Shown here: piece by piece, positions 1-64,000 of the stretch
Layout: the number at the start of each line of letters is the position of its first letter
Numbering within the stretch: the first letter of the stretch is position 1
IMG/VR virus record: IMGVR_UViG_3300031942_000002
Strand: one strand, 5' to 3'
Origin: an uncultured virus (IMG/VR IMGVR_UViG_3300031942_000002)
Taxonomy: Duplodnaviria > Heunggongvirae > Uroviricota > Caudoviricetes
Length of the DNA: 64,000 nt
Position numbers and translations under genes: made by a program
The notes under the pieces: generated by a model
Database searches by the model: none
What the model was told of the DNA's origin: nothing
The model's input: only the letters and a program-made list of their open reading frames with translations

Positions 1-2
1 CC

Positions 3-878
3 GGGCAGTTCTGGTTCGACACCGTGCTGATCAACTCCACCGACGTGGTGGAAGGCACCGTCTTTACCGACCTGATCACCAGCTCCACCTTCGTCAAGGT
101 CAACTTCGAGTTCACCGACTCGGGCACGGTGCGCTCCGACGACATGTGGGCCCAGGCGGATCCGCTGGACACCAATATCAGTTCCACCAAGTTGGCCTAC
201 TACACCAGCACCTATCCCTCCACCGTCCCGTCGGGTACCTGGGGCGACGACAACGCCAAGTGGGCCGACCCCACCATCGTGTGGGGCGAGCCGTTCGCGG
301 TGGTGTCCATCAACGTCGACCCCAACATGAACTACAACGGTAAGCGGGTGCTGCACATCACCCGGGCGGCCGGGTACGGCGAGGCCGGGGTCAACATCCG
401 CCAGGTGACCGGCTTTGTGCCCAACGCATTGGCCCGGCTCAACTGCCAGTTCTTCAAGCCGGTGGCCGACGGGGACCAGGTCATCCTGCGGCTGCGGCGG
501 CTGTCCGACGGTGTCTACATCTACCAGCACACCTTCAACCCCGATAAGATCGCGGGCTTCTGGTACCTGCTGCAGACCCCGTTCTTCGAGATCCCCGATG
601 TGCCCGATCAGATCTACACCCTGGAAGTGCGGGTGTCCGGTGACGCGGGCGGGGACTTCTATCTCAACGACGCCTGGACGGATGTAGCCCAAATTCGCTA
701 TTTTGCCAGGTTAGGAGGCGAAGGCAACTTCCTGCACGACGTGACCGCGCTGCGCTACGCCGGGCTGGCGATCGTCTCCAACACCACGCCGGTCAACGAG
801 GTGAGCTGCCAGGCCGCCATCCTCAGCCCTAATGCCTGGGCTTATGGCGCCGTGCTCGTCCCGAATTACCTTAAATGA
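3..878 (+). CDS. C-terminal part of probable virion/tail-associated protein (5' truncated by window edge)
   Basis: Frame open from window start to TAA; Thr/Val/aromatic, beta-rich composition typical of phage tail proteins; followed by hairpin and AT-rich intergenic region. Confidence 0.5.
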   Translation, partial: GQFWFDTVLINSTDVVEGTVFTDLITSSTFVKVNFEFTDSGTVRSDDMWAQADPLDTNISSTKLAYYTSTYPSTVPSGTWGDDNAKWADPTIVWGEPFAVVSINVDPNMNYNGKRVLHITRAAGYGEAGVNIRQVTGFVPNALARLNCQFFKPVADGDQVILRLRRLSDGVYIYQHTFNPDKIAGFWYLLQTPFFEIPDVPDQIYTLEVRVSGDAGGDFYLNDAWTDVAQIRYFARLGGEGNFLHDVTALRYAGLAIVSNTTPVNEVSCQAAILSPNAWAYGAVLVPNYLK

Positions 879-886
879 GAGCCTAC

Positions 887-909
887 TAGCTCGGCCGAGC
901 AGCGAGCTA
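887..909 (+). terminator. hairpin after structural gene, possible terminator
   Basis: TAGCTCG (887-893) / CGAGCTA (903-909) inverted repeat just after the stop; no clear U-tract. Confidence 0.3.
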
Positions 910-942
910 ACTCCCGGGACCCCTGGATCACATGTCATGGAA

Positions 943-1061
943 TAAACCCCGGGGGTAAACTCGTTCCAGTCAATGGAAAGAGCTAACGAGCCCAGCGCAT
1001 GAAAACCCGATTTTTTGTGCGTCAAATTTTTTGACCACCACATTAACCTATCAGGTAAACT
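943..1061 (+). promoter_or_regulatory. two copies of WWACC-N5-GGTAAACT promoter/operator motif, 100 bp apart
   Basis: TAAACC-CCGGG-GGTAAACT (943-961) and TTAACC-TATCA-GGTAAACT (1043-1061); TAAACT fits a TANNNT -10. Confidence 0.7.
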
Positions 1062-1079
1062 ACCAAGTGAGGAGACACC

Positions 1080-1235
1080 GTGGGCAGCATCCGTAAGCGA
1101 ATACAGGCTTATGAGCGTCAGGCAGAGATCAACTACATCCGCTGGATGTACCAGCAACCAGGACGGGCCGAAGAGGCTGCCAAACTGCAAAAAGCGTTGG
1201 GCATCACCGACAAGCAGCTCAACCGGGAGAAATGA
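1080..1235 (+). CDS. small hypothetical protein (51 aa, not in ORF track)
   Basis: GAGGAGACAC RBS then GTG; open to TGA; directly downstream of promoter motif. Confidence 0.6.
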   Translation: MGSIRKRIQAYERQAEINYIRWMYQQPGRAEEAAKLQKALGITDKQLNREK

Positions 1236-1319
1236 CACATGGCACGCATGACGGGGCGCGCTCACCGGAACCGGATCAGGTATGACCGCGAACAGCGGGT
1301 CGCGTACCACACGTAGGAA

Positions 1320-1338
1320 TATACCTGTAAGGTAAATC
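1320..1338 (+). promoter_or_regulatory. WWACC-N5-GGTAA promoter/operator motif
   Basis: TATACC-TGTAA-GGTAAATC, nearly identical with flanks to 9839-9868. Confidence 0.7.
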
Positions 1339-1367
1339 GTTCATCTCAGTGGAAGGGAGGTAACGAC

Positions 1368-2165
1368 ATGACAAGAATGAAGTACAACGGCAAGAGCTAC
1401 GAGCTTCACCTGTACGAGGACCCGCACCCCGGCATGGATCGCTGGGAGCGCGTGGCGAGCCCCTGTGTTCGCTGCGGTGGTTCGGGCATCTACAGCCACT
1501 ACCACGGCGTCTGCTACCGCTGCATGGGTGCCAAGCTGGACCCCGACGGCATCAGCGTCAACACCTTGCGCCGTAGGGCCAAGGAAGACGCATTGTGGGC
1601 CGAGTACGGCGACGAGCTGCGCGCCGAGCAGGCGTCAGCCGCCGAGGTCGCCAACGCCGCCAAGGCTGCGGCCGAGTTCGCTGCGGATTGGGACGAGGCG
1701 CACGCCGAGGCTGCCCGCCGGGCTGCTCTGGTCCAGGGCTTCCTGGGCAAGGTCGGTGAGAAGGTCACCAACATCCCGGTCAGCATTCGCTACGCCAAGT
1801 ACAACGAGGGCGCCTGGAACCGTTCCCCGTCGATGTTCATCATCGCGGAGAGTGACGCCGGTCAGGTCATCAAGATCTCGGGGTCCAGCCAGTCGCTGTT
1901 CGGCCTGGAACGCGGTGACCGGGCGGTCATCTTGAGCGCGAAGGTCAAGGACCACGGCGAATACCAGGGTCAGCAACAGACGATCCTGTGGCACGTCAAG
2001 GTCGACGACTTCGAGGCCCGCGCCGCGCAGGCGATGGCCTACGGGGTGACCGACGTCGAGGAGGCCGTCGAGCGGGCCCACGTCAAGGGCAACGAGCGCG
2101 AGCGCTTCGAGCGGTTCGTCGAGGCGCAGCGCGCGCAATACGAGAAGGAGCTGTTGGGCGCCTGA
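1368..2165 (+). CDS. hypothetical protein with CxxCxGxG...CxxCxG zinc finger and possible C-terminal OB-like domain
   Basis: CVRCGGSG...CYRCMG; GGAGG RBS; C-terminal beta-rich segment. Confidence 0.65.
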   Translation: MTRMKYNGKSYELHLYEDPHPGMDRWERVASPCVRCGGSGIYSHYHGVCYRCMGAKLDPDGISVNTLRRRAKEDALWAEYGDELRAEQASAAEVANAAKAAAEFAADWDEAHAEAARRAALVQGFLGKVGEKVTNIPVSIRYAKYNEGAWNRSPSMFIIAESDAGQVIKISGSSQSLFGLERGDRAVILSAKVKDHGEYQGQQQTILWHVKVDDFEARAAQAMAYGVTDVEEAVERAHVKGNERERFERFVEAQRAQYEKELLGA

Positions 2166-2213
2166 CACAGATCAGGCGCCTGCGGTGCAGATAAGGGTAG
2201 GGAGACACACACC

Positions 2214-2351
2214 ATGACCGCGATCGTGAGCATCGAATTCGCGGACGGCCGCACCGAAGTGTGGAACGTACGCGACACCCGCGCCGAGTTCATCCGGCAA
2301 GACCTGCTGGCCATTGACGGCGCACCCGACGTCGAGTCCGAGGCGCAATAA
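2214..2351 (+). CDS. small hypothetical protein (45 aa, not in ORF track)
   Basis: GGAGACACAC RBS element then ATG; followed by GGGCC-TTCG-GGCCC hairpin (2355-2368). Confidence 0.6.
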   Translation: MTAIVSIEFADGRTEVWNVRDTRAEFIRQDLLAIDGAPDVESEAQ

Positions 2352-2386
2352 CCCGGGCCTTCGGGCCCCCTAGAAGAGAGACACAC

Positions 2387-2614
2387 ATGAAGGTCACACG
2401 CAAGTCGGCATTCACCGGCGTCGAGCACACCATAGACCTGCCGACGGTCACCGAAGAGCGGTTGGCTCGGTGTTGGCGATTCAACCCCAATGGTAAGGGC
2501 AAGCATATCCAAGAGGTTTTCCCCGAGCTGACTGCTGATGAGCGCGAGTTCCTCATGACCGGGGTTACCGCTGAGGAGTGGGCCGAGGCTTTTCCCAAAG
2601 AGGACGAAGAATGA
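2387..2614 (+). CDS. hypothetical phage protein
   Basis: GAGACACAC before ATG; ATGA overlap with next gene. Confidence 0.75.
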   Translation: MKVTRKSAFTGVEHTIDLPTVTEERLARCWRFNPNGKGKHIQEVFPELTADEREFLMTGVTAEEWAEAFPKEDEE

Positions 2615-2958
2615 CCACAGCCGCCCAGCGTCATGGCTACGGCAAGAAGCATGATCACGGCTTCTTGGAGCCCCTCAACGAGAACGGGATGCCGTACTAC
2701 CGCTGCCCCACCAAGGACGAGATCACCATGTGGGCGCGCACCCACGGCACCCCCGAGTATCCCTACACCCGGCCGGTGTGGGCCGATCTCAGCGACGCCG
2801 ACCGACATGCCGTCGGTTGCTACGTGCGCTGGCATGATTTCATGACCCGCGCCAAGATCGCCCGATCGGTCGGCTGGCACGGGGAAGCAGCTTCACACCT
2901 GGCCAGTGCCGGGGCCCAGCGGCGGGCCTACGCCGCCTATCGAAGGAAGGGAAAGTAA
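2611..2958 (+). CDS. hypothetical protein
   Basis: ATGA and TAATG coupling on both sides. Confidence 0.65.
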   Translation: MTTAAQRHGYGKKHDHGFLEPLNENGMPYYRCPTKDEITMWARTHGTPEYPYTRPVWADLSDADRHAVGCYVRWHDFMTRAKIARSVGWHGEAASHLASAGAQRRAYAAYRRKGK

Positions 2959-3206
2959 TGCCATTTCACTCAGGTCTCATCGCGTCCAAAGTCAGCGAGG
3001 TCCGCTTCGGCGGTAAGTCGGTGGTGGTCAAGACCATGGGAAACGGCCAGATCCAGATGTCTGTCGACGAGGCACCCAGCGAGATCGGCAAGGAGTACGC
3101 CGAGATCGAGCTGGACGGTCAGGCCACCAGGGATCTGATCATGGCGTTGGTCCAGGCCCTGAGTGTCAGCGCCGAGATACGCGGCCGGAATGCACCTGAC
3201 GAGTAA
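2958..3206 (+). CDS. hypothetical protein
   Basis: Coupled start, GC3-rich codons. Confidence 0.65.
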   Translation: MPFHSGLIASKVSEVRFGGKSVVVKTMGNGQIQMSVDEAPSEIGKEYAEIELDGQATRDLIMALVQALSVSAEIRGRNAPDE

Positions 3207-3239
3207 ACTGTTCAACGAAGTGGAAGGAGACACACACAC

Positions 3240-3590
3240 ATGGCAAAGATCTTGCTAAGCGAGGCGCAGTTCCAAAAGATCAGCATGCTGCTGATCGACC
3301 TCGACGAGCGTCTTAGCCCCGAGTATTCGGGTCGTGGCATGTATGGCGCCAGCTGCCTGAGCTACTCGGTAGACAGAGGGGTCGGCCCCGCCGACTTCCA
3401 GATGGCCCTGGCCGAGGTGCTGGCACCCCAGCTGCTGGGCCTGAACGAGAACGACGAAGTCGGTCTGGATGAGGTCAAGGAGGCCATGGCCGAGCTGGGC
3501 CCTCCCAGTTCGGACAGCATGGGCCTGGGTTCGGTGTACTACTACCGGGGCATCCAGGTCGAGGGCCACGAACGGGAGGCGAGGTTCTGA
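3240..3590 (+). CDS. hypothetical phage protein
   Basis: Promoter-like ACC-N5-AGTAAACT (3194-3209) and GGAGACACACACAC RBS. Confidence 0.75.
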   Translation: MAKILLSEAQFQKISMLLIDLDERLSPEYSGRGMYGASCLSYSVDRGVGPADFQMALAEVLAPQLLGLNENDEVGLDEVKEAMAELGPPSSDSMGLGSVYYYRGIQVEGHEREARF

Positions 3591-3796
3591 TGCCTGATCA
3601 CCCCCAGGTCGACATCTGCGCGATCGAAGACTTCCTCTGGAAGTACTTCGGGGAGGCCCACGTCGTCTACAACGGCGGCGGGGATGCGTATCACATCCAG
3701 GATCTCGGTCCCGAGCTGGCCGACTTCCTGCACAAGCTCGGGGTCGACGTCGACTGGTCGGATCGATCCCGTTACCGGAAGGAGACACACGCATGA
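3590..3796 (+). CDS. hypothetical protein
   Basis: TGATG coupling. Confidence 0.6.
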   Translation: MPDHPQVDICAIEDFLWKYFGEAHVVYNGGGDAYHIQDLGPELADFLHKLGVDVDWSDRSRYRKETHA

Positions 3797-3984
3797 TCGG
3801 AGTCGAGGCCCGCAACCTCAGGCCGGGGGATGAGATTCTCGGTTTCGGGGTCGTCGAATCGGCCCGGTGCGACAGCGACGGCGACATCGCCGTCCGGTTC
3901 GTCGAGCCCAGCCATTTGGGAGCCCTGGTCTGGTTCGGCTACAGCGCCTGGTTGCGCATCGAGCGCAAGGAAGAGAAGAAATGA
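3793..3984 (+). CDS. hypothetical protein
   Basis: GGAGACACAC RBS; ATGA coupling. Confidence 0.65.
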   Translation: MIGVEARNLRPGDEILGFGVVESARCDSDGDIAVRFVEPSHLGALVWFGYSAWLRIERKEEKK

Positions 3985-3994
3985 GGAGACACAC

Positions 3995-4390
3995 ATGAAA
4001 GTACTGGTGAGCACGGGGGAAGTGCCCTACGGCGAGTTCTGCTACGTGCCCGAGGGCGAGATCGTGGCCAGCTTCGGCGCCGTCTGCTGCAACGCAGGCG
4101 GCTGCGGCTGCGACCGCTCGATCTCAGGCACCACCACCTACCGGGCAACGACCACGGCCAAGGTGGTTGAGCGCGAGGTGAGCTGGGATGATCTGTTCCA
4201 GCTGGCAGCCAAAGCAGGCAAGGAGACCGGCTGGGGCGGGCCCATCGTCTGGAACGCCATCCAGAGCACCGTCGAGGCGGTCGAGGAGCTGGACGTCGGC
4301 ACCGTCGTGGAGCCGAGGTACGACGACATCAACGAGCGATGGAAGTACGTCGAGGTCAGCCCCGAGCAGATGGCGCCAACTGATGTCTGA
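3995..4390 (+). CDS. Cys-containing hypothetical protein (MKVLVST...CGCDRS...RATTTA)
   Basis: GGAGACACAC immediately before ATG 3995; start later than ORF track. Confidence 0.7.
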   Translation: MKVLVSTGEVPYGEFCYVPEGEIVASFGAVCCNAGGCGCDRSISGTTTYRATTTAKVVEREVSWDDLFQLAAKAGKETGWGGPIVWNAIQSTVEAVEELDVGTVVEPRYDDINERWKYVEVSPEQMAPTDV

Positions 4391-4423
4391 GGAGCGCATG
4401 TGGGTAGCGCGGAGGGCCGAGCG

Positions 4424-4591
4424 ATGAGCGTTCCCACTCCCAATTGTCCCTACTGTGACCAGCCGCCCGTCCTCCTCCTCGACGAAGGTCGACAGGCGTT
4501 CTGCGGCAACGAGGACTGCAAGGTGCTGTGCTGGGACACCACTTGCACGGCCGACGAGCTGGAAGCCGGTCGCAAAGATATAACTACCTGA
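4424..4591 (+). CDS. small zinc-ribbon-like protein
   Basis: CPYC...CGNEDC; GGAGG upstream. Confidence 0.55.
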   Translation: MSVPTPNCPYCDQPPVLLLDEGRQAFCGNEDCKVLCWDTTCTADELEAGRKDITT

Positions 4592-4601
4592 TTGGTAAAC
4601 T
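4583..4601 (+). promoter_or_regulatory. WWACC-N5-GGTAAACT promoter/operator motif
   Basis: ACTACC-TGATT-GGTAAACT followed by AAGGAGG RBS. Confidence 0.7.
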
Positions 4602-4624
4602 AGAAGTGGAAGGAGGTGGTCGGA

Positions 4625-4777
4625 ATGCCCACTCTGACAGCGGCCGAACAAGCCCACAAGGAGCGCGTGCGCCGGTGGGTTGAGATCCGGCCGCGCTCCA
4701 CGCGGATCCCCAACGGGCGCCCTGACAAGCACCCGCGCAAGGGGAACCGCAACGCCTGGCGCCGGGAGGCCCACTGA
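4625..4777 (+). CDS. small basic hypothetical protein (50 aa)
   Basis: AAGGAGGT RBS, ATG, Arg-rich. Confidence 0.55.
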   Translation: MPTLTAAEQAHKERVRRWVEIRPRSTRIPNGRPDKHPRKGNRNAWRREAH

Positions 4778-4785
4778 GGCTCTAC

Positions 4786-5319
4786 GTGCCCTTCACGCGG
4801 CTCTCAGAGGCCACCCGGGTCTTCCTGGCGTCCTCGTTCTACTGCCCGGTCCCCGTCACGCTGGTGGACGTCTCAGGCGGCAAATGGGCCTACCTGGACT
4901 ACATGGCGGCGGCGTGGGAGCGCGGCGAGGATTTCATCACCATGGAGCATGACACCGTGCCCTGGCCCGGCGCCATCGAGACGCTGCTGGATTGTCCGCA
5001 CCCCTGGTGCTTCTTCGGCTACCAGCAGGGCATCGACTTCGTCGGCACCGGCGCCACCCCGCTGGGGCTCGCGCGGTTCCGCGCCGAGTTCATCGCGGCC
5101 GCGCCCGATGTCTGGAAGCTGATGCGCGTGGTCTACGGCCAGCGCGAGATGGACGATCCCTGGCGCCACTTGGATCTGCACCTGGGTCGCTACGCCGGGT
5201 TCAGGGGGTGGCGGGCCCATCAGCACTATCCGGCGGTGCTCAACGCCAATCCCAGGATCCTGGGCATGGGCCCGGCGTACTACACCCCGCCGCCTGTTGT
5301 AGGCCCGCAAGGCTTATAG
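4786..5319 (+). CDS. short glycosyltransferase-like protein (GT-A type)
   Basis: FITMEHDTVPWPG (DxD-equivalent EHD after hydrophobic strand), LGLARF, WRHLD, late His. Confidence 0.5.
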   Translation: MPFTRLSEATRVFLASSFYCPVPVTLVDVSGGKWAYLDYMAAAWERGEDFITMEHDTVPWPGAIETLLDCPHPWCFFGYQQGIDFVGTGATPLGLARFRAEFIAAAPDVWKLMRVVYGQREMDDPWRHLDLHLGRYAGFRGWRAHQHYPAVLNANPRILGMGPAYYTPPPVVGPQGL

Positions 5320-5652
5320 GTTATCCCCGTCGTCGGACCCCACGGTCGCGGCGGTCTTTTCTTTGAGCAGCTCGGCCAGCTCGGGTCCGATCCGATATTT
5401 CATTCGGCGGGACCGGGAGAATTCACGCTCGGTGACGGTCACCGGCAGCGTCTTAATACCCAGTTCGATGGCGATCATTACCCGCTTGTGGCCTTCGGCC
5501 ATGAAGACGAACCGGCCGTCGGTGTGCAGCTCCACCGGCGTGCGCACCCCTTCGGTGCGGATTCGCACCCGTAGCTTCTTGTAGTCGTGCAGCTCCTGCA
5601 GGGTGCGATGGCTGCGGTAGCGGTACAGCTCTTTGGTTGAGATCTCAGCCAT
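5314..5652 (-). CDS. ParB/Srx-like N-terminal domain protein
   Basis: IRTEGVRTPVEL...MAEGHKRVMIAIELGIKTLPV matches the ParBc GxxxP...xGHxRxxA...G...P pattern. Confidence 0.7.
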   Translation of the reverse strand: MAEISTKELYRYRSHRTLQELHDYKKLRVRIRTEGVRTPVELHTDGRFVFMAEGHKRVMIAIELGIKTLPVTVTEREFSRSRRMKYRIGPELAELLKEKTAATVGSDDGDNL

Positions 5653-5667
5653 GGGCCGATCCTCCCA

Positions 5668-6366
5668 TCAAATCGCGGTGGACGGGACGTAGACGTGGTG
5701 GATCGGCTTGAAGAAATCGTGCTCGACCGGCCGGTCCCCGCCCTCCCCGATGCGCAGCAGCAGTCGCCACCCCGACTGGCTGGCTTGGCACGGCCGGTGC
5801 AGGTTCCACCAGTCCCACGTCGTCCACATGCCGTTGGGGAACGCGATCGCCTCGAAGCTCGCCGCGCTGGCCTTGGCGTGGATGTCGCGCATCACCCCCC
5901 AGTCGTCGGGGTGCTCGATGTCCAGGGTCACCGGCTCGTTGGCGAACACGGTGGGGCACGGGTTGCCCACCACGATGGTGTGGTGGCGCACGTGGCGCCC
6001 GGCCTGGGTCTGCTTGACCATCTCGGTCAGCGACGGGTAGTCCATGGCATCGGGGGTCATGCCGGGCAGCTGGGTGGGCTCTTCGGGGGTGAGCCGGGGG
6101 ATGTCGTCGAGATGCCAGCCCGGCTGGGTGGGGCACTGGCCCACGTGCAGGTAGTTGACCACCGTCTCGACGTAGATGTCCTCGCCGTCGCCTTCCAGCG
6201 GCGCGGTTTCCAGGATCAGCCGCACCAGCGGCCCGCCGAAGCGCATGGCGTTGGTCAGCGAGCACCGCTTCAAGTTGGGAGTCATCTCCAACGCTTCCAG
6301 GCTGGCCGGGAAGTAGTACTGCTCGGAGTTGGTGACCTGGTTGGAGCTGAAGACGAACTCGCTCAT
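5668..6366 (-). CDS. 2OG-Fe(II) oxygenase-like (DSBH) protein
   Basis: PGWHLD (HxD), distal LH followed 11 residues later by R (LHRPCQASQSGWRLLLR). Confidence 0.6.
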   Translation of the reverse strand: MSEFVFSSNQVTNSEQYYFPASLEALEMTPNLKRCSLTNAMRFGGPLVRLILETAPLEGDGEDIYVETVVNYLHVGQCPTQPGWHLDDIPRLTPEEPTQLPGMTPDAMDYPSLTEMVKQTQAGRHVRHHTIVVGNPCPTVFANEPVTLDIEHPDDWGVMRDIHAKASAASFEAIAFPNGMWTTWDWWNLHRPCQASQSGWRLLLRIGEGGDRPVEHDFFKPIHHVYVPSTAI

Positions 6367-6794
6367 CAGTCAAATTTCCGCTCGGTCATGTTCGGATATC
6401 TTCTCAGCATGTCGTCGATGTGCCGCAGGCCACGCTGGTTGATTATCAGCACATGCTGGCCCTCGCGCTCCAACTCCTGGTTGCCGATGAGGGTGACGTC
6501 CAAATAACCGAAGACGCGGTACAGCTCGGAGTGGCGCTTCCAATGGCACATTTTGGACGTCCCGCCGTTAGCGGGGACGGGAAGGTTCATCACGCGGGCG
6601 ATTTCGTCGGCGGTTAATCCTTGTTGTCCCACGTACCAGTTGGGTCGGTCCCTGAGCAGGATCCCATGCGTGTAGAGCATATTGAACCGCAGTTCATTGC
6701 GGCGGCTTTGGTTGATGGCTGCTGCCTTCCAACTGGTGGGTGGATCACTGTGTCGGGCGCCGTCACTGGGGCCGGGGAAGGGGAGAACAGTCAT
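6366..6794 (-). CDS. hypothetical protein, possible winged-helix DNA-binding
   Basis: ARHSDPPTSWKAA then GLTADEIA...WKRHSEL...G; ATGA-coupled to SNF2 stop. Confidence 0.55.
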   Translation of the reverse strand: MTVLPFPGPSDGARHSDPPTSWKAAAINQSRRNELRFNMLYTHGILLRDRPNWYVGQQGLTADEIARVMNLPVPANGGTSKMCHWKRHSELYRVFGYLDVTLIGNQELEREGQHVLIINQRGLRHIDDMLRRYPNMTERKFD

Positions 6795-8716
6795 GTCACT
6801 CGTTTCCAAAAATCACGGTCATCTCCGAAAAGTAAATAATCAGCGTTCGATATCTCGTCTCGGGTGGCGATCTCAGGTAACGAGACGACTTCACTCGTGC
6901 CCAGCGTGGCCTCGGCCAGCTGGCGCCGATACTCGCAGATCCCGGCGATGCGCTCCTCGATCGAGTTCTCGGTCACATAGATGTACGCGGTCAGCCCGGC
7001 CAGCTGGGAGTCGGTGCGGTGGATCCGGTTGATCCGCTGCTGGAAATCGTCGTAGCTGTACGGGCATTCGTACTGGATGCAGTACTTGGCCTCCTGCATG
7101 TTGAGGCCATACGCCCCGGCGTCGCTGGACAGGAACAACGTGATCTCGGCATCGGCCTTGAAACAGTCCTGGGCCCGCTGGGACTCCTTGGCGGTCTGGC
7201 CGGTGCCGTAGTGCACCACATGCTTCACCTTGCGCTTGTCCAGCTCACGACTCAAAATATGCAAGCCCAAATTGGTCCATTTGGTGAAAGCGACGCATTT
7301 ATCTCCGGCGTCGGCAATCGATTCCACCTGGTCGAGGAAGTACTCCATCTTCGCGGAGTTGGCGCTGGTGATCAGCCGGGGGTATTCCTCCATCAGCACC
7401 CGCGCCAGCGGTGAGATGGAGTGCGCCAACGCTTCCGGCGTGTTGCACACGTACCGCTGCAGCAGCGCGTAGGACGTCAACGACTCCCCCTCACGCTTGG
7501 CGATGCGGGCCAGGTACTCGATCTCGTCGATCAGCTGGCGGTCCTCGGGACTCATCTGGATCGGGATGAACTCCACTTGCAGCGGCGGGAAGTATTCGCG
7601 CACACCGGGATCGCCTTTACGCGCGTTCTGCACCCGGTCGGCCACCCGGTGGCGCACCTCATGCAACGCGGCCAAATCCCAGTCGTAGTCGGTGACGGTG
7701 AACGACCCGCCGTGGCGGGTGGTGCGCTGGTAGGTGCGCTTCTTCGGGTTGCCCCAGTTGTCGCGTTCCAGGTAGCGCTCCTCGAAGTCCGCCCGGCTGC
7801 CCAGCGGGTTGTCCCGAGCTTGACTCAAGGCGAACAGCGAGCGGTAGCGTAGCGGATTGGAGCCCACAATGGAGGCAGTCATCGGCCAGATGGTGGCCCG
7901 GCAGCCCTTGATCAGCTGATCGAGCGCCTTGCGGGCCTGGGTCTTGGTCTCGGCGGTAAGCACCTTCTGCACCTCGTCGAGCACGAACAGCACACGCTTT
8001 CCGGCGGTCAGCTCGGACAGTTCCTCGAAGTCGAAGCGCGGTTTGTCGTAGTTGACCACGAACACGTCGTGCTCGCTGGCGTAGAGCTTGCGGCGCCGGT
8101 CTTTAGTCCCGTCCACCACAACGGCTTTCAGCTCGGTGGTGTCGGCGAAGAACGCCCGCAGGTTGTCTTTGTGGCGCATCAGGGTGAAAGCTAGCACCAC
8201 GTCCACAAGGCCCCTGTTGGCCAGCTCCTGAGCCCCTGCGCAGGCGAACAGGCTCTTCCCGGCACCGGCACACCACCCGGGCACCGTGAGGCGCTCAGAG
8301 GCCTTCTGAGCCTCGTTCCGTTCCAGCGCCCGCTGAATCCCGAAGGTCTGATAGGGCCGCAGCTGCCCGTGGTGCGGGCAGGTGAAGCCCTGCACGTCCA
8401 GCGGCGCCGCCCAGCGCTCGAAGTCGGCTAGGATCGGATCCGCCGACGGGTCATACACCAGCAGCCAGCTGTCGTCGAGCAGCTGGCGGATGAAATGGCG
8501 CAGGTTGTGGTGCTCGTTGAGCACCAGGAACCGGCTGATCCAGTTCTCCTCCAAGCCGTAGCGCTGGAAGAAGCCCTGCCGGTCCCCGTCGAACGGTTCG
8601 AAACGCAGGCAGCCCGAGTAGGCGGTGGACTCGCTGACCAACACGACGGTGTCCAGGTCGACCTCGGGGTCGCTGGCCAAAAGTTCGATGGTCGACTCAA
8701 CCGTCGCGTGTGTCAC
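6791..8716 (-). CDS. SNF2-family (SF2) helicase/ATPase
   Basis: LRPYQ, GAGKS, DEVQ, TAS, SAKM, AGAYGLNMQ, QRINRIHR; start placed at GTG 8716, 6 nt after TACAAT and downstream of a terminator. Confidence 0.9.
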   Translation of the reverse strand: MTHATVESTIELLASDPEVDLDTVVLVSESTAYSGCLRFEPFDGDRQGFFQRYGLEENWISRFLVLNEHHNLRHFIRQLLDDSWLLVYDPSADPILADFERWAAPLDVQGFTCPHHGQLRPYQTFGIQRALERNEAQKASERLTVPGWCAGAGKSLFACAGAQELANRGLVDVVLAFTLMRHKDNLRAFFADTTELKAVVVDGTKDRRRKLYASEHDVFVVNYDKPRFDFEELSELTAGKRVLFVLDEVQKVLTAETKTQARKALDQLIKGCRATIWPMTASIVGSNPLRYRSLFALSQARDNPLGSRADFEERYLERDNWGNPKKRTYQRTTRHGGSFTVTDYDWDLAALHEVRHRVADRVQNARKGDPGVREYFPPLQVEFIPIQMSPEDRQLIDEIEYLARIAKREGESLTSYALLQRYVCNTPEALAHSISPLARVLMEEYPRLITSANSAKMEYFLDQVESIADAGDKCVAFTKWTNLGLHILSRELDKRKVKHVVHYGTGQTAKESQRAQDCFKADAEITLFLSSDAGAYGLNMQEAKYCIQYECPYSYDDFQQRINRIHRTDSQLAGLTAYIYVTENSIEERIAGICEYRRQLAEATLGTSEVVSLPEIATRDEISNADYLLFGDDRDFWKRVT

Positions 8717-8749
8717 CAGCTCATTGTAGGAAAATTGGACGACTTGTGG

Positions 8750-8783
8750 AAAGAAAAGAGCCCCGGCTCCCATGTGCCGGGGC
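8750..8783 (-). terminator. intrinsic terminator
   Basis: 8-bp GC stem GCCCCGGC/GCCGGGGC (8760-8767/8776-8783) followed on minus strand by TCTTTTCTTT. Confidence 0.75.
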
Positions 8784-9140
8784 CCTTCGGAGAAGTTGCC
8801 ACTGTCTCCACGCATCTCTGTGCGTATCTGAGAGTATCTCTACATCTGGGGGGTAGTGCAACCAGTTCACCCAACATGTTGGACGGGGTTGCGCTCCCGG
8901 TTACCGGATGGTAATTGTTGCAGCTGCCACTGCCCCTCCTACCGGCGCTTACGGGGAGACCCGCCGAAAAACCCGCTCTCCCTTCCCGTTCCGTATCCGG
9001 AGTACCTGACACGGCTCCCGGTACTGAGTCTCCTACGAGGAAATCCCGGGCCGGGCCGGGTACCCGAAGCTCGCAGCTGCAGAGCAAGCCTCAGGTCAAT
9101 GCGTATCAGCTCTCTGTCACTCCAAGACAGGGGGCCAGAG
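8750..9140 (-). ncRNA. candidate structured non-coding RNA, class unknown
   Basis: No credible ORF; at least nine stems; putative CTGACC-18-TACTGT promoter (9178-9149) and terminator at 8750-8783. Confidence 0.45.
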
Positions 9141-9238
9141 GTGGTGTGACAGTACCGGAGATGGCAAATGGGGGTCAGTCGCCTGGGGGGTCACCGAGGC
9201 AAGGCCCGAAGTAGGCCCTAAGACCCAGGAGAACTCCA

Positions 9239-9835
9239 ATTCCCCAGCAAACCCGCTCAGAGCCCCGTAGAAGGCGCAGCAAAGACGAATACGCCCAGTA
9301 CATCAATTCGACCAGCTGGGAGCGCAGGAAGGCAGCCTTCTATGCCAATCACAAGAGGCAGTGCCAGGCGTGCGGGAGCGTCATCGACATCCACCTGCAT
9401 CACCACACCTACCGGCGGATGGGAGCTGAGTTGGACTCCGATCTGGTTCCGCTGTGTCAGCGTTGTCACGACCTCGTGCACAAGCTGCACAAGGAGAACG
9501 AGGGTTGGACGCTGACCCGAGCGACGAGGACGTTCCTGCGGTTTTACGGCGCCAACCTGACTCCCCGACGGGCCAGGCCGAAAGGACAGCGTCCCGCGCG
9601 TCGTCGCCAACCCAAGCCCGAGCCACCCACCCTGCAGCCAGTCATCGTTAGCGACAAACCCGCCCCGGCGCCGCGCCCCGAGCTGAATCTGCATCCCCAG
9701 CCACTGATCAGGCTGGCCGAGGTGGTGGTGGAGTTCGGGATATCCAAGTCTGTGTTGCACCGTCAGGGATATCAACGGTCGGTGCCTCAGGGAACAGTGG
9801 AGCGGTGGCGTCGGATACGCCCCGAGTGGATGTGA
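9239..9835 (+). CDS. HNH endonuclease, start uncertain (possible ATT)
   Basis: In-frame YAQYINSTSWERRK...CQACG...LHHHTY...LVPLCQRCHDLVH extends well upstream of ATG 9419; AGGAGA at 9227-9232. Confidence 0.75.
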   Translation: MPQQTRSEPRRRRSKDEYAQYINSTSWERRKAAFYANHKRQCQACGSVIDIHLHHHTYRRMGAELDSDLVPLCQRCHDLVHKLHKENEGWTLTRATRTFLRFYGANLTPRRARPKGQRPARRRQPKPEPPTLQPVIVSDKPAPAPRPELNLHPQPLIRLAEVVVEFGISKSVLHRQGYQRSVPQGTVERWRRIRPEWM

Positions 9836-9842
9836 TAGGGAA

Positions 9843-9861
9843 TATACCTGTAGGGTAAACT
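9843..9861 (+). promoter_or_regulatory. WWACC-N5-GGTAAACT promoter/operator motif
   Basis: TATACC-TGTAG-GGTAAACT upstream of GGAGACACAC-ATG. Confidence 0.7.
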
Positions 9862-9893
9862 CGTTCATGAGATTGTAAGGAAGGGAGACACAC

Positions 9894-11372
9894 ATGGAAT
9901 ACCCACCGACCGCCGAACAGCAGGCGGTCATCGACGGGGCCCTGAGCGGGGACAACCTGGTCGTGCAGGCGGGCGCCGGGACGGGCAAGACGTCCACCCT
10001 GGTGATGGTGGCCGAGCAGCTGCCGAAACGCAGCCTGTACGTGGCCTACAACAAGCCGATCCAGCTGGATGCCTCGGGCAAGTTCCCCGGGCACGTCACC
10101 TGCAAGACCAGCCACGGGCTGGCCTACGGGGCGGTGGGCAAGGACTTCCGGCACCGGATCTCGGGCAAGCGCGAGCCGAGCTGGGAGGTGGCCAAACGGA
10201 TGGGGCTGCGCAACCTGCGATTAGGCCGCGACGTCATGGTGAAGTCCAGCCACCTGGCGCGTATCGCCGGGGACACGGTGCGCCGGTTCTGCTACAGCGC
10301 CGACGACGAGATCACCGCCCGCCACGTCCCACCGCAGAACGGGATCATCGGGGCCGACCACGCCGTCCTGGTGGCCAACGTGCTGCCACTGGCCCAGCGC
10401 TGGTGGGCCGACGTCAACGACCGCAGCGGCTGGATGCCGTTCGAGCACGATCACTATCTGAAGATGTGGGCGTTGACCCGGCCGGAGCTGCCCTACTACA
10501 CCATCTACTTCGATGAGGCGCAGGACGCCAACCCGGTGCTGGCCAAGCTGATCAGCGATCAGAACGCCCAGCAGATCATCGTGGGGGACTCGTGCCAGCA
10601 GATGTATGCCTGGCGCGGGGCGGTCGATGCGCTGGGCGGCTGGAAGAACGCCCGTCAGCTCTATCTGGCGCAGTCCTGGCGGTTCGGGCAGGCGATCGCG
10701 GACGAGGCCAACAAATGGCTGCACCAGCTGCACACCCCGCTGGAACTGATCGGCAACCCGCACATGGACTCGGTGGTGGACACCTTGGAGAAGCCCAAGG
10801 CGATCCTGTGCCGCACGAATGCGGGCGCCATGGGCCACGTGCTGGGCGAGCTGGACTCGGGCCGTCGGGTGTCCTTGGTGGGCGGCGGTGACGCATTGAG
10901 CAGGCTGGCTCGGGCGGCGGGGGACTTGCGGGAAGGCAAGACCACCAACCACCCCGAGCTGTACGCCTTCCCCGACTGGGACTCGGTGGTGCGCTACGCC
11001 ACCGAGGAGGAGGGGGGCCGCGACCTGCTGCCGCTGATCAAGCTGATCGAGGAGCATGGCATCGAGCGGATCCTGGAAGCCACCAACGCACTCTCCCGCA
11101 ACGAGGACGACGCCGACGTGATCGTCTCCACCGCGCACAAGAGCAAGGGTCGGCAGTGGGAGACGGTCAAGGTGGCCGGGGACTTCTTCGCCCCGCGCGT
11201 CACCGAGGACGGCGAGACGCCGACCATCTCGGAGGCCGAGGCAATGATCGGCTACGTGGCGGTCACCCGAGCCAAGGAGGTGCTGGACTGCGCGGCGGTG
11301 TCCTGGATCGACGACCTGGTGGACACCGCCGGGCCCGAGGAGGACGAGGGCGGCATGGTGCTGAGCTGGTAA
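9894..11372 (+). CDS. UvrD/REP-like SF1 helicase
   Basis: AGAGTGKT, FDEAQD, VGDSCQQMYAWRGA, QSWRF, LCRTNA, STAHKSKG, YVAVTRA. Confidence 0.93.
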   Translation: MEYPPTAEQQAVIDGALSGDNLVVQAGAGTGKTSTLVMVAEQLPKRSLYVAYNKPIQLDASGKFPGHVTCKTSHGLAYGAVGKDFRHRISGKREPSWEVAKRMGLRNLRLGRDVMVKSSHLARIAGDTVRRFCYSADDEITARHVPPQNGIIGADHAVLVANVLPLAQRWWADVNDRSGWMPFEHDHYLKMWALTRPELPYYTIYFDEAQDANPVLAKLISDQNAQQIIVGDSCQQMYAWRGAVDALGGWKNARQLYLAQSWRFGQAIADEANKWLHQLHTPLELIGNPHMDSVVDTLEKPKAILCRTNAGAMGHVLGELDSGRRVSLVGGGDALSRLARAAGDLREGKTTNHPELYAFPDWDSVVRYATEEEGGRDLLPLIKLIEEHGIERILEATNALSRNEDDADVIVSTAHKSKGRQWETVKVAGDFFAPRVTEDGETPTISEAEAMIGYVAVTRAKEVLDCAAVSWIDDLVDTAGPEEDEGGMVLSW

Positions 11373-11481
11373 AAAGAACCGTCTCACTATCATTAGATCA
11401 ACATTGTGTGTAAATTAGAGGACATAAAAGGGGTCCTCCCCAGGATGGCGAGTTGATCGAGATGGAGCAGGGGGCCGGATA

Positions 11482-12207
11482 GTGACGAAGGGGAAATACG
11501 CCCAGCGTGCCGATTCCCGGCTCAAGGTGCTCGAATCCGAGGCTCTGCAGCAGGCCCACGCCAAGATCAAGGAGCTGACCGAGCAGCTGTCGGCGGTGAA
11601 GAAGGAGATCAACGAGGTTCGGGCCGGGATCCACTCCAAGGCGATGGCTGCCGCCACTGGGCTATCCAAACGGGAGAAGGAGCACCTGCGCGATCAGCTG
11701 GTGTCGATGGCCTATCAACATGACGCCGACCGGATGCGTTATGCCGTGCTGGTCTGGGAGATCATGCACCGCAATAAGTTCGGCACCCCGGCGCCGCTGC
11801 AGATGGAACGGGATTCCGAGTCCCACGAATACTGGCTCTCGATGCACTGGGAGATCGCCACGTTGTTCTTCAAGGAGTGGGAGCAGATCCAGGAGTTCTT
11901 CGCCCGATGCGAAGGCACCAGGTGGCGTCTGGCTGGATCAGGTGCCTCTCATTTGCGTGGCGGCATGCCGCTGCCCCCGCAGACCTCTCGGGAGGCCACC
12001 CGGCGGTTAGAGAAAGGGCGCATGAAGAACTCGCTGATGCGCCGGGTTTTTGCCATGCGGGCCTACTTCGACCGCATCGAGGCCGCCCGCAAGACCGGGG
12101 ACCTCGAACCCGTCCTGGCCTTCAAAGATTCCCGCAACGACGAGACCCCTGAGGATGTCCGCGACAAACTGATCGAAGGGCTTAAGGATCGTGGCCAAGA
12201 AGCATAA
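11482..12207 (+). CDS. hypothetical protein with N-terminal coiled coil
   Basis: Long ORF, heptad-like N-terminus. Confidence 0.65.
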   Translation: MTKGKYAQRADSRLKVLESEALQQAHAKIKELTEQLSAVKKEINEVRAGIHSKAMAAATGLSKREKEHLRDQLVSMAYQHDADRMRYAVLVWEIMHRNKFGTPAPLQMERDSESHEYWLSMHWEIATLFFKEWEQIQEFFARCEGTRWRLAGSGASHLRGGMPLPPQTSREATRRLEKGRMKNSLMRRVFAMRAYFDRIEAARKTGDLEPVLAFKDSRNDETPEDVRDKLIEGLKDRGQEA

Positions 12208-12526
12208 GAGTCGTCATCGCGTTCCGCCGCAGGCTTACGAGCTGCATAGCGATCCGATCAGCGAGCGTTATCAGATCGAGGTGGACTACGCCACCAATCG
12301 GCTGCAGCGCCGTTACGAGGCGGCACTGCGGGCCCGGGAGGCAGCCCAGCGCCGTTTGAGGTTGGCCACCGAGACCAATGCCAAGGTTTCCCGGCTGGCC
12401 GAGCTGCGCCGTCAGCTGGATATGCGCGAATACGAGCTGGGCGAAATCATGAAGCTGATGCAACCAGGAAATCGGACCAAGGTCCCATGGCGGCCGGTTC
12501 CGATCACGCATACGGCGCCGGGGTAG
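12191..12526 (+). CDS. basic helical hypothetical protein
   Basis: AAGGA RBS; overlaps upstream gene. Confidence 0.6.
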   Translation: MAKKHKSRHRVPPQAYELHSDPISERYQIEVDYATNRLQRRYEAALRAREAAQRRLRLATETNAKVSRLAELRRQLDMREYELGEIMKLMQPGNRTKVPWRPVPITHTAPG

Positions 12527-12651
12527 GCCTGGCATTAGAGCAGTATTATAGGTAAATTAGAAGATATACACGACAGGAGACACACACCAATGCACGAAAC
12601 GCAGGTAACCGACGAGCGCGGTGGGCCTCAGACGGTGAAGCGAGAGGCGTC

Positions 12652-12852
12652 GTGAACGACCAGATCCTGCACCTGCACTATTACGCGGCGCCTCGGGCGC
12701 GAGCACTGCCACCGGCGCGTCGCAAACCAGGTGTGGCCGAGGAAATTTTCACCAACTTCACTCGGGGCTACCTGCTGGGATGCGCGGTGTTCGGCACCTT
12801 CATCATGGTGGGCTTGTTCCTATTTGTCGTCTTGGCGTTCCTCTTCGCGTGA
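12652..12852 (+). CDS. small membrane protein
   Basis: C-terminal hydrophobic helix. Confidence 0.6.
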   Translation: MNDQILHLHYYAAPRARALPPARRKPGVAEEIFTNFTRGYLLGCAVFGTFIMVGLFLFVVLAFLFA

Positions 12853-13049
12853 TGATGGGGGCCATGGCCATGAGACTCGACGAAGCCGAGGAACGCATCG
12901 GTGCCCAGGTGGTCTTCCAGATCCACGACACCGACCACCAGCCCGAGTACGGCGTGATCAGCCACGTCAACGATCCCTATGTGTACGTGCGCTATGGCGC
13001 CGACCGCATCGCCAAAGCCACCCACCCGATGATGTTGGAGTTCATATGA
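12852..13049 (+). CDS. small hypothetical protein (SH3-like barrel possible)
   Basis: TGATG coupling; YGVISHVNDPYVYVRYG. Confidence 0.55.
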   Translation: MMGAMAMRLDEAEERIGAQVVFQIHDTDHQPEYGVISHVNDPYVYVRYGADRIAKATHPMMLEFI

Positions 13050-13089
13050 GCGCCAGCCGGATCACGAGCCTGCTCGGGAAGGAAACAAA

Positions 13090-13380
13090 GTGAGAGTCGA
13101 ATACAAGTGCCTGTCGATGGGCTGCTCGGTGGGCATCCATGTGGGCACGGTCTGGAAACCCAGCCGGGAGGCCAAGGCTCGTTATTCGCAGGAGAGCGAC
13201 TATGAGATCGCGGTGAAGCTGGGACTGACCGCCGACCCGCTGCCGCTGACGATGCGCTGCAACGCCGGTCCGCAGGGGCTGTCCGAGCGCAATGTGCACT
13301 TCGCCATGGTGGAGTTCGACGACCGCCCCGGCGCCCTGGCGGTGCACAACTGGTCCGAGCTGAAAGTTGTCGAGCCGTGA
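13090..13380 (+). CDS. hypothetical protein
   Basis: AAGGA RBS; GTGA coupling. Confidence 0.6.
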   Translation: MRVEYKCLSMGCSVGIHVGTVWKPSREAKARYSQESDYEIAVKLGLTADPLPLTMRCNAGPQGLSERNVHFAMVEFDDRPGALAVHNWSELKVVEP

Positions 13381-13706
13381 GCAGCCATGGTAAGGAGCAG
13401 CGCTCCAAACGGTCCCGGCGCAGCCATTCCGGCATGTCCAGAATCCTCGACATAGGCCCCTGCGAGCCGTCGGGCGGCAAGCTGGGCTACCGGACGCATG
13501 CCGATGCGAAAGAGGCGCTGAAACGCATTCAGCGGGCGGTGGGCCAGAGGTGCGAGCAGCGGGTGTACAAGTGCGAGCACGCCGAGCACTATCACCTGAC
13601 GTCCAAGCCGTACATGCCGGAGAAAAACTTCCCGCACGTCTCCATTCCGACGTCGCGCCCGGGCATCGAGCGCGTCCTAGAGGCTTGCCGCCGTGAAGAC
13701 GCGTGA
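13377..13706 (+). CDS. small putative metal-binding protein
   Basis: C..GK.GY....DA...RVYKC....HYHLTS pattern common in phages. Confidence 0.6.
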   Translation: MSSHGKEQRSKRSRRSHSGMSRILDIGPCEPSGGKLGYRTHADAKEALKRIQRAVGQRCEQRVYKCEHAEHYHLTSKPYMPEKNFPHVSIPTSRPGIERVLEACRREDA

Positions 13707-14070
13707 CACCGACAGCTGGCAGGGGCGCCGGGCGGCGCTGGCTGGCGGCGGCGAGATCAGCGTGGCTTTCCTGACGTTCTTGGAGGACTGGGTGGAGGGC
13801 GCCGAGGGGCAGCTGGTTCTGCACGGCAGGCTGCTCACCCCCGGCGAGGCATTGCGGCGCTCGGTGCAGTTCGTCGAGGCCCGGCAGGGCCGGTTTCCGG
13901 CGTATCTGCTGGCTCAGATGCTGGCGGTGCTGGCCGAACACTGGGTCTACGGCCAGGAGATGATGGAGGATCTTACGCCGGTCGAACGCCGACTGGTGGA
14001 GGACGTGACGCTGCTCAAGATCGACGAGCTGCAGCGCCAAGCAGAGGAGACACACAATGGAAGTCCTTGA
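13693..14070 (+). CDS. hypothetical protein
   Basis: GC3 bias, operon position. Confidence 0.6.
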   Translation: MKTRDTDSWQGRRAALAGGGEISVAFLTFLEDWVEGAEGQLVLHGRLLTPGEALRRSVQFVEARQGRFPAYLLAQMLAVLAEHWVYGQEMMEDLTPVERRLVEDVTLLKIDELQRQAEETHNGSP

Positions 14071-14254
14071 AACCGTGGCGGTGAGCGCGATCCTGATCGC
14101 ACTGGCCGTGTACCTGGTGCTGCTGATCAAATGGTGGCCGGTGTTCGACGACCCCGACTACTTCAGGCGCCAAGAGATTGAAGACCGGCTGTGGACTTAC
14201 GAGCTGAAGCAGATCGCCGCCGAGGTCCAGATCAACGAAGAGGCCCGGTTGTGA
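14057..14254 (+). CDS. small membrane protein
   Basis: GGAGACACAC RBS; N-terminal TM helix. Confidence 0.7.
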   Translation: MEVLETVAVSAILIALAVYLVLLIKWWPVFDDPDYFRRQEIEDRLWTYELKQIAAEVQINEEARL

Positions 14255-14544
14255 GCGACCCCGAGCCACCCACCCGTATCGACTCCTTCAAATTGACTGT
14301 GCGTATGGATGCCACCCTCACGGTCAACGGCACCACCGACCAATGGCTCAAGCCGGGTACCGAGGCGTCCATCGGCTGGAAGGGCTGGGAGCGCAACGGG
14401 GTGTGGGTCGATCCCATCCCCACCCAGGAGGAGATCAAGCTGGCGTTCCAGATGATCCAGACCGGCGTGCTGGCGCCGGTGCTCGAAGAGATGGTGCAGA
14501 TCGCCCAGCGCGAGATCGTCAAACAGCGCCAAGGCGGCAGATAG
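14251..14544 (+). CDS. hypothetical protein
   Basis: GTGA coupling. Confidence 0.6.
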   Translation: MSDPEPPTRIDSFKLTVRMDATLTVNGTTDQWLKPGTEASIGWKGWERNGVWVDPIPTQEEIKLAFQMIQTGVLAPVLEEMVQIAQREIVKQRQGGR

Positions 14545-14607
14545 ATCGGTCCTTTGGGCATGTCTTGGGCCTACGTTAGACTAAAGTTGTAGGAAAAGGA
14601 GACACAC

Positions 14608-15351
14608 ATGACAGTTGAAAAGAGCGAAATCGCTCTCAGCCCCATCGGTGAGCTGTTGCGGGCAGCCGGTGGGGACGTCGCCATCGCGATGGAAACCTTC
14701 CGCAAAAAGGCTTCCGCCGAGACGTTGGCGGACGAATCGTCGGCGTCCACGGTGGCCGCACGCAAGGCCGAGTACAAGCGGATGCTCGACGAATACGCAA
14801 AAGGTGAGGGTGGCATGGATGCCCTCATCGCCATGGGCGAGCGGCTGGGCCAGCTCGTCAACAAAATCACCGCCTTGGACCTCTCCACGCACGATGGAGC
14901 ATTGTCGGCTGAGCAGGCTGCGGCGTTGATGGACATCCGGCTGGGCGCCAAGGAAGCCACCGAGCTTCTCGACGTCTACAACAAGGGTGTCCTCAAGGTA
15001 GCGGTGTTCGCGCACATGGATGCGCAGCTGGCCGTCGAGGGTGTCAAGGATCCACAGAATCACAACGCCACCCTGGATGTACCCGAGTTCGGCCGGAAGT
15101 TCTCGCGCGAAGGCGCGGGGTACACCGACCCCACCCTGGACGAGGGCCGTCTGCGCATGCGGGTGGGCGAGGAGGTCTGGCAGGAGATCTGCGAGGCTGA
15201 GGAGGTACCGGCACACGTCGAATACACCTTCAGCCTCAAGAAGCTGTTCGACCGGGCCGAGCAAGATCCTGTGCTCTACAACACCATTGGAGAGTGCATG
15301 ACCTTCGGCGAGCCCAAGGCACCGCGCCTCAACGACAGGAAGATGACCTGA
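14608..15351 (+). CDS. hypothetical protein (helical N-terminus)
   Basis: TAGACT -10-like element and GGAGACACAC RBS. Confidence 0.75.
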   Translation: MTVEKSEIALSPIGELLRAAGGDVAIAMETFRKKASAETLADESSASTVAARKAEYKRMLDEYAKGEGGMDALIAMGERLGQLVNKITALDLSTHDGALSAEQAAALMDIRLGAKEATELLDVYNKGVLKVAVFAHMDAQLAVEGVKDPQNHNATLDVPEFGRKFSREGAGYTDPTLDEGRLRMRVGEEVWQEICEAEEVPAHVEYTFSLKKLFDRAEQDPVLYNTIGECMTFGEPKAPRLNDRKMT

Positions 15352-15365
15352 CCCCGGGAGCGGTA

Positions 15366-15941
15366 ATGGAGCGTGAAAAAGCTGGCTCGGAGGACTGGGC
15401 TATCACAGCCGCACGTCAGTTCGCGGCATCAGCCAGCGGGCGGGGCCTGGCCATCCCCGTCGAAGCGGTGGCCGAGGTGTTCCGGCAGATCGAGACGATC
15501 GACGTCGACCTGTCGGGGATCGAGCGCGTCTACAACACCGAGGAGGCCGCGCAGTTTTTCGGTAAGAGCCCGCAGTGGATGTACTGGGCGATGCGCTCGC
15601 GCGACGACGGCGGCGGCGGCTGGTTCTACTACGCGCTGGACGATCCCGATCATCCCCCGCTGGATCCCGAGAATCCCGAGCCCCGTCCGATCGAGCCCGA
15701 GCGCCACGGCAAGAAAGGGATCCGGCGGTTCAACCTCGAAGTCATCCAGAACATGGCGGTGTCGCTGTACCAGAAGGGCGGCATGCGTTCCATCGACCAG
15801 TTGCAGGAGGTTGTCAGGCGCGTTCAACTGGCCAAGACCGGCCGGTGGGCGCCGGAGCCACCGAAGAAGACGCGGCGTAAACGTAAGACTAAAGCGAAGG
15901 CATCGTCGAAGAATGGATCAGTCGGCCAAGGACCTGCTTGA
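15366..15941 (+). CDS. MerR/excisionase-like HTH DNA-binding protein
   Basis: YNTEEAAQFFGKSPQWMYW...GIRRFNL; basic tail. Confidence 0.6.
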   Translation: MEREKAGSEDWAITAARQFAASASGRGLAIPVEAVAEVFRQIETIDVDLSGIERVYNTEEAAQFFGKSPQWMYWAMRSRDDGGGGWFYYALDDPDHPPLDPENPEPRPIEPERHGKKGIRRFNLEVIQNMAVSLYQKGGMRSIDQLQEVVRRVQLAKTGRWAPEPPKKTRRKRKTKAKASSKNGSVGQGPA

Positions 15942-16974
15942 CCAACATTTCGCGGAGGGCCGCCGGAAGTGCCTGACCTATCTGGCCGGTCTGAATCCCG
16001 GGTCCCTGTTGCACCCGATGGGACGCGGTATCGGCGCGACCATCATGGACGAGTACGGCGAGCAGTACCTGGACTTCAACGGCGGCTCTCAGCTGTTGTT
16101 CGGGCACCGTGACCCCGAGGTGGCCAACATGGCGCTGGTGCAGCTGCAGGAGCACACCTGGTTCGGTGATTACGGTGATTACCAGGACCGGCTGGTGGCC
16201 GACTACGCCGCGCTGCTCTCCGAGCGCTTTCCGCAGAAGGACGGCCAGCCGCTGAAGGTGATGTTCACGCCGTCGATCTACGAGGCGCGCATGACCGCCG
16301 CCCAGATCTGCATTTGCCCACCGTCGCAAGGCGGCTACTTCCTGAGCCTGCTGGATCCCGAAGGGGTGCCACGTGAAGGCGGCGAGGTGCAGGATGAGGT
16401 GCACCGGGCCCGCGCGCAGCGGCTGAAGATCATTGCCGACGAGCTGGACACCGGCTTTGGGCGCACCGGCACGTTCGGTCTGTTCGAGCAGTACCACGTC
16501 ACCCCCGACGTCATCCTGCTCGGTTCGGCGGGCACCGGGGGCCTGCCGTGCAACGCGGTGTTGGCGCCAGGTCCGTTGTTCGAGTCGGATGCTTTCCGCC
16601 AGCTGATCGCGCACGTTGCGCCCACCCCGAATCCGATCGCCTGCGCGGTGGGCAATGCGATCGTGCCGCGCATCAACGATTCGTTGCTGGCGCAGGTCCG
16701 CAACGTGGCCGACACGCTGCGCACCGACCTGGAAACGGTGCGCGAGCAGTTCAGCGACATCCTGCATTCCACCCCGGGCATCGGGCTGATCCGCACCATC
16801 AAACTCAACGCCCCGAGCCAGGCACAGGATTTCCGCCGCCGCTGCCGCCACGCGGGGCTGCTTATCCAGCCCACTCTGCGGCTGTCCCCGCCGCTGACCG
16901 TCACCGTGCAGCAGGTGCGGGTGGCCGTGGACGCGATAGCGGCGGCGTGCATCGAGATGGGAGAGCTGCTGTGA
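15913..16974 (+). CDS. class III (PLP fold I) aminotransferase homolog, degenerate
   Basis: GEQYLDF...LFGH, IIADELDTGFGRTG, PDVILLG, NPIACA, GIGLI, LRLSPPL; Schiff-base Lys position reads Ser. Confidence 0.8.
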   Translation: MDQSAKDLLDQHFAEGRRKCLTYLAGLNPGSLLHPMGRGIGATIMDEYGEQYLDFNGGSQLLFGHRDPEVANMALVQLQEHTWFGDYGDYQDRLVADYAALLSERFPQKDGQPLKVMFTPSIYEARMTAAQICICPPSQGGYFLSLLDPEGVPREGGEVQDEVHRARAQRLKIIADELDTGFGRTGTFGLFEQYHVTPDVILLGSAGTGGLPCNAVLAPGPLFESDAFRQLIAHVAPTPNPIACAVGNAIVPRINDSLLAQVRNVADTLRTDLETVREQFSDILHSTPGIGLIRTIKLNAPSQAQDFRRRCRHAGLLIQPTLRLSPPLTVTVQQVRVAVDAIAAACIEMGELL

Positions 16975-17750
16975 GCGGGGATTCGATCGATCTGGCGTTG
17001 TCCACCGAGGAGGCCGAGCGCGTCTACCAGGTCTGGCCGGATCTGAAGACCACTTGTCCCACCTGCGCCAACAAGGGCACTTACCGCTGGCAGGGTAAAG
17101 ATCGCAACTGCGACTGCCAGCGTCAGAAGCAGCTGGCCAAGCACTACACCGCCGCCGGGATCGGGAAAATTTTCCAGCGGTCCAGCGTGGCCGACTGGCA
17201 CGGTGACGAAGAGGCTTACAAGGCGGTCGACCACTACCTGCAGAACTGGGAGGCTTACGTCGATCGGGGGATGGGGGTCATTCTGTGGGGGCCTCTCGGC
17301 ACCGGCAAGACGTTCCTGGCCAACATGATCCTCAAGCATCTGGTCCGCCAAGGCGTGAGGTGCTACGCCACCACTTTCTCCAAGATGATCGAGGCGTTCA
17401 CCGCCACCTGGGGAGACAAGTCGAAGAAGCAGTGGTTCGAGGACAGGTTCATGTACACCCAGGTGCTGCTGCTCGACGACTTGGGTAAGGAGGGACGGTC
17501 CAGCCACAACCTGCCGCAGACCACCTTTGACCACATTCTGCGCGATCGTGCCCAGAACGCCCGCCCGACGATCCTGACCACCAACATCGAGCCTGACAAC
17601 CTCGACCTGGGCTACGGTGGCGCGGTGTTAAGCCAGCTCAAGAGGTCCTGTTTCCACGTGGAGGTGAAGGGCGCCGATTACGGGCTCATCAATTTCAGGC
17701 TGGAAAACGACGAGGTCGATGTCGGAGAGAAGCGGCGACCGATCGTATGA
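16971..17750 (+). CDS. DnaC/IstB-like AAA+ helicase loader
   Basis: CPTC...CDC, GPLGTGKT, LLLDDLGKE, RPTILTTN; directly upstream of DnaB. Confidence 0.85.
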   Translation: MSGDSIDLALSTEEAERVYQVWPDLKTTCPTCANKGTYRWQGKDRNCDCQRQKQLAKHYTAAGIGKIFQRSSVADWHGDEEAYKAVDHYLQNWEAYVDRGMGVILWGPLGTGKTFLANMILKHLVRQGVRCYATTFSKMIEAFTATWGDKSKKQWFEDRFMYTQVLLLDDLGKEGRSSHNLPQTTFDHILRDRAQNARPTILTTNIEPDNLDLGYGGAVLSQLKRSCFHVEVKGADYGLINFRLENDEVDVGEKRRPIV

Positions 17751-18991
17751 GCGAGCTGGAACGGCGCCTGCTGGCCAATTTGACCAGCAATCGCGAGATG
17801 GTCACCGCGTGGGAGTTGGGGCTGCGCAGCGTGCACTTCACCGAGTTGGTGTGCAAGGCGATGTTCGACTTCATGGTCGACTACTGGCACACCGAGCAGC
17901 AGCGGATGATGCCAACGTTGGCCGTACTGACCAAGCAGTTCCCCGGCATCGAGCTGCCTATCGACGAGGACTTGTCCACCACCTGGGCTACCGAGCAGCT
18001 CAAAAACGACTTCGCTAACACCGCGATCCAGGAAAAGATGCTGGAAGGCGCCAAGATCGCGCATGCTGACCCACAGGAGGCGGTGCGCTTTCTGCGCAGT
18101 GAATTCCACTCCATGGCCGAGAATGTCACGCCCCGATATAGCCGATCTGATATGGCGCTCAACATCGTCGAGCGGCGCACCCGCTACCTAGAACGCGCCG
18201 AAGGCCAGCGCCGGGGTGTGACGCTGGGGATCCCCGCGCTCGACGACCACGTCGGCGGACTACTACCTGGCGAGCTGTGCGTGGTGGGCGCCTACTCCAA
18301 GACCGGCAAGACGATGTGGCTGGCCAACGTCGCGATCGCCGCCCGGCGCTCCGGCCTCGTGCCGATTTTCTTCAGCCTGGAAATGCCCAAGGAGGAGATC
18401 GAAGACCGGCTGGACGCCATGTTCAGCGGCATCAGCTATGACCGGCTGTCCAAGTCCAAGCTGAACATGGACGAGATGCGCCACCTGGCGGCGTGCCAGG
18501 AGGAGTTGGCCGATCTGGGTGGGCTTAAGGTCGAGGCCCCTGAGGAAGGCGACCGCACCGTGGCGGCCATCGTCAATCGGGCCCGCTACGCCGACGCGCC
18601 CTATCCGATCATCGACCAGCTGTCTTTTATGGAGCCCGCGCGGCGGGTGCGCGACCTCAAAGAGCACCACAGTGTGATCATGCGCCAGCTCAAAGCCGAG
18701 ATCGGTAGGGCGTCGGCGGGCAGGGTGCCGTGCGTGCTGGCCGTCCAGTTCAACCGGGAGAGCCAGCGCCGCCATGAGGGGGTGGGCCTGGACAGCTTCG
18801 CTAACGCCACCGAGGTGGAGGCGACGTCGGATCTGTGTCTGGGGCTGTGGCGTAACGCCGAGATGGAGCAGGCCAACCAGATGCAGATGCGGCTGCTAGG
18901 GGCCCGGCGATCGCGCACCGCCAGCTGGCTGTTGAACTGGCACCTGTTCGGGCGCACCGAGATTTCGATGGACAGGGTGTTAGACGAATGA
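17747..18991 (+). CDS. dnaB: DnaB-like replicative helicase
   Basis: GIPALD...GGLLPGEL, GAYSKTGKT, FFSLEM, IIDQL, AVQFNRES. Confidence 0.9.
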   Translation: MSELERRLLANLTSNREMVTAWELGLRSVHFTELVCKAMFDFMVDYWHTEQQRMMPTLAVLTKQFPGIELPIDEDLSTTWATEQLKNDFANTAIQEKMLEGAKIAHADPQEAVRFLRSEFHSMAENVTPRYSRSDMALNIVERRTRYLERAEGQRRGVTLGIPALDDHVGGLLPGELCVVGAYSKTGKTMWLANVAIAARRSGLVPIFFSLEMPKEEIEDRLDAMFSGISYDRLSKSKLNMDEMRHLAACQEELADLGGLKVEAPEEGDRTVAAIVNRARYADAPYPIIDQLSFMEPARRVRDLKEHHSVIMRQLKAEIGRASAGRVPCVLAVQFNRESQRRHEGVGLDSFANATEVEATSDLCLGLWRNAEMEQANQMQMRLLGARRSRTASWLLNWHLFGRTEISMDRVLDE

Positions 18992-20088
18992 TCACCGGCA
19001 TGCAGGCGTTGGCCGACGAGCGGCTGTACTACCGCTACCTGCACTCGCTGGACGCCCGCGAGGTCCTCGTCCACTACGGCGCCGAGCACGTCACCGAGCA
19101 GCCCGGCGAGGACGGTACCACCGAGCTGGTGCACAGCTGCCTGATCGACCGCGTCGAGCCGCACCACAGAAATCGCGATGCCAACCCGAGCGCGTCGGTC
19201 AACGTGGAGAAGCGCAAGTTCATCTGCTACGCGTCCCAGTGGCGCGGGGACCTCTTCCACCTGGTGATGAAGATGGAGGGCAAGGAGAGCTTCTCCGAGG
19301 CGCTGCTGGCCGTCTCCGACCTGATCCACGCGGGCCCCGACGACGACGAGACGTTCAAAGACAAGCTGGTGCGCACCATGGCCGCGCCGGGCGCCTACAC
19401 GGTGGCCCCGCCGTCCTACGGGGAGTCGATCCTCAATCCCTGGATCCAGTGGACGATGCCGCATCCCTACCTGACGTCGCGCGGCATCACCGAGGAAGCC
19501 GTCGAGATGTTGCATCTGGGATGGGATGAGGCCGACAACCGGATTGTGTTCCCGCATTTCTTCAAAGGCCAGCTGGTCGGCTTCCAGAAACGCGCCATCC
19601 CACCAGGCCCGTGGCCGGAGTCGGCTGAGCAGGACCCGAAGTACAAGTCCAGCCTGGGTTTCCCCAAAGCGGAGACGCTTTACGGCTACGACTACTGCCG
19701 CACCCGCAGCCTGATGGACATGCACAAGATGACACACGTGGTGGTGGTAGAGAGTCCGATGAGCGTGGCCAAGGCCTATTCGCTGGGGATCCCCTACGTG
19801 CTGGCCACTTTCGGCGCCAAGGTGACGCCCAGCCAGCTGGCACTGCTGCACGATTTCGCGTCGGTCACGGTGTGGTTCGACGACGACCCGGCCGGTCGCG
19901 CCGGGGAGCGCACCCTGGTCAATGGCCTGTCGGTGAGCAAGGTACTGGTGGTGGACCCCGAACCCGGCCGAGATCTGGGAGACTGTTCCACGAGAGAGGA
20001 AGTCCAGGCGATGTTGGACTCGGCCGTACCCGCATTCATGAAGCGGGCCCAATACGACGCCGAGAAGGTGCGGAAGGGGATGCGCTAA
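18988..20088 (+). CDS. DNA primase (zinc finger plus TOPRIM)
   Basis: C...H...D.NPS...FICY; YLTSRGI; RIVFP; PKYK; VVVES; WFDDDPAG. Confidence 0.85.
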   Translation: MITGMQALADERLYYRYLHSLDAREVLVHYGAEHVTEQPGEDGTTELVHSCLIDRVEPHHRNRDANPSASVNVEKRKFICYASQWRGDLFHLVMKMEGKESFSEALLAVSDLIHAGPDDDETFKDKLVRTMAAPGAYTVAPPSYGESILNPWIQWTMPHPYLTSRGITEEAVEMLHLGWDEADNRIVFPHFFKGQLVGFQKRAIPPGPWPESAEQDPKYKSSLGFPKAETLYGYDYCRTRSLMDMHKMTHVVVVESPMSVAKAYSLGIPYVLATFGAKVTPSQLALLHDFASVTVWFDDDPAGRAGERTLVNGLSVSKVLVVDPEPGRDLGDCSTREEVQAMLDSAVPAFMKRAQYDAEKVRKGMR

Positions 20089-20325
20089 ATGGATCCCGTG
20101 GAACACACCCTGTCTGACGGTTACAAGGTCCACTATCACCCCGACACCGGCCGGGTGGTCCTGCAGCCGGGTCAGAGCCGCCTGCGCGAGCGTTTGACTG
20201 AGGCCCATGGTGAGAACCTCAAAGCGCATCAAGAGCTGGCAGAACGCCACAGGGGGCTGGTAAAGCGCCGCCGGGAGAGTCTGGCCGCTCACCCGATCGT
20301 TCCGCACAGTAAAAGGGTGGTTTGA
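20089..20325 (+). CDS. hypothetical protein
   Basis: Fills gap between primase and J-domain genes, coupled. Confidence 0.55.
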   Translation: MDPVEHTLSDGYKVHYHPDTGRVVLQPGQSRLRERLTEAHGENLKAHQELAERHRGLVKRRRESLAAHPIVPHSKRVV

Positions 20326-21350
20326 TGGGCCGGATCCCCCACATCCACGAGATTCTGGGGACCGATGACGGCGATCGCTTTCTGCGCCACCCCAGCAGCG
20401 CCAACGACCTGTACCGCTCCCTGGTGGGTCACCCCGGCCGCGACAGCATCCAGGCGGCCCTCGGTATTGGTCCCGAGCCCGAGGCGCCGTGGGACGTCTA
20501 CGGGCCCGACTTCATCGAGCCAGAGAACCTGCCCGCCACCCCGGTCTGGGTGGCCAGTCAGCGCGCGGAAGAATTCTTCAGCTCGCGCGACCACTGTCCC
20601 GGCGTGGGTTACCCCAGCTGCGCGCGGGCGCTGATGCGCATCCCCCGCAAGATCGGCTTGGATGCCAACGGTTACTACCGGCTGCTGGGCGTGCGCCCCG
20701 ATGCCACCGAGGCCGAGATCCGCAAGGCGCTGGCCACCAAGTACCGGCGCACCCACCCCGACACCGGCTGGGCGCCCGACACCGAGGAGTTCATGTACCT
20801 GCGCGAGATCGCCAGGGTGCTGCTCAACCCCCAGCGCCGGGAGCGTTACGACAACCTGCGCTCGGGCGAGAAGTGGGTGGACAGCCGGATCCGCAAGAAG
20901 ATCGAGGCCGACAACCCGATCGTGATGTCGATGAACGCCGAGGACCTCAGCCCGTTCTTCAAGCGCGTCGAGCAGCCCGACGAGGAGATCATCAACGATC
21001 TGGGGCGCACCGACGGCCGGATAGGCGACGGTGGGGTCTTTGCCCAGGACCGCTCCCAGGCTATGCGCGCTGCCGACACCGCGTCGGGCAACGACCACTG
21101 GGATTGGTTCTCCGAGGGCGAGCACTACACCGACCGGCTTGTCGCCCAGCTGTGGTATTTCCACCTTATGGCGCTGGCTCCGATGTTCCGCTACACCCGA
21201 GCGATCAGAGTGCAGCTGACCAATGACCGCAGGCCCACGTGGTCGGACATGGGCAACATCGTGCGCATCCCCAGATTCTGGAAACCCACGTCCGGAAACT
21301 CTTTCGCACTGTTTACCTGCGTGGTAGCGTCGATCGCACCGGGAAATTGA
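20325..21350 (+). CDS. J-domain (DnaJ-like) protein
   Basis: YYRLLGV...ATEAEIRKA...HPD...F...VLLNP.RR..YD, internal J domain. Confidence 0.85.
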   Translation: MGRIPHIHEILGTDDGDRFLRHPSSANDLYRSLVGHPGRDSIQAALGIGPEPEAPWDVYGPDFIEPENLPATPVWVASQRAEEFFSSRDHCPGVGYPSCARALMRIPRKIGLDANGYYRLLGVRPDATEAEIRKALATKYRRTHPDTGWAPDTEEFMYLREIARVLLNPQRRERYDNLRSGEKWVDSRIRKKIEADNPIVMSMNAEDLSPFFKRVEQPDEEIINDLGRTDGRIGDGGVFAQDRSQAMRAADTASGNDHWDWFSEGEHYTDRLVAQLWYFHLMALAPMFRYTRAIRVQLTNDRRPTWSDMGNIVRIPRFWKPTSGNSFALFTCVVASIAPGN

Positions 21351-21405
21351 AAACGCAAAGCTGATCCCGGCTTTTTTGGTGAAACTCGGAAAAAGGACAA
21401 CGGAA

Positions 21406-22467
21406 ATGCAAACTGGTTTTGGCGCGCTGGAACAAACACTGAAGGAAGCGGCCGCGCGCGGGGATTTCACCCCCGGCCTGGACTACTTCAAGATCGCGGA
21501 CGGCGAATCGATATTCGTTCGCTTCCTCACCGACGACATCATCACCAGCGACTTCGCGGTGAATGTCCGTTGTGCCAACGGGAAGTACCAGGATTTCCTG
21601 GTACCCGATCCCCAACAGAACCTGGTCAATCGCTACGTCCAGCCTGGCGGCTGGGACGGCAAATGCGTCAAGCGGACCATCGGTGTGGGTGTGGCCCGGC
21701 GCCAGAAGATGGTGCAGCCCACGCCGGGCAGCGACACCCGCCCCACCTTCGAGCTGGAAGACGACACCTACCAGCGCCCCGATGGGCTGTGGGCCCGCAA
21801 ATTCATCGTGTTCAAGCAGGGGCACAACAACTTCTGGGACCAGATGGTCGGCTTCTTCGGCATGTACCGCACCATCATGGATCGCGACTACCGGATCACC
21901 CGGCGCGGCGAGAAGCTGGAAACCAAGTACACCATCGTGCCGGTGGATCCCACCCCCAGCGACCCGCTGCGTGATCCCAAGGTGGTCATCGAGTACTACG
22001 GCTACGGGCGCCCATGGGATGGCAACGCCAACGATCGTTACATGTACTGCCCACAGACCGCCAAGGAGTTCGCCGACGACTATGGCAGCGAGCGCCGCAT
22101 CAAATTCTGGCTGGTGGGCGAGCAGCAGCAACAGCAGACGCAGGCCAGCAGCGGTCCGCCGCAGATCCCGATGCCCGGTCAGCCGATCCCGGCGCCCGCA
22201 CTCTCATCGCCGGGAGGCTGGGGTAACGGTGCGACGACCGAGGCCCAGGACGGTATCGGCGAATTCGACCGGGCCACCACGCACAATCCGGAACCGGCGC
22301 CGTCGGCTCCTCCGGCGATCCCGCTGCCCGGGGTGCCAACGCCAGCTGCCGCCCCGGCTCCCGAGACGCAGGTGGCACCGGCCGAGGACCAGTCCTTCGA
22401 GTCGCTGCGGGCACGCATGCAGGGCCACGCCAAGCAGCATGCTACCGAGCAGCAGCAGACCACCTAA
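21406..22467 (+). CDS. probable ssDNA-binding protein (gp32-like)
   Basis: YFKIADGESIFVRFL...DRDYRITRRG...TKYTI; Pro/Gln-rich tail; just upstream of polymerase. Confidence 0.65.
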   Translation: MQTGFGALEQTLKEAAARGDFTPGLDYFKIADGESIFVRFLTDDIITSDFAVNVRCANGKYQDFLVPDPQQNLVNRYVQPGGWDGKCVKRTIGVGVARRQKMVQPTPGSDTRPTFELEDDTYQRPDGLWARKFIVFKQGHNNFWDQMVGFFGMYRTIMDRDYRITRRGEKLETKYTIVPVDPTPSDPLRDPKVVIEYYGYGRPWDGNANDRYMYCPQTAKEFADDYGSERRIKFWLVGEQQQQQTQASSGPPQIPMPGQPIPAPALSSPGGWGNGATTEAQDGIGEFDRATTHNPEPAPSAPPAIPLPGVPTPAAAPAPETQVAPAEDQSFESLRARMQGHAKQHATEQQQTT

Positions 22468-22482
22468 TCCTGCTATCCCCGC

Positions 22483-25400
22483 ATGGAACAGGTGGCGGCG
22501 GCCCCGGGATATGGGGATAACCCGGGGCCCCCCGAACCAGAGGATCAGGTTGGCTTTCACAACCATTCGGAGGGCTCATTTCTCGACGGCTTCTCCAAAG
22601 TCGGCCAGATCGCTCGGCGGGCCCGCGAGCTGCGCCAGAGCGCGGTGGCGCTCACCGACCACGGCGAGGTCAACCAGCACCTGGCATTCCAGAAGGCCTG
22701 CCGCGCCGAGGGGGTGCGGCCGATCTTCGGGATGGAAGGCTATTGGTGTTCCAACATCGCCAAAGCGCGGGAGGAGAAGAATCCCACCGGCAACACCAGT
22801 CATTTGTGCCTGATCGCCAAGAATCAGGAGGGGCTGCGCAACCTGTGGGCGCTGTCGTCCACCGCATATGACGCCAAGCACTTCTACAACAAGCCGCTGG
22901 CCGATCCGGAGCTGCTGAGCCAGCACGCGGCTGGCCTCTACGCCAGCGACGGTTGCATGCTGACCGGGCTGAACCGGGCGGTGGTGGCCGGTGACGAGGA
23001 CCTGGCCCGGTTGTACATGGGCGGGTTGCACGAGATCTTCCGCGAGAATTTCTACGTGGAACTGCATACCTGGCAGTACATGGAGCTGCCTGATATCCCG
23101 CCTGAGGTGGTGGTGCTGGACGCCAACGGCAACCCGTGGCTGCCCGGCGACACCGAGGAGATGATCACCGCCGCGCAGCGCCGCCGGGAGATCATCGACC
23201 AGCACCGGCTTAACGCCGAGATGACCCAGCTGAACCAGGCCAAGGTTCGCCTGGCCACCGAAATGGGCATCCCGATGGTGGTGGTCAACGATTCCCATTA
23301 CGCCTATCCCGGGCACTGGCGCTACAAGGAGCTGGTGTGGGGTTTTAGGGCCGACTCCAATCCCGATCAGGCCGAGGTCAGCGGGCAGAAGGCCGACTGG
23401 CTGATGAGCGAGAGCGAGCTGCACTTCTGGATGAAGCGGCACGGCGTCAGCCGGGAGATCGTGTCCGAGGCCATCAAGCACTCCGCGCATATGGCCGAGC
23501 AGTGCGACGTGGTGATCAAGCCCATGCTGGGCATGCCGCTGTTCACCAAGAGCGAGGCCGATGACTGGGAGACGTTCCTGGACCTGGTGGAGAAAGGCTT
23601 CCGCGACCGGGTGGAGCGCGGCGGGCTGGACCGCGACCTGTACTGGCGCCGGATGGAGTCCGAGCTGCAGGTCATCTGCGACAAGCGGTTCGCCGGGTAC
23701 TTCCTGATCGTCACCGACTACGTGCGCGCCGCCCGCGACGGCAGCTGGGCGCAGTACGTGCTGGGCACCGGGCCCCAGCCGATGATGATCGGGCCCGGCC
23801 GGGGCTCGGTGGGCGGCTCCCTAGTGGCCTGGCTGCTGGGCATCACCAGCATCGACCCGATCAAATACGGACTGCTGTTTGAGCGCTTCCTGATCCCCGA
23901 ACGCACCGGCTTCCCCGACATCGACATCGACTTCCCGCGCTCCAAGCGGGCGGGCATGAAGGAGTACGTCAAGCACCGCTGGGGACACGACCACGTGTGC
24001 TCCATCTGCACGATGAGCCGCAACCAGGCCCGAGGCACCGTCAAAGACATCGGTCGGATGCTGGGCATCGACTACAAGGAACTGGAAGACATCGGCAAGA
24101 TCGTCGAGCGCATCACCGCCGCCGAGATCGAAGAGGAGGAGTCGGCCGAGGAGGACGTCCGCAGCTGGGAGGAGGTCATCGAAGACCACCGCAAGGAGAT
24201 TGGTCCCTACATGGACAGGCACCCCAAGCTGTTCGAGGATCTCGACAAGATGTTCGGAGTGATCCGCCAGACCGGGGTGCACGCCGCCGCCGTGCTGATC
24301 AGCGATCAGTCGCTGGCCGGTGGGACGCTGCCGACCCGGGTCAAGAACAACACGCTGACGACGCAGTTTGACATGTATGACGTCGAGGAGCTGGGCGGGC
24401 TAAAAGGCGATTTTCTGGCGCTGCGCCACCTGGATGCGCTGCAGATCGCCGCCGACCTGGCCAAGGAACGCCACGATGCCGACATCGACTACGAGGCATT
24501 CGACGAGCGCCACTATGAGGATCCGGTCATCTGGACCCAGATCGACGAAGGGCAGACCGTTGGCATCTTCCAGCTGGGCACACCCGGTGGAACTGAGTCT
24601 GCGATCGAGTTTCGGCCGCGCAGCATGGTTGAAGTCGCTGACCTCATCTCCATCAACCGCCCCGGTGTGCGCGATGCGGGTCTCTACCACGCGTACCTAC
24701 GCCGTCGAGCTGGCGTTGAGTCGGTTGTCTACCAGCACCCGATGATGGAGCCGATCACCCAGAGCACGTTCGGCATCCTGGTTTACCAGGAGCAGCTGAT
24801 GGAAGCCTCTCGGGAGCTGGCCGGGTTCAGCCAGTCGGAGTCCTCGGATCTGCAGAAGGCGGTCGGTAAGAAGATCATGGCCAAAGTGCTGGCCATGAAG
24901 GAGAAGTTCATCGATGGCTGCCGCACCCATTCGGGGATTCCGGCGCCGGTGGCCGCTGACATCTGGCGCTCCATCGAAGCCTCCGGCCGGTACTGCTTCA
25001 ACAAGAGCCACGCGCTGGGCTACGCCATGATCGCGGCCTGGGAGATCTGGATGAAGCATTATTACCCGGCCGAGATGCTGGTCGGCTTCATGCGGGTGGA
25101 CGAGGCCAAGCGCAACTACTTCGTGCGCGACGCCCGGCGCAAAGGGCTGACCATCCTGCCGCCCGACATCAACGAGTCGCGGGTGACGTTCCGTATCGAA
25201 GGGCAGACCATCCGCTACGGGCTAGACGCCATCCATGGCGTGGGTGAAGTCAACGCCCGGGCGCTGGTGGCTGCGCAGCCCTATAGCTCGTTCAACGACT
25301 ATCTGGCGCGCGCCGGGAAAGGCGCCTACAAAGCCTGTGCGGTCAACCTGGTGAAGATCGGGGCACTGGACGAGTTCGGCGACCGCACCGCCATGCTGCG

Positions 25401-25950
25401 CGAGATCGAGTACCGCTGGGCGGGCAAGGACATCGGGCCCGGCAAGTGGGCCAAGGCTAGCCCGGCTGAGCGCGACGCGCTGGTGGCCGACAAGATCGCC
25501 AAGTACCCCAAGCGGTTTCAGATCGAGGTCCCCGACTTCGCTAACGACGAGGTGCTCTACCAGATCGAGCAGCAGCTGGTCGGCAGCTTCGTCACCATCG
25601 ATCCGATGGGTGCCTATGTGCGCGCCATCGACGCCGAAGCGATCCGCAACCCATCGCAGATCCGCAAATATCTGCCCGGCCAGGAGCTGGTGATCGGCGG
25701 GCAGATCGTCAAGATCCGCAAGACTAAGACGAAGAAAGGCCGCAACCCGGGCTCCGAGATGGCGTTCATCGGGGTGGAATGGCAGGGCGACACCTACGAT
25801 ATTGTGGTGTTCCCGGGCCCGTGGGAGCGGTACAAATACTCCATCGAGATGGGCAAGCCGGTGATCTGTGAATGCGAGCGCCTAGACAATGGCGTGTGTC
25901 TTAGCAATTTGTATCGACTGGACAAGATATGGGATGAGTATGGCAACTAA
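22483..25950 (+). CDS. dnaE: DNA polymerase III alpha subunit
   Basis: PHP motifs HNHS..S.LDG, LTDHG, NDSHY; GPGRGS; PDIDIDF; GVHAAAV; GIFQL; YQEQLM; FNKSH; C-terminal OB. Confidence 0.97.
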   Translation: MEQVAAAPGYGDNPGPPEPEDQVGFHNHSEGSFLDGFSKVGQIARRARELRQSAVALTDHGEVNQHLAFQKACRAEGVRPIFGMEGYWCSNIAKAREEKNPTGNTSHLCLIAKNQEGLRNLWALSSTAYDAKHFYNKPLADPELLSQHAAGLYASDGCMLTGLNRAVVAGDEDLARLYMGGLHEIFRENFYVELHTWQYMELPDIPPEVVVLDANGNPWLPGDTEEMITAAQRRREIIDQHRLNAEMTQLNQAKVRLATEMGIPMVVVNDSHYAYPGHWRYKELVWGFRADSNPDQAEVSGQKADWLMSESELHFWMKRHGVSREIVSEAIKHSAHMAEQCDVVIKPMLGMPLFTKSEADDWETFLDLVEKGFRDRVERGGLDRDLYWRRMESELQVICDKRFAGYFLIVTDYVRAARDGSWAQYVLGTGPQPMMIGPGRGSVGGSLVAWLLGITSIDPIKYGLLFERFLIPERTGFPDIDIDFPRSKRAGMKEYVKHRWGHDHVCSICTMSRNQARGTVKDIGRMLGIDYKELEDIGKIVERITAAEIEEEESAEEDVRSWEEVIEDHRKEIGPYMDRHPKLFEDLDKMFGVIRQTGVHAAAVLISDQSLAGGTLPTRVKNNTLTTQFDMYDVEELGGLKGDFLALRHLDALQIAADLAKERHDADIDYEAFDERHYEDPVIWTQIDEGQTVGIFQLGTPGGTESAIEFRPRSMVEVADLISINRPGVRDAGLYHAYLRRRAGVESVVYQHPMMEPITQSTFGILVYQEQLMEASRELAGFSQSESSDLQKAVGKKIMAKVLAMKEKFIDGCRTHSGIPAPVAADIWRSIEASGRYCFNKSHALGYAMIAAWEIWMKHYYPAEMLVGFMRVDEAKRNYFVRDARRKGLTILPPDINESRVTFRIEGQTIRYGLDAIHGVGEVNARALVAAQPYSSFNDYLARAGKGAYKACAVNLVKIGALDEFGDRTAMLREIEYRWAGKDIGPGKWAKASPAERDALVADKIAKYPKRFQIEVPDFANDEVLYQIEQQLVGSFVTIDPMGAYVRAIDAEAIRNPSQIRKYLPGQELVIGGQIVKIRKTKTKKGRNPGSEMAFIGVEWQGDTYDIVVFPGPWERYKYSIEMGKPVICECERLDNGVCLSNLYRLDKIWDEYGN

Positions 25951-26137
25951 AGACCAGGTCGCGAATTTCGGCGTGGTGCTCGGGGATCTTGTGCAGCAGC
26001 GGACGACCTTCCGGCCGTCGGTGGCGTTGTGCAACGAGTTCGCGATGAAGATTCTGGCCGAAGCGAGGCAGGCCGGGGAGATCAGCTGGGTGGGGGACCC
26101 CGATGCGCCACGGGTCCTCGACGAAGATTTCGGCTGA
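25940..26137 (+). CDS. small hypothetical protein
   Basis: Between dnaE and recA, TGATG-coupled. Confidence 0.5.
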   Translation: MATKDQVANFGVVLGDLVQQRTTFRPSVALCNEFAMKILAEARQAGEISWVGDPDAPRVLDEDFG

Positions 26138-27249
26138 TGGCGGCCAAGCCGGAGGCGCAGAAGATCCACGATGCGATGGCCGAAAAATTCGGCCCGCGCT
26201 CGGTGATGATGGCCTCGCAGATGCCGCGCTACCCCAAGTATTCGACCGGCTCCATCTCGCTGGATCTGGCCACCGGCTGCGGCGGCTGGCCATCCGACCG
26301 CATGGTGGAGGTGTTCGGCGCCGAGCAATGCGGCAAGACCACGCTGGGGCTGCTGGGCATGAGCAACTTCCTCGACGCTCAGCCCAAGCGCGGCGCGCTG
26401 ATTTTGGATACCGAGCACAAGTTGGACGTCGAGTGGCTGGCCACCCTGGTGGGTGAGGAGCGCCTGGACAAGCGCATCATCTACTCCCAGCCCGACGATA
26501 TCGAGCAGGCCTGTGAGATCTACAAAGAGGCGGTGAAAAGCGGCTTCGTGTGTTTCGTGCTGTTCGACTCCATCGCCAGCGCGATCACCCGCAAGTCGAT
26601 GGACACCGAGAAAGACGAGATGACCGGCAACGCCCGCCAAATGGCGCGCTTCGCTCCGATCATGGCCAATCTCACCGCCAAGTACCAATGCTGCACCTAC
26701 GCCGTCAACCAGACTCGCGATGACGTTGCGGGTTTTCATCGCATCATCACGCCCGGCGGGCACGCCCCTAAGCACAACGCGGTGATGCGGGTGTATCTCA
26801 AGAAAGCCAAAGGCGAAGTCTTCGAGGACATCAACGGCGAGCGCGTCAAAGTCGGCGGTACGGTGGCGGCGAAAATCGTCAAAAACCAGGCCGGGGGCAT
26901 CGAGGGCCGCACCTGCCAGTGGTGGTTTATGTCGGTGCGCACCGAGAAGTGGGGCTTCGGTGTCGACCAGGCCGAGGAGATCGCCCGGCTGGGCGCCATG
27001 ACGTCGATCGTCACCCGCAAGGGCGCCTGGTATCACCACCCGTCTTTACCTGACGGGAAGATCTGCGGCGCCGATCAGTTCTCGGCGCACATCAAAGCCC
27101 ATCCCGAGCTGCAGGCGCAGCTGCGGGTGGCGATCATCGAGCAGCTGCGCGACCGGGTGTCCGAGGTAGCCCCGGTGCAGAATCCCAACGATCTGGACGA
27201 AGCGCCGGTGGCTGAGTTGTTCCGCCAGGGGGTGTTTGGGGAGGAATGA
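26137..27249 (+). CDS. recA: RecA recombinase
   Basis: STGSISLDLATG.GG.P..R, GAEQCGKTT, DTEH, SQPD, DSIA, NQTR, TPGG, VKN. Confidence 0.95.
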   Translation: MAAKPEAQKIHDAMAEKFGPRSVMMASQMPRYPKYSTGSISLDLATGCGGWPSDRMVEVFGAEQCGKTTLGLLGMSNFLDAQPKRGALILDTEHKLDVEWLATLVGEERLDKRIIYSQPDDIEQACEIYKEAVKSGFVCFVLFDSIASAITRKSMDTEKDEMTGNARQMARFAPIMANLTAKYQCCTYAVNQTRDDVAGFHRIITPGGHAPKHNAVMRVYLKKAKGEVFEDINGERVKVGGTVAAKIVKNQAGGIEGRTCQWWFMSVRTEKWGFGVDQAEEIARLGAMTSIVTRKGAWYHHPSLPDGKICGADQFSAHIKAHPELQAQLRVAIIEQLRDRVSEVAPVQNPNDLDEAPVAELFRQGVFGEE

Positions 27250-27250
27250 G

Positions 27251-27604
27251 ATGGCACCTCTGTGGAAGACGTTCGAGCGCTACGTGCAGCAGCTGTTGCG
27301 CTTAGATTCCACGCCGGGCAGTGGCAACCAGTTCTACGCACGCGGGGACGCCGTCGACACCCGGCACCCGGCACAGACCGCATTCCCGATGCTGGCCGAC
27401 TGCAAATGCACCGAGAAAGGCTCGTTCAGTCTCAACCACGCGTTTCTGCTGGCCGAGAGTGAGCGCGCTGACTACCTGGGCCAGCGGTTCGTTATTCCAA
27501 TTCGCTTTATCACAGGTAGTGCAGTTGATGACTACATTGTGCTGAGGCTCAACGACTTCGCGGAACTGCTCGACCTGGCGCGGCGAACGGAGGAAGTTCC
27601 ATGA
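27251..27604 (+). CDS. PD-(D/E)XK Holliday junction resolvase-like nuclease
   Basis: FER...PGSGN...GD...DCKCTEK.SFS. Confidence 0.65.
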   Translation: MAPLWKTFERYVQQLLRLDSTPGSGNQFYARGDAVDTRHPAQTAFPMLADCKCTEKGSFSLNHAFLLAESERADYLGQRFVIPIRFITGSAVDDYIVLRLNDFAELLDLARRTEEVP

Positions 27605-28347
27605 CCATCTATGACAACCTCCTCAAACGGCTGGCCAATCAGGAGATTGTGCTGCCCATGCTGGAAAACCAGATGCGGGCCGCCGTACGCGACGGCGCCG
27701 ATCTGCACGGCGGGGTGTGGGAGGGTCGCGGGGATGGCTATTTTCACCCCTCCACGCACCCGCTGATGGGCGAACGCCAGCTGTACTACCTCTTCCACCC
27801 AGACACCCAGAAATTCGCCGTAGACGAGCCGTTCAGCCTGGAACGCGAGATGGCGGCGGGGGTGGGCACCAGCCTGCACGAGATACTGCAGCGGCATCTG
27901 GTGCGCACCGGTCTGGTGAAGCCGGAGAACGTCGAGAAGATGTTCACCATCGAGGAGCACCACGTGCGCGGCCGCATCGACGCGATCGTCGACCATCTCA
28001 CACGCGGTCCGATCGTGGTGGAGATCAAGAGCCGCACCCATTTCAAGTTTGCCAAGACCGAGCTGTTGCCGAAGTGGGAGGCGCAGCTGTCCATCCAGCT
28101 GGACAGCCAGGGGCTGGAAACCGGCATCATCCTGATGGTGGAGAGCGGCTATCCGTTTAGAATGCGCGAGATCCCGGTGGCCCGCAATGACGCGCTGCTC
28201 TCCGAGATCTACTCGAAGTTCGACCGGGTGCGTGAGGCTATCGCGCTCAATCGTGCGCCGATCTATTGTTGTGCACCCAACAGTCCTACGGTCACTACCT
28301 GCCCGGTACGGTTCGCGTGCTGGCTTCATCCGGACGGGCCCCGTTGA
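27601..28347 (+). CDS. Cas4-like PD-(D/E)XK exonuclease
   Basis: FHPS, GTSLH, GRIDAI, VEIKS, QL, C-terminal Cys cluster. Confidence 0.8.
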   Translation: MTIYDNLLKRLANQEIVLPMLENQMRAAVRDGADLHGGVWEGRGDGYFHPSTHPLMGERQLYYLFHPDTQKFAVDEPFSLEREMAAGVGTSLHEILQRHLVRTGLVKPENVEKMFTIEEHHVRGRIDAIVDHLTRGPIVVEIKSRTHFKFAKTELLPKWEAQLSIQLDSQGLETGIILMVESGYPFRMREIPVARNDALLSEIYSKFDRVREAIALNRAPIYCCAPNSPTVTTCPVRFACWLHPDGPR

Positions 28348-28805
28348 TGCTCTCGTTCTACGTCCCGGGTAAACCTCAATCTCAGGGGTCGAAGGTCAAG
28401 ACCCGCTGGGGGATGCGGGAAGACAACAAGGAGCTGGGCCCGTGGCGTGAACGTGTTGCGTTGGCGGCCTATCAAGAGGTGGAACCCATGGAGTTAATCG
28501 AGGGTCCACTCGCTGTTGGTCTAGAATTCGTGCTTTACCGACCCGGTAATACTGCCAAGACCAAGCCCACGCCTCCGGCTACCAAGAAGCCCGACATTGA
28601 TAAGCTCACCCGAGCATGTCTGGATGCACTGACGGGCGTGGTGTGGCGCGATGACGCTCAGGTGACCACTTTGCTCGTGCGTAAACGGGTGGCAGAAATT
28701 GGAGAACCCATGGGTGTACGAATCCACATCACACCCGATTTGACGTGCTATCTTGACGAGCAGGGGGCCACCGATGGGGCCGAGAGGCGGAAGGTTACAG
28801 GGTAG
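28347..28805 (+). CDS. rusA: RusA-family Holliday junction resolvase
   Basis: VPGKPQSQGS, KPDIDKL.RA.LDALT...WRDDAQV. Confidence 0.9.
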   Translation: MLSFYVPGKPQSQGSKVKTRWGMREDNKELGPWRERVALAAYQEVEPMELIEGPLAVGLEFVLYRPGNTAKTKPTPPATKKPDIDKLTRACLDALTGVVWRDDAQVTTLLVRKRVAEIGEPMGVRIHITPDLTCYLDEQGATDGAERRKVTG

Positions 28806-29497
28806 TGACCGAAGGATCGAACGGTCTTTCCCAGGCGGCTGTCGACGATCTGAACCAGCCGCTGGAAGACTTGCTCCCTGCCGCACCCACCGACGCCGAC
28901 GACCTGGAAGTCGAGCAGCGCAAGTCGATCTTCGAGAAGATTCGGTTCACCTGGCGCCCCGAAGATCAGGCCATCCTGGTGCGTACCCAGGCCGCTGTCG
29001 ATGAGGAGTTCGCCAACAACTTCCGCGACGCCATCGACATCTTCCAGCGCTTCTACGGCGCCATGCACATACCCGACACCAATCCGCACACCGGCATGGC
29101 GCTGGTCGACCGGCAGGGACGTCAGGTCTACAAGCGTGATGAGGATGGCCGCTTCCTAGAGGATTACAGCCAGCTCACCGGCCAGGACTTCGAGGAGGCC
29201 ATCCTCGGGTTGCAGCGGCTGCGCCTCGACGTCGCCCCGCGCATCAGCCAGCTGCTGCAGGATGCCGTCTACGGCAAGATGACCGCCGGGGACATGCACG
29301 ACGATGTCTACTGGGCCACCATCGACGGCACCATCAACGACCGCACCGCCCGGGCCAATCGCGACACCCGCACCGATCGCTATCATGCGTTCTTCCGGTA
29401 CTGCCTTTGGCAGACCTCGAAGGATTTCTATGACGAGATCGGCCGGTTCATGAGCTACCTGGAAAAGATCCGCACCTGGAAAAGTTTCGAGCGATAG
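28805..29497 (+). CDS. hypothetical protein
   Basis: Coupled long ORF, GC3 bias. Confidence 0.75.
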   Translation: MTEGSNGLSQAAVDDLNQPLEDLLPAAPTDADDLEVEQRKSIFEKIRFTWRPEDQAILVRTQAAVDEEFANNFRDAIDIFQRFYGAMHIPDTNPHTGMALVDRQGRQVYKRDEDGRFLEDYSQLTGQDFEEAILGLQRLRLDVAPRISQLLQDAVYGKMTAGDMHDDVYWATIDGTINDRTARANRDTRTDRYHAFFRYCLWQTSKDFYDEIGRFMSYLEKIRTWKSFER

Positions 29498-29506
29498 GGA
29501 CCAGAA

Positions 29507-29983
29507 ATGCGCCGCTTACCCGATGATCCCACCAAGCGCAGGCTACAGATATTCAAGCGGTGCTTTCAACATCTCGAACATTTCAAGGCTCTTATCGAAT
29601 CCGGCGAAATGGAAATGCCGGGCATCATCGTGGTCGTCGATACCGTCCTGGGGGTGGAGGAGATCTACCTGCCGGATCTGATGACCGGCATCCTGTCGTT
29701 GCCTGATCGCCAGCGGGAAGCCTTCGAGCTGATCTGCCTGCGCGGGTTCACCGAGGGCGCGGCCACCGACATCATGCTGCCGGAGAGCCAGTGGAGCACC
29801 CCCATACAGCAGTACGCCGACACCGCGTTGGCACGCATGGTCAAGGCCTATGACGAAAAGCAGGCCGGGACCTGGGTACCAAGGATCTACGTCAAGCGCT
29901 CGAAGTGCACCCCTGAGACGGCCGACACCGCCACCTCATTGCCCGCGTTCGAGGACGAACGGGAGCAGCTCATATCTGCCTGA
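29507..29983 (+). CDS. sigma-70 region-4-like transcription factor
   Basis: LPDRQREAFELICLRGFTE..A...M resembles sigma region 4 HTH; no region 2 recognised. Confidence 0.55.
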   Translation: MRRLPDDPTKRRLQIFKRCFQHLEHFKALIESGEMEMPGIIVVVDTVLGVEEIYLPDLMTGILSLPDRQREAFELICLRGFTEGAATDIMLPESQWSTPIQQYADTALARMVKAYDEKQAGTWVPRIYVKRSKCTPETADTATSLPAFEDEREQLISA

Positions 29984-29992
29984 GGAGCCCCA

Positions 29993-30298
29993 GTGTTTGC
30001 CGAGGATGGAAGGTTTGATACCGCCCCTCCACCCAACATCCTGCCGTTGCGCAGCGGAGTGGATTTCTCCGTCGAAGACGACGCCGAGAAGATTCTGGCC
30101 GCCGACCGGCGCCGCCTGCGTGAGCAGGGACGTGAAGTGGACTACCTCACCGCTGACCAGCTGGCACTACGATGGTCGCGTGAGCTTATCGGCCCCTACG
30201 GCGCACCGGACCGGGCTTTGTCGCATGGCATGTATCGCCGTGCCTACAATCCGTGGGCCGGGCAGCGGCCGGTCAAACTCAAGCAGGCCGACGAATGA
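29993..30298 (+). CDS. hypothetical protein
   Basis: GAGGAG RBS; coupled to next gene. Confidence 0.6.
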   Translation: MFAEDGRFDTAPPPNILPLRSGVDFSVEDDAEKILAADRRRLREQGREVDYLTADQLALRWSRELIGPYGAPDRALSHGMYRRAYNPWAGQRPVKLKQADE

Positions 30299-31035
30299 CT
30301 GAGCTGGCCACCGATTACGACATCGACGCGGCCGTCGCTGCGGAGATGGCGCGGTTGCGCGAAGAGGGCAAGCTCAAGCTGGAAGTCAAGATTGAGCCCC
30401 GGTGCCGGGTGTGTCAGGATCCCTCGACGCGGATCCTGGTCAACAACCTGCTGGCCCGTATGCACAGCTATCGCGACGTCCATCAGATTCTCGGCACCTC
30501 AATCAACCCGGCGCGCAAAAAGCAGGGCCGTGGCCCCATCACCCAGCGCATCATCAAGCACCACGCGGAGCAACATTTCGCGCTCGACAATCCGTCGTGG
30601 GCGATCTACCGCAGCATCGGGCTCAAACGTGAGATGCAGTTCGGCCGCGACTACGAGAACGGCATTGGGGAGACGGTCACGCATTTGGCCTTCCTGGAAA
30701 CCGTCATGCAGCGGGCCCATGAGCACTTGATCCAACCCACCACGGTGGTCACGGTGGGTGAAGGCATGACGGCGGCGGCGCGGCTGGCCGAGATCGAGCG
30801 CCGGTCCACCGGCGAGATGCAACACGCTGAGATGATGGCCGAGGTGCACCGCATCATCAGCGCGGTCAAAGAGGTGGTGCCCCCACAGATGTGGGACGCG
30901 ATCAGCGCCAAGGTCAACAGCGATCAGCCGATAGCCGTGCCCGCGCTGACCGCGCGGGTCGAGGAAGTCATCGACGACGTGTTCGACCCGGGGACCGAGG
31001 CCGACTTCGACGACGACGACGAGTTCGATGGCTAG
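30295..31035 (+). CDS. hypothetical protein with CxxC...HxxxH and acidic tail
   Basis: CRVC...HHAEQHF; DFDDDDEFDG C-terminus. Confidence 0.7.
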   Translation: MTELATDYDIDAAVAAEMARLREEGKLKLEVKIEPRCRVCQDPSTRILVNNLLARMHSYRDVHQILGTSINPARKKQGRGPITQRIIKHHAEQHFALDNPSWAIYRSIGLKREMQFGRDYENGIGETVTHLAFLETVMQRAHEHLIQPTTVVTVGEGMTAAARLAEIERRSTGEMQHAEMMAEVHRIISAVKEVVPPQMWDAISAKVNSDQPIAVPALTARVEEVIDDVFDPGTEADFDDDDEFDG

Positions 31036-32152
31036 CAACCCGGCGGCACAGGTGCTGTCCAGCGCCGTGGATCTGCTGGGCGCCTCCATCGTCACCGCCA
31101 CCCGCAACGCGACCAGCTCCCGGCTGGGCGCCTTCTACGACAACACCACGATCGCGGCCGGGGCGCCGGTACACATTCACCAGATCAGCTCCACCCAGAT
31201 GCTGGCCGCATTCTCCCGGCGCTGGACGACGGCTACCCCGTCAACCAGCAATCCCGGTTTTTTCAGCGACTACACCGAGCACACCACACCCAGCTGGTTC
31301 ATTCTGGGCCCCAGCGGCGCGCGCACGCTGATCGACAACACGCCGGTCATCCCGATCGTCACGCCGGTGGACTCCGCTGTGCTCAACGCCGGGACCAGCG
31401 TGGGCACCCCGTACCTCTATCTGCTGCACAGTGTCACGCAGGGCGCCCAGACCAGCGGCCTGCTGCAGCATTTCCGCGTGGCCACCGGCGGGCGGCTGGT
31501 GCCGGTGGCCGAGGAGGTTATCCCCAACCTTTCTGCACAGGGTGTGAGTTTCGACAAGGGGATTTCGACCGCCCGGGGATACCTGACGGTGTACGGCACC
31601 GACTCAGACGGCCACGTGTTCACCGCCCGCAAGCGATGGAGCGCGGTGGGCGTCAACTCGTTTACTTCGGCCCGCAACCCCGCTGGTGGTGGCAGTCTGG
31701 CGTGGCAGTTCGGCACCGGCAGCGGCTGGGATCCCAATCCGGTCAACGCCGCACCCGAGCCTGGGCTGCGTAGCGACGGCCCGCTGTCCGCCGCTGGCTG
31801 GCGCAAGACCCTCTACTTGTCCACCGTGCAGGCCGCCTCGGGCGGCAACATGAACGCGCAGATCTTCACCCAGCTGCGCACCCGCTCGTGGGTGCCGTTA
31901 GGTACTCCGATCCAGGGCTGGGACCCCGGTGCGGTGACAGCTGCCAAGGTGCCGCTGGGCTCGACGGCCGACGGCTCCTATCTGGGTGGCACCCTACAGC
32001 TGCAGCCCAGCCTGGGTGTGCCTCCCACGATCATTAACACCCCGGCCTCCGAGACGGCATTCCCGTATCTCACCACGACCAAAGTGGTGACCGGCGTTGA
32101 ACACTCTTTGCAGGTGGCATGGAACGCATTGCAAATACCCCGCCAGATCTGA
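31028..32152 (+). CDS. hypothetical protein, beta-rich, possibly virion-associated
   Basis: 374 aa, Thr/Ser/Gly-rich, few charges. Confidence 0.6.
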   Translation: MASNPAAQVLSSAVDLLGASIVTATRNATSSRLGAFYDNTTIAAGAPVHIHQISSTQMLAAFSRRWTTATPSTSNPGFFSDYTEHTTPSWFILGPSGARTLIDNTPVIPIVTPVDSAVLNAGTSVGTPYLYLLHSVTQGAQTSGLLQHFRVATGGRLVPVAEEVIPNLSAQGVSFDKGISTARGYLTVYGTDSDGHVFTARKRWSAVGVNSFTSARNPAGGGSLAWQFGTGSGWDPNPVNAAPEPGLRSDGPLSAAGWRKTLYLSTVQAASGGNMNAQIFTQLRTRSWVPLGTPIQGWDPGAVTAAKVPLGSTADGSYLGGTLQLQPSLGVPPTIINTPASETAFPYLTTTKVVTGVEHSLQVAWNALQIPRQI

Positions 32153-32323
32153 GTTGTCACTGCAGGCGCACCGACGGCTGGCATTACCGGCCGTGCCGCT
32201 TCCTGTTGCTGGCTGTGGCCTGCGAGCACCGCGTCGACCCGGCTGAAGGTGTGTCCATTTACCGGCCGAGGACTATAGTGAAATCTTCGCCCAACTTTCC
32301 CCCAACGCTTCGAGGAGACACAC

Positions 32324-33328
32324 ATGAAGGTGGCCGAATTAGCGGAGAGCCTGGCCAAACGTCAAGAGACACGCCGGATCGTACGGCTGGGCGATCTGGC
32401 CATCGCGGACGACTGTTCGACGATCACGATTAACGACGGGCAGTTCGCGCTTGACGAGCAGGCGCTCAACATTCTGGCCCGTTATCTCAAGCTGCCGGTG
32501 CAGTATCTTCGGGACTGCCCGCCCGATTTTCGCGCCGAGACACTGAAATTCTGGCGGGACCAAAAAGCCCGGGCCGACGTGGTGTTGGAGTCCGTCGACA
32601 ATGGCATCGTGAGCATGTTCAGCCCCGGCCTGATGATGATCCCGGTGGCACGCGTTGGCAAGCTGGTGGAAACCGTGTTCAAGCCTGAGGACGAGATCCG
32701 CCAGCTCACCCGCGAGGAGAAACGCTTCCACCTCGACGTCACCACCGCCGACCATAAGGTGGACGTCCCCAACCCAAAGGGGATCCTCGGTCGACCCGAG
32801 GTGGGGGACATCACCGAGGGCGGTATCCGCTTTCTGGCCTATCCCGATCGGGTCAAGGCCCCCAGCGTGTCGCGCTACTTCCACCGGCTGGTGTGCACCA
32901 ACGGGATGACCACCTCGGAGAGCGACGGGAAGATCACCATCACCGGGATGACCATGCCCGAGGTGTTGGCCTCCATGGAGATCGCCGCCGAGGAGCTGCT
33001 TTCCACCATGGACGAGCATCTGGATCGCTACAAGCAGACGGCTGACATCCCGGTCCCCGGGCATCCGGTGAGTTTCGCCGAGCAGCTGGCCCACGAATAC
33101 CGGCTCTCCTCCGCTCTCACGCATGCCGTCATCGAGCAGGTGCGCCAGCTTCCCGAGGATGGCACCACCGTCTACGACGTCACCCAGGCGGTGACCTTGG
33201 TGGCCAACCAGGTCCACGCCTACGACACACGCAGCCGCCTGCAGTCGTTGGGTGGCCGCTTGGCCTGGGACACCGCGCGGATGATCGAGAGGTGCGCCAA
33301 GTGCGAACGCCTCCTGGTCGAGGCCTGA
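32324..33328 (+). CDS. DUF932-like protein
   Basis: RLVCTNGM motif, TVYDVTQAVT; GGAGACACAC RBS; terminal CxxC. Confidence 0.65.
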   Translation: MKVAELAESLAKRQETRRIVRLGDLAIADDCSTITINDGQFALDEQALNILARYLKLPVQYLRDCPPDFRAETLKFWRDQKARADVVLESVDNGIVSMFSPGLMMIPVARVGKLVETVFKPEDEIRQLTREEKRFHLDVTTADHKVDVPNPKGILGRPEVGDITEGGIRFLAYPDRVKAPSVSRYFHRLVCTNGMTTSESDGKITITGMTMPEVLASMEIAAEELLSTMDEHLDRYKQTADIPVPGHPVSFAEQLAHEYRLSSALTHAVIEQVRQLPEDGTTVYDVTQAVTLVANQVHAYDTRSRLQSLGGRLAWDTARMIERCAKCERLLVEA

Positions 33329-33611
33329 CCGAGCACGGCCCCACGTTCTTCCCGACGTTGAGCCTGTGGTGGGCGCTGTGGCTGCGCACGCCGTTCTGTC
33401 AGCATGTCGAGAAAACCACCGGCGTCAGCCTGAAACCCAGTCTGGAAGGTTCCACGGTGGGATTGTTCTGGTAACCTCACAGGTGTTAAGCGAGGTGCCG
33501 CGAGAGGGAAAATGCTTCTTTGAGAACGACGGCTTAGCGGGCAATAACAAGTCCAGGAAGATGTGCGATCACACGGATGCCTGGTCGGCACCACAGTCCC
33601 GCTTCGTCCAC

Positions 33612-34037
33612 TCAGCGTGAGCCATTGAGTAGGACTTCGGCGTCATGGGCCGAGCCCACCCGGTAGCGTCCACGGCTGACCAACCACACCATATCGCGCT
33701 CGATCAGCCTGTTGATGCGCCAGGTTGCACCGGCGTTGGTGAGGTCGAACGCCCCCGCGATTTCTCGGGCGGTGATTCCCTCCGGCCGGTCCGCAGCCGC
33801 CATCCAGGCCCAAGTCTCATCGAGGGGCTTGGAGATCGGACGCTCGGGGCGCGGCGGCGCCAGTTTCCGGCGGCGACGCTTCTTCGGTGCAGGCTTGGCC
33901 ACCCGCTTGGATTCGATCGCCTTGGGCGCGGGGACCGCGTGGCCGCTCAGCAGCTCGCGCACGAAGGAGGCCGCGCTGCTGTTGTCTTCGATCTCGGCGG
34001 TGATGAGTCCGGTCGCGGGGTTGATCTCGATCTTCAT
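33612..34037 (-). CDS. winged-helix DNA-binding protein
   Basis: GITAREIAGAFDLT...ATWRINRLIERDMV...RGRY. Confidence 0.65.
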   Translation of the reverse strand: MKIEINPATGLITAEIEDNSSAASFVRELLSGHAVPAPKAIESKRVAKPAPKKRRRRKLAPPRPERPISKPLDETWAWMAAADRPEGITAREIAGAFDLTNAGATWRINRLIERDMVWLVSRGRYRVGSAHDAEVLLNGSR

Positions 34038-34408
34038 GGCTTTTTCCTGGGTGTGGTCTTGCGGGCTTCGGCGCGGTCTTCGGTGCTGGGTTTCTCCACC
34101 CCACCGCGTATCGCGGTGGACAGCGCCCTGATCTGGGCGCGATCCTCGGCCGTGAGTCGATAGCCGGGACCGCCGTCGATGGTGTAGTTGGGCGCGTACT
34201 CGTAGCTGGTGCCCAGCAGCTGGTAGGCCTTGGTCAGCTTCTGGGTCTTGTGCCCGCCGCAGAACAGGCAGCGGAAACTACGCCAGATCTCCCAGCGTTC
34301 GACACGTCGGTTGAAGTGTTCGCGTGAGACGAGGCTGTCCGGATCCCAGCTGTGCTTCATGTCTCGGCACCAGAGGTATTCGGGGGGAATGAGGTCGGCA
34401 ATGGACAT
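34034..34408 (-). CDS. small Cys/His protein
   Basis: CRDMKHSW...CLFCG; start at ATG 34408 downstream of minus-strand promoter motif. Confidence 0.6.
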   Translation of the reverse strand: MSIADLIPPEYLWCRDMKHSWDPDSLVSREHFNRRVERWEIWRSFRCLFCGGHKTQKLTKAYQLLGTSYEYAPNYTIDGGPGYRLTAEDRAQIRALSTAIRGGVEKPSTEDRAEARKTTPRKKP

Positions 34409-34453
34409 CAGGGGGCCTTGGTCATGGTTATGTGTCTCTTCCAATCTTGCTCT

Positions 34454-34472
34454 AATGTACCTACAGAGTATA
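34454..34472 (-). promoter_or_regulatory. minus-strand copy of promoter/operator motif
   Basis: TATACT-CTGTA-GGTACATT on minus strand, upstream of GAGACACAT and the leftward operon. Confidence 0.6.
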
Positions 34473-34525
34473 ACGTCGTTTTTGGGGCCGTCACACCGCA
34501 CATCTTCAGCTGTTACTGTTGGCCT

Positions 34526-34560
34526 AGGCGTCCGAGTACTGTGTGTCTCCTCGGACGCCT
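34526..34560. repeat. perfect 11-bp hairpin with GAGACACAC complement in the loop
   Basis: AGGCGTCCGAG-TACTGTGTGTCTC-CTCGGACGCCT. Confidence 0.85.
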
Positions 34561-34583
34561 CTTTAATGCCCAAGGAGTCCCAA

Positions 34584-34760
34584 ATGGCCGACACTTACAC
34601 CACCTTGCAGCTCGTAGTCCCGTGCAAATTGGACGAGGCCACCGCGTGGTGGGAAGAAGTTAGGCAGGTGATGGGGGAGGACACGCCCGCCGACGTCAGT
34701 GTGGAGAAGGGCTCCGACGGCAAGGGTCGCATCATTGTGGCGTTGCACGCCGAGACTTAA
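34584..34760 (+). CDS. small hypothetical protein (58 aa)
   Basis: AAGGAG RBS then ATG. Confidence 0.6.
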   Translation: MADTYTTLQLVVPCKLDEATAWWEEVRQVMGEDTPADVSVEKGSDGKGRIIVALHAET

Positions 34761-34795
34761 CCCAGAAAGCCCCCCGCCGCGTTAGGGTTGGGTAC

Positions 34796-35236
34796 GTGAC
34801 ACGACCCGAGTCTGTCCGCCGGTTGGGTAGCGAACCCAATCCCGCGCCGGATCCCCTGCCAGATACGGAACCATATCCTTCCGAAATCCCGAAGATCCGC
34901 CGCGCATTCCGCGACCTGCGGGCCCGCTTCGAGAACACTCGCTTCGACGATCGCACCATGGACGAGTTCCACGGCGCCGCTGTCGATTTGTTCGGTGAGG
35001 CGGGCTTTCTGGTGAGCGTCACCTGGGACGAGGCCCGCAACCTCGATGGCAGCTCCACCAACATGTACCTGCCCACCGTGACCATCTGCGCGCGCACCGA
35101 TCCCGAAAGCGAAACCGACCACGATAGATACCGCCATGAGGTGGTGACCGGCCAGGCCGACGGCATCGCCGGTTACGTGCGCCCGGGCAGTGGTGGCCAG
35201 CTCTACGAAGACCCGATTCGCAAAGTGATCACATGA
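34796..35236 (+). CDS. hypothetical protein
   Basis: TAGGGT 7 nt upstream of GTG, possibly leaderless. Confidence 0.65.
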   Translation: MTRPESVRRLGSEPNPAPDPLPDTEPYPSEIPKIRRAFRDLRARFENTRFDDRTMDEFHGAAVDLFGEAGFLVSVTWDEARNLDGSSTNMYLPTVTICARTDPESETDHDRYRHEVVTGQADGIAGYVRPGSGGQLYEDPIRKVIT

Positions 35237-35376
35237 AGTTCCTGGTCGGCTGGGCCGTCGGGGGCACCGAGGAGATCGAAGCGGAAAGCCCCGAGGAAGC
35301 CAAAGAGATCATGGGCGAGCAGCTGCCGCGCCGCGACTGTGAATGGACCGAGATCACCATCGAGGAGCCTACGTGA
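35233..35376 (+). CDS. small acidic protein (47 aa, not in ORF track)
   Basis: ATGA and GTGA coupling; IEAESPEEA. Confidence 0.6.
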   Translation: MKFLVGWAVGGTEEIEAESPEEAKEIMGEQLPRRDCEWTEITIEEPT

Positions 35377-36110
35377 CCGTGCACGTCGTACGTCTCGATG
35401 TCGTCGACCCCAACCGCGCACATGGCCTCGGCCGCCACGTTGAACACGATTCGCGATCCCTGCTCTATGCCTTCGCCCCCACCGCACCGCTGCCCACCCA
35501 CCCGGTGGAGTGGGCGATGGACGCCCCGGCGCTCAACCAGATGAACTACAACGGCTGCGTCGGCAATGGTTTCGCGCAGTTCCTCAACACCAGTTATGCC
35601 GCCCCGCTGCGCCAGCGGTTGCACAAGGAGTGGTTCACCGAGGGCGATGCGCTAAACATCTACGGGCTGGCCACCCATCTGGACGGGCTGCACGATTCGT
35701 CCACCGGGTTCTTCCCGCCCGATGACGACGGCAGCTCGGGCCTGGGCGGGGTGAAGGCCTGTCAGCAGCTGGGCTACGTCCGCAACTACCAGCACACCTT
35801 CAGCTTCCAGATGCTGCTGCATGCCCTGGCCACCCAGCCGGTGGTGGTCGGCACCGCTTGGACCAATGACATGGAGAACGCCGACCCGGTCACCGGCCTG
35901 GTCATCGTGGGCAGTCTGGACGACTCCAACATCGCCGGTGGCCACGAATATCTGGCGCTGGGCTTCAACCCGGTCACCAAGCTGCTCAAATTCCGCAACA
36001 GCTGGGGTTCCAGCTGGGGCCAGAACGGCTCGTTTTATGTCACGTTCAGTGACTACCAGCGCCTCATCGCGGCTCAGGGGGATGTGGTGGTGCCGCAGAT
36101 TGCCGCATGA
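35373..36110 (+). CDS. papain-like (C1) cysteine peptidase
   Basis: LNQ....GCVG, GGHEY, FRNSWGSSWGQNG. Confidence 0.85.
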   Translation: MTVHVVRLDVVDPNRAHGLGRHVEHDSRSLLYAFAPTAPLPTHPVEWAMDAPALNQMNYNGCVGNGFAQFLNTSYAAPLRQRLHKEWFTEGDALNIYGLATHLDGLHDSSTGFFPPDDDGSSGLGGVKACQQLGYVRNYQHTFSFQMLLHALATQPVVVGTAWTNDMENADPVTGLVIVGSLDDSNIAGGHEYLALGFNPVTKLLKFRNSWGSSWGQNGSFYVTFSDYQRLIAAQGDVVVPQIAA

Positions 36111-36571
36111 CCCTGCTGTGGACCCCGCATTCACCGACCTCGCTGTTGGCCCAGCAGATGCGCCGCGACATCAGGGCCCACCGGCGTGAAGGCCCCGATG
36201 GGCATTTCTTCGTCTACAAGCACCTCGACCAGCTGTGGGCGGCAGACTGTCATGCCCTGCTCACCCACACCGATGATCCGGTGTGGCAACATTGGGCCCG
36301 CCACCGCGAGCACGGCTGGATCCCGGTCGGTGCCTATCCCGAGCGGGAGATGGCAGTGGCGTCCGCCGAGGCGCATGAATGGGAGTGCGAGCCTCCCCCG
36401 CCCACCCCGATACCCGGCGTCTATGTGCTGGCCGGGTGGCCGGTCACCGAGGGTGAGGTCGCCTACACGATCCGCACCCACTGCGAGTCCAAGAACAGCG
36501 CGATCGCGGTGGCCGAGACGCTGCGCGCGATCGGGATGGTGACCAAGCATGAGGAGATCAGCAGCGAGTGA
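36107..36571 (+). CDS. hypothetical protein
   Basis: ATGA coupling. Confidence 0.55.
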   Translation: MTLLWTPHSPTSLLAQQMRRDIRAHRREGPDGHFFVYKHLDQLWAADCHALLTHTDDPVWQHWARHREHGWIPVGAYPEREMAVASAEAHEWECEPPPPTPIPGVYVLAGWPVTEGEVAYTIRTHCESKNSAIAVAETLRAIGMVTKHEEISSE

Positions 36572-36715
36572 GCAGCTATGCCGATAAACACCAGCCAGGT
36601 GCACTATGCTCAGATACGCGCTGCTCAGAGCCAGGGGACGCGTTACGCACGTTTCATGGTCGGCTGGATTGGTACTGCGCCTTCCACGCCGCCCTGATCG
36701 ATAAGGCACAGGGGA

Positions 36716-37345
36716 ATGGCGACACTGGACGAGCTGGGGCTGCAACACGGGACCGACAAGAGCAGTTCCGAGCATAATTACACCTGGATCTACGACCGGC
36801 TGTTCACCCCGTGGCGCGACCAGCCCATCTCCCTGTTGGAGCTGGGCATCTGGAAGGGCGCCAGCCTGGCCATGTGGGACGAGTACTTCACCCACCCCGG
36901 CGCCCAAATCCACGGCATTGATCGCGCCATCACCTATGACAGCCTGCGCTTCAGTGACCGGGTGTGTACCCATGTCTGCGACCAGGCCGAGATCCCCCCA
37001 GGCCTGCAGGACGCCACCTTCGACGTCATCATCGACGACGCCAGCCACCTCAGTTCGAAGACCATCACCAGCTTCATCAACTGGTGGTCGAGGCTCAAGA
37101 TGCACGGTTTCTACATCGTCGAAGACCTGATGACCAGCTACTACGCTGACAACCCCGTCGAGGCCGATCCCAACCCCGAGGCCCAGGTGCCCAACGTCTA
37201 CGGACGCACCGCCATGCAGTGGTTCAAGCGGATGGCTGATCAGGTCAATGCGTGGATGATCCCCCAGGACTACTCGGTGGGTGCCTACGACGACATCGCG
37301 GCGGTATCCTTCCACCCCAACATGGTGATCGTGACCAAAGGATGA
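36716..37345 (+). CDS. class I SAM-dependent O-methyltransferase-like
   Basis: GTDK...HNY..IY, LLELGI..GASL, GID, DQ, FDVIIDDASH, GFYIVEDL. Confidence 0.85.
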   Translation: MATLDELGLQHGTDKSSSEHNYTWIYDRLFTPWRDQPISLLELGIWKGASLAMWDEYFTHPGAQIHGIDRAITYDSLRFSDRVCTHVCDQAEIPPGLQDATFDVIIDDASHLSSKTITSFINWWSRLKMHGFYIVEDLMTSYYADNPVEADPNPEAQVPNVYGRTAMQWFKRMADQVNAWMIPQDYSVGAYDDIAAVSFHPNMVIVTKG

Positions 37346-38670
37346 GCGGCATCGATCTCTCTATCTTGGTGTGCTCAACCCACACCCGCTGGAACACCTT
37401 CGGGCTAGCCATCCAAGAGCAGCTCTGGACCCAGTACCACAGCCTGCCCGAGCAGGATCAGGCTCGGCTGGAAATACTGATGTTGACGGACACCAAAACT
37501 ATGATGCTGGGCGAGAAACGCAATGTCATGATCGATATGGCCCAAGGCCGCTATGTGCAATTCATCGACGACGACGATCGCATTGCGCCGGATATGTTCG
37601 CCGAGCTGCTGCGCGCCATCGACGTCGATCCGGCCGATGTCATCACATTTCTGGTCGAAGTCTCCATGAATGGCGAGGAGCCCAAGCCGTGCGAGTACTC
37701 CATTCGTTTCCAGGAGAACCGCAACTTGCCCAATAAATATGAGCGGCTGCCCAACCACATCTGCGCCGTCAAACGCAGCATCGCGCGGCGGGCCAGTTTC
37801 CCCAACGTCGTCTACGGCGAGGACGCGGTGTACGGCCAGCTGATCCGGCCGCACCTGTCCAGCGAGCACCACATCCCTAAGGTGCTGTACTTCTACGATT
37901 GGTCCCCGCACACCACCGAGACGCAGATCCCCCGGCCGGGCTCGCTGCGGATGCGCAACATCCCACCGTTGGTCGATGTGGTGATCAGCTCCAAGGCCGA
38001 GACCCCCAAGATGAAGGCGATGACCCAGACCACCATCAACACCTGCATCTCCGGCGCCAACTCGCTGCCGGTGCACATCGTGGTGATCGAGCAATGCGAA
38101 GGCGTGCGCTACCAGCACGCCCAGACCGTGTACACCTCCGACGAGTTCAACTACAACCACTTCGCCAACCGGGGCGCGGCGCTGGGTTTCGCCCCGTGGA
38201 TCATGGTGGCCAACAACGATCTGATTTTCCGCGACGGCTGGCTGCACCAGCTGCTTGCCGCCGATCACCCGGTGATGAGCCCCAAATGCCCCGGCGACGA
38301 GCGCCAGCAGGACATCACCGAGAACACCACCGGCTACACCACCGGCGCCCATCTGTCAGGTTGGTGTTTCATGGTCAGCCGCCAGTTCTGGCACGAGATC
38401 GGCGGCTTCGACGAGGGTTTCACCGGCTGGTGCTCCGATGACGTCGTGGTGGAGCAAGCGCGGGCGCACGGCACCGCGCCCATGCTGGTGCCGTCCTCGG
38501 TGGTGGAGCATTTGCGTTCGGAGACCCTGAATCGGGCGCCCGACCACGAAGAATTGACCTGGGGGCAGGTGGCGAAATTCAATGCGAGATTCGGCGCCCA
38601 TAAATTCGCCGATGACCAGCGGTTTCTGGAATGGCAGCGTAAAATACTTTTAGCGGGAGACACAAAATGA
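37342..38670 (+). CDS. two-domain GT2 glycosyltransferase
   Basis: Domain 1: LGEKRN...GRYVQFIDDDD...YGED; domain 2: FNYNHFANRG...ANNDL...GGFDE.F...SDD. Confidence 0.85.
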   Translation: MSGIDLSILVCSTHTRWNTFGLAIQEQLWTQYHSLPEQDQARLEILMLTDTKTMMLGEKRNVMIDMAQGRYVQFIDDDDRIAPDMFAELLRAIDVDPADVITFLVEVSMNGEEPKPCEYSIRFQENRNLPNKYERLPNHICAVKRSIARRASFPNVVYGEDAVYGQLIRPHLSSEHHIPKVLYFYDWSPHTTETQIPRPGSLRMRNIPPLVDVVISSKAETPKMKAMTQTTINTCISGANSLPVHIVVIEQCEGVRYQHAQTVYTSDEFNYNHFANRGAALGFAPWIMVANNDLIFRDGWLHQLLAADHPVMSPKCPGDERQQDITENTTGYTTGAHLSGWCFMVSRQFWHEIGGFDEGFTGWCSDDVVVEQARAHGTAPMLVPSSVVEHLRSETLNRAPDHEELTWGQVAKFNARFGAHKFADDQRFLEWQRKILLAGDTK

Positions 38671-39485
38671 TTATGGAATCCATCAGCATTGACTGGCGTT
38701 GCAAATCGTGCGCCACCGTGCGCCGCGTCGATGTCGACGACATTTCGCGGTCAGTGGCCGGGTACAAACCGTTCGGCTGGCTGTGGGGGGCTGACGGCTC
38801 GATCCGTTGCGATCTGTGCGCCACCAAGGTGACCAGTACCGCCCCCGACGGGGTGACCACCATCCACCAGGGACAGCGCGGGGAGACGGCCGCCGAGATC
38901 CGTGCCCGCATGACCGGCATGCACATGGGCGGCGGTGGTTCCGGCCAACAGCCCGATTACGGGATCCGCCAGCCACCCGTGACGATGGGTGGCGGCGCCC
39001 CCGCCGACAACATCCTGCGTGACGGCGAAGGCAATCCGATCGCCATCGTCGGACCCGGCGGTGCGGGTGTGGGTTCCACCGAGACGTTCGTGCAGGCGGG
39101 CACCGGCGAGCCCCTGCCCACCTATGGGGCGGCCGGTGGCGGCGCCGACGCCAAGCCGGGCACCACCATTCATGTGGGCGACACCCCCGCCCCTAACCCG
39201 GGTTGGGGCGTGCCGCTGGGCCCCCAGCAGGGATCCTCCCGCGATTTCCGCCCGGGCGGCGGCGGCAACATCGTCTTCGAAGACACCCGCCACGGCGAGT
39301 ACCTGGGTCCACAGAAAATCGAGGCGGGCGTGCCCTCGTTGGGTTCCAAGGTCTGCATCGGGTGCCACCAGGAGATCAACGACGGCACCGTCAACGGGCC
39401 CGCCGAGGCGTGGCGCTGGGCCTCCAACCCCGAGTCGAGCAGCGAGAGAGGACATCCGCAGTGCCTGGCGAGGATAGGCCGATGA
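38667..39485 (+). CDS. Gly/Pro-rich protein with CxxC pairs at both ends
   Basis: GGAGACACA RBS; CKSC, CDLC, CIGC...HPQC. Confidence 0.6.
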   Translation: MIMESISIDWRCKSCATVRRVDVDDISRSVAGYKPFGWLWGADGSIRCDLCATKVTSTAPDGVTTIHQGQRGETAAEIRARMTGMHMGGGGSGQQPDYGIRQPPVTMGGGAPADNILRDGEGNPIAIVGPGGAGVGSTETFVQAGTGEPLPTYGAAGGGADAKPGTTIHVGDTPAPNPGWGVPLGPQQGSSRDFRPGGGGNIVFEDTRHGEYLGPQKIEAGVPSLGSKVCIGCHQEINDGTVNGPAEAWRWASNPESSSERGHPQCLARIGR

Positions 39486-39961
39486 ATCTGGCCGAGGTGT
39501 ACGGCACCCAGCTGGAAGAGGTGCTGAAAGCGTGGGATGAAGAGAGACTGCATGGACCGATCAGCCCGACAATCGGGTGCGCCAAGGCCGACAGGGATGA
39601 GATCTGTGACTGCGAGGATGTTCGCGAGTGCGGCAGTGCTTATCCCAGGACGCTGAGGCCATGCACCTGCTTGAGCCCGAGCGGTTGGAATCCGTTGGGA
39701 CACTCGCACGGGTGCCCGATGCGAATTGATCTGGAAAGCCCGAGTCCCCACGGCGAGGAGCCGGGAACCAACGCGGTGATTGCCGGGGGAAACTCCGCTA
39801 CTCGGGCGCCCATGGCTAGAACCACGCATCGCTGCCGGGCGGTGGTGAAGGCCCTCGATCACGACTGGTGCCGCCGCCCGGCGATCAGGGCGGTGCTGGG
39901 TCACTGGGCCTGTGCCTGGCACGCTAAGCACCCGCCAGCACTAGGGTGGCATCCCGGTTGA
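39482..39961 (+). CDS. Cys-rich hypothetical protein
   Basis: ATGA coupling; many Cys/His. Confidence 0.4.
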   Translation: MNLAEVYGTQLEEVLKAWDEERLHGPISPTIGCAKADRDEICDCEDVRECGSAYPRTLRPCTCLSPSGWNPLGHSHGCPMRIDLESPSPHGEEPGTNAVIAGGNSATRAPMARTTHRCRAVVKALDHDWCRRPAIRAVLGHWACAWHAKHPPALGWHPG

Positions 39962-40031
39962 CTTCTAACGTACCTCTAATGTTGTGATAATCTGAAGGCA
40001 CTGGATCTGGTAGCCCCAAGGAGGTTTTCGC

Positions 40032-40394
40032 GTGAGTGGTGGTGAGCTGACCCCATACGACGACTCCAAATATCTGTATGTCGTGGAGATCCTCGATCGA
40101 GGCTGCAAGATCGGCATCACCAATCGGCCGCAGGCGCGCATCTCTCAGCATCGTCGTGATGCCCTGGCTTACGGACGCCAGACAGGGCGAGTGTGGATTT
40201 CTCATCCCCATTTGGATGCCCGGCGTCACGAGAGTCAGCTCAAGCAATGGGCGGGCGCCGAGCGCGAGTATCTGTCCCAAGGATTCGACGAGGTGGTGGC
40301 TCAGGCCAAAAAACTGGCTCTTATCTCGGAGGAAGCCGTCTGGAACGCGAGCAGGTCCCTGACGGATTACTTCTGTTCCATGCTCATCAGATAG
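40032..40394 (+). CDS. GIY-YIG-like (T5orf172-type) nuclease domain protein
   Basis: YLYVV...KIGITNRP..RI.QH...E....EY; AAGGAGG RBS. Confidence 0.65.
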   Translation: MSGGELTPYDDSKYLYVVEILDRGCKIGITNRPQARISQHRRDALAYGRQTGRVWISHPHLDARRHESQLKQWAGAEREYLSQGFDEVVAQAKKLALISEEAVWNASRSLTDYFCSMLIR

Positions 40395-40703
40395 CAGCAG
40401 ACACACACAAGGAGACACACAACATGGCAGTAAAACTGAAACCACCCACGCTCGAAGAGCTGCGTAAAGGGGTGGCGTGATGAGGGTCAAGATCAGCTAT
40501 AGCGTGGACGTCGACCTAGACGTCTACCGGGCCCGCCACCATGCCGACACCCCCTCCCTGCCCGCCACCGAGATCGCCCACGACGTCCGCTGGCTGGCGG
40601 CGACGGTCTTCGCCCACGCCATGGAAAAGGCCCAGCCCAGCTCGTATGTAACCGGCTATCACGTGCAGGAATGGGATGACGAGTGCGACGAGGTGGTGGC
40701 GTG

Positions 40704-41114
40704 ATGATCGAACAGCTGAAATGGGGGAAGCCCGAGAACAGCCCGATGGAGCACTTCCCCGATCTGGTCATCCGCCACGCGTTCACCCGGGGCGGCAGCC
40801 GGGTGGTGATCTTCCCGATCGAGGGCGCCCGCACCTACACCATCTTGGACTACACCGACGTCCACGGCGTCCACGTCAGCAGGCTGGCGCTGTCGGCGTA
40901 CATGCCCACCGGCCACTACCTCGACGAGGAGGGCAACGAGGTCGAGGAGGACGAGGGCACCGAGGTGGTTGATTCGTGTGAGCTGGCCGAGGCCCACTTC
41001 GCTGACCTGGACGCGGCCAAGGCACGCGCCCAGCAGTGGGAGGCCAGGGAGATCGAGTACGTCGGCGGGATCGAGAACGAGAACCGATGGGGGTTGGAGG
41101 ACGACGACCAATGA
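40704..41114 (+). CDS. acidic hypothetical protein
   Basis: Coupled, strong GC3 bias. Confidence 0.65.
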   Translation: MIEQLKWGKPENSPMEHFPDLVIRHAFTRGGSRVVIFPIEGARTYTILDYTDVHGVHVSRLALSAYMPTGHYLDEEGNEVEEDEGTEVVDSCELAEAHFADLDAAKARAQQWEAREIEYVGGIENENRWGLEDDDQ

Positions 41115-41617
41115 TGGAGCTGATATGAGCGCCGATGACGGCGGGCCGGTCGTGTTCGATCGCAACGAGCCCCCGCTGCACTTCACGCGCATCCCGCCGG
41201 AGCGACTGCGCAACCCGTCGGAGAAGACCTACTGGGCGGCCAGCGAAGGCTACGTCTACCGCATCGTGCAGTACAGCAGGGGCGGGCCCTGGTTCCCCGC
41301 CGAGCGCTGGGCGCAGGACGACACCTGGCGTCCCTGCCTGGATTTCGGGCCCGGGCCCACCGACGGGGAGGGCTATGGTGTTCGCACGCTGAAAGAGGCC
41401 AAGAAGTGCTGCCAGCTGCATCACGAGGACAGCCAGTGAATGAGTTGCTCATCCAGCTGCAACGCGGGCTGTTCGGCTTCGACGGTGGTCCGCACAACTT
41501 CACCGACACCACCCGCGCCGACTACCGCGCCACGCTGGTCTTGCTCGCGGCCATCGTGCCGGTGGCCCTGGTGTTCTACGGGTGGGCGCTGTTCCGGCTG
41601 ATCGTGGCGGTGGTCTG

Positions 41618-42142
41618 ATGACCCACGGTCCGTTTCACTTCGATCCCGACAACGATTCGCTCTCGGATGCCACCGAGTGGCTCAACGATCCCTGCCCCGA
41701 GGGCAAGATCTGCCCGGCCTGCTCCAAGCTGGACAAGGAGTACGTCAACCGCACCATCACCCGCGCGATGGGCACCCTGCTGGTGGCGGTGGTGTGGTAC
41801 TTCGAGCGCAACGGCGAGAGCTGGGTGGAGGTCCCCCCGCTGGCGGCGCGGCTGAGAGACCGGGGCACCGGCGGCGGGGATTTCGCCAAGCTGCGTTATC
41901 CCGCCTGGGATCTCATCGAGCCGATGCCCGGGATGCGCGAGGACGGCAGCTACCGCAACGGCTGGTGGCGTCCCACACCGCGTGCCATTCCTTTCGTCAA
42001 AGGTCGTCCCGACGCCACCGTGGTCAAGTACTGCCACATCTGGCGCGGGGAGTTCCACGGCGCCCACGGCCCGCAGGTCACCATCCAGGATGTGATGGGG
42101 CAGGACTTCAACTACGGCGAGCTGATGGGACCACCGCTGTGA
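41618..42142 (+). CDS. hypothetical protein with CxxC and possible winged helix
   Basis: CPAC...GDFAKLRY..WDLIE...GWWRPT. Confidence 0.7.
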   Translation: MTHGPFHFDPDNDSLSDATEWLNDPCPEGKICPACSKLDKEYVNRTITRAMGTLLVAVVWYFERNGESWVEVPPLAARLRDRGTGGGDFAKLRYPAWDLIEPMPGMREDGSYRNGWWRPTPRAIPFVKGRPDATVVKYCHIWRGEFHGAHGPQVTIQDVMGQDFNYGELMGPPL

Positions 42143-42347
42143 AGGCGCAGTGCACCATGTGCGGGCGGCAGTTCCCCGTCCCCCGGGTGGGTGAGAAGGT
42201 GCTGGACACCGAATGAGCATCCACAGCAAGCCAGAGGGCCCACGCGATTCGCGCTGGGTTGATCGCCCCGTGCTCGCTATGGGCAGCAACAGCTGGATCG
42301 AATGGACCAGCCTGTTCTCCTGGCGTATCCGGCGTGACTTACCGGAA

Positions 42348-42366
42348 TATACTTGGCTGGTAAATT
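42348..42366 (+). promoter_or_regulatory. promoter/operator motif variant
   Basis: TATACT-TGGCT-GGTAAATT with GGAA 5' flank as at 1316 and 9839; GGAGACACAC-ATG at 42401. Confidence 0.65.
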
Positions 42367-42410
42367 GTTCCAGAAGGTGACACACCCGAGAACTACCCAA
42401 GGAGACACAC

Positions 42411-42554
42411 ATGGAGATGAATCTGACACCGGAGCGTATCGAGCTGCTTCGCGAGGTCTTGGAGCCGGTGGCCAAGACCAAAGGTCCCCGGCGCCAGGTC
42501 GCCCAAGGCATGCTGCTTTCCATCGGCTGGGCCGAGCGCAAGAAGGCAGCCTGA
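42411..42554 (+). CDS. small hypothetical protein (47 aa, not in ORF track)
   Basis: GGAGACACAC-ATG; TGATG coupling. Confidence 0.65.
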   Translation: MEMNLTPERIELLREVLEPVAKTKGPRRQVAQGMLLSIGWAERKKAA

Positions 42555-44014
42555 TGAGCGCCTTTCTGCCGATGGAGGAGGAGGAGGCGATCGCGGCCAT
42601 CCTGCGGCGCAACGGCATCGACGAGGACACCGTCGCCTCGGCCACCAGACACCTGAGCGAGTTTGTGCTGTGGGTCAAGCAGAACGAGGCGCACACGCTC
42701 TCCGGCCATCCCCCGCCCAAGCTGTTGGTCGCCCTGCTGTCCACGCTGGGGGTCAACGTGGTGCGCCACGGCCGACCGAGGGCGGTGAGCTGATTGGGCG
42801 CCATGAGCATTTCTGATGAGCTGGCCTACCTGCACGAGCGCATCGACCAGCTGATCCGGCAGACCGGCATCGAGGTGGGTCTGTTGGAACTCAAGGTGCG
42901 CCAGCTGCAAGCGCACACCGGCATTGACCCCCCTGCGATATGGCCGCCCACCGACAAGATCTACGAGCTGGCCAAAGAGCGCTTCTGGCGGGCCGACGAC
43001 GCGGCGGCCGACAATCATGGCCAGCCGCATCGGGAGCACCGATGAACCTCACCAGGGCTGGGCGCACTCGAACAGGGAGGCGCAGGTGATATGGCAGTGA
43101 GTGAAGAGCGCAGGCCCGCACTCTGGGACGGTCGCCCGTTCCCTGGCCGCTGTGGCTATGGCGACTGTCCCAACCAGGCCACCAGTGCCTTCGGACGTTG
43201 GACCGGGGACGGTCCCGGCTTGGGCAACTGGGAGCAGCGCAGCCGCTGCGACGAGCACCTGGGGATGGACCCCTGCCCGACATGTGGCGAGATGGGGAAG
43301 TGCCCGTACCTGCCCGGCACTCCTGGCTGTGCGAGACCCGAAAGGCCGGTGTATGGCAGTGGCCCAGTGCCGATTCGGTGATGGACCCGCCACCGTGCGC
43401 GTCATCATGAGCAAGGGTTGTGTGTGCTACCCCGAGGACCGCGAGCAATACCTCTGCGAGCACCACTGGTACAAGAGCACCCCCTCGGGGACGCCATCGT
43501 GATCGAGGAGCTGGGGCGGTGAGCCTGTCCGAATGATCCTGAACCGCTTCGCCGATGCCGAGAACGTCACCGAGCTGATGTATCAGGTGGTGGGCGCGGG
43601 GTCGACGTGCTGGGTCGGTGGCACCGGCTCGATCGTGTTCGACAGCACCCAGGCCAAGGAGGTCGCCGACGACGGCATCGCGCGTCTGGTCGAGCTGGGG
43701 TGGGCGTGACCGTCAGACAGGCCGCAGAGCGCCCGGTGACCCGCCCGTGGGATCCGCCCGGCTTGCCGCCGAGAAAGACCAGGGAGCGCTGCAGGAATCA
43801 CCGCAACCAATGTCAGTACCGGGACGACGACCCCACCCGGTGCCAGTGGTGTCACCGCTCGCACGACCGCCCCAGCCTGGGTTGCCGGGACGCCCCGCCG
43901 CACGGGGACGGCCATCCCGCCTACCCCCCGGGGATGACGCGGTGAGCACCTACATCCACCAGTGCCCCGACTGCGGGGTGATCCACGAAAACCTGTGCAA
44001 CGGAAGGGAACAGT

Positions 44015-44215
44015 GTGACGAATGTAATCATCGACTGCGAGTGCGGGACTCGGCAGAACATCATCATCAGACCCACCAAGAACCTGACCGAATACACGCC
44101 ACCACCGGACGCGCCGATGGCGATTCTGCAAGATCAGTCTCATCTGATGATTGACTGTCCCGATTGCGGAGCGCACCACGTAGTACCGATCCCCGCCAGG
44201 GAGCTGTTCGGATGA
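44015..44215 (+). CDS. zinc-ribbon protein, paralog 1
   Basis: IDCECG...PPDAP...DCPDCG..H.V.IP. Confidence 0.65.
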   Translation: MTNVIIDCECGTRQNIIIRPTKNLTEYTPPPDAPMAILQDQSHLMIDCPDCGAHHVVPIPARELFG

Positions 44216-44679
44216 CCTGCGTCATCGACTGTTCTTGCGGTATCCGGCTGTGCGATTACACCACCCCGCCCGACGCCCCTGTCGCGGTCAGGCGCGGCGA
44301 CTGCTACATGGAGGCGGACTGTCCCGCCTGCGGTACCCCCCACCGCGTACACATCCCCCCGCGTCCGAACCACAGACCTGCTCGACTACGGAGAACGCCC
44401 GTGAAAATCACCTTGACCTGCCCCAAAGACCCCTGCATCGCTGAGTACGCCACCCGTGAGATCCTGCCGGTGCACGCCCGTGCTTATGCACGGGCCACCG
44501 AGCCGGGAAAGGCCGTGGTCCTTCACCAATTGCGTCGTGAGCTACGTGCAGAAGCACAGCGTCAGCACTGGTACGACTACGTCGAAGTCCCCGGTCAGGT
44601 GCCGGGCACCCTGCGCCGCACCCCGATCACCGAGCAGGGCAAGCCCAAACTGCTGGTCCCCGAGGTGGTGGTCGAATGA
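44212..44679 (+). CDS. zinc-ribbon protein, paralog 2 with C-terminal extension
   Basis: IDCSCG...PPDAP...DCPACG..H.V.IP. Confidence 0.6.
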   Translation: MTCVIDCSCGIRLCDYTTPPDAPVAVRRGDCYMEADCPACGTPHRVHIPPRPNHRPARLRRTPVKITLTCPKDPCIAEYATREILPVHARAYARATEPGKAVVLHQLRRELRAEAQRQHWYDYVEVPGQVPGTLRRTPITEQGKPKLLVPEVVVE

Positions 44680-47012
44680 CCTGGACGCTGCACGGCATGG
44701 CCCCCGACAGGAAGACCTGGATATGACCGAGCCTCGCATTGGCTACAACGCCACCTGGGGCGGATTCGCCCTAGTCATCACGCTGTTCTTCCTGTCTGGG
44801 GTGTTGCTGGGCCTGAGTATCGGTTGACGATAGGGCTGCTGTCGTGACCTGGATCCTGCACGGTATCGCTCCCGACGGGTCCTCCTGGGGCTACACCGAC
44901 CCGCTGGGGCAGACCTGGTGGGCGAGCACCAACTGGCCCCCTCGTCCCGCGACGGTGGAGGGGTTGCGTAGATATGCCGTCTATGCGGGCTGGGACCGCT
45001 GTGAGCGCACGTTCGAGGGGCCCGACGCCATAGTGGCCTACCGGCACGCCATGATGGCGTACAGGCCCGCTGAAGGCCCGTTGTGAACATGTTGACGCAT
45101 GCCGGTAACCGGGGTCTGCTAGTGGATACCCGTGACAACGCTGCTTCTGGGGGCGCTTCTGGGAGCGCTGATCGTCGTCTGCCTGCTCAACACGGTGCTG
45201 TTGATCTACAGCACGAAAATCACCCAAGGAGAACACATGACCACCATCGATAAGAGGTTCCGCGACCCGGCGGTGTTCAACGCCGACGGCAGCGTTCGCC
45301 CGCACAAATTCGTCTCCGACGAGCCCTATCATGTGGCCTGTATGGCGTGCGGGGGCGCGGTCAGTGCCAAGATCGACGGCAAACCGCTGCACCCGCGATG
45401 ACCAAGATCAATATGGGAACGGCGTTGCATGCGAAGATCAAGGACAAGCCGATCCAGAGGTGAGCCCCATGAAGCCGACCTTCACCATCACCCTGCAGCC
45501 GGGGATGAAGGCGGTCCGGATCGGCAACGCGATTCACATCAAGGGCGCCGACGACAGCTGGCTGCAGGCGCTGGTGACCTCCATCAGGGCCGAGCTGGCG
45601 GCCAGACAGGGAGTGCTGTGAACGACGGGAAGAGCTTCGAGGAAGAGCTGCGCGAGCTGTGCAACCGGCACAGCGTGGAGAACCGCAGTCACACCCCCGA
45701 TTTTATCCTGGCCATGTTCGTCTTCAATGCCTTGGAGGCGTTCAATGACGCGGTGCGGGAACGCGACAAATGGTGGGGCTTTGAGCCGTGGGCAGACCTG
45801 AACAAGCCGCTGCCGGGGCCACAGGACTAAGGCGTCGACGAGATAGGGAGTGTTGTGAGTTGGGCAGAGTTTCTGGTGGGCGGCCTGTTCGGGGCGATCG
45901 TGACCCAGCTGGCGATCTGGGGACGCAACGCGTACCGCAGACGGCGCCGGTGAACGAGAAGAAGCTGGGACGGCGCCAGCAAGCGGTGCTGGACGCCATG
46001 CACCGCAACGCCGGGATGTGGCCGCAGCACTGGAAGATCCGCAGCGATCACCGGCACATCTTCGACGGGCTGGTCCAGCGTGGCATTCTCAGCCTGGACA
46101 ACGGCGTGTACCGAGTTTGCTACGCACGCTGAAAACGGCAACCTACGAGAAGGCAACAGGAAGGTGTTTGCTGTGGACGACGGCGAGCGCGACATCTACA
46201 CCGACCACAACGAGAAGCTGAACGCCTTCGTGGTGCTGGCCACCGAGTTCATCAACGACGGGCGCACCGACAAGGACGTCGCGCTCAGCGTGGCCATGGC
46301 GCTGGGCACCGCCGAGACGCAGGGCGACATCGGGGGCGGCAACGTGGCCATGCTGGCGGCGGTGGCGGTGGCTCGGCTGGCACGCATGATGCACGAGGCG
46401 GATAGGGCACCGATATGAGCTGGTGGAAGATCGCCTTCTGGGTGGTGGCGCTGGGCATCGCCTTCGGGGCGGTGATCGCCCTGGACGACGACGCCCACCG
46501 CCCGATCGGCCCGCCGCTGACCCCGGCCACCTGGCCGCCGCCGTCCGACCAGTACGGGGACCAATGATGCGGGGACAGGGCAAACGCCAGCGGGTGATCC
46601 TGGAAACCATGCGGCTGTGCGGCGGGATCTGGCCCCCGCACCTGCGGATTGACCGGCACCAGAAGGTGATCCTGGAAACCCTGCATCGGCACGGCATCGT
46701 GACGCGGGTCCCGCACAGCGCGGGCAAGTGTGTTTACCGGCTGGCGGAGGACCGATGATCGACCAACGGCTGCTGGGCATGGCCTTCTCCGAGCTGGTCT
46801 ACCACGCTTTCGGGTTCGGGCCGAGCCGCTCGATCTGCGACCCGTTCGCCGAGCAGGTGATCGCCGAGGCCCGCGCGGTGGGCTACGACCTGGTGGCCAC
46901 ACCCCCACAGGAGGTGTCGTGAACACGTTCTTCGACGAGTGGGGCCTGGTCTGTGTGCTGGTTCTGGGGGTGCTGGTCTGTGCGCTGTGGGTGCTGCTGT
47001 GAGTGGGTTCAG

Positions 47013-47302
47013 CGTGGGTGTGGATGAGAATGGTGCCGCCATCGACATCAGGGTGCGCTGGAAGGACACCGCCGGGCCCGAGGACGTGGTTTCGGCGTAC
47101 GCCAAAGCCTGCGGCGCCGCTGTCGAGGAGATGGTTCGGCGGCTGGGCGAGGTGACGGTGGAATGAGGCGCCGTATCGCCGGGCTGCTGCACCGGCTGGC
47201 CTGGTGGCTGGACCGTAAGGCCGACGACATCTGGAACATCGACGAGTTCCTCGACCTGCCCGTGGGTGTGGATGAGAATGGCGCCGCCATCGACATCAGG
47301 GT
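47013..47302 (+). repeat. 42-bp direct repeat pair (47013-47054, 47261-47302), one mismatch
   Basis: CGTGGGTGTGGATGAGAATGG(T/C)GCCGCCATCGACATCAGGGT. Confidence 0.95.
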
Positions 47303-47412
47303 CCATCTACGTCAAGTCGACCGGCGAGCAGATCGCTGCTGATCTGCGGGAAGCGTTGGAGGACATCGAGAAGCAAGGTAACCTGTGAGGTCAATAGTCC
47401 GAAGGAGCGCCG

Positions 47413-47877
47413 GTGCCCAACGGCTCTGAACCCCCGCACGTCTACGCCAAGGAGGCGGCCGACCGCGCTTTCGAGGAAGCCCGGGAATCCTCCCGCGAGC
47501 TGTTCGAGCTGCACCTGGACATCGAATGGATCAAAGGGGTGCTGGCGTCCAAGGACCTCGCCACCGTGGCCGAGCTGACCCGCCCGCGCCCGGCGCCCAA
47601 AGTGCTGCTGCCCTGGCCTTCAGATCAGGCCTCTGCGGCGCCTGGGGCGAGTTTCTCCGGCTCCCCGAAGTTCGGGGTCAACGAACGCGTGATCGTGCGT
47701 CAGGGGGGCGCTCAGGGCACTGTAGTGTCCGTCTCACGCAGCGTCTACCCGCGCGCCGACGGTGCCACCGCGCACTACCAGGTGAGCATTCCCGGGCTGG
47801 GGCAGTTCACCCTGCGTGAAGACGAACTGGAAGCCATCCAGTGCGAGGAAACCGATGAGGAAGAGGAGACATCATGA
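47413..47877 (+). CDS. hypothetical protein, C-terminal SH3/KOW-like barrel possible
   Basis: KFGVNERVIV...GTVV...YQV...EDELE; AAGGAG RBS. Confidence 0.6.
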   Translation: MPNGSEPPHVYAKEAADRAFEEARESSRELFELHLDIEWIKGVLASKDLATVAELTRPRPAPKVLLPWPSDQASAAPGASFSGSPKFGVNERVIVRQGGAQGTVVSVSRSVYPRADGATAHYQVSIPGLGQFTLREDELEAIQCEETDEEEETS

Positions 47878-50800
47878 GCGTCACCATCAACGAGCTGACC
47901 ATCACCGTGCCCGGCAACGTGGTGAAGAACAACGACAAGGACGGCAACTCGATGCTGCGGATGAACCAGGAGCAGCTGCAGTCCATCGTCAACGACGCGG
48001 CCTCCCCCCAGGTCGGTATCACCGCGACCCACGTCAGCATTGCCTCGTTGACCGAGAAGGCAATGGCCAACAGTGGCTGACGACTTGCCGCCGCTGACCG
48101 ACGCCGAGTTCATCTTGGGTGAGCAGGTGGCGGGACGGCCCACCACCAAGGAGTGCCTCAAAGAGATGCGGCTGGCCTCCTCCCGGCTGCGCCCGGTCCC
48201 GCTGACCGATGAGCAGCTGCACGCGGCCGGGATCGACGCGCTGCACTTCCTGGCCACCTGTCATGTGGCCGGGGCCAAGTTCCTGGTGCACTTCCCGGCC
48301 GACCCGGTGGCCTATCCCGTCCGCTTCCAGGTGCCCGGCCTGATCGAGTTCGACGATGGCTGACACCCCGACGTCGGAGATCACCTTCGTGAAGCTGGCG
48401 CGGCGCGAGGTGGAGAACACCGTGGGTCTCTGGCACAGGCTGAAGGTCAGCGGGCCCGCCGAGGCCGAGGACCACCTGGCCAACCTCTACCAGCTGGCCG
48501 ACAAACTGGTGTCTACTCAGATCATGCTGCTGCGTGCAATCGAGGAGGCTGCCGGTGCCCGCCCCAGACCCGATGGACCTGATCATCGCCAACGCCCGCG
48601 AAGAGGCCGATTCGGTTATCGCTTACTGGACCGCTCATCTGGAAAATCTGACTAGCGCCTATGCGAAGTACAAGGACCGCATCCCGCGTGACAACCTGAT
48701 CTTCAACACCGTCAAGACGCTGATGGAAAGCGACAACGACCGGGAGGCGCTGTGCTACCAGGTGATGATAGCCGTGGACATGATGGCGAGAATGCGATGA
48801 GGTCGGGCTGGATGGAGATCTACCCCGATCACCACCTGCACACCCCGTGCTCAATCTGTGGCTGGCCGACTCGCTACAAGCAGTGGCCGCTACGCTCCCA
48901 CCTGCAAGGATGCCCGAAGGTGAAAGTATGAGATACGTCATCGAAGGCGGGGAAGGTGTGGACTTCGTCGCCTACCGGGCCATCCCGCTGTTCGAGAAGG
49001 CCGGGAACGGGCACACCCCGATGGAGGCGCTGCACGCGCTGATGCGCCTCATCGCCGAAGCCGAGCAGCCCTATCCCGAGCCGCCGGTCAATCTGCTCGA
49101 CAAGAAAGAACCCATCAATGCTTGAGCCGGGAGAGGTGGTTGTCCTGGACGGGGATGACACCAAGCGCTACACCATCACCGAGGCCCGCGTCGGTGGGGA
49201 TTTGAACCGCCGGGTGCACGAGGTGCATAAAGTGACCTATCGAGCAGCTGGGCTGGACGAGGACATCGACGCCAGCAGGATCACCGGCGTGGTGGGCTTC
49301 TCATGAGTGATCCGCAGGTGGAGTTCGAGGACACCGGCGACCGGCTGGCGCTGATCGCGGACGTGGAGAACGCGTTGCGCCGCGCGATGCGGGTGCAGAT
49401 CATCGCCAACCATCGGCGCCTCTACGGGGAGCTGGTCCTAGAAGACTCGGCCGTGGCGATCATCCTCGACCAGCTGGATCCCAGCGAGCTGGCCCGGGTC
49501 GCGGTCAACCAGGTGTTCATGACGCTGCTCAAAGACATGACGGCGGCCAGCCACGCGGCGCGCAGCGTGTTCACCATGACGCCCGAAGACCTGGATAAAG
49601 CCGCCGAAACGGTGCAGGTACGCATTCCCGAGGAATAGGAGACACGCCCGATGACTAAGATCTGCCCGACAGGGAGGTAGAGCATGGTTGAGCCCGTCTT
49701 CCTCGACGTCGAGCTGGCTGACTACGACGGCGGGTCATGCTGCAGCAAAACTTCGGGCTGTGACAAGTGTCGGCAAACGCCCAGCTGGACAGTTACCCAC
49801 CGGGTAACGCCGCAGGTCGGTGGGGCCCGGGTCAGCTACCGAGCTGATCGTGGCCTTCCTGGCCTGGGCCGCCGAGCACGAGAAGGACTTCGGCGGCCAG
49901 ATCCAGGTGGCTCAGGTCAATGAGTTTCAGGCCCGCAATTACGCCAAGGAGTTCTTCATGAGTACCGAGGGCAAGGAGTGGCTGACATGAAGATCGGCGA
50001 TATGCAGTGCCCCTGGCATCCCGGCATGACGCTGTTTGAGTGCCAGGCCGACCACGAGCGTGTCCGTGATCATGCCCGCTACACCCCCGAGGAGTTGGAC
50101 CGTGAGCATCAGCCGGTGATCGCGGCCACCCCCGAGGACGTGGCCGAGGCCGAGGCCCGTTACGGCAAAACTATTGACGAGTTGGCTAAGGAAGCCGAAC
50201 GCGGCTACCAGGGCGCGTCGCTGTACGACACGACGGGCTTTGACCCGAGTGATCTGACCTACGACAAGGAGCCCATCGACCGGATTCCGTGGTACGACAA
50301 GGAGCCCGTCGACTGGGCCAAACAGTTCAACAAGCCGCTGGTCTGGATGGGCTATCCGGCCAAAGAAGTCCGCTGCGCCCAGTGTCAGCGGTACCTGCCC
50401 GTCACCCTCCCGGCCGGGGTGACGTCGATGGTCATCTACTGCGAGTCCTGTCGTCATATGAAGGACACAGCCCATGGCGGGTAAGCCCATCACCGAGGAG
50501 GAGTGGCTTCGGAGATTCTGGTCACGAGAAGGAGGCATGATGGACGCTGCTGATGAACTGGCGGCGATGATTCTTGCGCGGCTCGATGTGCTGCGTGAGA
50601 TCAACCGAACCACCTTCAACTCCGCCCATCCGACCAACTGCGGCCCGATTGCCCGCTGGATCGAGGACCTGCAGGCAACGGTCACCACGTTCAACCTGAA
50701 AGCCATCCGATCCACAACGGTGGACTCCCGCGAGCAGCACACGCTGCCACCGGAGACCGACCGGCACGGGGCGCCGAGGCGATGAGCGGCCCGGTCTCGG

Positions 50801-51724
50801 TCGGCCAGTGGCGGGTGCACCCCGACGACGTCGGGGGCTGCTGGACGGTCTGCCAGGACTGGTCCTGCGAGCACCAGCACTTCCACTACGTGCCCTTCCT
50901 GGGGGTGGACCCGCGCCCGCTGCCACATCAACTGGACGCGGCAAGGTCATCGAACATCATGAGTGCCTGACGTGAGCCGGGAATGCGGGCCGGTCATCGA
51001 GGTGATCGAGCCCGACGAGTACGGCGGGGTCAAGATCGTCTTCGGGGGCAAGGCGGCAGCCGAATGGCGCTGCGTGCGCCTGACCGCCCAGCACTGGGAG
51101 GCCATCCAGAACTGGTGCAGCAAACAATCGCTGAAAATCGCCGAATCGCTGGGACCTGCGGAAAGTGTCGATCCTCGCCCAGGCGAAGTCTCGATGCCAG
51201 CTAATGACTTCGAGCAGCTGCTGGCGGTGGCCACACTCTACGTCGAGAGTTTCAAGGACGACGAGCTGATGAGCCTGACCGAGAAGCTGCGGCTGCAGGG
51301 GATCGAGGACATCCTGGCCCGGTACGGGAAGCGGTATTGATGGCTCGTCCTGAAGGCGTGCAGATCCGCCGGGGTGACGGCAGCGTGCTGAACTGCGAGC
51401 TGATCCACGAGGGTCCCGACGAGGAGGGGAGGGACCACTGGTGCATCGTGGGCGCGGAGTTCCACCCCGAGCGCGGGGATCAGATCCACATGGATGTACT
51501 GCCCCCGCGCACCTCCATCGGCTTTCGCATGCCCGACTGGGAAGACGATGGCTGACCACACCGACGAGGAGCTGGATCTGCTGATCGCTGACCTGAAGGC
51601 CAAGACCGGCACCACGGTGAACCGCGCGCAAATGAAGATCATCGCCGCGCTGATCCCCGACGATTACCTGGACCGACTGAGAAAGGCGGTGGGCGAGGCA
51701 TGAGAACTGTGGCAGGATGCACCC

Positions 51725-52027
51725 ATGACGTTAACCGCCGACCGCTTCGACCTCGACGAGCTGGACTTCCCCACTCCGGTGCTGACACCGGATCCCGTTC
51801 CTTCCACGCGCGCGCACGCGCGCCCGCGCGTGGAAGCGCTCTGTTTTGCCACCGGCCTGGCCTACACCGCGTGCGGGCACTGCGCCGAGATCATGGGCGC
51901 CAGGCCCCCGGTGCGACGGGTCGATGTGCGGATGGTGCGCAGCGAGGAGGAACTGAACCGGCATTACCGGCCTTTCTGCGTGTGCTCCCCGCGTCGGCAC
52001 GACGTGCTCGTCCCCGATACCGAATAA
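51725..52027 (+). CDS. hypothetical protein with N-terminal RFDLDELDF
   Basis: Motif shared with 59965..60261. Confidence 0.6.
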   Translation: MTLTADRFDLDELDFPTPVLTPDPVPSTRAHARPRVEALCFATGLAYTACGHCAEIMGARPPVRRVDVRMVRSEEELNRHYRPFCVCSPRRHDVLVPDTE

Positions 52028-52128
52028 TGAGGCTGATGGCCGCCCTGATGGCGGCGGTCGCCCTGCTCGCCGGGTGCACGGCGGCCGGGGACAGCCCGGC
52101 GCATCCCGTCTACGCGCACTGCATTTGA
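52027..52128 (+). CDS. micro-lipoprotein 1 (33 aa)
   Basis: MRLMAALMAAVALLAG-C lipobox; TAATG coupling. Confidence 0.65.
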   Translation: MRLMAALMAAVALLAGCTAAGDSPAHPVYAHCI

Positions 52129-52139
52129 AGGGGCAACCG

Positions 52140-52262
52140 ATGAGGCGGCTACTCATGGCCCTGGTGGCGATGCTGGTTTTTTTAACCGGCTGCGCCGACT
52201 CTGGCGGGACCAGCGGGGCGGCGCCGATCTACGCCACCTGCATCGATAAGCCTGCGCACTGA
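52140..52262 (+). CDS. micro-lipoprotein 2 (40 aa)
   Basis: MRRLLMALVAMLVFLTG-C lipobox; TGATG coupling to next gene. Confidence 0.65.
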   Translation: MRRLLMALVAMLVFLTGCADSGGTSGAAPIYATCIDKPAH

Positions 52263-52677
52263 TGGCCGACGACGACGAGCGGCCGCCCTGGATCCACGAC
52301 GAGGCCGAGATCCAACGGCTGGCCGCCGACCTGGCCAGCGCCCGCGCCGTCTCGACACTGGCCATGGTCAGCGCGCTGCACCAGCTGGCCGAGCGCTGGG
52401 AGATGGAAGGGGCCGCCGACGTCTATCTGCGCGGTGACTCCTGGTGTCACGCGATGGACACGTGTGCCGAAGAACTGCGCGAGCTGCTGCGCGAACATCG
52501 ACAATAAAAGGTGTGAACCACCACCTGTTCGTGGGTCTGCTGGTGGTGGTTCTCCTCGTGCTGGCGCTGTGGTTGCTGTGGCACGGGTGAGTGTGGACGA
52601 CGACCTGATTTGGTTTCTGATCGCCGTGCTGCTGGTGACGATGGGCATCGCGATCGGGATGCTGGTGCTCTGAGGGG

Positions 52678-52713
52678 TTAACCTACTGGGTAAGTTTTTG
52701 CTACAATGGGCCC
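52678..52713 (+). promoter_or_regulatory. palindrome plus extended -10 of a leaderless gene
   Basis: TTAACC-TACTG-GGTAAG then TGCTACAAT-6 nt-ATG. Confidence 0.65.
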
Positions 52714-52950
52714 ATGACACACATTCATATCCCCTTGCGCGTCTCGGCGCTGCTGGCCTTATTGGCAGCGGTGGCTTCGGGCGTGATCCTGGGCGTCCAG
52801 CTGGCGCCGCCCGCCAACGCGTGCGACCCCGGCAACTGGTATGACCCCACCCACCAGGTCTGCGCCCCGTACCCGCCCGCCTACCCGCCGACCAACTACC
52901 CGGCGCCGCCCAACAACCCCTACCCGCCCAGTCAGTGGGGGCAGCAATGA
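52714..52950 (+). CDS. small secreted Pro-rich protein
   Basis: Signal peptide ending ANA, CDPGNWYDP...C, Pro/Tyr tail. Confidence 0.7.
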   Translation: MTHIHIPLRVSALLALLAAVASGVILGVQLAPPANACDPGNWYDPTHQVCAPYPPAYPPTNYPAPPNNPYPPSQWGQQ

Positions 52951-53403
52951 GCGACAAGCCGGGTTTCATGACCAAAGAGATCCCGTTCATCCGCGAGGGC
53001 GCCGGGCGCTATCGGTCCAGGGCCTACTGGGGCTTCGCCAAGCTGGATCACACCTACGCCATCGAGCGCTTCGGCACGCAGTGGTCGCTGAGCGTGGACG
53101 CGGCCTATCCCAAGCAGTTCCTGTTCGCCACCAAACGCGACGCCGTCAAAGCCGCCACCGAGTACGAGGAGGCGCACTGATGACCGACGAGGAGTGGTTC
53201 CACAACCCGAATTCGGTGCTGATGTTCGGCGGTGTCCTGGTGCGTGCCGACCATCTCGACACCGCTAAAGACCTGCTCTACTACTTCGAGAAACCCTGGA
53301 AGTGGACGACCGAGCACGCGTTGTGGGAGGGCTGCAACCGGCCGGATCTCGACGAGGACGGCTGGGACTGGTTTCTGCGCAAGCTGGAAGAGTTGGTGGG
53401 CTT

Positions 53404-54390
53404 ATGAGTGCTCCGATGCCGGTGTTGCGCGCGCTGATGGGCGGCGCCAAGATCTGGCCGCTGGCTCGCGCGTTGTACGAGGCTACCGAGGCCGACGGCT
53501 TCGGTGGGTATACCACGCCGTGGGGGCTTTACCAGGACGAGTCGATCGCGCTGAAAGAAGACCTCCGGTTGAGCTTTCTGCGCGAAATCACCGCCTGCGT
53601 GCCGTTCGACGTCCAGCTGGCCCACGACCTTTTCTGGGACCGCTTCGATAGCATCGCCTGCCGCCGTGAGGAGAACTTCGGGTCGCTGCGCATGCCCTAC
53701 CCGCACATGTGGATGGAGTGGGATCCCGCGCACCCGTCCGACAACAACATCTTCCAGGGGATGATGCTGACCGAGTGCGAGCCCGACGAACACGCCCCGG
53801 CATCCGGCAGGAAGATGGCGGCAAGCCGCATCCAGATGACGCTGTTCATGCACCCGGTCCAGCACCCCGACGTGGTGCTGTTCGACGAGATCCTGCACGA
53901 CATGTACTTGGACGAGAACGGCCGCTACACCTACAGCGCGCAGATCGAAGTGCCCGACAACCTGGCCGACCGGCCGGATCTGGTCACGACGGCCCAGGAA
54001 CTGATGCGCACTGCGGAGTTCACCGCCAGCCAGGCGCTGCACCTGATGAACTGCCGCAACGTGACCACCGAGAAGGCGGGGGTGGTGCCGATGCGCCGCA
54101 GTGGTCGGGCCAAGCGGACGGGCGCCAAGCCGGTGGAATACCACCACATCAAGCTGCCCGGCATGCCCAAGCTGACCGGGATCAGTCGCCGCGACCGGGA
54201 GGCGTATCAGGCCGCGATGCGGCTGCACAAGGTGAAAGGCCACTACAAACACTTCGGGCCCGAGTTCGGCACCGGGCTGCTGTTCGGGAGGCTTGCTGGG
54301 ACATTCTGGTGGGGCTGGCAGGAGCGTGGCGACATCAACGAGGGTGTCATCTTCTCCGACTACGAGCTGGCACGGGGAGATGAGTCATGA
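53404..54390 (+). CDS. HxVxGHxK-motif protein, paralog 1
   Basis: PYPHMWMEW, LMNCRNV, HKVKGHYK, GTFWWGWQERG, SDYE. Confidence 0.8.
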   Translation: MSAPMPVLRALMGGAKIWPLARALYEATEADGFGGYTTPWGLYQDESIALKEDLRLSFLREITACVPFDVQLAHDLFWDRFDSIACRREENFGSLRMPYPHMWMEWDPAHPSDNNIFQGMMLTECEPDEHAPASGRKMAASRIQMTLFMHPVQHPDVVLFDEILHDMYLDENGRYTYSAQIEVPDNLADRPDLVTTAQELMRTAEFTASQALHLMNCRNVTTEKAGVVPMRRSGRAKRTGAKPVEYHHIKLPGMPKLTGISRRDREAYQAAMRLHKVKGHYKHFGPEFGTGLLFGRLAGTFWWGWQERGDINEGVIFSDYELARGDES

Positions 54391-54707
54391 TGCAGGGAGA
54401 CATTCGCTACGAGACCGACGAGACCCATTGGGAGATCTATTGGGACGGCGACATCATGATCGACTGCCCGGTGGTGTACTTTCACGCCACCTTCCTCGCT
54501 GACCCGCCGCCCTGGTGGACGGTGATCTTCCCCGAGCGACCGGCCGACGCACAGGAGGGCGACGAGGTCGATGTTACCGGCACGCTGCTCAAGCTGCCGC
54601 CCGCTCCCGATCCTGATCCTGACTACGTCTTTACCGGGCGTGTATGGCGGCTGACCGGGCGCATGGACCCCATCTACGGCGGATACGAAGGGAGGTGGCC
54701 GGATTGA
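54387..54707 (+). CDS. hypothetical protein
   Basis: Coupled between the two paralogs. Confidence 0.65.
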   Translation: MMQGDIRYETDETHWEIYWDGDIMIDCPVVYFHATFLADPPPWWTVIFPERPADAQEGDEVDVTGTLLKLPPAPDPDPDYVFTGRVWRLTGRMDPIYGGYEGRWPD

Positions 54708-55747
54708 GCGCCGGTAAATTCCCGATCGCCAACCTGCTCAAGTCGGGCGCCCCCATCCGCTCGCTGGATGGCCACGGGCTGGACATGGTCAACCAGGACA
54801 ACGTGCGCACCCACCTGCTGGGCGATCGGGTGGCGTTCTTCGAGCTGTCGGTGGCCGCCGACCTGTACTGGCTGGGCAAGCAGGACTACTACCGGCTGGA
54901 CTCCGACTTCGGGCCGATGCGCCCGCCATACCCCGCCATGTGGTGCGAGTGGGAAGTCCCCGACAAGGTGCTGATCCACGGCAAGTGGTGGGACATGGAA
55001 GCCAGGGCCCGGTTCGGCGCCCTGGTGATCAGTGACACCATCAACACCGCCGACCTCGACGAGGAGCAGCTGCGCGGCTCGATCACCGGCTTCGCCCAGA
55101 TGTATCCCAAGTACTTCAAGCGCAACCCCGAGACCAACCTGGATGACATGATCCGCGATGCGGATGCGTTCAAGGCACTGCGCGACGAGTTGCGCGCCGA
55201 TGCCCGCGAGATGATCGCCGTGCAGGTGATCATGTACATCCTCGACGCGAATGACGGCGTGGTCTTTCTGCCCTACGCCCGCCAGATCGGGCTGAACCCC
55301 GACGGACTGTTCAATCACTTCATCTCCGACATGGTCCCGACGTCCCAGGTGCCCGAGGAGACCCTGCACGCCGCCAAGGAGATCGGGGACGCCAACCCGG
55401 TGTGGCTGGCGCTGAATTTGATCAACTGTCGCAACGTGACCACTCGCGAGCAGGGCAGCGTCTTTGCGCGCAGCACCCGGGAGAAGCGCCAGCGGGTGCC
55501 GATCACCCGCTATCACACCATCGAGCTGCCCGGTACCGCCGGTCGCGAACTGCGCCACGGTCGGCGCCGCCGGTCCCCGGCCGAGGAGTACGTGATGAGC
55601 CAGCACCGGGTGCGCGGGCATTTCAAGACGTTCACCGCCGAGGCGCCGCTGCTGGGCAAGCACGTCGGCACCTATTGGTGGGGCTGGCAGGTGCGGGGCT
55701 CCAAGGACGCCGGTGAGGTCATCAGCGACTACGAGATCGGGGCATGA
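54704..55747 (+). CDS. HxVxGHxK-motif protein, paralog 2
   Basis: PYPAMWCEW, LINCRNV, HRVRGHFK, GTYWWGWQVRG, SDYE; GGAGG RBS, TTGA overlap. Confidence 0.8.
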   Translation: MSAGKFPIANLLKSGAPIRSLDGHGLDMVNQDNVRTHLLGDRVAFFELSVAADLYWLGKQDYYRLDSDFGPMRPPYPAMWCEWEVPDKVLIHGKWWDMEARARFGALVISDTINTADLDEEQLRGSITGFAQMYPKYFKRNPETNLDDMIRDADAFKALRDELRADAREMIAVQVIMYILDANDGVVFLPYARQIGLNPDGLFNHFISDMVPTSQVPEETLHAAKEIGDANPVWLALNLINCRNVTTREQGSVFARSTREKRQRVPITRYHTIELPGTAGRELRHGRRRRSPAEEYVMSQHRVRGHFKTFTAEAPLLGKHVGTYWWGWQVRGSKDAGEVISDYEIGA

Positions 55748-56067
55748 TGAGTGACCATTATGTGCGTCATTTGATTCGATCGGGTGACCACGTTCGCACC
55801 GAGTACGAGTGCCGTGCCCCAGAGGGGGCGGCGTGCCGGTTGGCCTGCGATAGCTGTATCCGCGCCCAGTACGAGCAGTGTGAGTGTGGCAGTCGGGACG
55901 GCTGGACCGATCAAGGCCAATGCATGCAGATGCCCTGGCTGACCGAGGACGCCCCCGAGGAGTGCTACGACGGCGACGAGCAGCCGGTGCGCGGACCTGG
56001 TTGGCAAGCGATCATCTTGGAATGGAACGGCGACAACTACAGCTGGCATTACGAAGAGGTGGCCTGA
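55744..56067 (+). CDS. Cys-rich hypothetical protein
   Basis: C.APEGA.CR..C..C...CEC. Confidence 0.65.
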   Translation: MMSDHYVRHLIRSGDHVRTEYECRAPEGAACRLACDSCIRAQYEQCECGSRDGWTDQGQCMQMPWLTEDAPEECYDGDEQPVRGPGWQAIILEWNGDNYSWHYEEVA

Positions 56068-56183
56068 TGCAGCTGATTCCGACCTACATGAGTAAGGACG
56101 AGTTCCTGGTGATTGGTGGGGGAATGGGACGAACCCGGTGTGTCGCTTCCCTAATCTTCCTCTAACTTTGCTACAATGAGGTC

Positions 56184-56531
56184 ATGACACACACCGAACA
56201 GCTCCGCGAACCGGAGCATCTGACCGAAGACGAAATCAAAGAGATTGCCCTGAAACTGGTGGGGGGCAGTCTGTTCGTCGCCACTCAGGCGCCGCCGGAG
56301 ATGATGACCTCCATCTTTCTGCCGGTGGCCCTGGACGGGCTGGCGGGCATTGACGTCGACAAGATCGGCAACATCGTCGAAGACCTGAGCAAGGCCGGGC
56401 ATTGGGCGATCAACGGCTACCCGACGTTCCTCAGCTGCCAGGTGATCCACGTCGAGGACTGGATCACTATCGTGGAGAAGGCCGAGGCCGCGCGCGCCGC
56501 CGTGCTCGATGCGGTCGAAGGTCAGTCGTGA
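56184..56531 (+). CDS. hypothetical protein, leaderless
   Basis: TGCTACAAT-6 nt-ATGACACAC. Confidence 0.75.
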   Translation: MTHTEQLREPEHLTEDEIKEIALKLVGGSLFVATQAPPEMMTSIFLPVALDGLAGIDVDKIGNIVEDLSKAGHWAINGYPTFLSCQVIHVEDWITIVEKAEAARAAVLDAVEGQS

Positions 56532-56712
56532 GTGGTGAGCACTGTCCTTTGGTGCGGCGGGCTTGCCCCTACGATGAGCCGGTATGCGGGATCTGTTCCT
56601 ATGCCGAGGATGAGATCTTCGCGCAGGGTGGGGTGGTGGGCGTCCTGAAGCTGCTACTGGTCACCGTGCCCCAGCTGGATCCCGTCATCCGCCAGATGCA
56701 ATGGGAGACGAC

Positions 56713-57498
56713 ATGAGCAACCTGCTGGTTGTGGATTTCGATTTTTTCTTCATGAATCCGCTGGAAGCCGCCGACACCAGCGTGGATCAGCGCTGGTTCT
56801 GGAAGTTCGACTGGGGCCACTCGGAGAGCCAGGCCATCTTCCTCAACGTGGTGTGGCCGATGCGCGCGGGCAGCTTCCTCAAAGACGGCTATCCGCTGCC
56901 CGGGGTGGACGTACCGGAGGGGTTCTGGGATCGATTCACCTTCACCGAGGACGCGGTGGGTGAGGTCAGCGACTCCAACATGTACTCCGGCATCGCCGCG
57001 AACGAGCGCGAGTTCGAGCACGTCTGGCTGTTCGACGCCCATCACGACATGTACGGGATCGAGACCAAAGAACAGCTGGCCGAGTTCGCCCGCACCAACA
57101 CGGTCACCTGTGAGAACTGGATGTTCGTGCACTACCTGAAGGGCTCCAAGCTGCACTGGCGCTACCCGCGTTGGAATAAGGCAGCCGGGCAGCACTACCG
57201 GCCCGAGGCCAAGAGGTGGGGCTGCGACGCCCGCAAGGATGACGGCGCCAAGTTCGACGCCAAGAACATGGTGTTCGATGCCGTCTCGGTGTGCCGGTCC
57301 GGTGCCTGGGTGCCGCCCTGGTGTGACGAGGACTTCAAGGAGTTCCTCGACGCCTGCCCGGTGCCGCTGATCGACGTGGAGGGCTTGCCGGTGGTCCGCG
57401 AGTGGGATCAGGCAGCGGCCACCTCGATGGCCGTGCAGCTGGACCTGTTGGAGCAGCAGGCCCGCGAAAAGGCGGAAGCGGGGCGGATCAATGGGTGA
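56713..57498 (+). CDS. putative metallohydrolase (arginase/UPF0489-like)
   Basis: VVDFDFF, FDAHHD, CENW, CRS..WVPP..D. Confidence 0.55.
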   Translation: MSNLLVVDFDFFFMNPLEAADTSVDQRWFWKFDWGHSESQAIFLNVVWPMRAGSFLKDGYPLPGVDVPEGFWDRFTFTEDAVGEVSDSNMYSGIAANEREFEHVWLFDAHHDMYGIETKEQLAEFARTNTVTCENWMFVHYLKGSKLHWRYPRWNKAAGQHYRPEAKRWGCDARKDDGAKFDAKNMVFDAVSVCRSGAWVPPWCDEDFKEFLDACPVPLIDVEGLPVVREWDQAAATSMAVQLDLLEQQAREKAEAGRING

Positions 57499-57796
57499 CA
57501 CCGACGACTTCGACGTCGACACCCCCTATCTGAGGATGCGTCTCGACTTCCTCGTCCCGGGCCCGCAGGTGACGTCCGAGGAGAAGAGATGGCTGACCCA
57601 GCTGTGCAACGTCGTCGAGCAGATCGGGCTGAAGATCTTCGAGTCCCGCGATCCCGATGGTTACGCGCTGTGGGAGGCCAACCACCCTGGTGATGATGAC
57701 GATGACGATGACAACGACGGGGAAGATGACGACGAGGACGAGGAGGACGAGCCGATGGAGGCTAAGGTGATTCCATTCCGAAAGAGTGGGTCATGA
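57491..57796 (+). CDS. protein with poly-Asp/Glu tract
   Basis: DDDDDDDNDGEDDDEDEEDE. Confidence 0.65.
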   Translation: MGDTDDFDVDTPYLRMRLDFLVPGPQVTSEEKRWLTQLCNVVEQIGLKIFESRDPDGYALWEANHPGDDDDDDDNDGEDDDEDEEDEPMEAKVIPFRKSGS

Positions 57797-58161
57797 GCAC
57801 CCAGGTCAGCATCGACGTCGACTGCCCGAACTGCCAGCGGCAGTTGACCATCCACCTGGACCGCCCGGCTCAGGTAAAGGTGGCGGCGGTGTCCTACCGG
57901 CACGACACCACGCACACCGGCCACGATCAGTTCAACCCGTCACGCTTCGCCCGGGTGCTGATCCGCGAGCGCACCAAGCAGTCGATGGGCCGGATGGTGT
58001 TGCACCAGCGCAGCGGGGTGACCTATCCCTATCTCTCCGAGATCGAGCTGGGGCACAAATACCCCAAGGAGGAGACCATCACCAAGCTGGCCAACGCGCT
58101 GGGCCTGACCACCGACCAGCTGCTGGGATTGGTGGCTGCGGAGGACGACGCGGAGTCGTGA
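57793..58161 (+). CDS. zinc-ribbon plus XRE HTH regulator
   Basis: CPNC; SGVTYPYLSEIELGHKYP...LANALG. Confidence 0.8.
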   Translation: MSTQVSIDVDCPNCQRQLTIHLDRPAQVKVAAVSYRHDTTHTGHDQFNPSRFARVLIRERTKQSMGRMVLHQRSGVTYPYLSEIELGHKYPKEETITKLANALGLTTDQLLGLVAAEDDAES

Positions 58162-58852
58162 TGGCGGGTCACAACTGTCCGGTCAACCCGCGCTTCCGCT
58201 GTCCCTATCCGACGGTGTGCAAGAAGACCTGCTCCGACAGCTGGGACGGCCAGCACGGCTTCGAGAAGAGCGGCGATGTCTGGGTGTGGTCCGGTCCGAC
58301 ATTTGAGGTGCCCTACAAGGAGATGCCATGAGCGGAGTTTTTGAAGCCAGTTACCACGGCATCTGTGAGGCATGCGGTGAAGAGATCGAAGAAGGGGATC
58401 GGGTGCGCTACACCGATGACGACGAGCTGATTCACGAGGAGTGCTCGTGACCTACGTGCATATGTCCAACCGGGACAAGGAAGCCAAGTTCCGCAGTGCG
58501 CTGACCAGGATGGCGCTGGCCCGTGACGAGATCGAATACCTGTCTTCAGGCGGGCTGTGCGACGCCGGATACGTGCTGGCAGCCCTGGACACCGCCATCG
58601 GTCAGTTCACCGCCCTGCGGGCCGTTGCGGCCGCGCAATACGGCTTCCGGATCAAGGCGGGGGTGTGATGGCCGACGATGAAAAGCTGCCCATGGTCGAC
58701 AAGGATCGGCTGGCCGCACTGCAGCGCAATCTACGGGACGGCATGGAGGCTACCCGTCAGGCTGATCCGGAGGGTTCGACGGCGTCGGAGTGGTTCCTCC
58801 TGGGCAATATGTTCGCGGTCCTCGACGCGCTGCTGACCGAGCTGATCAAGGC

Positions 58853-59371
58853 ATGAGCCAGCACCGCAGCACGCTGATCGAGCTGATCCGCACCGAGGTG
58901 GCTGGGCCCGAGACCGCCGACTGGGCCGACCTGGATCTGCGCCATCTGCTGTGCACCGGGCGCCGTCTGCGCACCGCTGCCCTGGTGCTGGCCGAGTGGA
59001 TCGAGCTGCATGTCACCGAGATCCCGTCCGCGATCGTGTGCCCTTTCGACGACGAGATGCTGGGTCATGTGGTGGTGAGCCGGGCGATGACGAGCATGAA
59101 ATGGATCAGCGTCACCGACGGCGCCACCACCGGCGGTGATCTGACCGAGCAGGACGCCACCATCATTCTGGCGGGCATGGTCACCACCGGCGGCTCGGTG
59201 CGCTACGTGTACGACATGGTCGTCGAGGCGGGCGCCAGCGTGCTGGCCATCATCGCGCTGATCGACCGGGCCGGGATCGCCCAAGGCTTCTTCGAGTCGA
59301 TCGGGGTGGACTACTGGCCGGTGCTGACACACTACGATCTGGACCTGCCCCCGCTGGTGCGGGGGGATTGA
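58853..59371 (+). CDS. orotate phosphoribosyltransferase (PyrE)-like homolog, degenerate
   Basis: LDLR, VTTGGSV, AGA.V...ALIDR, VLT..DL; acidic pair of PRPP loop absent. Confidence 0.65.
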   Translation: MSQHRSTLIELIRTEVAGPETADWADLDLRHLLCTGRRLRTAALVLAEWIELHVTEIPSAIVCPFDDEMLGHVVVSRAMTSMKWISVTDGATTGGDLTEQDATIILAGMVTTGGSVRYVYDMVVEAGASVLAIIALIDRAGIAQGFFESIGVDYWPVLTHYDLDLPPLVRGD

Positions 59372-59964
59372 GGACCGTAGGTGGAAGGTGTGAAGTGCCC
59401 GGCGTGGATAGGAATAAGGTGAAAGTGGCACTGTAGAGGGAGGACGCCCGGTGCGCCGCGACGAGTTCTTGGCCGGGGGACCGATGGTGCGGGGACGCTG
59501 GTCGGCCGTCGCGTGCCTGTGGTGGTCGGGTTATCTGGTCGGGCGCACCCAGCCGGTCTATGACCTGTGGAAGGTTGACAACAACACCGTCTGGGACTGG
59601 ATCAGCGTCGGCCTCGGGATGATTGCTCTCGTCTTCGGGTTGATCTTCCTGGACCAGTACGGCCGCAACTGTTGGTTCAGCTGGACGTTCGACGACGTCA
59701 AATGGGACGGGCGGTTCACCCGCGACGAGGTGAAGAGGCATGGATGGATACCCTGGCGTCATTCCTCAGTGCGATAGGGTCCTCGGCGGTCGCCACCATC
59801 GTCACCATGCTGTTCACCACGGCGTTTTCCCGTGCCACCCCCGACGAGTCGGGGGACAACAAGGAACGCGACCGGCTACAGGACGAGGTGGTCTGGCTGC
59901 GAGGCCAGCTGGACGACCAGCTGGACGACGATGATAAGAACACCCCCAAGAAGACGGAGACATC

Positions 59965-60261
59965 ATGACGATCGCATCCGAGCGTTTCGACCTCGACGAG
60001 CTGGACTTCGAGCCCGAGTCCCACCCCGCCGAGCGCATCCGGACGATGGTGAGCGCGATCACCGCCGCGCTGGCCCCGACGGGTGAGCTGATTCGTGCCG
60101 TGCAGCAGTTCCGCGAGACTTTCACCGACGTCTTCGGTGTCGATTTGACCGAGGCCCGTCGGATCAGCGAGGAGAGCGCCGCCTTCCTGCAGCGCAATCC
60201 CGAGTTGTGGGAGGCGCTGTGCGAGTGCACCCCGAGCCGTGGGAAGCTGTTGAGCGGATGA
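59965..60261 (+). CDS. hypothetical protein with N-terminal RFDLDELDF
   Basis: GGAGAC RBS; motif shared with 51725..52027. Confidence 0.65.
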   Translation: MTIASERFDLDELDFEPESHPAERIRTMVSAITAALAPTGELIRAVQQFRETFTDVFGVDLTEARRISEESAAFLQRNPELWEALCECTPSRGKLLSG

Positions 60262-60487
60262 GATTCCCACGCATGATCGGCCTGACCGGCGAGCAGCAGG
60301 CCGAGGTGACCCGCCGGGTGCGCGAGCGGGAGGATTACTTCGAGCGGCGCAATCGCGCCGACGCCGCGTGCGCGGGGATCCACATCGCCCAGGAGGCGTT
60401 CGCCGAGGCCCAGGAGGCGGTCGACCAGATGTGGGTGGAGGAGGTTAATCGACTGGTGGAAGAACTCGACCTGTAGAAGGAGAACCC

Positions 60488-60883
60488 ATGAAGGAAGTTG
60501 CCTGCATCGACCATCTGCGCGCGGCCCCGGTGTCGGTGATCATCAAGACCAAGAGCGGGCGTACCTGCGAGCGCGGCGAGCTTGGCTGGACGGAGATGGG
60601 CCAGCCCCGTGACCACGAGGTCACCTTCGACGACGAGACGGATTTCCCGGCCACGGTGATCTGGTCCTACGCCCAGGAGATCGGGGATCCGGCCACCGAG
60701 GCGCTGGCACAGCTGGCGATGGTGTGGATCAAGCAGCAGCAGCAGGCCGACGCGGCGGCGGCCGCCGAACAGAACCGTCAGAACGAGATGGTCCGGCAGA
60801 TCACCGAGCAGTTCGGCCAGCAGAACGGTCAGCCGCCGGTCCCGCAGTCCCCGCTGCAGGTGGTAGAGGCCCCTCCGGCTTAA
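60488..60883 (+). CDS. hypothetical protein, Gln-rich tail
   Basis: AAGGAG RBS. Confidence 0.65.
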   Translation: MKEVACIDHLRAAPVSVIIKTKSGRTCERGELGWTEMGQPRDHEVTFDDETDFPATVIWSYAQEIGDPATEALAQLAMVWIKQQQQADAAAAAEQNRQNEMVRQITEQFGQQNGQPPVPQSPLQVVEAPPA

Positions 60884-60898
60884 CCTGAATGGTAAACT
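60880..60898 (+). promoter_or_regulatory. palindrome overlapping -10 of leaderless HTH gene
   Basis: TTAACC-TGAAT-GGTAAACT, 6 nt before ATG 60905. Confidence 0.7.
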
Positions 60899-60904
60899 GG
60901 CGGG

Positions 60905-61138
60905 ATGCCGACCAACATCCAGCGCGACCTCGCGGACTACGTTCGCCAAGGCCTGAAAAAGAATGGGCGCACCCAGCGCCAGCTGGCCGACGACGCGGGG
61001 GTGACGACGAAGCATGTGACGATGGTGCTCAGCGGGAAGAGCGCGGCCAGCGTGCAGATGTGGCAGAAACTGGTGGACGCGGCCTGGAAAGGATCGGAGC
61101 AGCCTCATGACGCGCCGCAGACTGTGGATGTGGGTTGA
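60905..61138 (+). CDS. XRE/Cro-like HTH protein
   Basis: GRTQRQLADDAGVTTKHVTMVLSGK. Confidence 0.8.
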   Translation: MPTNIQRDLADYVRQGLKKNGRTQRQLADDAGVTTKHVTMVLSGKSAASVQMWQKLVDAAWKGSEQPHDAPQTVDVG

Positions 61139-61357
61139 CGCCGCGCTGGACCGCGCGGGCCTGATCCGCAAAAGCCAGCAGTGGGTGGAGCGGCTGGAAA
61201 TCCACCAGCCCGGCAACGGGGAACTCAACCAGATCCTGATCGAGCTGAAAGGCGGCTTCCGCTGGTCCGGTTATGCCGAGACCGGCCTGCCGCCCATGAG
61301 ATATCCCGTCAACCCGATATTCAAGGGGCCCGGTGTGAAGACCAAGGGGGGTGATGG

Positions 61358-61534
61358 CTAATCTTTGCGTCCCGTTATCCAACGGTCGATGGTCTCGGGC
61401 AGCCAACCCTTGATGCGTCCGATCATGGCGTCGGGCGGCGGTAGCCGCCCGGGTATCTGGCTGTAGACCTTGACCGTGTTGCGGGCCAGGCCGCTCTTCT
61501 CTGCTATCTGGGTGATGCTCAGATAGCGCTTCAT
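61358..61534 (-). CDS. small HTH DNA-binding protein (58 aa, not in ORF track)
   Basis: MKRYLSITQIAEKSGLARNTVKVY...LPPPDAMIGRIKGWLPETIDRW, AlpA/excisionase-like. Confidence 0.8.
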   Translation of the reverse strand: MKRYLSITQIAEKSGLARNTVKVYSQIPGRLPPPDAMIGRIKGWLPETIDRWITGRKD

Positions 61535-61637
61535 ACCTCTTAAGATATACCTATAAAGTAATCTCCACCATGGTGTGTACTTTAGGGTATGGTCTTCATC
61601 ACATGCACTTTGTTACATATCTGTAAGGAGATCTCTT

Positions 61638-61895
61638 ATGATGCTGAAACGGGTGGTGGCGACCGGAATCGCCGCCGTGGGACTGGCCGTGGGCGGTGTC
61701 GTGCTGGCCAGCCCGGGCACCGCACACGCGAGCTGTGTCAACGCCGACGACGCCCAAGGCGGTGGTGGTGGCGGCTGGCCCGGCGGCGGGGGCTTCGTGG
61801 ACTGCCACTACGCCGCCGACGGCAGCTACGACCACTGCGTCAACGTGCGCGTGCTGGGCTTCGGTGGCTGGCAGTGCAACCGGGTGGGCGCGTGA
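61638..61895 (+). CDS. small secreted Gly/Cys protein
   Basis: AAGGAG RBS; signal peptide ending AHA; 4 Cys; DGSYDHC...GFGGWQC. Confidence 0.75.
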   Translation: MMLKRVVATGIAAVGLAVGGVVLASPGTAHASCVNADDAQGGGGGGWPGGGGFVDCHYAADGSYDHCVNVRVLGFGGWQCNRVGA

Positions 61896-62233
61896 AGCGG
61901 CTGGCGCTGGTGATCGGACCAGCAATAGCGGCGGCGGGTATCGCGTTGGCGGCTCCCGCCAACGCGGCGCAGGGTGGCTGGGACCCTCACGGCAAACCGC
62001 ATTCGTGGATCAAGGTCGGTTCCAACGAGGTACAGCGCACGAAGAACAATACGGGCGGCGAGGACTTCGCGTATTACGGACGCTGCCCCGGCATCGCGGA
62101 TCTTCACCAGTGCGACCGGTTGTTGCAGGGAATCAACCGCGAGTTCCCGCTCGGCCAGCCCAACGTGAAGCCACGCGGCTACTGGGCCGAGTATTACCCA
62201 GACACGGACGAATTGCGCTCGGGGAGGTGGTGA
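61892..62233 (+). CDS. small secreted protein
   Basis: Signal peptide ending PANA; 2 Cys. Confidence 0.7.
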   Translation: MKRLALVIGPAIAAAGIALAAPANAAQGGWDPHGKPHSWIKVGSNEVQRTKNNTGGEDFAYYGRCPGIADLHQCDRLLQGINREFPLGQPNVKPRGYWAEYYPDTDELRSGRW

Positions 62234-62580
62234 TGAGGAAAGCCATTATCGGCGCTGCGATCCCGCTCCTGTGTGGAGCGGGTATCGCCCTCGCGCCGCA
62301 GGCGCAGGCGCAGACCTGCGGTGTCTACTCACTCCCTCCACGGCTCGCTCAGGGCAACCCGGGCACCTTCATCCTGAATGTTCGCGGTGAAGTGAGCTGT
62401 CAGCAGGCCCGCACGATCATGAACGACTGGAATGCGGGCAAGGGAACCCAGACTGCACGTAATGCCTCCACGGTCGACGGCTGGGACTGTGTCGGCAATC
62501 CCGCCGGGGTCTACGGCGAGACCGGTGTTCTCAGTTACTGCGAAAGCCCGTCCAGTGCCCGTATCGAAATCACTAGATAA
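62233..62580 (+). CDS. small secreted Cys protein
   Basis: Signal peptide ending AQA; TCG...GEVSCQQA...DGWDC...C. Confidence 0.75.
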   Translation: MRKAIIGAAIPLLCGAGIALAPQAQAQTCGVYSLPPRLAQGNPGTFILNVRGEVSCQQARTIMNDWNAGKGTQTARNASTVDGWDCVGNPAGVYGETGVLSYCESPSSARIEITR

Positions 62581-62589
62581 GGAAACATC

Positions 62590-62886
62590 ATGATTGTCCG
62601 TAGAACGATAGGTATTGCCACGCTGCTACTCGGGGTGGCCGGTGTCACCGCGTCCCCGGTGTTCGCTTCCGGTGAGCAGCCGGGCGGGCAATGCTCGCCG
62701 GGTGGAATCGTCTCGTCGGACGGAACGCTGGTCTGTTCGGGTCAATCCGGTATGTGGATGGCTCGCGGCGCTAATGGTGGTCTGTTGACGGTGAAGCCAG
62801 GCCAACCGTGCGACCGGCCCGGCGACGTGGCCTACACCCCGCCCGAGGACATCGTCCACTGCCGCCAGGGCACCTGGCAACGTTGA
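62590..62886 (+). CDS. small secreted protein with two PGxxC...C...W repeats
   Basis: Signal peptide ending VFA; PGGQC..LVC...W and PGQPC...VHC..GTW. Confidence 0.7.
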   Translation: MIVRRTIGIATLLLGVAGVTASPVFASGEQPGGQCSPGGIVSSDGTLVCSGQSGMWMARGANGGLLTVKPGQPCDRPGDVAYTPPEDIVHCRQGTWQR

Positions 62887-63568
62887 TCACATCCCCTGAT
62901 TCGGTCCCCGGCGTTTATGCTGGGGATCGAGTCGTTTTGGGCGCGTCTACGGGATCGGAGGCTACGAGCTTGAATAGCGCGGGCGCGGAGTGGGTGGAGG
63001 CGCGGATGAACGAGATCCTCAAGCCCTATGGCATGCGGTTTAAAACCGAGCCGATCCTGGCCGAGCATGACGAATCCTCCCGGCTGCCCACCTACCAGAT
63101 CGCCTTGGTCTACGACGTGCCGCCATGGATGCTCAACCCCTACTACAACACCCGGTGGTGGCGGCTGCGCTGGCGCCTGCGGTGGTTCGAGAAGATGTTC
63201 ACCCGGCTGCGCAGGCGGCTCTTCCGGCGGTCGTGATAGGACTGAAGTTTCCTTAACCCCGGTAACCGGAAGGACGTTCACCGTGCCCAACTTCGACAGC
63301 TCACTGATCACTGATCTGCGTGGCCTGGCTCGGGAGTGCAGGCAGCTGGCGTACACCGGGCACCACGACAAGGAAACCGCGCTGCTTTCCCTTTCCAACC
63401 GGCTGGACGCCCAGGTCGGCCGGATCGAACAGCTGGTGAACACCTGAGGGGTAATTACCCAATAGGTTGACGCCGCCGACGGCGCCTGGTAGACAGGTGG
63501 AATCCCACGCCGGGTCCGTCCACAGTACGGGTTCCCCGAGCGGGGCTATCCCTGAGGAGGGGATTATT

Positions 63569-64000
63569 TTGGTTACTCCAAATCCGGAGTTCGTCCAGCC
63601 CACAGCGGAAGAGCTGGGGGCCGATCCCGAAGAAGTCAAGCGCATCTGCGACCAGATCCTGATCGATCAGGGCTGGTGCACGCGCATCGCTGGTGTTCTG
63701 CAGCCTTACGACCAGGCGGTCAAGGAGGCGGTGTTCAACGCGGTGATCGATAGCCACGTTCTGGACACCGAGCAGGAGATCGAGACCAAGCTGGCGTTCA
63801 GCATGGCCGAGTTCTACGGCGAGATGGTGCCCGGCGGGCCGAAGGTCGATAGTCGCAACGTCAACGAGCAGGCCGCTGCGGGGATCCTGGCGCAGGACCT
63901 GTGGGGCTACACCTCGGGGTCGACCACCGGCTACGTGCAGCGCGGTCTGGAAGAGAAGCAGCTGGTGTTGTGCGAGGCGAGCACCATGCGGCCGTTCTTC
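63569..64000 (+). CDS. hypothetical protein, 3' truncated by window edge
   Basis: GAGGAGG RBS, TTG start, 144 open codons to window end. Confidence 0.7.
   Translation, partial: MVTPNPEFVQPTAEELGADPEEVKRICDQILIDQGWCTRIAGVLQPYDQAVKEAVFNAVIDSHVLDTEQEIETKLAFSMAEFYGEMVPGGPKVDSRNVNEQAAAGILAQDLWGYTSGSTTGYVQRGLEEKQLVLCEASTMRPFF

Follow-up and report, generated by a model that had tools for sequence, protein, structure and literature searches.

A start-associated GGAG(AC)3 tag on non-structural genes of an actinophage and a conserved hairpin with a complementary loop

We have found a short element, GGAGACACAC, that recurs immediately before the start codons of non-structural genes in an uncultured, myovirus-like actinophage from soil. 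It supplies the Shine-Dalgarno (SD) core GGAG followed by a fixed ACACAC spacer, and the spacer reappears behind the start codon of genes with leaderless architecture. With moderate confidence, we regard the tag as an RNA-level start-associated sequence that may combine a CA-type translation enhancer with a label for a gene class, and that is possibly read by an antisense hairpin. The window, meaning the whole stretch of 64,000 nt that was analysed, is part of a 125.7-kb (125,723-bp) genome, labelled G000, of a phage lineage distantly related to Phrappuccino, and the plus strand carries nearly all of its genes. With the tag and the hairpin, the long-standing question of phage "start-associated sequences" becomes testable.

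The window contains 12 exact copies of the decamer, whereas 0.22 are expected on average from dinucleotide shuffles (maximum 2; 0 of 100 reaching 12). Eleven of the 12 copies are on the plus strand with an ATG 0-4 nt downstream, at the coordinates reported by a first-pass annotation of this DNA (Table 1). The five variants that it named (1071, 2378, 38656, 49638 and minus-strand 34432-34439) are all present, that at 49638 being doubtful. The annotation also tied the element to translation starts, and the GGAG within the tag indeed always serves as the SD, with 5-11 nt separating it from the start codon; in every start-linked copy it is the sole SD at proper spacing. Tagged starts are ATG in 11 of 12 genes, compared with 129 of 193 genes overall. 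Four of the tagged ATGs open nothing longer than a mini-ORF (5-21 codons), with stops that overlap or abut the next gene start. The twelfth exact copy, left out of the earlier list, is on the minus strand in a hairpin loop.

Table 1. Coordinates of tags, leaderless-type starts and hairpin features (window numbering)
Feature	Coordinates	Strand	Start and gene	Other observations
Exact GGAGACACAC	2201..2210	+	3 nt before ATG 2214, 45-aa ORF	
Exact GGAGACACAC	3226..3235	+	4 nt (ACAC) before ATG 3240, 116 aa	TAAACT promoter-like box ~16 nt upstream
Exact GGAGACACAC	3781..3790	+	2 nt before ATG 3793, 63 aa, within operon	
Exact GGAGACACAC	3985..3994	+	abuts ATG 3995, 131 aa, Pfam DUF7715	
Exact GGAGACACAC	9884..9893	+	abuts ATG 9894, 492-aa DNA helicase	tag also in G001 ortholog
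Exact GGAGACACAC	12576..12585	+	4 nt before ATG 12590, 21-codon mini-ORF	stop overlaps GTG 12652 (GTGA)
Exact GGAGACACAC	14046..14055	+	1 nt before ATG 14057, 65 aa	G001 ortholog reads GAGACAC-ATG
Exact GGAGACACAC	14598..14607	+	abuts ATG 14608, 247 aa, DUF7242	tag also in G001 ortholog
Exact GGAGACACAC	32314..32323	+	abuts ATG 32324, 334 aa, phrog_1362	tag retained in G001 (GGAGACACACCACC-GTG) and L159 (GGAGACACGC-ATG), weakly in Phrappuccino gp134 (GGAGACACCAC-GTG)
Exact GGAGACACAC	40411..40420	+	3 nt before ATG 40424, 18-codon mini-ORF	stop overlaps ATG 40480 (TGATG); second CA tract GACACACACAA immediately upstream
Exact GGAGACACAC	42401..42410	+	abuts ATG 42411, 47 aa	GGTAAATT box 34 nt upstream
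Variant GGAGACACC	1071..1079	+	abuts GTG 1080, 51 aa	GGTAAACT box 9 nt upstream
Variant GAGACACAC	2378..2386	+	abuts ATG 2387, 75 aa	
Variant GGAGACACAA	38656..38665	+	1 nt (A) before ATG 38667, 272 aa	
Doubtful variant GGAGACACGC	49638..49647	+	CCG, then ATG 49651, 9-codon mini-ORF	GGGAGG, then ATG 49684 downstream
Variant GAGACAC	34432..34438	-	6 nt (ATAACC) before ATG 34425, 5-codon mini-ORF (MTKAP)	stop overlaps ATG 34408 (TGATG); L159 has exact 10-mer and same mini-ORF
Start-linked copies beyond window (n=2)	65288 and 66051 (window scale)			
Leaderless-type start, SNF2-like helicase	8708..8728	-	TACAAT (8728-8723), N6, GTG 8716, ACACAC (8713-8708)	G001 ortholog: TATAAT-N6-GTG-ACA-CAC-ACC
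Leaderless-type start	52702..52722	+	TGC-TACAAT, N6, ATG 52714, ACACAC, 78 aa	
Leaderless-type start	56172..56192	+	TGC-TACAAT, N6, ATG 56184, ACACAC, 115 aa	
Related leaderless-type start	34783..34804	+	TAGGGT, N7, GTG 34796, ACA CGA, 146 aa	G001 counterpart: TAGGGT-N7-GTG-GCA-CAC
Conserved hairpin	34526..34560	+		11-bp perfect stem (AGGCGTCCGAG / CTCGGACGCCT), 13-nt loop TACTGTGTGTCTC
Twelfth exact GGAGACACAC	34541-34550	-	not at a start	in hairpin loop
Extended -10-like box TGtTACTGT	34511..34519	+		6 nt before first base of hairpin

Positional enrichment was counted over the whole 125,723-bp genome, on both strands and with our own gene calls, in which SD words entered the choice of start and the spacer did not. 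The word GAGACAC lies 0-8 nt upstream of predicted starts in 14 of its 30 occurrences (0.21 expected), and in 20 of 28 in a related genome, G001 (0.17 expected). The heptamer GACACAC, by which the element was originally described, is also enriched, though only modestly when counted by itself (25 observed, 11.5 expected). All 18 start-linked copies and variants of the whole genome fall in its non-structural part, and no start-linked copy lies in the virion arm (53 kb), where the genes for the major head, sheath, tape-measure and baseplate proteins are found. The proposal that the element marks a gene class thus holds up computationally: the tagged set numbers about 18 genes, all of them non-structural (early, replication or accessory), and never includes the virion arm.

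The DnaE of G001 is 67% identical to that of this phage. G001 has 16 exact copies on the plus strand, placed likewise, and one on the minus strand, so that 12-16 exact copies are found in both genomes although their proteins are merely 40-70% identical. Both orthologs have the tag in the case of four leadered genes and of SNF2 with its leaderless start; at seven further ortholog pairs only one genome has it (two only G000, five only G001). This turnover implies that the tag is not essential to any particular gene. Judged from the two genomes, the tag as a whole is conserved across this distance, with turnover, a view that holds up computationally and speaks for selection. Alternatively, the tag could be no more than the lineage's preferred strong ribosome-binding site, which recombination has spread together with small genes and promoter-leader cassettes; it would then be by coincidence that the hairpin has a reverse copy and that three leaderless genes have ACACAC tracts. 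Many of the genes that carry the tag are small accessory ORFs lacking a G001 ortholog, several sites share promoter-leader similarity (e.g. 1368 and 9894), and the same 14-mer occurs singly in each of at least 118 unrelated viral contigs, all of which would suit this explanation. We nevertheless find it improbable, given the copies kept in both genomes, the sites at 3781, 3985 and 14046 that lie inside operons without any promoter-leader cassette, the three-for-three leaderless matches described below, and a hairpin whose loop core is conserved and whose stem covaries.

A/C richness alone does not describe the spacer, which is sequence-specific, and this too holds up computationally: among GGAG-SD genes in which the next 6 nt are purely A/C, these are exactly ACACAC in 10 of 12 (G000) and 16 of 18 (G001). 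The predicted energy to open positions -16 to +4 is 5.25 kcal/mol for tagged starts versus 9.93 in G000 (Mann-Whitney p = 9e-6) and 5.19 versus 9.98 in G001 (p = 5e-8), and the lower opening energy holds against other GGAG-SD genes as well. By prediction, then, tagged start regions have about half as much structure as the others. Since a spacer of A and C only makes openness near-automatic, openness has no power to separate an enhancer from an address for a binding partner.

In the reading that we favour, GGAG, usually preceded by A/G-rich bases, would act in leadered genes as the SD sequence, and the (AC)3-5 tract after it as a sequence-specific, structure-free translation enhancer of the CA/ACA type. 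Together they would form an open, strong ribosome-loading site on about 18 non-structural genes, and sharing that site would, we propose, set them apart as a single translational class. Leadered and leaderless mRNAs alike are described as being translated more strongly when CA repeats follow the start codon (Martin-Farmer and Janssen 1999, via PMC9031893). ACA motifs near the SD are described as enhancers that GcvB, a GU-rich sRNA, silences (Yang, Figueroa-Bossi and Bossi 2014, PMC3879156). In these accounts CA multimers or ACA triplets stand beside the SD or just past the start codon and act in both kinds of mRNA with no strict spacing, comparable with the 0-4 nt play and the post-start placement seen here. 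Those enhancers were shown with E. coli and Salmonella reporters, whereas here enhancement is predicted from sequence for an actinophage, in which one fixed tract is reused on a whole gene class. We know of no test of CA enhancement in actinobacteria.

Sequence-specific conservation past the SD and confinement to one gene class would also be compatible with a phage or host RNA-binding protein that reads GGAGACACAC in mRNA to repress or activate the class, much as T4 RegA acts on early mRNAs, the hairpin then being an unrelated or secondary site. An RNA or protein binder was proposed for the Cluster K start-associated sequence (SAS) by Pope et al. (PMC3203893), and many genes of the present phage have no known function in Pfam and PHROGs scans. 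We regard a protein operator as unlikely, however, since no recognisable RNA-binding family (S1, KH, CsrA, Hfq or RegA, for example) was found among the 65 (Pfam) and 108 (PHROGs) window proteins scanned, and since the plus-strand hairpin displays not the motif but its complement, to which a motif-reading protein would not bind.

A search of the whole genome for TACAAT-N5-8-RTG, with the RTG beginning an ORF of 40 aa or longer, returned exactly three sites (minus 8716, 52714 and 56184). Each of them has N6 and continues RTG ACA CAC, in agreement with the first-pass annotation. ACA makes up 0.36% of codons, and ACA followed in frame by CAC is found 9 times among 38,571 codon pairs, so that about 0.05 such pairs should fall by chance at codons 2-3 in a set of 193 genes. 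The SNF2 start is placed at 8716 by ortholog alignment (q20-s1), and leaderless-type starts of G001 read GTG-ACA-CAC, ATG-ACA-AAC-ACA, GTG-GCA-CAC and ATG-ACT-GAG-ACA-CAC. It had been suggested that the same GACACAC is rebuilt across these start codons. ACACAC is common to both architectures, but the shared G is forced by GGAG in one and by RTG in the other, so the common part is really ACACAC. That leaderless RTG-ACA-CAC is functionally the same element as the leadered tag is statistically supported; for the mechanism, we infer it. Transcription from the start codon would leave no room upstream, and we propose that the tract for this reason sits directly behind the 5'-terminal RTG.

For mycobacterial leaderless mRNAs, transcription is described as starting at the ATG or GTG start codon itself, with a TANNNT -10 box 7-12 bp upstream that has a TGN extension in stronger promoters (Cortes et al. 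2013, PMC3898074). The three TACAAT-N6-RTG sites fit this architecture, two of them with a TGC extension. The form described there lacks a conserved ACA-CAC after the start codon; the starts reported here are predicted. The two overlapping ACA triplets of ACACAC, placed exactly between SD and AUG, might instead be cut by a MazF-like ACA-specific endoribonuclease of phage or host, trimming leaders or destroying the class. In the E. coli literature ACA-specific MazF was proposed to create leaderless mRNAs, a model that is itself disputed. Pfam and PHROGs scans found no ACA-specific endoribonuclease among window proteins, and cutting after the start codon would destroy leaderless mRNAs; we hold an RNase site to be very improbable indeed.

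The plus-strand loop of the hairpin at 34526-34560 is the complement of GAGACACACA. The genome has 14 perfect hairpins of at least 10 bp, whose loops jointly cover 0.15% of it, and one of these loops holds the sole minus-strand copy of the tag. The fold z-score is -4.3. A comparison of the window with its relatives L159 and G001 shows compensatory changes on both sides of the stem at pairs 6, 8 and 10; none of the first 10 pairs is broken, and the loop core GTGTGTCTCC is kept. All three have a TGnTANNNT box 5-6 nt upstream of the stem, which is TGtTAAGGT-N6 in L159 and TGcTAAGGT-N5 in G001 (extended -10 box as defined in PMC3898074). The hairpin has no U-tract and no matching Rfam family. By complementarity its RNA is a candidate partner of the tag, but the hairpin may have a different role, for instance in stabilising a 5' end or as a site for a protein.

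A possible second use of the tag is as the address for a phage RNA that would begin with this hairpin and is presumably transcribed from the plus strand. The loop sequence GUGUGUCUC(C) is able to pair with GGAGACACA(C)A, a stretch that spans SD and spacer and reaches the start codon's first base, and over 8 bp with the leaderless GACACACA; if formed in vivo, such pairing might reduce translation of the entire class or set its timing. GcvB-type sRNAs likewise have a GU-rich single-stranded segment complementary to CA-rich elements at many ribosome-binding sites, as described in PMC3879156, and silencing of this kind would act by masking the enhancer. The candidate here differs in being the loop (13-25 nt) of a phage 5' hairpin, not a chromosomal Hfq-dependent sRNA.

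Pairing might even be the main role of the tag, in one-to-many antisense control, with the ACACAC spacer providing specificity against host and late-gene SDs and having no enhancer activity of its own. Base pairing explains an identical 10-mer at 11 starts and the strong preference for (AC)3 better than openness does, and the complementary loop is conserved, with stem covariation and its own -10 box. In G001 the loop complementarity extends to GAAGGAGACACACAC, matching the G001 upstream consensus, with a mean predicted duplex of -26.7 versus -15.4 kcal/mol. In G000, however, predicted duplexes of tagged starts (-12.0 to -16.2 kcal/mol) overlap those of untagged genes (best start region -13.8), leaderless starts pair through just 8 bp, and published CA/ACA tracts are described as enhancing translation on their own (PMC9031893, PMC3879156). 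An address without enhancement is therefore doubtful in our view.

A reverse copy within a palindrome could also be the autoregulatory operator of a phage protein that binds double-stranded GGAGACACAC and blocks or modulates transcription. Cluster A stoperators, many copies of a 13-bp asymmetric site in short intergenic gaps and in one orientation with respect to transcription, are such double-stranded DNA sites for a repressor and have no fixed relation to SD or start. Asymmetry, multiple copies, one orientation and short intergenic gaps are shared with the tag (stoperators are mentioned in PMC3203893). The single reverse copy adjoins divergent promoters, and helix-turn-helix genes are nearby at 33615-34037 (weak HTH_24 match) and 57793-58158 (HTH_3). 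The tag, in contrast, is itself the only properly spaced SD in every start-linked copy and recurs as ACACAC inside leaderless coding sequences, right behind the start. The compensatory stem changes and conserved loop point to a folded strand and not to two half-sites, and Pope et al. contrasted SAS with stoperators on positional grounds (PMC3203893). A DNA-level site is on this evidence quite improbable.

The closest parallel to the tag, which we take to be an RNA-level start-associated enhancer and class label, is the Cluster K SAS. As described by Pope et al. (2011, PMC3203893), this is a short asymmetric repeat containing the SD core GGAG, present in 11-19 copies per genome in one orientation, a few nt before mostly ATG start codons, only in the non-structural half of the genome, and conserved beyond the 16S rRNA-pairing bases. 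Its function was still called unknown in 2024-2025 (PMC11373665, PMC12699233). The two elements differ in sequence (GGAG(AC)3 here, GGGATAGGAGCCC in Cluster K), in the extension, which here is a simple CA repeat 3' of the SD, in the host lineage (126-kb myovirus-like here, 60-kb temperate siphovirus there) and in the post-start leaderless counterpart, none being described for Cluster K. No 17-bp inverted repeats of the extended-SAS type were seen in this phage. Both elements have a single reverse copy away from any start. Among 11 sampled Cluster K phages the corresponding hairpin loop is an exact anti-SAS in five, another C/U-rich loop in three and lacking in three, so an antisense partner is not a universal companion of such tags. 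In Anaya, a Cluster K phage, our analysis places the single reverse SAS in the loop of a covarying plus-strand hairpin.

The 10-mer GGAGACACAC, which consists of the SD core GGAG followed by ACACAC and is called the tag here, has 12 matches in the window, whereas 100 dinucleotide-preserving shuffles average 0.22 and never exceed 2. The observation made in the first-pass annotation was confirmed as a whole: its 11 exact plus-strand copies were recovered, each 0-4 nt upstream of an ATG, as were all five of its variants. Genome-wide, the exact 10-mer occurs 12 times on the plus strand and once on the minus strand, with six start-linked variants besides, and two start-linked copies lie just past the right end of the window (65288 and 66051 on its scale). 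GGAG is the SD in all start-linked copies, 5-11 nt from the start codon; of 12 tagged genes, 11 start with ATG, compared with 129 of 193 genes overall. The predicted positional enrichment was borne out, as 14 of the 30 GAGACAC words on both strands of the whole genome fell 0-8 nt before predicted starts, where 0.21 were expected, and four further words precede ATGs that open just 5, 9, 18 and 21 codons. Among the rest, one is the hairpin copy described below, and 11 are scattered words without G and AC on their flanks, which either have no start close by or open only short non-coding frames. Genes were called with a simple codon-usage caller in which starts were chosen by generic SD words and the spacer sequence was not used. 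The initial interpretation was supported in part: the linkage to starts and the marking of one gene class held up. The class is non-structural: the 53-kb structural arm (head, sheath, tape-measure, baseplate) has no start-linked copies.

The window corresponds to bases 8162-72161, reverse-complemented, of a single 125,723-bp virus record and has a G+C content of 62-65%. Of the 193 genes called genome-wide, 181 are on the window plus strand. Replication genes occupy 1-40 kb of the window (two helicases, DnaC/DnaB/primase, SSB, DnaE and a UvsX-like recombinase) and 42-64 kb holds many small ORFs to which similarity assigned no function, while the structural arm, with major head, tail sheath, tape-measure, baseplate and minor-tail genes, makes up the 53.5 kb left of the window. 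Distant matches at the DNA and protein level indicate kinship with large actinobacteriophages, the closest named phage being Mycobacterium phage Phrappuccino (DnaE identity 47%). A near-identity search of 20 kb against a phage collection returned no match, and a protein search with the tagged helicase gave a best match of 37% and no close relatives. A metagenome scan yielded a 161,668-bp contig (L158) that is identical to the window over the 13 kb compared and 36 kb longer than the virus record; possible reasons are an incomplete record or a repeat or concatemer in the contig.

The spacer is specific. GGAG stands 4-12 nt before the start in 77 genes; 12 of these continue with ACAC over the next four bases, and the second most frequent word has three occurrences. 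Where the first six spacer bases are purely A/C, they are exactly ACACAC in 10 of 12 cases, and in 16 of 18 in the relative G001; this rules out the notion that any A/C-rich spacer will do. The bases upstream of GGAG are A/G-rich. ACACAC keeps a fixed distance to the SD and not to the start codon, before which 0-4 extra bases are tolerated, and it is thus tied to the element that anchors the ribosome. It presumably cannot extend the pairing with the anti-SD, judging by the 16S 3' end that we assume, which may not be that of the host. A DNA-level, stoperator-like site is a rival explanation; in Cluster A phages, stoperators are bound by the immunity repressor on DNA at positions independent of SD and start, whereas the tag itself supplies the SD.

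Openness of the start region was calculated as the free energy cost of freeing positions -16 to +4 from structure in a 90-nt context. The predicted opening energy was 5.25 kcal/mol for 14 tagged genes versus 9.93 kcal/mol for 177 others (p = 9e-6), and it was also 9.93 kcal/mol for 64 other genes with a GGAG-type SD. The corresponding predictions in G001 were 5.19 versus 9.98 kcal/mol (p = 5e-8). By these predictions, a tract of A and C only is an effective means of keeping the start region open in a genome of 63% G+C.

Precedents exist for such a tract. In both leadered and leaderless mRNAs, translation is reported to be enhanced by CA repeats that follow the start codon (Martin-Farmer and Janssen 1999, cited in PMC9031893, part of which was available), and ACA triplets near the SD act as enhancers that are silenced by the GU-rich sRNA GcvB (available part of PMC3879156). 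The placement here agrees with both, in that (AC)3-5 stands straight after GGAG and ACA CAC forms codons 2-3 at all three TACAAT-N6 starts. A rival reading takes the triplets as the site of an ACA-specific RNase. The best-supported explanation is an RNA-level initiation module, in which the SD plus a specific CA tract would provide an open, efficient start for a class of non-structural genes, and the same tract would be moved behind the start codon where a leader is absent.

The second architecture proposed in the first-pass annotation was found as described. The genome has three instances of TACAAT-N5-8-RTG that open 40 codons or more, always with N6 and always followed by ACA CAC. All three share TTTnCTACAATGRG upstream, with a TGN extension in two. 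In mycobacteria, leaderless transcripts begin at the A or G of the start codon itself, with a TANNNT box 7-12 bp upstream (available part of PMC3898074); the geometry here fits that rule, and the three are putative leaderless mRNA starts of the mycobacterial type. The SNF2 start had been called at 8773, but it was placed at GTG 8716 because only from residue 20, encoded by that codon, does the protein align with its G001 ortholog; the ortholog itself starts with TATAAT-N6-GTG-ACA-CAC-ACC. The ACA codon has a usage of 0.36% and in-frame ACA-CAC makes up 9 of 38,571 codon pairs, so that about 0.05 genes would be expected to begin in this way, and Met-Thr-His is all that the three proteins have in common. 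The proposal that GACACAC is rebuilt across RTG was sustained for ACACAC, which is common to both architectures; the G is forced by GGAG in one and by RTG in the other, and the shared element is therefore ACACAC. Other CA-rich leaderless-type starts are GTG-ACA-CGA at 34796 in the window and ATG-ACA-AAC-ACA, GTG-GCA-CAC and ATG-ACT-GAG-ACA-CAC-ACA in G001; those at 60905 (ATG-CCG) and minus 61534 (ATG-AAG) are not CA-rich.

A 9-nt inverted repeat, CGGTGTGTC and GACACACCG, flanks the TACAAT promoter of 56184 and could hide this start in read-through RNA. A more general idea, that an anti-motif upstream of the promoter masks read-through transcripts (GTGTGTC at 32249-32255 and 56138-56144), was dropped: GTGTGTC on the plus strand is no more common than chance, and the copy ending at 32255 is absent from the relative L159.

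Searching IMG/VR with DnaE yielded one relative, G001 (143,610 bp; DnaE 67% identical). Its exact 10-mers number 16 on the plus strand and one on the minus strand, and it has 23 forward plus 5 reverse GAGACAC words versus 2 plus 0 for the control read backwards. The enrichment was reproduced here, with 20 of the 28 words 0-8 nt before predicted starts (about 0.2 expected). Across 78 reciprocal-best ortholog pairs, the tag is in both genomes in 4 (the helicase at 9894, 14057, 14608 and 32324), only in the window genome in 2, only in G001 in 5 (one a partial, paralog-like match) and in neither in 67. The four shared and seven single-genome cases indicate that the tag is kept by selection, yet gained and lost. 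Simple spread of a favored ribosome-binding site is the rival account here. L159, a third relative (7.6 kb, protein identity 80%) found in the metagenome scan, carries a 334-aa gene with GGAGACACGC-ATG and a minus-strand gene with the exact 10-mer. In the 43 kb of Phrappuccino examined there is no exact 10-mer; GGAGACAC occurs six times, once ahead of the ortholog of 32324. Searches for related loci with the 247-aa protein found none, and alignment of the 334-aa protein against viral contigs gave nothing beyond G001. A scan of viral contigs for AGGAGACACACATG hit at least 118 stretches and was uninformative, since all but one of the 80 listed had a single match and the contigs, among the matches listed, were unrelated to each other.

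The sole minus-strand copy of the exact 10-mer in the genome lies in a hairpin with a perfect 11-bp stem, within its 13-nt loop. Genome-wide there are 14 perfect hairpins of 10 bp or more, and their loops total 0.15% of the genome. Folding of the 101-nt context gave z = -4.3 for the plus strand and -2.3 for the minus strand. The plus-strand loop UACUGUGUGUCUC is the complement of GAGACACACA. In L159 the loop is identical and stem pair 8 is swapped from C:G to G:C; in G001 the stem is 10 bp long, pairs 6, 8 and 10 have changed on both sides, and the 25-nt loop retains GTGTGTGTCTCC and is complementary to GAAGGAGACACACAC. Thus 3 of 11 stem pairs show both-side changes among the three genomes and none of the first 10 is broken, compensatory changes that lend the structure support, thin as three sequences are. 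Stem pairs were tabulated by script, as MAFFT put the 5' arm of G001 in the wrong place when aligning the three hairpins. A TGnTANNNT box stands 5-6 nt before the first stem base in all three genomes, the G001 flanks being otherwise unrelated, and suggests a plus-strand RNA that begins at the hairpin. The hairpin is followed by a 58-aa ORF with its own SD in the window and L159, and by the leaderless-type start of a 146-aa homolog in G001. Rfam at gathering thresholds gave no matches in the window, the right end of the Cluster K phage Anaya or the G001 locus. The pattern AGGCG..GTGTGTCTCC..CGCCT matched four loci, one of them G001; the other three have neither hairpin nor tags and were taken as chance.

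The loop appears to be a single-stranded segment complementary to several ribosome-binding regions, as expected of an anti-RBS sRNA. Predicted loop-target duplexes range from -12.0 to -16.2 kcal/mol at tagged starts and are about -12.6 kcal/mol at leaderless starts, compared with a mean of -8.1 kcal/mol at untagged starts; because the best untagged start reaches -13.8 kcal/mol, duplex energy alone does not define the targets. That a hairpin RNA reads the tag as an antisense regulator is plausible, at well under even probability, and rests on complementarity, covariation among the three genomes and the predicted promoter. A protein operator reading the tag is a rival; no RNA-binding family was recognized among the proteins of the window, but most of the small ones have no assigned function.

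The tag resembles the start-associated sequences (SAS) of Cluster K mycobacteriophages. As described in the available part of PMC3203893, these have the consensus GGGATAGGAGCCC, occur in 11-19 copies 3-7 bp before mostly ATG starts, and lie in one orientation in the non-structural half only, K1 phages having one reverse copy unlinked to a start; their function was unknown in 2011, and a protein or RNA binder was proposed. The role was still called unknown in 2024 and 2025 (PMC11373665 and PMC12699233, in the parts available). Like SAS, the tag is a short asymmetric repeat with a copy number in range (12 here, 16 in G001) that stands a few nt before mostly ATG starts, in one orientation and in the non-structural part only. 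SAS are conserved past the SD core at bases unable to pair with the 16S rRNA 3' end; in the tag, GGAG is followed by an invariant ACACAC, for which this is presumed. Because its sequence differs from the consensus in the available source, the tag is the same kind of element as SAS and not of the Cluster K sequence family. The matches listed for the literal 10-mer in the literature were primers or unrelated sequences, and in the papers searched we found no description of the tag sequence, its post-start leaderless form or a complementary hairpin with which it could pair. The tag is therefore of a known kind, and what is new is this sequence, the post-start form on leaderless genes and the complementary hairpin.

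Anaya also has its one reverse SAS in a hairpin loop; the hairpin, a long one on the plus strand with a loop of 10 nt, lies within the gp96-gp97 gap. Alignment of 11 Cluster K phages revealed a non-coding three-hairpin block with both-side changes at five pairs of the reverse-SAS hairpin, the loop of which is exact anti-SAS in 5 of 11, another C/U-rich sequence in 3 and absent in 3. The parallel is real but not universal. In Anaya the block lies near the right genome end (L163, an Anaya sequence, 9800-9950; Anaya 59800-59950), it is also present in 10 other Cluster K phages, and its middle hairpin has the reverse SAS as its loop in K1-like members. The block is not mentioned in the available parts of the SAS literature consulted; those of PMC12699233 contain no mention of 'hairpin', 'antisense' or 'opposite orientation', and those of PMC11373665 have no matches for 'small RNA' or 'sRNA'.

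With about the same confidence as in the antisense reading, the tag, as SD plus (AC)n or as ACACAC behind a 5'-terminal start codon, may act as a one-to-many translational switch that boosts ribosome loading on about 18 early/replication messages and exposes them to control by one phage RNA. The 5' hairpin loop of that RNA, GUGUGUCUCC, would cover SD and spacer as well as the first start-codon base, turning down the entire class at once, whether leadered or leaderless. If true, this would also be the long-sought function of SAS, because the single reverse SAS of K1 phages likewise sits in a conserved hairpin loop. The lineage presents the SAS question in simpler form: the bases conserved beyond the SD are a plain CA repeat, for which an enhancer precedent has been published; this repeat also stands behind leaderless start codons and so links the two initiation routes used by actinobacteria; and one conserved hairpin bears the exact complement. 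An unexplained class of phage signals is thereby made testable, and the tag, if portable, would be a compact expression part for high-GC hosts.

Positions of features in the window
Feature	Position	Strand	Remarks
Leaderless-type start, TACAAT-N6-RTG-ACA-CAC	8716	-	SNF2; no usable SD
Leaderless-type start, TACAAT-N6-RTG-ACA-CAC	52714	+	no usable SD
Leaderless-type start, TACAAT-N6-RTG-ACA-CAC	56184	+	no usable SD
Hairpin	34526-34560	+	11-bp stem, 13-nt loop
Exact 10-mer in hairpin loop	34541-34550	-	
Inverted repeat arms	56137-56145, 56186-56194	+	9 nt
Mini-ORF, 21 codons	12590-12655	+	tagged ATG; stop overlaps next start, GTGA
Mini-ORF, 18 codons	40424-40480	+	tagged ATG; stop overlaps next start, TGATG
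Mini-ORF, 9 codons	49651-49680	+	tagged ATG; stop abuts next start, TAG-AGC-ATG
Mini-ORF MTKAP, 5 codons	34425-34408	-	tagged ATG; stop overlaps next start, TGATG; kept in L159
GGTAAAyT box	954, 1054, ~1338, ~3203, 4594, 9854, 12551, 14575, 42359, 60891	+	
GGTAAAyT box	34461	-	
125-aa protein	13693-14067	+	Pfam Tad4, type I Thoeris inhibitor, E = 1.6e-15
341-aa protein with DnaJ domain	20325-21347	+	Pfam E = 5e-12; adjoins primase
158-aa protein	29507-29980	+	53% identical to Phrappuccino gp130, annotated putative sigma-70 factor; region-4-like stretch
Two adjacent genes	53416-54387, 54704-55744	+	both phrog_20769, E = 1e-44 and 1e-70

The four tagged mini-ORFs look like tag-driven leader peptides with translational coupling. 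A promoter-like box, GGTAAAyT, often after ATATACctgta, stands 9-34 nt before many tagged SDs; it is also carried by G001 and may represent a phage-specific promoter class. The box at 60891 reads TAAACT-N6-ATG 60905, a leaderless geometry. Pfam gave no match for the 158-aa protein, and a tRNA scan of the window found no genes. The Tad4-like protein is a candidate anti-defence gene by its domain match, the two phrog_20769 genes are likely a tandem paralog pair, and the DnaJ-domain gene lies beside the primase as in Cluster C mycobacteriophages.

Follow-up and report, generated by a model that had tools for sequence, protein, structure and literature searches.

The non-coding gap upstream of the SNF2-family helicase gene of this uncultured phage contains a candidate for a short non-coding RNA on the minus strand, ending near position 8750, a reading that we regard as evenly balanced. 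The element is a real, conserved and strand-specific hairpin cassette with a terminator, and probably a short sRNA gene. On our best reading, the functional element covers the portion of the gap next to SNF2 (about 8745-8954, minus strand), possibly with a weak extension to about 8975. The production of an RNA, its start site and its action as an sRNA are inferred. The sequence-only reading had proposed a ~390-nt structured RNA with its own promoter and terminator, possibly partnered with an adjacent HNH gene; a discrete, terminated, non-coding minus-strand RNA is reasonable, part of it being conserved and covarying, but its full proposed extent is unsupported, as the 5' half shows no conservation and folds no better than expected by chance.

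The 64,000-nt stretch analyzed here (the window) corresponds to bases 8162-72161, taken on the minus strand, of an IMG/VR virus record of 125.7 kb and ~63% GC that is 84% complete (CheckV). The SNF2-family helicase gene (6791..8716, minus strand; Pfam Helicase_C, 6.6e-14; PHROG 62 DNA helicase, 9.6e-65) begins with a GTG at 8716-8714. A UvrD-like helicase gene (9894..11372, plus strand; Pfam UvrD families; PHROG 1967 at 2.2e-92) is preceded by a candidate -10 box, TAAACT (9856-9861, plus strand), and then an SD; the box is kept as TAAACT/TAAATT in the relatives L017 and L014, which are described below. The nearest named phages by helicase are Streptomyces and Arthrobacter phages, at only 36–37% identity, and the host of the window phage is presumably actinobacterial.

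The true non-coding gap is 8717-9238. GC content by codon phase is flat over 8717-9226 (0.64/0.57/0.59), compared with a GC3 of 0.76–0.93 and a GC2 of 0.41–0.49 in the flanking genes, and the ORFs of the gap do not keep their reading frame in L017; both observations bear out the earlier statement that the gap lacks a credible ORF. Three candidate ORFs were considered: an extension of SNF2 to an ATG at 8815 (a long minus-strand ORF), a 124-aa minus-strand ORF, and a 99-aa plus-strand ORF that shares the frame of the HNH gene across a TAG. Each lacks a family match, a codon-phase signal and conservation in L017, and the SNF2 extension is an artifact, as the N-terminus M-T-H at the GTG is common to the window, L014 and L017, with the sequences diverging upstream of it.

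The gap also lacks a counterpart among known RNA families. No model of Rfam 15 (4227 models) matches at its gathering score in the 64-kb window or in L018, and scans by E-value of the window, L014 and L017 regions return only sub-threshold matches that differ among the three. The six sub-threshold matches in the window either rest on the terminator hairpin or are noise; those to BjrC68 (17.4 vs a gathering score of 39), Spot_42 (16.4 vs 80) and ctRNA_p42d (15.8 vs 50) are due to the terminator. ARAGORN finds no tRNA or tmRNA gene in the window, and the failure of the sequence-only reading to match tRNA, tmRNA or self-splicing intron consensus agrees with both searches. Neither blastn of 8700-9260 against 50,697 phage records nor megablast of 5000-13000 detects similar DNA. 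Crude gene calls, which are unreliable, leave other gaps of 457–912 nt in the window; two other large gaps that we inspected are free of sites resembling promoters or terminators, and a long ORF lies in at least one of them.

Searches with the flanking proteins identified the syntenic relatives L002/L014, L015, L016 and L017. L015 is the same phage on a 161.7-kb contig, and L016, with 97.9% nucleotide identity, has an identical gap; with these two identical here, there are three distinct versions of the gap (window, L017 and L014). SNF2 is 88% identical in L017 and 71% identical in L002/L014 at the amino-acid level (UvrD, 67%). The UvrD query returned 12 loci, one of them syntenic, while the SNF2 queries returned L014 and L015-L017 as well as the distant L023, a 42%-identical relative that lacks the hairpin module and has only ~120 nt between its divergent genes. 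A scan of genome contigs found no more relatives. Three DNA-pattern scans of viral contigs returned 0, 0 and 3 loci; L019 is the L002/L014 contig itself, and L020 and L021 are chance matches in coding DNA.

The spacing in L023 also bears on the idea, raised earlier as the main alternative to an RNA, that the gap is a replication origin between two helicase genes. Its location between the SNF2 and UvrD-like genes, the ParB-like gene nearby, the hairpins and one two-copy repeat would suit an origin. However, AT-rich stretches are absent (GC over 50 nt never falls below 0.48), the repeats are short two-copy repeats and do not form an iteron array, the cumulative GC skew does not turn here, and the ~120 nt available in L023 add to these objections, so we consider an origin very improbable.

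Comparison with the relatives divides the gap in two. Nucleotide similarity between the window and L017 extends from inside SNF2 to 8954 and picks up again at 9839. Between these points the window contains 884 nt, comprising 272 nt of non-coding DNA and the HNH gene, and L017 contains 401 nt of replacement DNA that holds a 66-aa Cys-rich ORF. Similarity of the distal part, 8955-9238, to L017 and L002 is not significant (scores of 21 and 20 vs shuffle means of 17.8 and 19.5); the distal part of L017 resembles that of L002 (score of 34 vs 19.0 +/- 2.2). The distal non-coding segment (8955..9226) is the left part of an 884-nt variable cassette (8955-9838).

The HNH endonuclease gene (9227..9835, plus strand) occupies the remainder of this cassette and encodes a 198-aa protein that scores 21.1 bits against Pfam HNH, just below the 21.4 cut-off, and matches PHROG HNH families to 1e-9. 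Its frame is open from 9215, with no in-frame ATG, GTG or TTG before 9419. Homologs begin M..VQQTRSE, aligning with IPQQTRSE, so the start is likely an ATT at 9239, 6 nt after an AGGAGA (9227-9232); the stop is at 9833-9835. An HNH query against viral contigs found nothing. The gene is present only in L015 and L016 (two of the four loci L014-L017) and absent from L017 as well as from the 96%-complete record holding L002 (L014/G001). The proximal module is kept in both L017 and L014, neither of which has the HNH gene, and this co-occurrence check argues against the proposed HNH partnership. On our best reading, the HNH gene would have arrived later by insertion of a cassette, along with the 272 nt on its left, and both would lie outside the functional element.

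HEARO, the omega RNA of IscB, is the known HNH-associated structured RNA, IscB itself combining RuvC and HNH domains. The present locus is similar in that a structured non-coding region adjoins an HNH-domain gene, and a pairing of this type may have prompted the HNH-partner idea. HEARO/IscB omega RNA can be rejected here: there is no Rfam match at any level, the protein contains HNH only and no RuvC, and the module occurs without HNH in two of two relatives. A self-splicing intron with an HNH gene is likewise rejected, as no intron family matches and the HNH gene does not interrupt another gene but belongs to a variable cassette between genes. A free-standing HNH cassette beside such an element can inflate the apparent "RNA gene", which is a caution for sequence-only scans.

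Several features of the ~390-nt proposal fall within this cassette. All 10 of the stems that we checked pair as described, two of them completely only with G-U on the minus strand. The long-range stem does pair, but it consists of two copies of the self-complementary TGCAGCTGC(A), the second of which lies in DNA without a homolog in the relatives. The proposed promoter, CTGACC-18-TACTGT (9149..9178, minus strand), is present but is below the sigma-70 threshold and is located in non-conserved DNA that is replaced in L017. The promoter and the long-range and nested stems thus belong to the variable cassette that travels with the HNH gene and not to the conserved element.

The proximal part ends in an intrinsic terminator (8747..8787, minus strand only), confirming the GC hairpin and U-tract noted earlier. 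Its 12-bp stem (8787-8776/8767-8756) includes one G-U and closes an 8-nt loop, and the T-rich tail TTCTTTCC follows. In a strict scan of both strands of the 64-kb window (mismatch-free stem of 8 bp or more, with 5 or more GC pairs, a loop of 3–10 nt and 6 or more T among the 9 nt that follow), it is the sole match; the 125.7-kb record contains two matches, the second immediately behind a 337-aa gene. L017 and L014 retain the stem, in which one change is compensatory and several are one-sided.

Downstream of the terminator, the SNF2 gene has a leaderless-type promoter, a sigma-70 scan match on the minus strand with its -10 box TACAAT (8728-8723) 6 nt before the GTG and 20 nt from the terminator. 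A -10 box 6 nt before the start codon is the geometry of leaderless mRNA starts, established for Actinobacteria. The same 6-nt spacing is found in L017 (TATAAT-6-GTG), L014 (TATAAT-6-GTG) and L023 (TAGACT-6-ATG), and the order of terminator, TAYAAT, 6 nt and GTG is common to the window, L017 and L014. A strong terminator that is not preceded by a gene and lies ahead of a leaderless promoter implies minus-strand transcription ending there. The terminator would set a 3' end near 8750 and may also shield the leaderless SNF2 promoter against incoming transcription.

The shielding function could in principle be the only one: the gap might produce no functional RNA and instead be the regulatory DNA of a divergent promoter region, with the terminator merely insulating the leaderless SNF2 promoter and with hairpin 4 (described below) and two CAGTGGCA sites acting as protein-binding sites, for example as a pair of operators, separated by 128 bp and on either side of a promoter, that loop the DNA. 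The region does lie between divergent operons, and a leaderless start needs transcripts beginning at the GTG, so an upstream terminator would be useful in itself. However, the terminator implies transcription towards it, and for this and for the reasons of folding and loop length given below we consider purely regulatory DNA unlikely.

Folding was compared with dinucleotide shuffles on the SNF2 strand, which is the minus strand in the window, and on the other strand, with 150 shuffles for each of the distal and proximal segments and of the segments from L017 and L014. The whole 429-nt unit is only marginally beyond shuffles, with z-scores of -1.66 on the minus strand (8 of 100 shuffles are as good) and -2.27 on the plus strand. 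The distal part is at chance, both for 8955-9145 (z -0.82 on the SNF2 strand, +0.08 on the other) and for 8955-9226 (-0.25 and +0.39), while the proximal part (8745-8954) folds better than shuffles (-2.73 and -2.30). The earlier expectation that the folding energy would exceed that of shuffles is thus borne out by the proximal part, but the whole unit is marginal. The modules of L017 (-4.18 on the SNF2 strand, -1.67 on the other) and L014 (-4.10 and -2.68) are more strongly structured, as is the 227-nt stretch of L014 that begins at its best promoter (-5.85 and -4.11). The minus strand folds better across these modules. Inverted repeats fold well on both strands, as binding sites in DNA would, but the stronger folding of the SNF2 strand in L017 and L014 argues against that explanation.

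Within the proximal part, the 78-nt cassette 8748-8825 (minus strand) forms three hairpins at -40.4 kcal/mol, with a z-score of -4.67 and none of 200 shuffles as good, and its minimum free energy structure has a frequency of 0.40 in the ensemble. The equivalent segments of L017 and L014 have z-scores of -5.02 and -3.10. Transcription would most likely yield an sRNA of 76 nt that spans about 8825-8750. Its 5' hairpin would be ACGCA/TGCGT (8810..8825), its middle hairpin GGAGA/TCTCC (8789..8809) would present the loop CAGUGGCAACU, and its third hairpin would be the terminator. The ACGCA/TGCGT hairpin is ACGTG/CACGT in L017, where two adjacent pairs have changed on both sides. The GGAGA/TCTCC hairpin, which contains copy 2 of the CAGTGGCA motif (8804-8797) in its 11-nt loop, has the same sequence in the window and L017 and is missing from L014.

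This sRNA would be transcribed from a weak, positionally conserved promoter, which we designate P2 (8831..8862, minus strand), with a -10 box TACTCT (8836-8831), a G at -14 and, across a 19-nt spacer, a -35-like TTGCAC (8862-8857). With a start 6–8 nt past the P2 box (about 8825-8823), the RNA would begin right where the ACGCA/TGCGT hairpin begins. Counterparts occur at the same place in L017 (TACACT with TTGCGA-19) and L014 (TAGTCT with TGGACA-18, and a TGn), and all three phages have the G at -14 and a -35-like hexamer 18–19 nt upstream. P2 is a weak sigma-70 match (-35 of 3–4/6, spacer of 19) and is below the level that the sigma-70 scan flags. The minus strand of 8700-9260 contains four TAnnnT boxes (8728-8723, 8836-8831, 8913-8908 and 9154-9149) and the plus strand none; among those upstream of the box of the SNF2 promoter, only that at 8836 has counterparts at the same place in both relatives, and the TACCAT box at 8913-8908 is lost in L017. 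GAGATACNCT does not recur as a phage promoter motif, with 5 matches vs 7.0 expected.

Upstream of the P2 -10 box is hairpin 4 (8842..8879, minus strand), in which ACAT(G)TTGGG pairs with CCCAGATGT around a 19-nt loop; a TAnnnT box follows it by 5–7 nt in all three phages. Hairpin 4 is weak in the window (-9.6 kcal/mol, z +0.41) and is kept with compensatory changes in L017 (11 bp, 15-nt loop, z -2.98) and L014 (11–12 bp, 13-nt loop, z -4.00), each sequence having one G-U and no A-C. Its arms have no repeats elsewhere in the phage genome. Further upstream are three helices that are shared with L017 only (8901..8954, minus strand): TTACC/GGTAA (8914-8901), GCAGT/GCTGC (8933-8920), which carries motif copy 1 at 8932-8925, and CCG/CGG (8954-8942). 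The pairs of these helices and of the GGAGA/TCTCC hairpin are invariant and absent from L014, so they are uninformative on covariation.

A covariance model (A3, 46 pairs) built from the window and L017 only finds the syntenic site of L014 with 28.7 bits (E ~1e-7, 185 kb), has no match in 11 non-syntenic helicase loci and finds a single copy of the module in G000. In the alignment of the three sequences, 98.3% of 120 cells pair, and 7 of the 46 pairs have changed on both sides, vs 2.8 +/- 1.4 in shuffles (0 of 500 reached 7) and 0–2 with slid partners; since there are three sequences, the structure was predicted from these same sequences and the alignment was fitted to the model, these counts lean towards structure. 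Compensatory changes point to three covarying helices, and double-sided changes occur in hairpin 4, in the small helix between hairpin 4 and ACGCA/TGCGT, in the ACGCA/TGCGT hairpin and in the terminator. Cells that are not Watson-Crick on the SNF2 strand comprise 12 G-U vs 1 A-C, a ratio that speaks against binding sites in DNA, although it is biased towards the strand used to predict the structure. When the window is compared with L017, identity is 84/92 in paired and 67/116 in unpaired columns of an alignment that was fitted to the structure. The identity of the block, 151/208 (72.6%), is about neutral in view of the four-fold degenerate sites of SNF2 (0.749 identical, 279 sites), and conservation as such between the window and L017 is therefore no evidence of function.

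The compensatory changes in hairpin 4 raise the question of whether the transcript is longer than 76 nt. Its variable loop (19, 15 and 13 nt) and one G-U per sequence fit an RNA helix upstream of P2, and if hairpin 4 is such a helix, the RNA must start upstream of P2; a loop that varies over this range would also shift the phasing of operator half-sites, contrary to what a protein-binding site would require, and neither the arms of hairpin 4 nor the 11-nt motif have the further genome copies that might be expected of operators. A longer transcript that includes hairpin 4 and the upstream helices, or a set of nested transcripts, is possible.

Such a transcript could be a single RNA of ~393 nt that starts near 9142 and runs up to the terminator at 8750, or a structured RNA of 220–400 nt that includes hairpin 4 and the upstream helices. 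Candidate promoters exist for both: TACTGT, which is spaced 18 nt from CTGACC and has a G at -14, is one of the four minus-strand TAnnnT boxes; the sole L014 promoter that passes as sigma-70 (TTCAGA-17-TATACT) lies ~225 nt before the end of the terminator, at the head of the 227-nt stretch with a z-score of -5.85; and in L017 a TAGTGT is located directly upstream of the conserved block. However, these three upstream promoter candidates are mutually non-homologous. Moreover, the 5' 190–270 nt in the window are at shuffle level, the 5' part has no homolog in L017 or L002 and arrived with the HNH cassette, the long-range stem is formed by a palindromic repeat of which the relatives lack the second copy, and the unit as a whole reaches a z-score of only -1.66. 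On this evidence we regard a long RNA as improbable and favor the short sRNA that ends at the terminator.

A further feature of the proximal module is the repeated motif, CAGTGGCA(A/G)CT. Its two minus-strand copies, at 8932 and 8804, are each located at or near a hairpin apex, and in L017 both copies are CAGTAGCA, forming a perfect 12-nt repeat with the same 128-nt spacing as in the window. The 11-nt motif has no further copies in the genome. This repeat points to a common partner and may be read as RNA or as DNA. As DNA, the exact 128-nt spacing and the same G-to-A change of both copies in L017 are what the co-evolution of an operator and its repressor would give. As RNA, the two CAGU-RGCA hairpins 128 nt apart would change together within one molecule, which must then be long.

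The whole block of ~225 nt (8750 to about 8975) might represent a new class of structured phage RNA in a small clade of large, high-GC soil phages, a proposal that we consider doubtful. It would be a hairpin array ending in one of the genome's two strict-scan terminators, and the two hairpins with CAGU-RGCA apices, 128 nt apart and changing in concert, would imply a dedicated protein or RNA partner. An RNA of this class might control the flanking helicase operons or replication priming and would not be an ordinary base-pairing sRNA. Whichever its length, the candidate is compact, with a predicted 3' end, three natural variants, and an architecture in which a terminator is followed by a leaderless promoter.

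Classical sRNAs of bacteria, plasmids and phages (ctRNA and RNA I types) are terminator-ended, 60–110 nt long and contain two or three hairpins. The predicted 76-nt sRNA is similar in size, 5' hairpin, exposed loop and intrinsic terminator. Unlike the ctRNA and RNA I types, it lacks an antisense partner, as the plus strand of 8700-9260 has no TAnnnT box. With regard to the features that define terminator-ended sRNAs, an intrinsic terminator is present and a conserved ORF is absent, but no target was found in the phage genome, where complementary 9-12-mers are not in excess (7 ten-mer matches vs a mean of 17 for shuffled seeds). The element would be an unclassified phage sRNA candidate of a known general kind, without a relative in sequence or in Rfam.

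The non-coding RNAs of actinophage-like phages are barely charted, with a few known from RNA-seq (L5 and D29) that have no known function. Cluster A mycobacteriophages (L5, D29 and StarStuff) are described as using the early promoter Pleft to make a stable and abundant RNA of ~500 nt, and D29 as having a small RNA from the 63-64 intergenic region (PMC5712189). They resemble the present candidate in being non-coding RNAs of high-GC phages without a conserved ORF, encoded next to early promoters in the early or replication region. They share no sequence similarity with it (blastn of 8700-9260, 50,697 phage records). The Pleft RNA is reported to have no evident canonical terminator, whereas the element here is defined by one, and expression of the mycobacteriophage RNAs was shown (PMC5712189), whereas this element is predicted from sequence.

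Another parallel is found in lambdoid phages, in which a short terminated RNA is made upstream of the late operon from the late promoter (the PR'-tR' 6S RNA and StxS) and can act as a regulator itself (PMC7547250). The arrangement is similar in that a promoter (a candidate here), a short structured RNA and a strong terminator are located directly upstream of an operon. It differs in that, in each of the three phages, a leaderless promoter dedicated to SNF2 follows the terminator; in addition, the hosts are not related.

Among 24 sequencing runs listed for the sequence, none is recorded as RNA. Four soil DNA runs contain no new variants of the region, only the window form and an L017-like form; the L017-like form occurs in all four runs, and the window form is present across the whole stretch in three of them.

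Between SNF2 and the UvrD-like helicase gene, the cassette flanked by the anchors AAGCGCCGG and GGAATATACC is a swap site. In L017, a relative with the same gene order, the window's HNH gene is replaced by a 66-aa ORF (4331-4531, on the minus strand of that locus, which corresponds to the direction of the window's plus strand) that shows a CPRCG..HC pattern and is preceded by an SD of its own. The window form (8500-10000 compared) and an L017-like form co-occur in soil DNA assemblies from runs X19, X20, X21, and X23; in the latter form the HNH gene is absent and 634 other letters lie between 8766 and 9873. The two forms are alleles of one locus and share the same habitat.

The HNH gene itself (within 9161-9835, plus strand) lacks a canonical start codon. 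Its open frame begins at 9215, and the first in-frame ATG, GTG, or TTG is at 9419, within the HNH motif. An ATG at 9161 shares this frame, but TAG 9212 cuts it off. The N-terminus of HNH homologues, M..VQQTRSE, aligns to ATT 9239 of the window gene, and AGGAGA is found 6 nt upstream of this codon. Either the ATT start is used or the gene is decaying. Elsewhere in the window, a 186-aa protein (3830-4390, plus strand) matches DUF7715 (1.3e-19), and several small ORFs without a family are encoded near it.

The SNF2 gene start looks leaderless in four phages, with a -10 box, 6 nt, and then the start codon (8723-8716 in the window, 4989-5003 in both L017 and L014, and 1462-1476 in L023), a layout retained even where protein identity falls to 42%. 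A clear SD, GGAAGGGAG, precedes the UvrD gene next to it. In L014, a distant relative, an 11-nt word from the body of the candidate sRNA, TGGTTGGGTGA (4921-4931), occurs again in the same sense over the SNF2 start codon (4994-5004; 10/11 identical); the two copies are not complementary.

The self-complementary word TGCAGCTGC(A), located in the window at 8919, 9073, 16139, 47972, and 48213, gives 6 strand matches where 1.0 is expected, a number reached in 0/100 shuffles; Ala-codon usage or a recognition site may be the source of this excess.

This phage has very few canonical terminators. Besides the one upstream of SNF2, the 125.7-kb virus record from which the window derives (G000:C1) contains a single strict hairpin-plus-T-tract terminator, which lies outside the window at about 116980-117010 on the minus strand, immediately after a 337-aa gene.

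Follow-up and report, generated by a model that had tools for sequence, protein, structure and literature searches.

Class III aminotransferases of the ArgD, AstC, and YgjG type (PF00202) are among the closest described relatives of the protein studied here, by sequence and by fold (Foldseek match to 4ade_B, 3.8e-22). They share with it an N-terminal segment, the DExxTGxGRTG loop, a Gly-rich loop, and a C-terminal small domain. The aminotransferase fold also serves gene regulation, as in the MocR/GabR regulators, which join a helix-turn-helix (HTH) to an aminotransferase-fold effector or dimerization domain of the AspAT class that keeps its PLP lysine. Among phages, genes annotated as aminotransferases are found in cluster C and related phages (Myrna gp183, Catera gp192, Pupper gp144, and gp106 of Phrappuccino and Settecandela; phrog_2736), and Rhodococcus phages E3 (gp145) and Finch (gp67) carry members of the same family. 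A precedent for an aminotransferase homolog that has lost its lysine is Ser4 of the SerTA heterotetramer in Serratia sp. ATCC 39006, which is reported to be Lys-less, to miss parts of the fold, and to be kept as a non-catalytic subunit (PMC11726168). In the literature we searched, there was no description of a Lys-less phage protein, nor any statement that the annotated homologs lack catalytic residues.

A class III aminotransferase fold without its Schiff-base lysine

The window analyzed here is a 64,000-nucleotide stretch of the 125.7-kb record of an uncultured phage, and it encodes an aminotransferase-like (AT-like) protein of 353 amino acids within a replication module (Table 1). A sequence-only reading of this DNA had described an intact class III aminotransferase gene without its catalytic lysine, coupled to a helicase loader, and our analysis bears out each of these observations. 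The frame is free of stops, and homologs begin at the same aligned position as its ATG at 15913. The comparison with PF00202 that this reading had called for gave 105.7 bits (E = 2.9e-30; cutoff, 30.5), phrog_2736 matched at 5.4e-55, and 160 PDB sequences matched at E ≤ 0.01. An AF2 model (pLDDT 95.2, pTM 0.91) retrieved class III aminotransferases as its top Foldseek matches (TM 0.76 to 0.83), with a probability of 1.00 to many class III structures. The best NCBIfam match is the actinobacterial-type ArgD, NF002874, but the score falls far short of that equivalog's cutoff (113.6 versus 457 bits), and only residues 168 to 345 align. Elsewhere, megablast with the gene as query matched no phage record, an ESM Atlas search with the protein returned generic aminotransferase clusters only, and a search for longer proteins returned only ordinary fusions such as ArgB-ArgD, none of them from the phage clade.

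The segment that normally holds the Schiff-base Lys reads PDVILLGSAGTGGLP. In a HMMER alignment, Ser205 pairs with the Lys of “lAKAlGGG” in putrescine aminotransferase 4uox, the Lys-to-Ser change that had been reported. The rest of the cofactor cup is altered as well, with Ile122 in the phosphate-binding turn, Asp179 in place of the Gln that contacts O3′, and Ala236 at the position of the Thr that reaches in from the partner subunit. The FHGRT stretch noted as missing is indeed deleted; 14 residues separate the SGxEA helix from the “EPxQGE” strand, versus 69 to 76 in Lys-bearing relatives. The large domain of the model has 5 strands, and the canonical number for class III aminotransferases is 7. 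Asp176, the Asp that contacts the pyridine nitrogen, is the single one of these enzyme features retained. With the Schiff-base Lys and the cofactor-cup residues lost, the protein is predicted to be a pseudoenzyme as regards PLP transamination, as first proposed.

Table 1. Features of the replication module and of the AT-like gene in the window.
Feature	Coordinates	Strand	Evidence
DUF7242 protein (phrog_2808), conserved first gene of module	14608..15351	+	PF23890 1.2e-39; phrog_2808 1.3e-42
DUF7229 protein, probable helix-turn-helix DNA-binding protein, 191 aa	15366..15941	+	PF23875 4.9e-20
Class III aminotransferase-fold pseudoenzyme, predicted (P0001), 353 aa	15913..16974	+	PF00202, phrog_2736, PDB matches, AF2, Foldseek
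SIYEA, residues 121-125, replaces SG(S/T)EA phosphate-binding turn	16273..16287	+	Gly to Ile122
Site of FHG(R)T-segment deletion, residues 132-145, 14 residues remain	16306..16347	+	Length comparison
DELDTG, residues 176-181	16438..16455	+	Pyridine-N Asp kept; O3′ Gln to Asp179
Ser205 codon at Schiff-base Lys position	16525..16527	+	HMMER alignment to 4uox
DnaC-like helicase loader, GTG start	16971..17750	+	phrog_50 4.6e-47; IstB_IS21 2.5e-12
DnaB-like replicative helicase, 4-nt overlap with loader	17747..18991	+	phrog_19 2.5e-51; DnaB_C 7.6e-22
DnaG-type primase, 4-nt overlap with helicase	18988..20088	+	phrog_47 9.8e-49; Zn ribbon and Toprim domains
DnaJ-domain protein of module	20322..21350	+	PF00226 5e-12
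Single-strand DNA-binding protein	21376..22467	+	phrog_1607 2.4e-26

The replication module

The AT-like gene lies in one tightly packed array with the DnaC-like loader, DnaB-like helicase, and primase genes, which fits its earlier placement in a replisome operon. Its TGA stop (16972-16974) overlaps the GTG start of the loader (16971-16973) in a GTGA, and GGGAGAG stands 8 nt upstream. At its other end, the DUF7229 open reading frame runs 29 nt past the AT-like start. DUF7229 homologs share the ATG at 15366; the family occurs in 212 phage records, and one GenBank record labels a homolog as MerR-like HTH. The DUF7242 gene, found by tblastn in 223 phage records, occupies nearly the same set of records as the AT-like gene. 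A scan of the + strand from 13000 to 21134 found no promoters or terminators, which weakly supports co-transcription of the module, and no tRNA genes were found in the window. Complex prediction with two AT-like copies and the DUF7229 protein scored 0.00 twice, which gives no verdict either way. Upstream of the AT-like gene, at a distance of 1.8 kb, is an ORF for a Tad4-like anti-Thoeris protein. Thymidine-type hypermodification was considered for this region and ruled out because such genes are absent nearby.

This arrangement recurs in related phages. DnaC, DnaB, and primase genes lie within 2 kb downstream of the AT-like gene in 9/9 evaluable viral contigs and also in all 10 isolates that we read, and in most relatives 1 to 5 other genes stand between the AT-like gene and the loader.

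Erosion of the active site across actinophages

The missing lysine had been noted in this copy. It is a family-wide state: the AT-like gene occurs in 220 phage records, in one place per record, and 216 of these match 80% or more of its length. Lys is missing in all 17 of the high-GC actinophage loci read (the window, 6 viral contigs, and 10 isolates), and all 17 frames are intact. Lys-less forms occur in large phages of high GC content that infect Mycobacterium, Gordonia, and Rhodococcus. We searched 185,579 species genomes with the close family (A2) and found no relative, and therefore no prophage copy that might point to a host. In an alignment of 137 rows, 55 of the 57 non-Lys rows sit in one clade; these 55 are cluster representatives at the 50% identity level, and they were compared with 76 Lys-bearing representatives, defined by K at the Schiff-base column (76/76).

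The two sets differ in the former active site. Cofactor and substrate residues are conserved at 0.87 to 1.00 in the Lys-bearing set (0.97 for the SGxEA Gly). In the Lys-less clade, the Schiff-base column reads G26/P10/E7/S5 and never K, the SGxEA Gly column E13/G13/V9/P5, the O3′ Gln column V12/R10/D6/L5, and the partner-subunit Thr column (TFGGNP) P19/A8; Arg is retained in its column in 18/55 rows, and FHG is a gap in 29 to 30 of the 55. Segment 121-140 has an entropy of 2.68 bits, compared with 1.67 in active forms, and the length of the mid-segment in other Lys-less lineages ranges from none (Settecandela) to 49 residues. The structural residues G64, E177, G291, G315, and P326 are present in 55/55.

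Could such a protein still be an enzyme, using a Lys-independent mechanism that is PMP-dependent as in ColD-type dehydratases, or catalyzing a new reaction? Lys-less fold-type I enzymes do exist, with His replacing Lys, and Asp176 is kept in 46/55 clade members (D46/N6). However, enzymes of the ColD/E1 type have a conserved catalytic His at the Lys position and an otherwise intact cofactor site. In our clade the Lys column has no conserved replacement, His included; the phosphate-binding Gly, FHG segment, O3′ Gln, and partner Thr are lost too, and even the Asp gives way to Asn, Val, or Gly in 8/55. Nor is there a conserved Lys elsewhere: the structurally compensating Lys that, by the sequence-only reading's own account, would have overturned it was rejected, since no clade column holds Lys in more than 19/55 rows. 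We therefore give the enzyme reading hardly any credence.

A second possibility is that the remodeled site still binds a small molecule, for example a 7-deazapurine, amine, or nucleotide, without converting it and acts as a sensor or sponge for replication or counter-defense. In the close 10-sequence family, the old-pocket residues S121, Y123, E124, A125, R126, D176, E177, and R323 are invariant, GG(P/A)xGGG, the Gly-rich loop, ranks with the best-conserved segments of the clade (1.69 bits), and the Tad4-like ORF nearby would suit counter-defense. Clade-wide, however, constraint is weakest at the pocket positions, with at least 4 residue types in each of the Lys, Gln, Thr, and Arg columns and the high entropy of segment 121-140 noted above, and lineage-dependent deletions of the cofactor subdomain are hard to square with one conserved ligand. 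Ligand binding thus appears improbable, and the same clade-wide lack of constraint on the former pocket tells against the metabolite sensor suggested earlier.

Lys-bearing relatives and the loss of pathway partners

Lower-GC viral contigs (37 to 52% GC) carry a Lys-bearing relative in the same slot, upstream of DnaC-DnaB-primase and within a gene cassette (contigs L193/L206, L195-L197, and L210-L219). In L206, DUF7242 and DUF7229 genes lie upstream of the cassette, the same backbone as in the window. All 10 cassette loci read retain the SGxEA, FHGR, DExQTG, GKAxGGG, and STFGGNP motifs, and complete copies of the aminotransferase are 397 to 451 amino acids long. Its neighbors encode FolE (221.6 bits; cutoff, 162), a QueE-like radical SAM protein, LuxE-like and LuxC-like proteins, and a dCTP-deaminase-like protein; the QueE, LuxE, and LuxC matches are below NCBIfam cutoffs or Pfam-only. 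PTPS/QueD is present in 5/5 cassette records, and QueC and TGT/DpdA were each found in 0/5, absences that are provisional because these records are 40 to 84% complete. Among isolated phages in a 50,697-record collection, no LuxE-like gene was found. From domain families alone, we infer that the cassette is a 7-deazaguanine route. It would take 7-carboxy-7-deazaguanine to the aldehyde and then to aminomethyl-7-deazaguanine, without QueC or QueF. We searched the literature for an aminotransferase route to preQ1 and found none, though the supplements of two deazaguanine papers may list these genes.

The tree connects these enzymes to the Lys-less proteins. In a 54-row IQ-TREE phylogeny rooted on ordinary aminotransferases, Lys-less rows nest within Lys-bearing phage forms (97 SH-aLRT for the clade that unites them), and one change can explain all 30 Lys-less rows. 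Lys was thus probably lost once, with 78 SH-aLRT for the single loss and an ambiguous placement of P0151/P0163 against L193 and P0126; no viral locus was found for the P0151/P0163 subclade. A recent capture of the gene from a host was rejected by its placement among phage forms. Constraint at the clade-specific positions appears to predate the loss of Lys, because P0126, which bears the Lys, is identical at 19/22 positions conserved specifically in the Lys-less clade. Viral, metagenome, and genome collections did not yield the contig of P0126 itself, only ordinary bacterial ArgD-like genes at ≤39% identity; loci L193 and L195-L197 supplied the genomic setting of the Lys-bearing form instead.

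The pathway partners are missing around the Lys-less genes. With the cassette proteins as queries, tblastn recovered the aminotransferase alone from the 125.7-kb record and from 16 further loci without the Lys; QueE-like, LuxE-like, LuxC-like, and DCD genes were not found in the window's record by this search, and Pfam scans of the same record (G000) found no FolE, PTPS, or TGT, which leaves it without a 7-deazaguanine gene set. These absences are also provisional because the window record is 84% complete, and the checks covered 5- to 8-kb flanks at most Lys-less loci and whole records of 5 isolates (Pfam searches for FolE, LuxE, and radical SAM). With a cassette relative in the same slot and the partners missing from the window record, the gene is therefore best read as an orphaned enzyme turned conserved pseudoenzyme.

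Purifying selection on the remaining fold

The dN/dS (NG86) of the AT-like gene is 0.40 to 0.44 in four independent pairs, absolute values that are rough because the method probably gives too low a dS at 63% GC and because dS has reached saturation in some low-GC pairs. The 95% bootstrap intervals all stay under 0.61, and 0/1000 bootstraps reach 1, so the neutral drift that had been named as grounds for abandoning the pseudoenzyme reading is not what we see. Relative to the mean of DnaC, DnaB, and primase in the same pair, dN/dS is 1.2, 1.2, 1.2, and 4.0, and the same ratio is 1.4 and 2.4 in two Lys-bearing pairs. In the Tonenili-Catera pair (cluster C1), the AT-like gene evolves at 3 to 6 times the rate of DnaC, DnaB, and primase. 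Altogether, the rest of the fold appears to be under purifying selection similar, relative to its replisome neighbors, to that on Lys-bearing relatives.

These values bear on the idea that the gene is a functionless relic, either decaying slowly or kept as an open frame for the passage of ribosomes to the overlapping loader start. Some of the evidence leans this way: every pathway partner is gone, the mid-segment differs in length by lineage and is wholly lost in Settecandela, the gene outpaces replisome genes in cluster C1, and the window phage has the GTGA overlap. The differing mid-segment deletions could indeed be slow decay still in progress. However, a relic would not be expected to keep 17/17 frames intact, at least 80% of its length in 216/220 records, and a place in 55 representatives; dN/dS is below 1 in 1000/1000 bootstraps in four pairs, the Gly, Pro, and Glu residues that determine the fold do not vary, and the structure is predicted with high confidence. 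Translational coupling cannot explain conservation at the protein level, because 1 to 5 genes separate the AT-like gene from the loader in most relatives. We consider a functionless relic very unlikely. The earlier suggestion of an exapted pseudoenzyme stands insofar as this is a pseudoenzyme under purifying selection; it is better described as an orphaned relic retained for a second job than as a free exaptation.

A possible role in early replication

What keeps the gene? One proposal, made already in the sequence-only reading for ArgD, GabT, and Lat, is that the protein poisons or modifies a host class III aminotransferase (ArgD, GabT, Lat, BioA, or HemL type) by pairing through the dimer interface. 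The closest curated family is the actinobacterial-type ArgD, and conservation is highest in the DExxTGFGRTG and Gly-rich loops, which in class III aminotransferases are located at the dimer interface. A mixed dimer would be impaired because the partner-subunit Thr, which helps to hold the neighbor's PLP phosphate, is lost. SerTA is a reported precedent for a short Lys-less subunit that pairs with an active aminotransferase (PMC11726168). On the other side, identity to Mycobacterium tuberculosis ArgD is 24% in a structural alignment, the gene's ancestor is a phage cassette enzyme and not a recently captured host gene, it holds a fixed position among replication genes across hosts of three genera, and it is not evident what a phage would gain by blocking arginine or polyamine metabolism. 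Host pairing is, in our view, quite improbable.

It is very likely that the AT-like protein is a pseudoenzyme, derives from the cassette enzyme, is orphaned, and is selected. The ancestor would have been a phage aminotransferase with all catalytic motifs, in the replication-module slot after DUF7242-DUF7229 (the flank read in L206), and it would already have had a non-catalytic role. The actinophage lineage would then have dropped every partner enzyme, leaving the aminotransferase gene alone, which would have lost its Lys and then eroded its cofactor subdomain. As a whole, this account of a dead ArgD-like protein, cassette-derived, orphaned, and kept under selection, is the one we favor, with moderate confidence. 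As to the nature of the role, we tentatively suggest a non-catalytic, protein-level one in early replication or nucleotide supply, for instance that of a scaffold or an accessory subunit, drawing on gene position and the pattern of conservation. With the residues of the old pocket free to vary, the best fit is a protein of the early replication machinery that acts as a scaffold or binds other proteins.

It is tempting to go further and regard the dead aminotransferase as a true part of the replication-initiation or helicase-loading machinery. Its ancestor would have tethered the supply of 7-deazapurine to the replisome, through a QueC/QueF-independent line of carboxylate activation, reduction, and transamination, and the tether would have become indispensable; once the modification was abandoned, only the tether would be left. 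We regard this version as speculative and rather unlikely.

Implications

The “aminotransferase” gene in more than 200 sequenced actinobacteriophages, the widely used cluster C mycobacteriophages included, is almost certainly unable to transaminate, judging by its residues, so that its present name is misleading when the metabolism of these phages is read from their genomes. An enzyme seems here to have outlived its pathway, and both states are extant in one slot: a motif-complete relative with its partners and a lone dead copy. Such a slot lends itself to finding out which non-catalytic function sustains a pseudoenzyme. The cassette of FolE, QueD, QueE, LuxE-like ligase, LuxC-like reductase, and transaminase, in which no QueC or DpdA was found, is undescribed and may represent a new route to aminomethyl-7-deazaguanine for phage DNA.

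Comparison with known systems

Compared with enzymes of the ArgD type, the window protein lacks the Schiff-base Lys, the phosphate-cup Gly, the FHG stretch, the O3′ Gln, and the partner-subunit Thr. It is about 45 to 75 residues shorter, and its gene lies among replication genes rather than arginine genes. Ser4 is likewise a fold-type I aminotransferase homolog without the catalytic Lys, but it is of the sugar-aminotransferase type and stands beside an active partner, Ser5. Our protein is of a different class, and no second aminotransferase gene that could serve as a partner paralog was found in the 125.7-kb phage record (1 match in total). In MocR/GabR regulators the HTH and the aminotransferase fold are joined in one protein; here the gene of the HTH-like DUF7229 protein overlaps the AT-like start, and no fused forms were found. 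The cassette aminotransferases, such as P0126, share slot and lineage with the window gene but keep the catalytic motifs and presumed pathway partners. Of the same family are the annotated “aminotransferases” of cluster C and related phages; those named actinophage homologs that we compared by tblastn are 25 to 33% identical to the window protein and share both its place in the module and its loss of Lys. Among them, the window has the most compact arrangement seen, without the kinase, exonuclease, Hfq-like, and orf144 genes and with the AT-like gene joined directly to the loader by GTGA.

The Lys-less aminotransferase homolog and its replication module

The 353-residue protein is a class III aminotransferase homolog (Pfam Aminotran_3, 2.9e-30, 105.7 bits against a cut-off of 30.5; PHROG 2736 'aminotransferase', 5.4e-55) with matches to 160 PDB sequences, encoded in an IMG/VR record of 125,723 bp (61–66% GC, estimated completeness 84%). 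Putrescine aminotransferase gives the best PDB alignment, in which Ser205 of 'LLGSAGTGG' lies opposite the Lys of 'lAKAlGGG'. This Lys-to-Ser change, the DELDTG and SIYEA variants, and the GTGA that joins the stop to the GTG start of the DnaC-like loader are all as the sequence-only reading described them, and where it found the FHGRT stretch missing, the middle segment has 14 residues versus 69–76 in Lys-bearing relatives. The gene is preceded by two others, encoding DUF7242 and DUF7229 proteins (a DUF7229 homolog is named MerR-like HTH in one GenBank record), and the DUF7229 gene overlaps its start by 29 nt. Downstream, 4-nt overlaps link loader, DnaB-like helicase, and primase in that order, and the plus strand of window 13000–21134 has no terminator-like site.

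Sub-alignments of the family, run against IMG/VR, brought in further viral contigs. DnaC, DnaB, primase, and SSB follow within 2 kb in all nine contigs with enough downstream sequence, six of which also have a DnaJ-domain gene; a tenth, which ends 1.2 kb past the gene, is outside this count. Ten isolates have the same order, and Lys-less copies occur in five contigs at 61–64% GC. Most of the relatives examined keep the window's J-domain protein downstream of primase, which places a phage DnaJ-like co-chaperone in the replication module. In nearly all relatives an Hfq-like gene and a small conserved ORF, 'orf144', separate the aminotransferase gene from DnaC; tblastn found neither in the window's whole record. 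Just upstream of the module, both the window phage and contig L006 have an ORF matching Tad4, a type I Thoeris inhibitor. Other features of the window include two adjacent paralogs and a glycosyltransferase with no evident partner genes. ARAGORN found no tRNA or tmRNA genes in the 64-kb window; genome announcements report ∼30 tRNAs and a tmRNA for cluster C phages.

Locations of the features discussed
Feature	Location	Strand	Details
Aminotransferase-like ORF	window 15913-16974	+	stop-free translation, 353 aa
J-domain protein	window 20322-21350	+	342 aa; J domain mid-protein, residues 118-177
Tad4 ORF	window 13693-14070	+	Pfam, 1.6e-15
Tad4 ORF	L006:3662-4183		8.7e-23
Glycosyltransferase	window 37252-38670	+	472 aa; phrog_8858, 4.4e-100
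Adjacent paralogous ORFs	window 53302-54390, 54644-55747	+	362 and 367 aa; both phrog_20769, function unknown
Hfq-like gene	L193:8721-9140		PF23874, 6.9e-21
'orf144'	L193:9153-9587		small conserved ORF
Cassette, viral contigs of 37-52% GC	L206:2723-10856; also L207, L210-L219		immediately upstream of DnaC-DnaB-primase
Cassette: nucleotide kinase			
Cassette: FolE			221.6 bits, cut-off 162
Cassette: conserved ORF			unknown
Cassette: 5'-3' exonuclease			
Cassette: radical-SAM protein			best matches QueE models, 1e-33, below cut-off
Cassette: LuxE-like acyl-protein synthetase			PF04443, 2e-14
Cassette: LuxC-like reductase			PF05893, 4e-18
Cassette: QueD/PTPS			
Cassette: class III aminotransferase			Lys-bearing
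Cassette: dCTP-deaminase/dUTPase-like gene			
Finch DpdA-like/QueC/QueD/QueE/FolE cluster	L220:2886-6268 = record 122885-126267		∼65 kb from Lys-less gp67

Loss of catalytic residues in a family under selection

The sequence-only reading took the protein for an exapted pseudoenzyme; that it is a pseudoenzyme is right, and applies far more broadly than supposed. The gene turns up by tblastn in 220 phage records, none reaching 60% identity: Mycobacterium accounts for 209, Gordonia for 6, Rhodococcus for 2, and Mycolicibacterium for 1, while 2 are unrelated. The Lys is missing in all 17 loci read at motif level (the window, six viral contigs, Phabba, Myrna, Catera, Tonenili, Cane17, Pupper, Skog, Settecandela, Rhodococcus phage E3, and Finch). 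An exhaustive HMMER search gave 5,314 matches at E ≤ 0.001; its 150 best representatives and the close family made up an alignment of 158 rows. In a FastTree phylogeny of 137 rows, leaving out 21 rows outside 300–520 aa, one clade takes in 55 of the 57 non-Lys rows, with the Lys-bearing relative P0126 basal.

Cofactor and catalytic residues in the alignment (fraction conserved, or residue counts)
Residue	Lys-bearing (n=76)	Lys-less phage clade (n=55)
Gly of SGxEA	0.97	E13/G13/V9/P5
His, Gly of FHG	0.93, 0.95	gaps in 29-30
Glu of EPxQGE	1.00	S15/E13/D7
Gln of DExQTG	0.87	V12/R10/D6/L5
Schiff-base Lys	1.00	G26/P10/E7/S5
Thr of TFGGNP	0.91	P19/A8
Substrate Arg	0.89	R in 18

The cofactor residues vary freely across the clade, and in any one column Lys reaches 19 of the 55 rows at most, so a conserved compensating Lys, which would have spoken for activity, is absent. 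Judged by these residues, the protein almost certainly cannot carry out PLP transamination in the family's manner, and residual catalysis of some unusual kind is very improbable. In contrast with the catalytic positions, G64, E177, G291, G315, and P326 are present in 55/55 rows and R184 and G186 in 54/55. The AlphaFold2 model (55-row alignment) has pLDDT 95.2 and pTM 0.91, and its top Foldseek matches are class III aminotransferases only (4ade_B, 3.8e-22; TM 0.76–0.83). Its large domain has five strands; the canonical number is seven.

The sequence-only reading proposed dN/dS among phage homologs as a check. Nei-Gojobori values are 0.44 (Pupper-Skog), 0.43 (Myrna-Phabba), 0.40 (Tonenili-Catera), and 0.42 (window-L006), with all bootstrap 95% intervals below 0.61 and 0/1000 replicates reaching 1. 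Absolute values run too high at this GC, since for the Pupper pair DnaC and DnaB themselves give 0.40–0.47. More informative, therefore, is the ratio to the same-pair DnaC/DnaB/primase mean, which is 1.2, 1.2, 1.2, and 4.0 for the four Lys-less pairs and 2.4 and 1.4 for two pairs of Lys-bearing relatives. Relative to neighbors, the dead form is no less constrained than the live form in 3/4 pairs; the constraint is clearly weaker in cluster C1. The Lys-less state is ancient, shared, and selected. That the protein is a functionless relic is improbable, even with the looser constraint in C1.

One Lys-less subclade (P0151, P0163, P0185, and P0236; 398–417 aa), for which no locus was found, keeps the SG of SGxEA and a His in the FHG region. 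It looks, from these residues, like an earlier stage of decay.

A remnant of a probable deazapurine cassette

In contigs L193 (47.5% GC) and L195–L197 (52% GC), the same slot holds a protein with the catalytic motifs (NSGxEA, FHGRGYG, DE(I/V)QTGxGRTG, GKAGGGGLPFG, TTFGGNP). Ten more contigs, L210–L219 (37–41% GC), likewise have a Lys-bearing protein there; motifs were read in six, and by tblastn the other four map identically to L210 or L211. Lys-bearing relatives are accompanied by the cassette listed in the table; in L206, which has longer flank, DUF7242 and DUF7229, the window's own backbone, lie upstream of it. PTPS/QueD was present in 5/5 cassette records scanned (40–84% complete), and QueC and TGT/DpdA in 0/5. 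The LuxE-like protein has no match among 50,697 phage records. From domain content, FolE, QueD, and QueE would make 7-carboxy-7-deazaguanine; ligase, reductase, and transaminase would then convert the carboxylate through an aldehyde into the aminomethyl side chain of a preQ1-type base, with neither QueC nor QueF. The cassette may encode an undescribed QueC/QueF-independent route to aminomethyl-7-deazaguanine.

Searched by tblastn against the window's whole record and the 16 other Lys-less loci, the cassette proteins match only the aminotransferase besides backbone genes, namely the kinase (cluster C), the exonuclease (E3 and Finch), and the Hfq-like gene and 'orf144' (most). Pfam scans found no FolE, PTPS, or TGT in the window's record (84% complete). 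LuxE was absent from five whole records (Catera, Pupper, Settecandela, E3, and Finch), of which only Finch has FolE and radical SAM, in a separate, ordinary deazaguanine cluster; the canonical pathway and the dead relic thus coexist in one genome. In an IQ-TREE phylogeny (LG+C20, quick search, 54 rows), all phage-module proteins form a single clade (40 rows, 97 SH-aLRT) whose first branches are the Lys-bearing cassette forms. One change can explain all 30 Lys-less rows (branch support 78); the tree does not settle how the four-member subclade branches relative to L193+P0126, a Lys-bearing pair. In the window's phage, the gene is the sole remnant of the gene set that accompanies catalytically complete relatives, an orphaned member of a probable deazapurine cassette. 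M. smegmatis lacks the preQ0 pathway, according to PMC6884629, which fits catalytic decay after the phage's own genes were gone.

Why the gene is kept

The Lys-less clade has 22 specifically conserved positions, and P0126, which bears the Lys, is identical at 19 of them. This conservation pattern suggests that what is retained is the fold, together with lineage-specific features older than the loss, rather than a pocket. The likeliest reason for retention would therefore be a protein-level role among early replication proteins, and we rank it first, tentatively. The same pattern disfavors the metabolite sensor of the sequence-only reading, and ligand binding in general is unlikely.

Comparison with known systems

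GenBank labels the phage homologs 'aminotransferase'. In the part of the Phamerator paper on Myrna gp183, the only comment is that it matches many aminotransferase domain models; section 11 of PMC3233612 gives gp183 a lysin label, which, given the GenBank annotation, looks like a slip. The word 'aminotransferase' is absent from PMC12363180 and appears once in PMC6884629, in a figure-legend label for genes making G+ from preQ0. Term searches of the articles proper found no LuxE, aldehyde, or transaminase in either phage deazaguanine paper, and neither the dead phage protein nor the cassette is described in the literature searched, supplements aside.

Although homologous to ArgD-type enzymes, the protein falls outside functional ArgD in membership tests, at 113.6 bits against a 457-bit cut-off. 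Pairing with a host aminotransferase, akin to the dominant-negative partner once proposed, is an unlikely reading that we place below ligand binding and above a functionless relic. It has a parallel in SerTA; unlike SerTA, the window's phage record encodes no active paralog. The nearest functional analog found in print is Ser4 of SerTA, described in PMC11726168 as a truncated aminotransferase subunit that lacks the Lys and functions together with an active partner.
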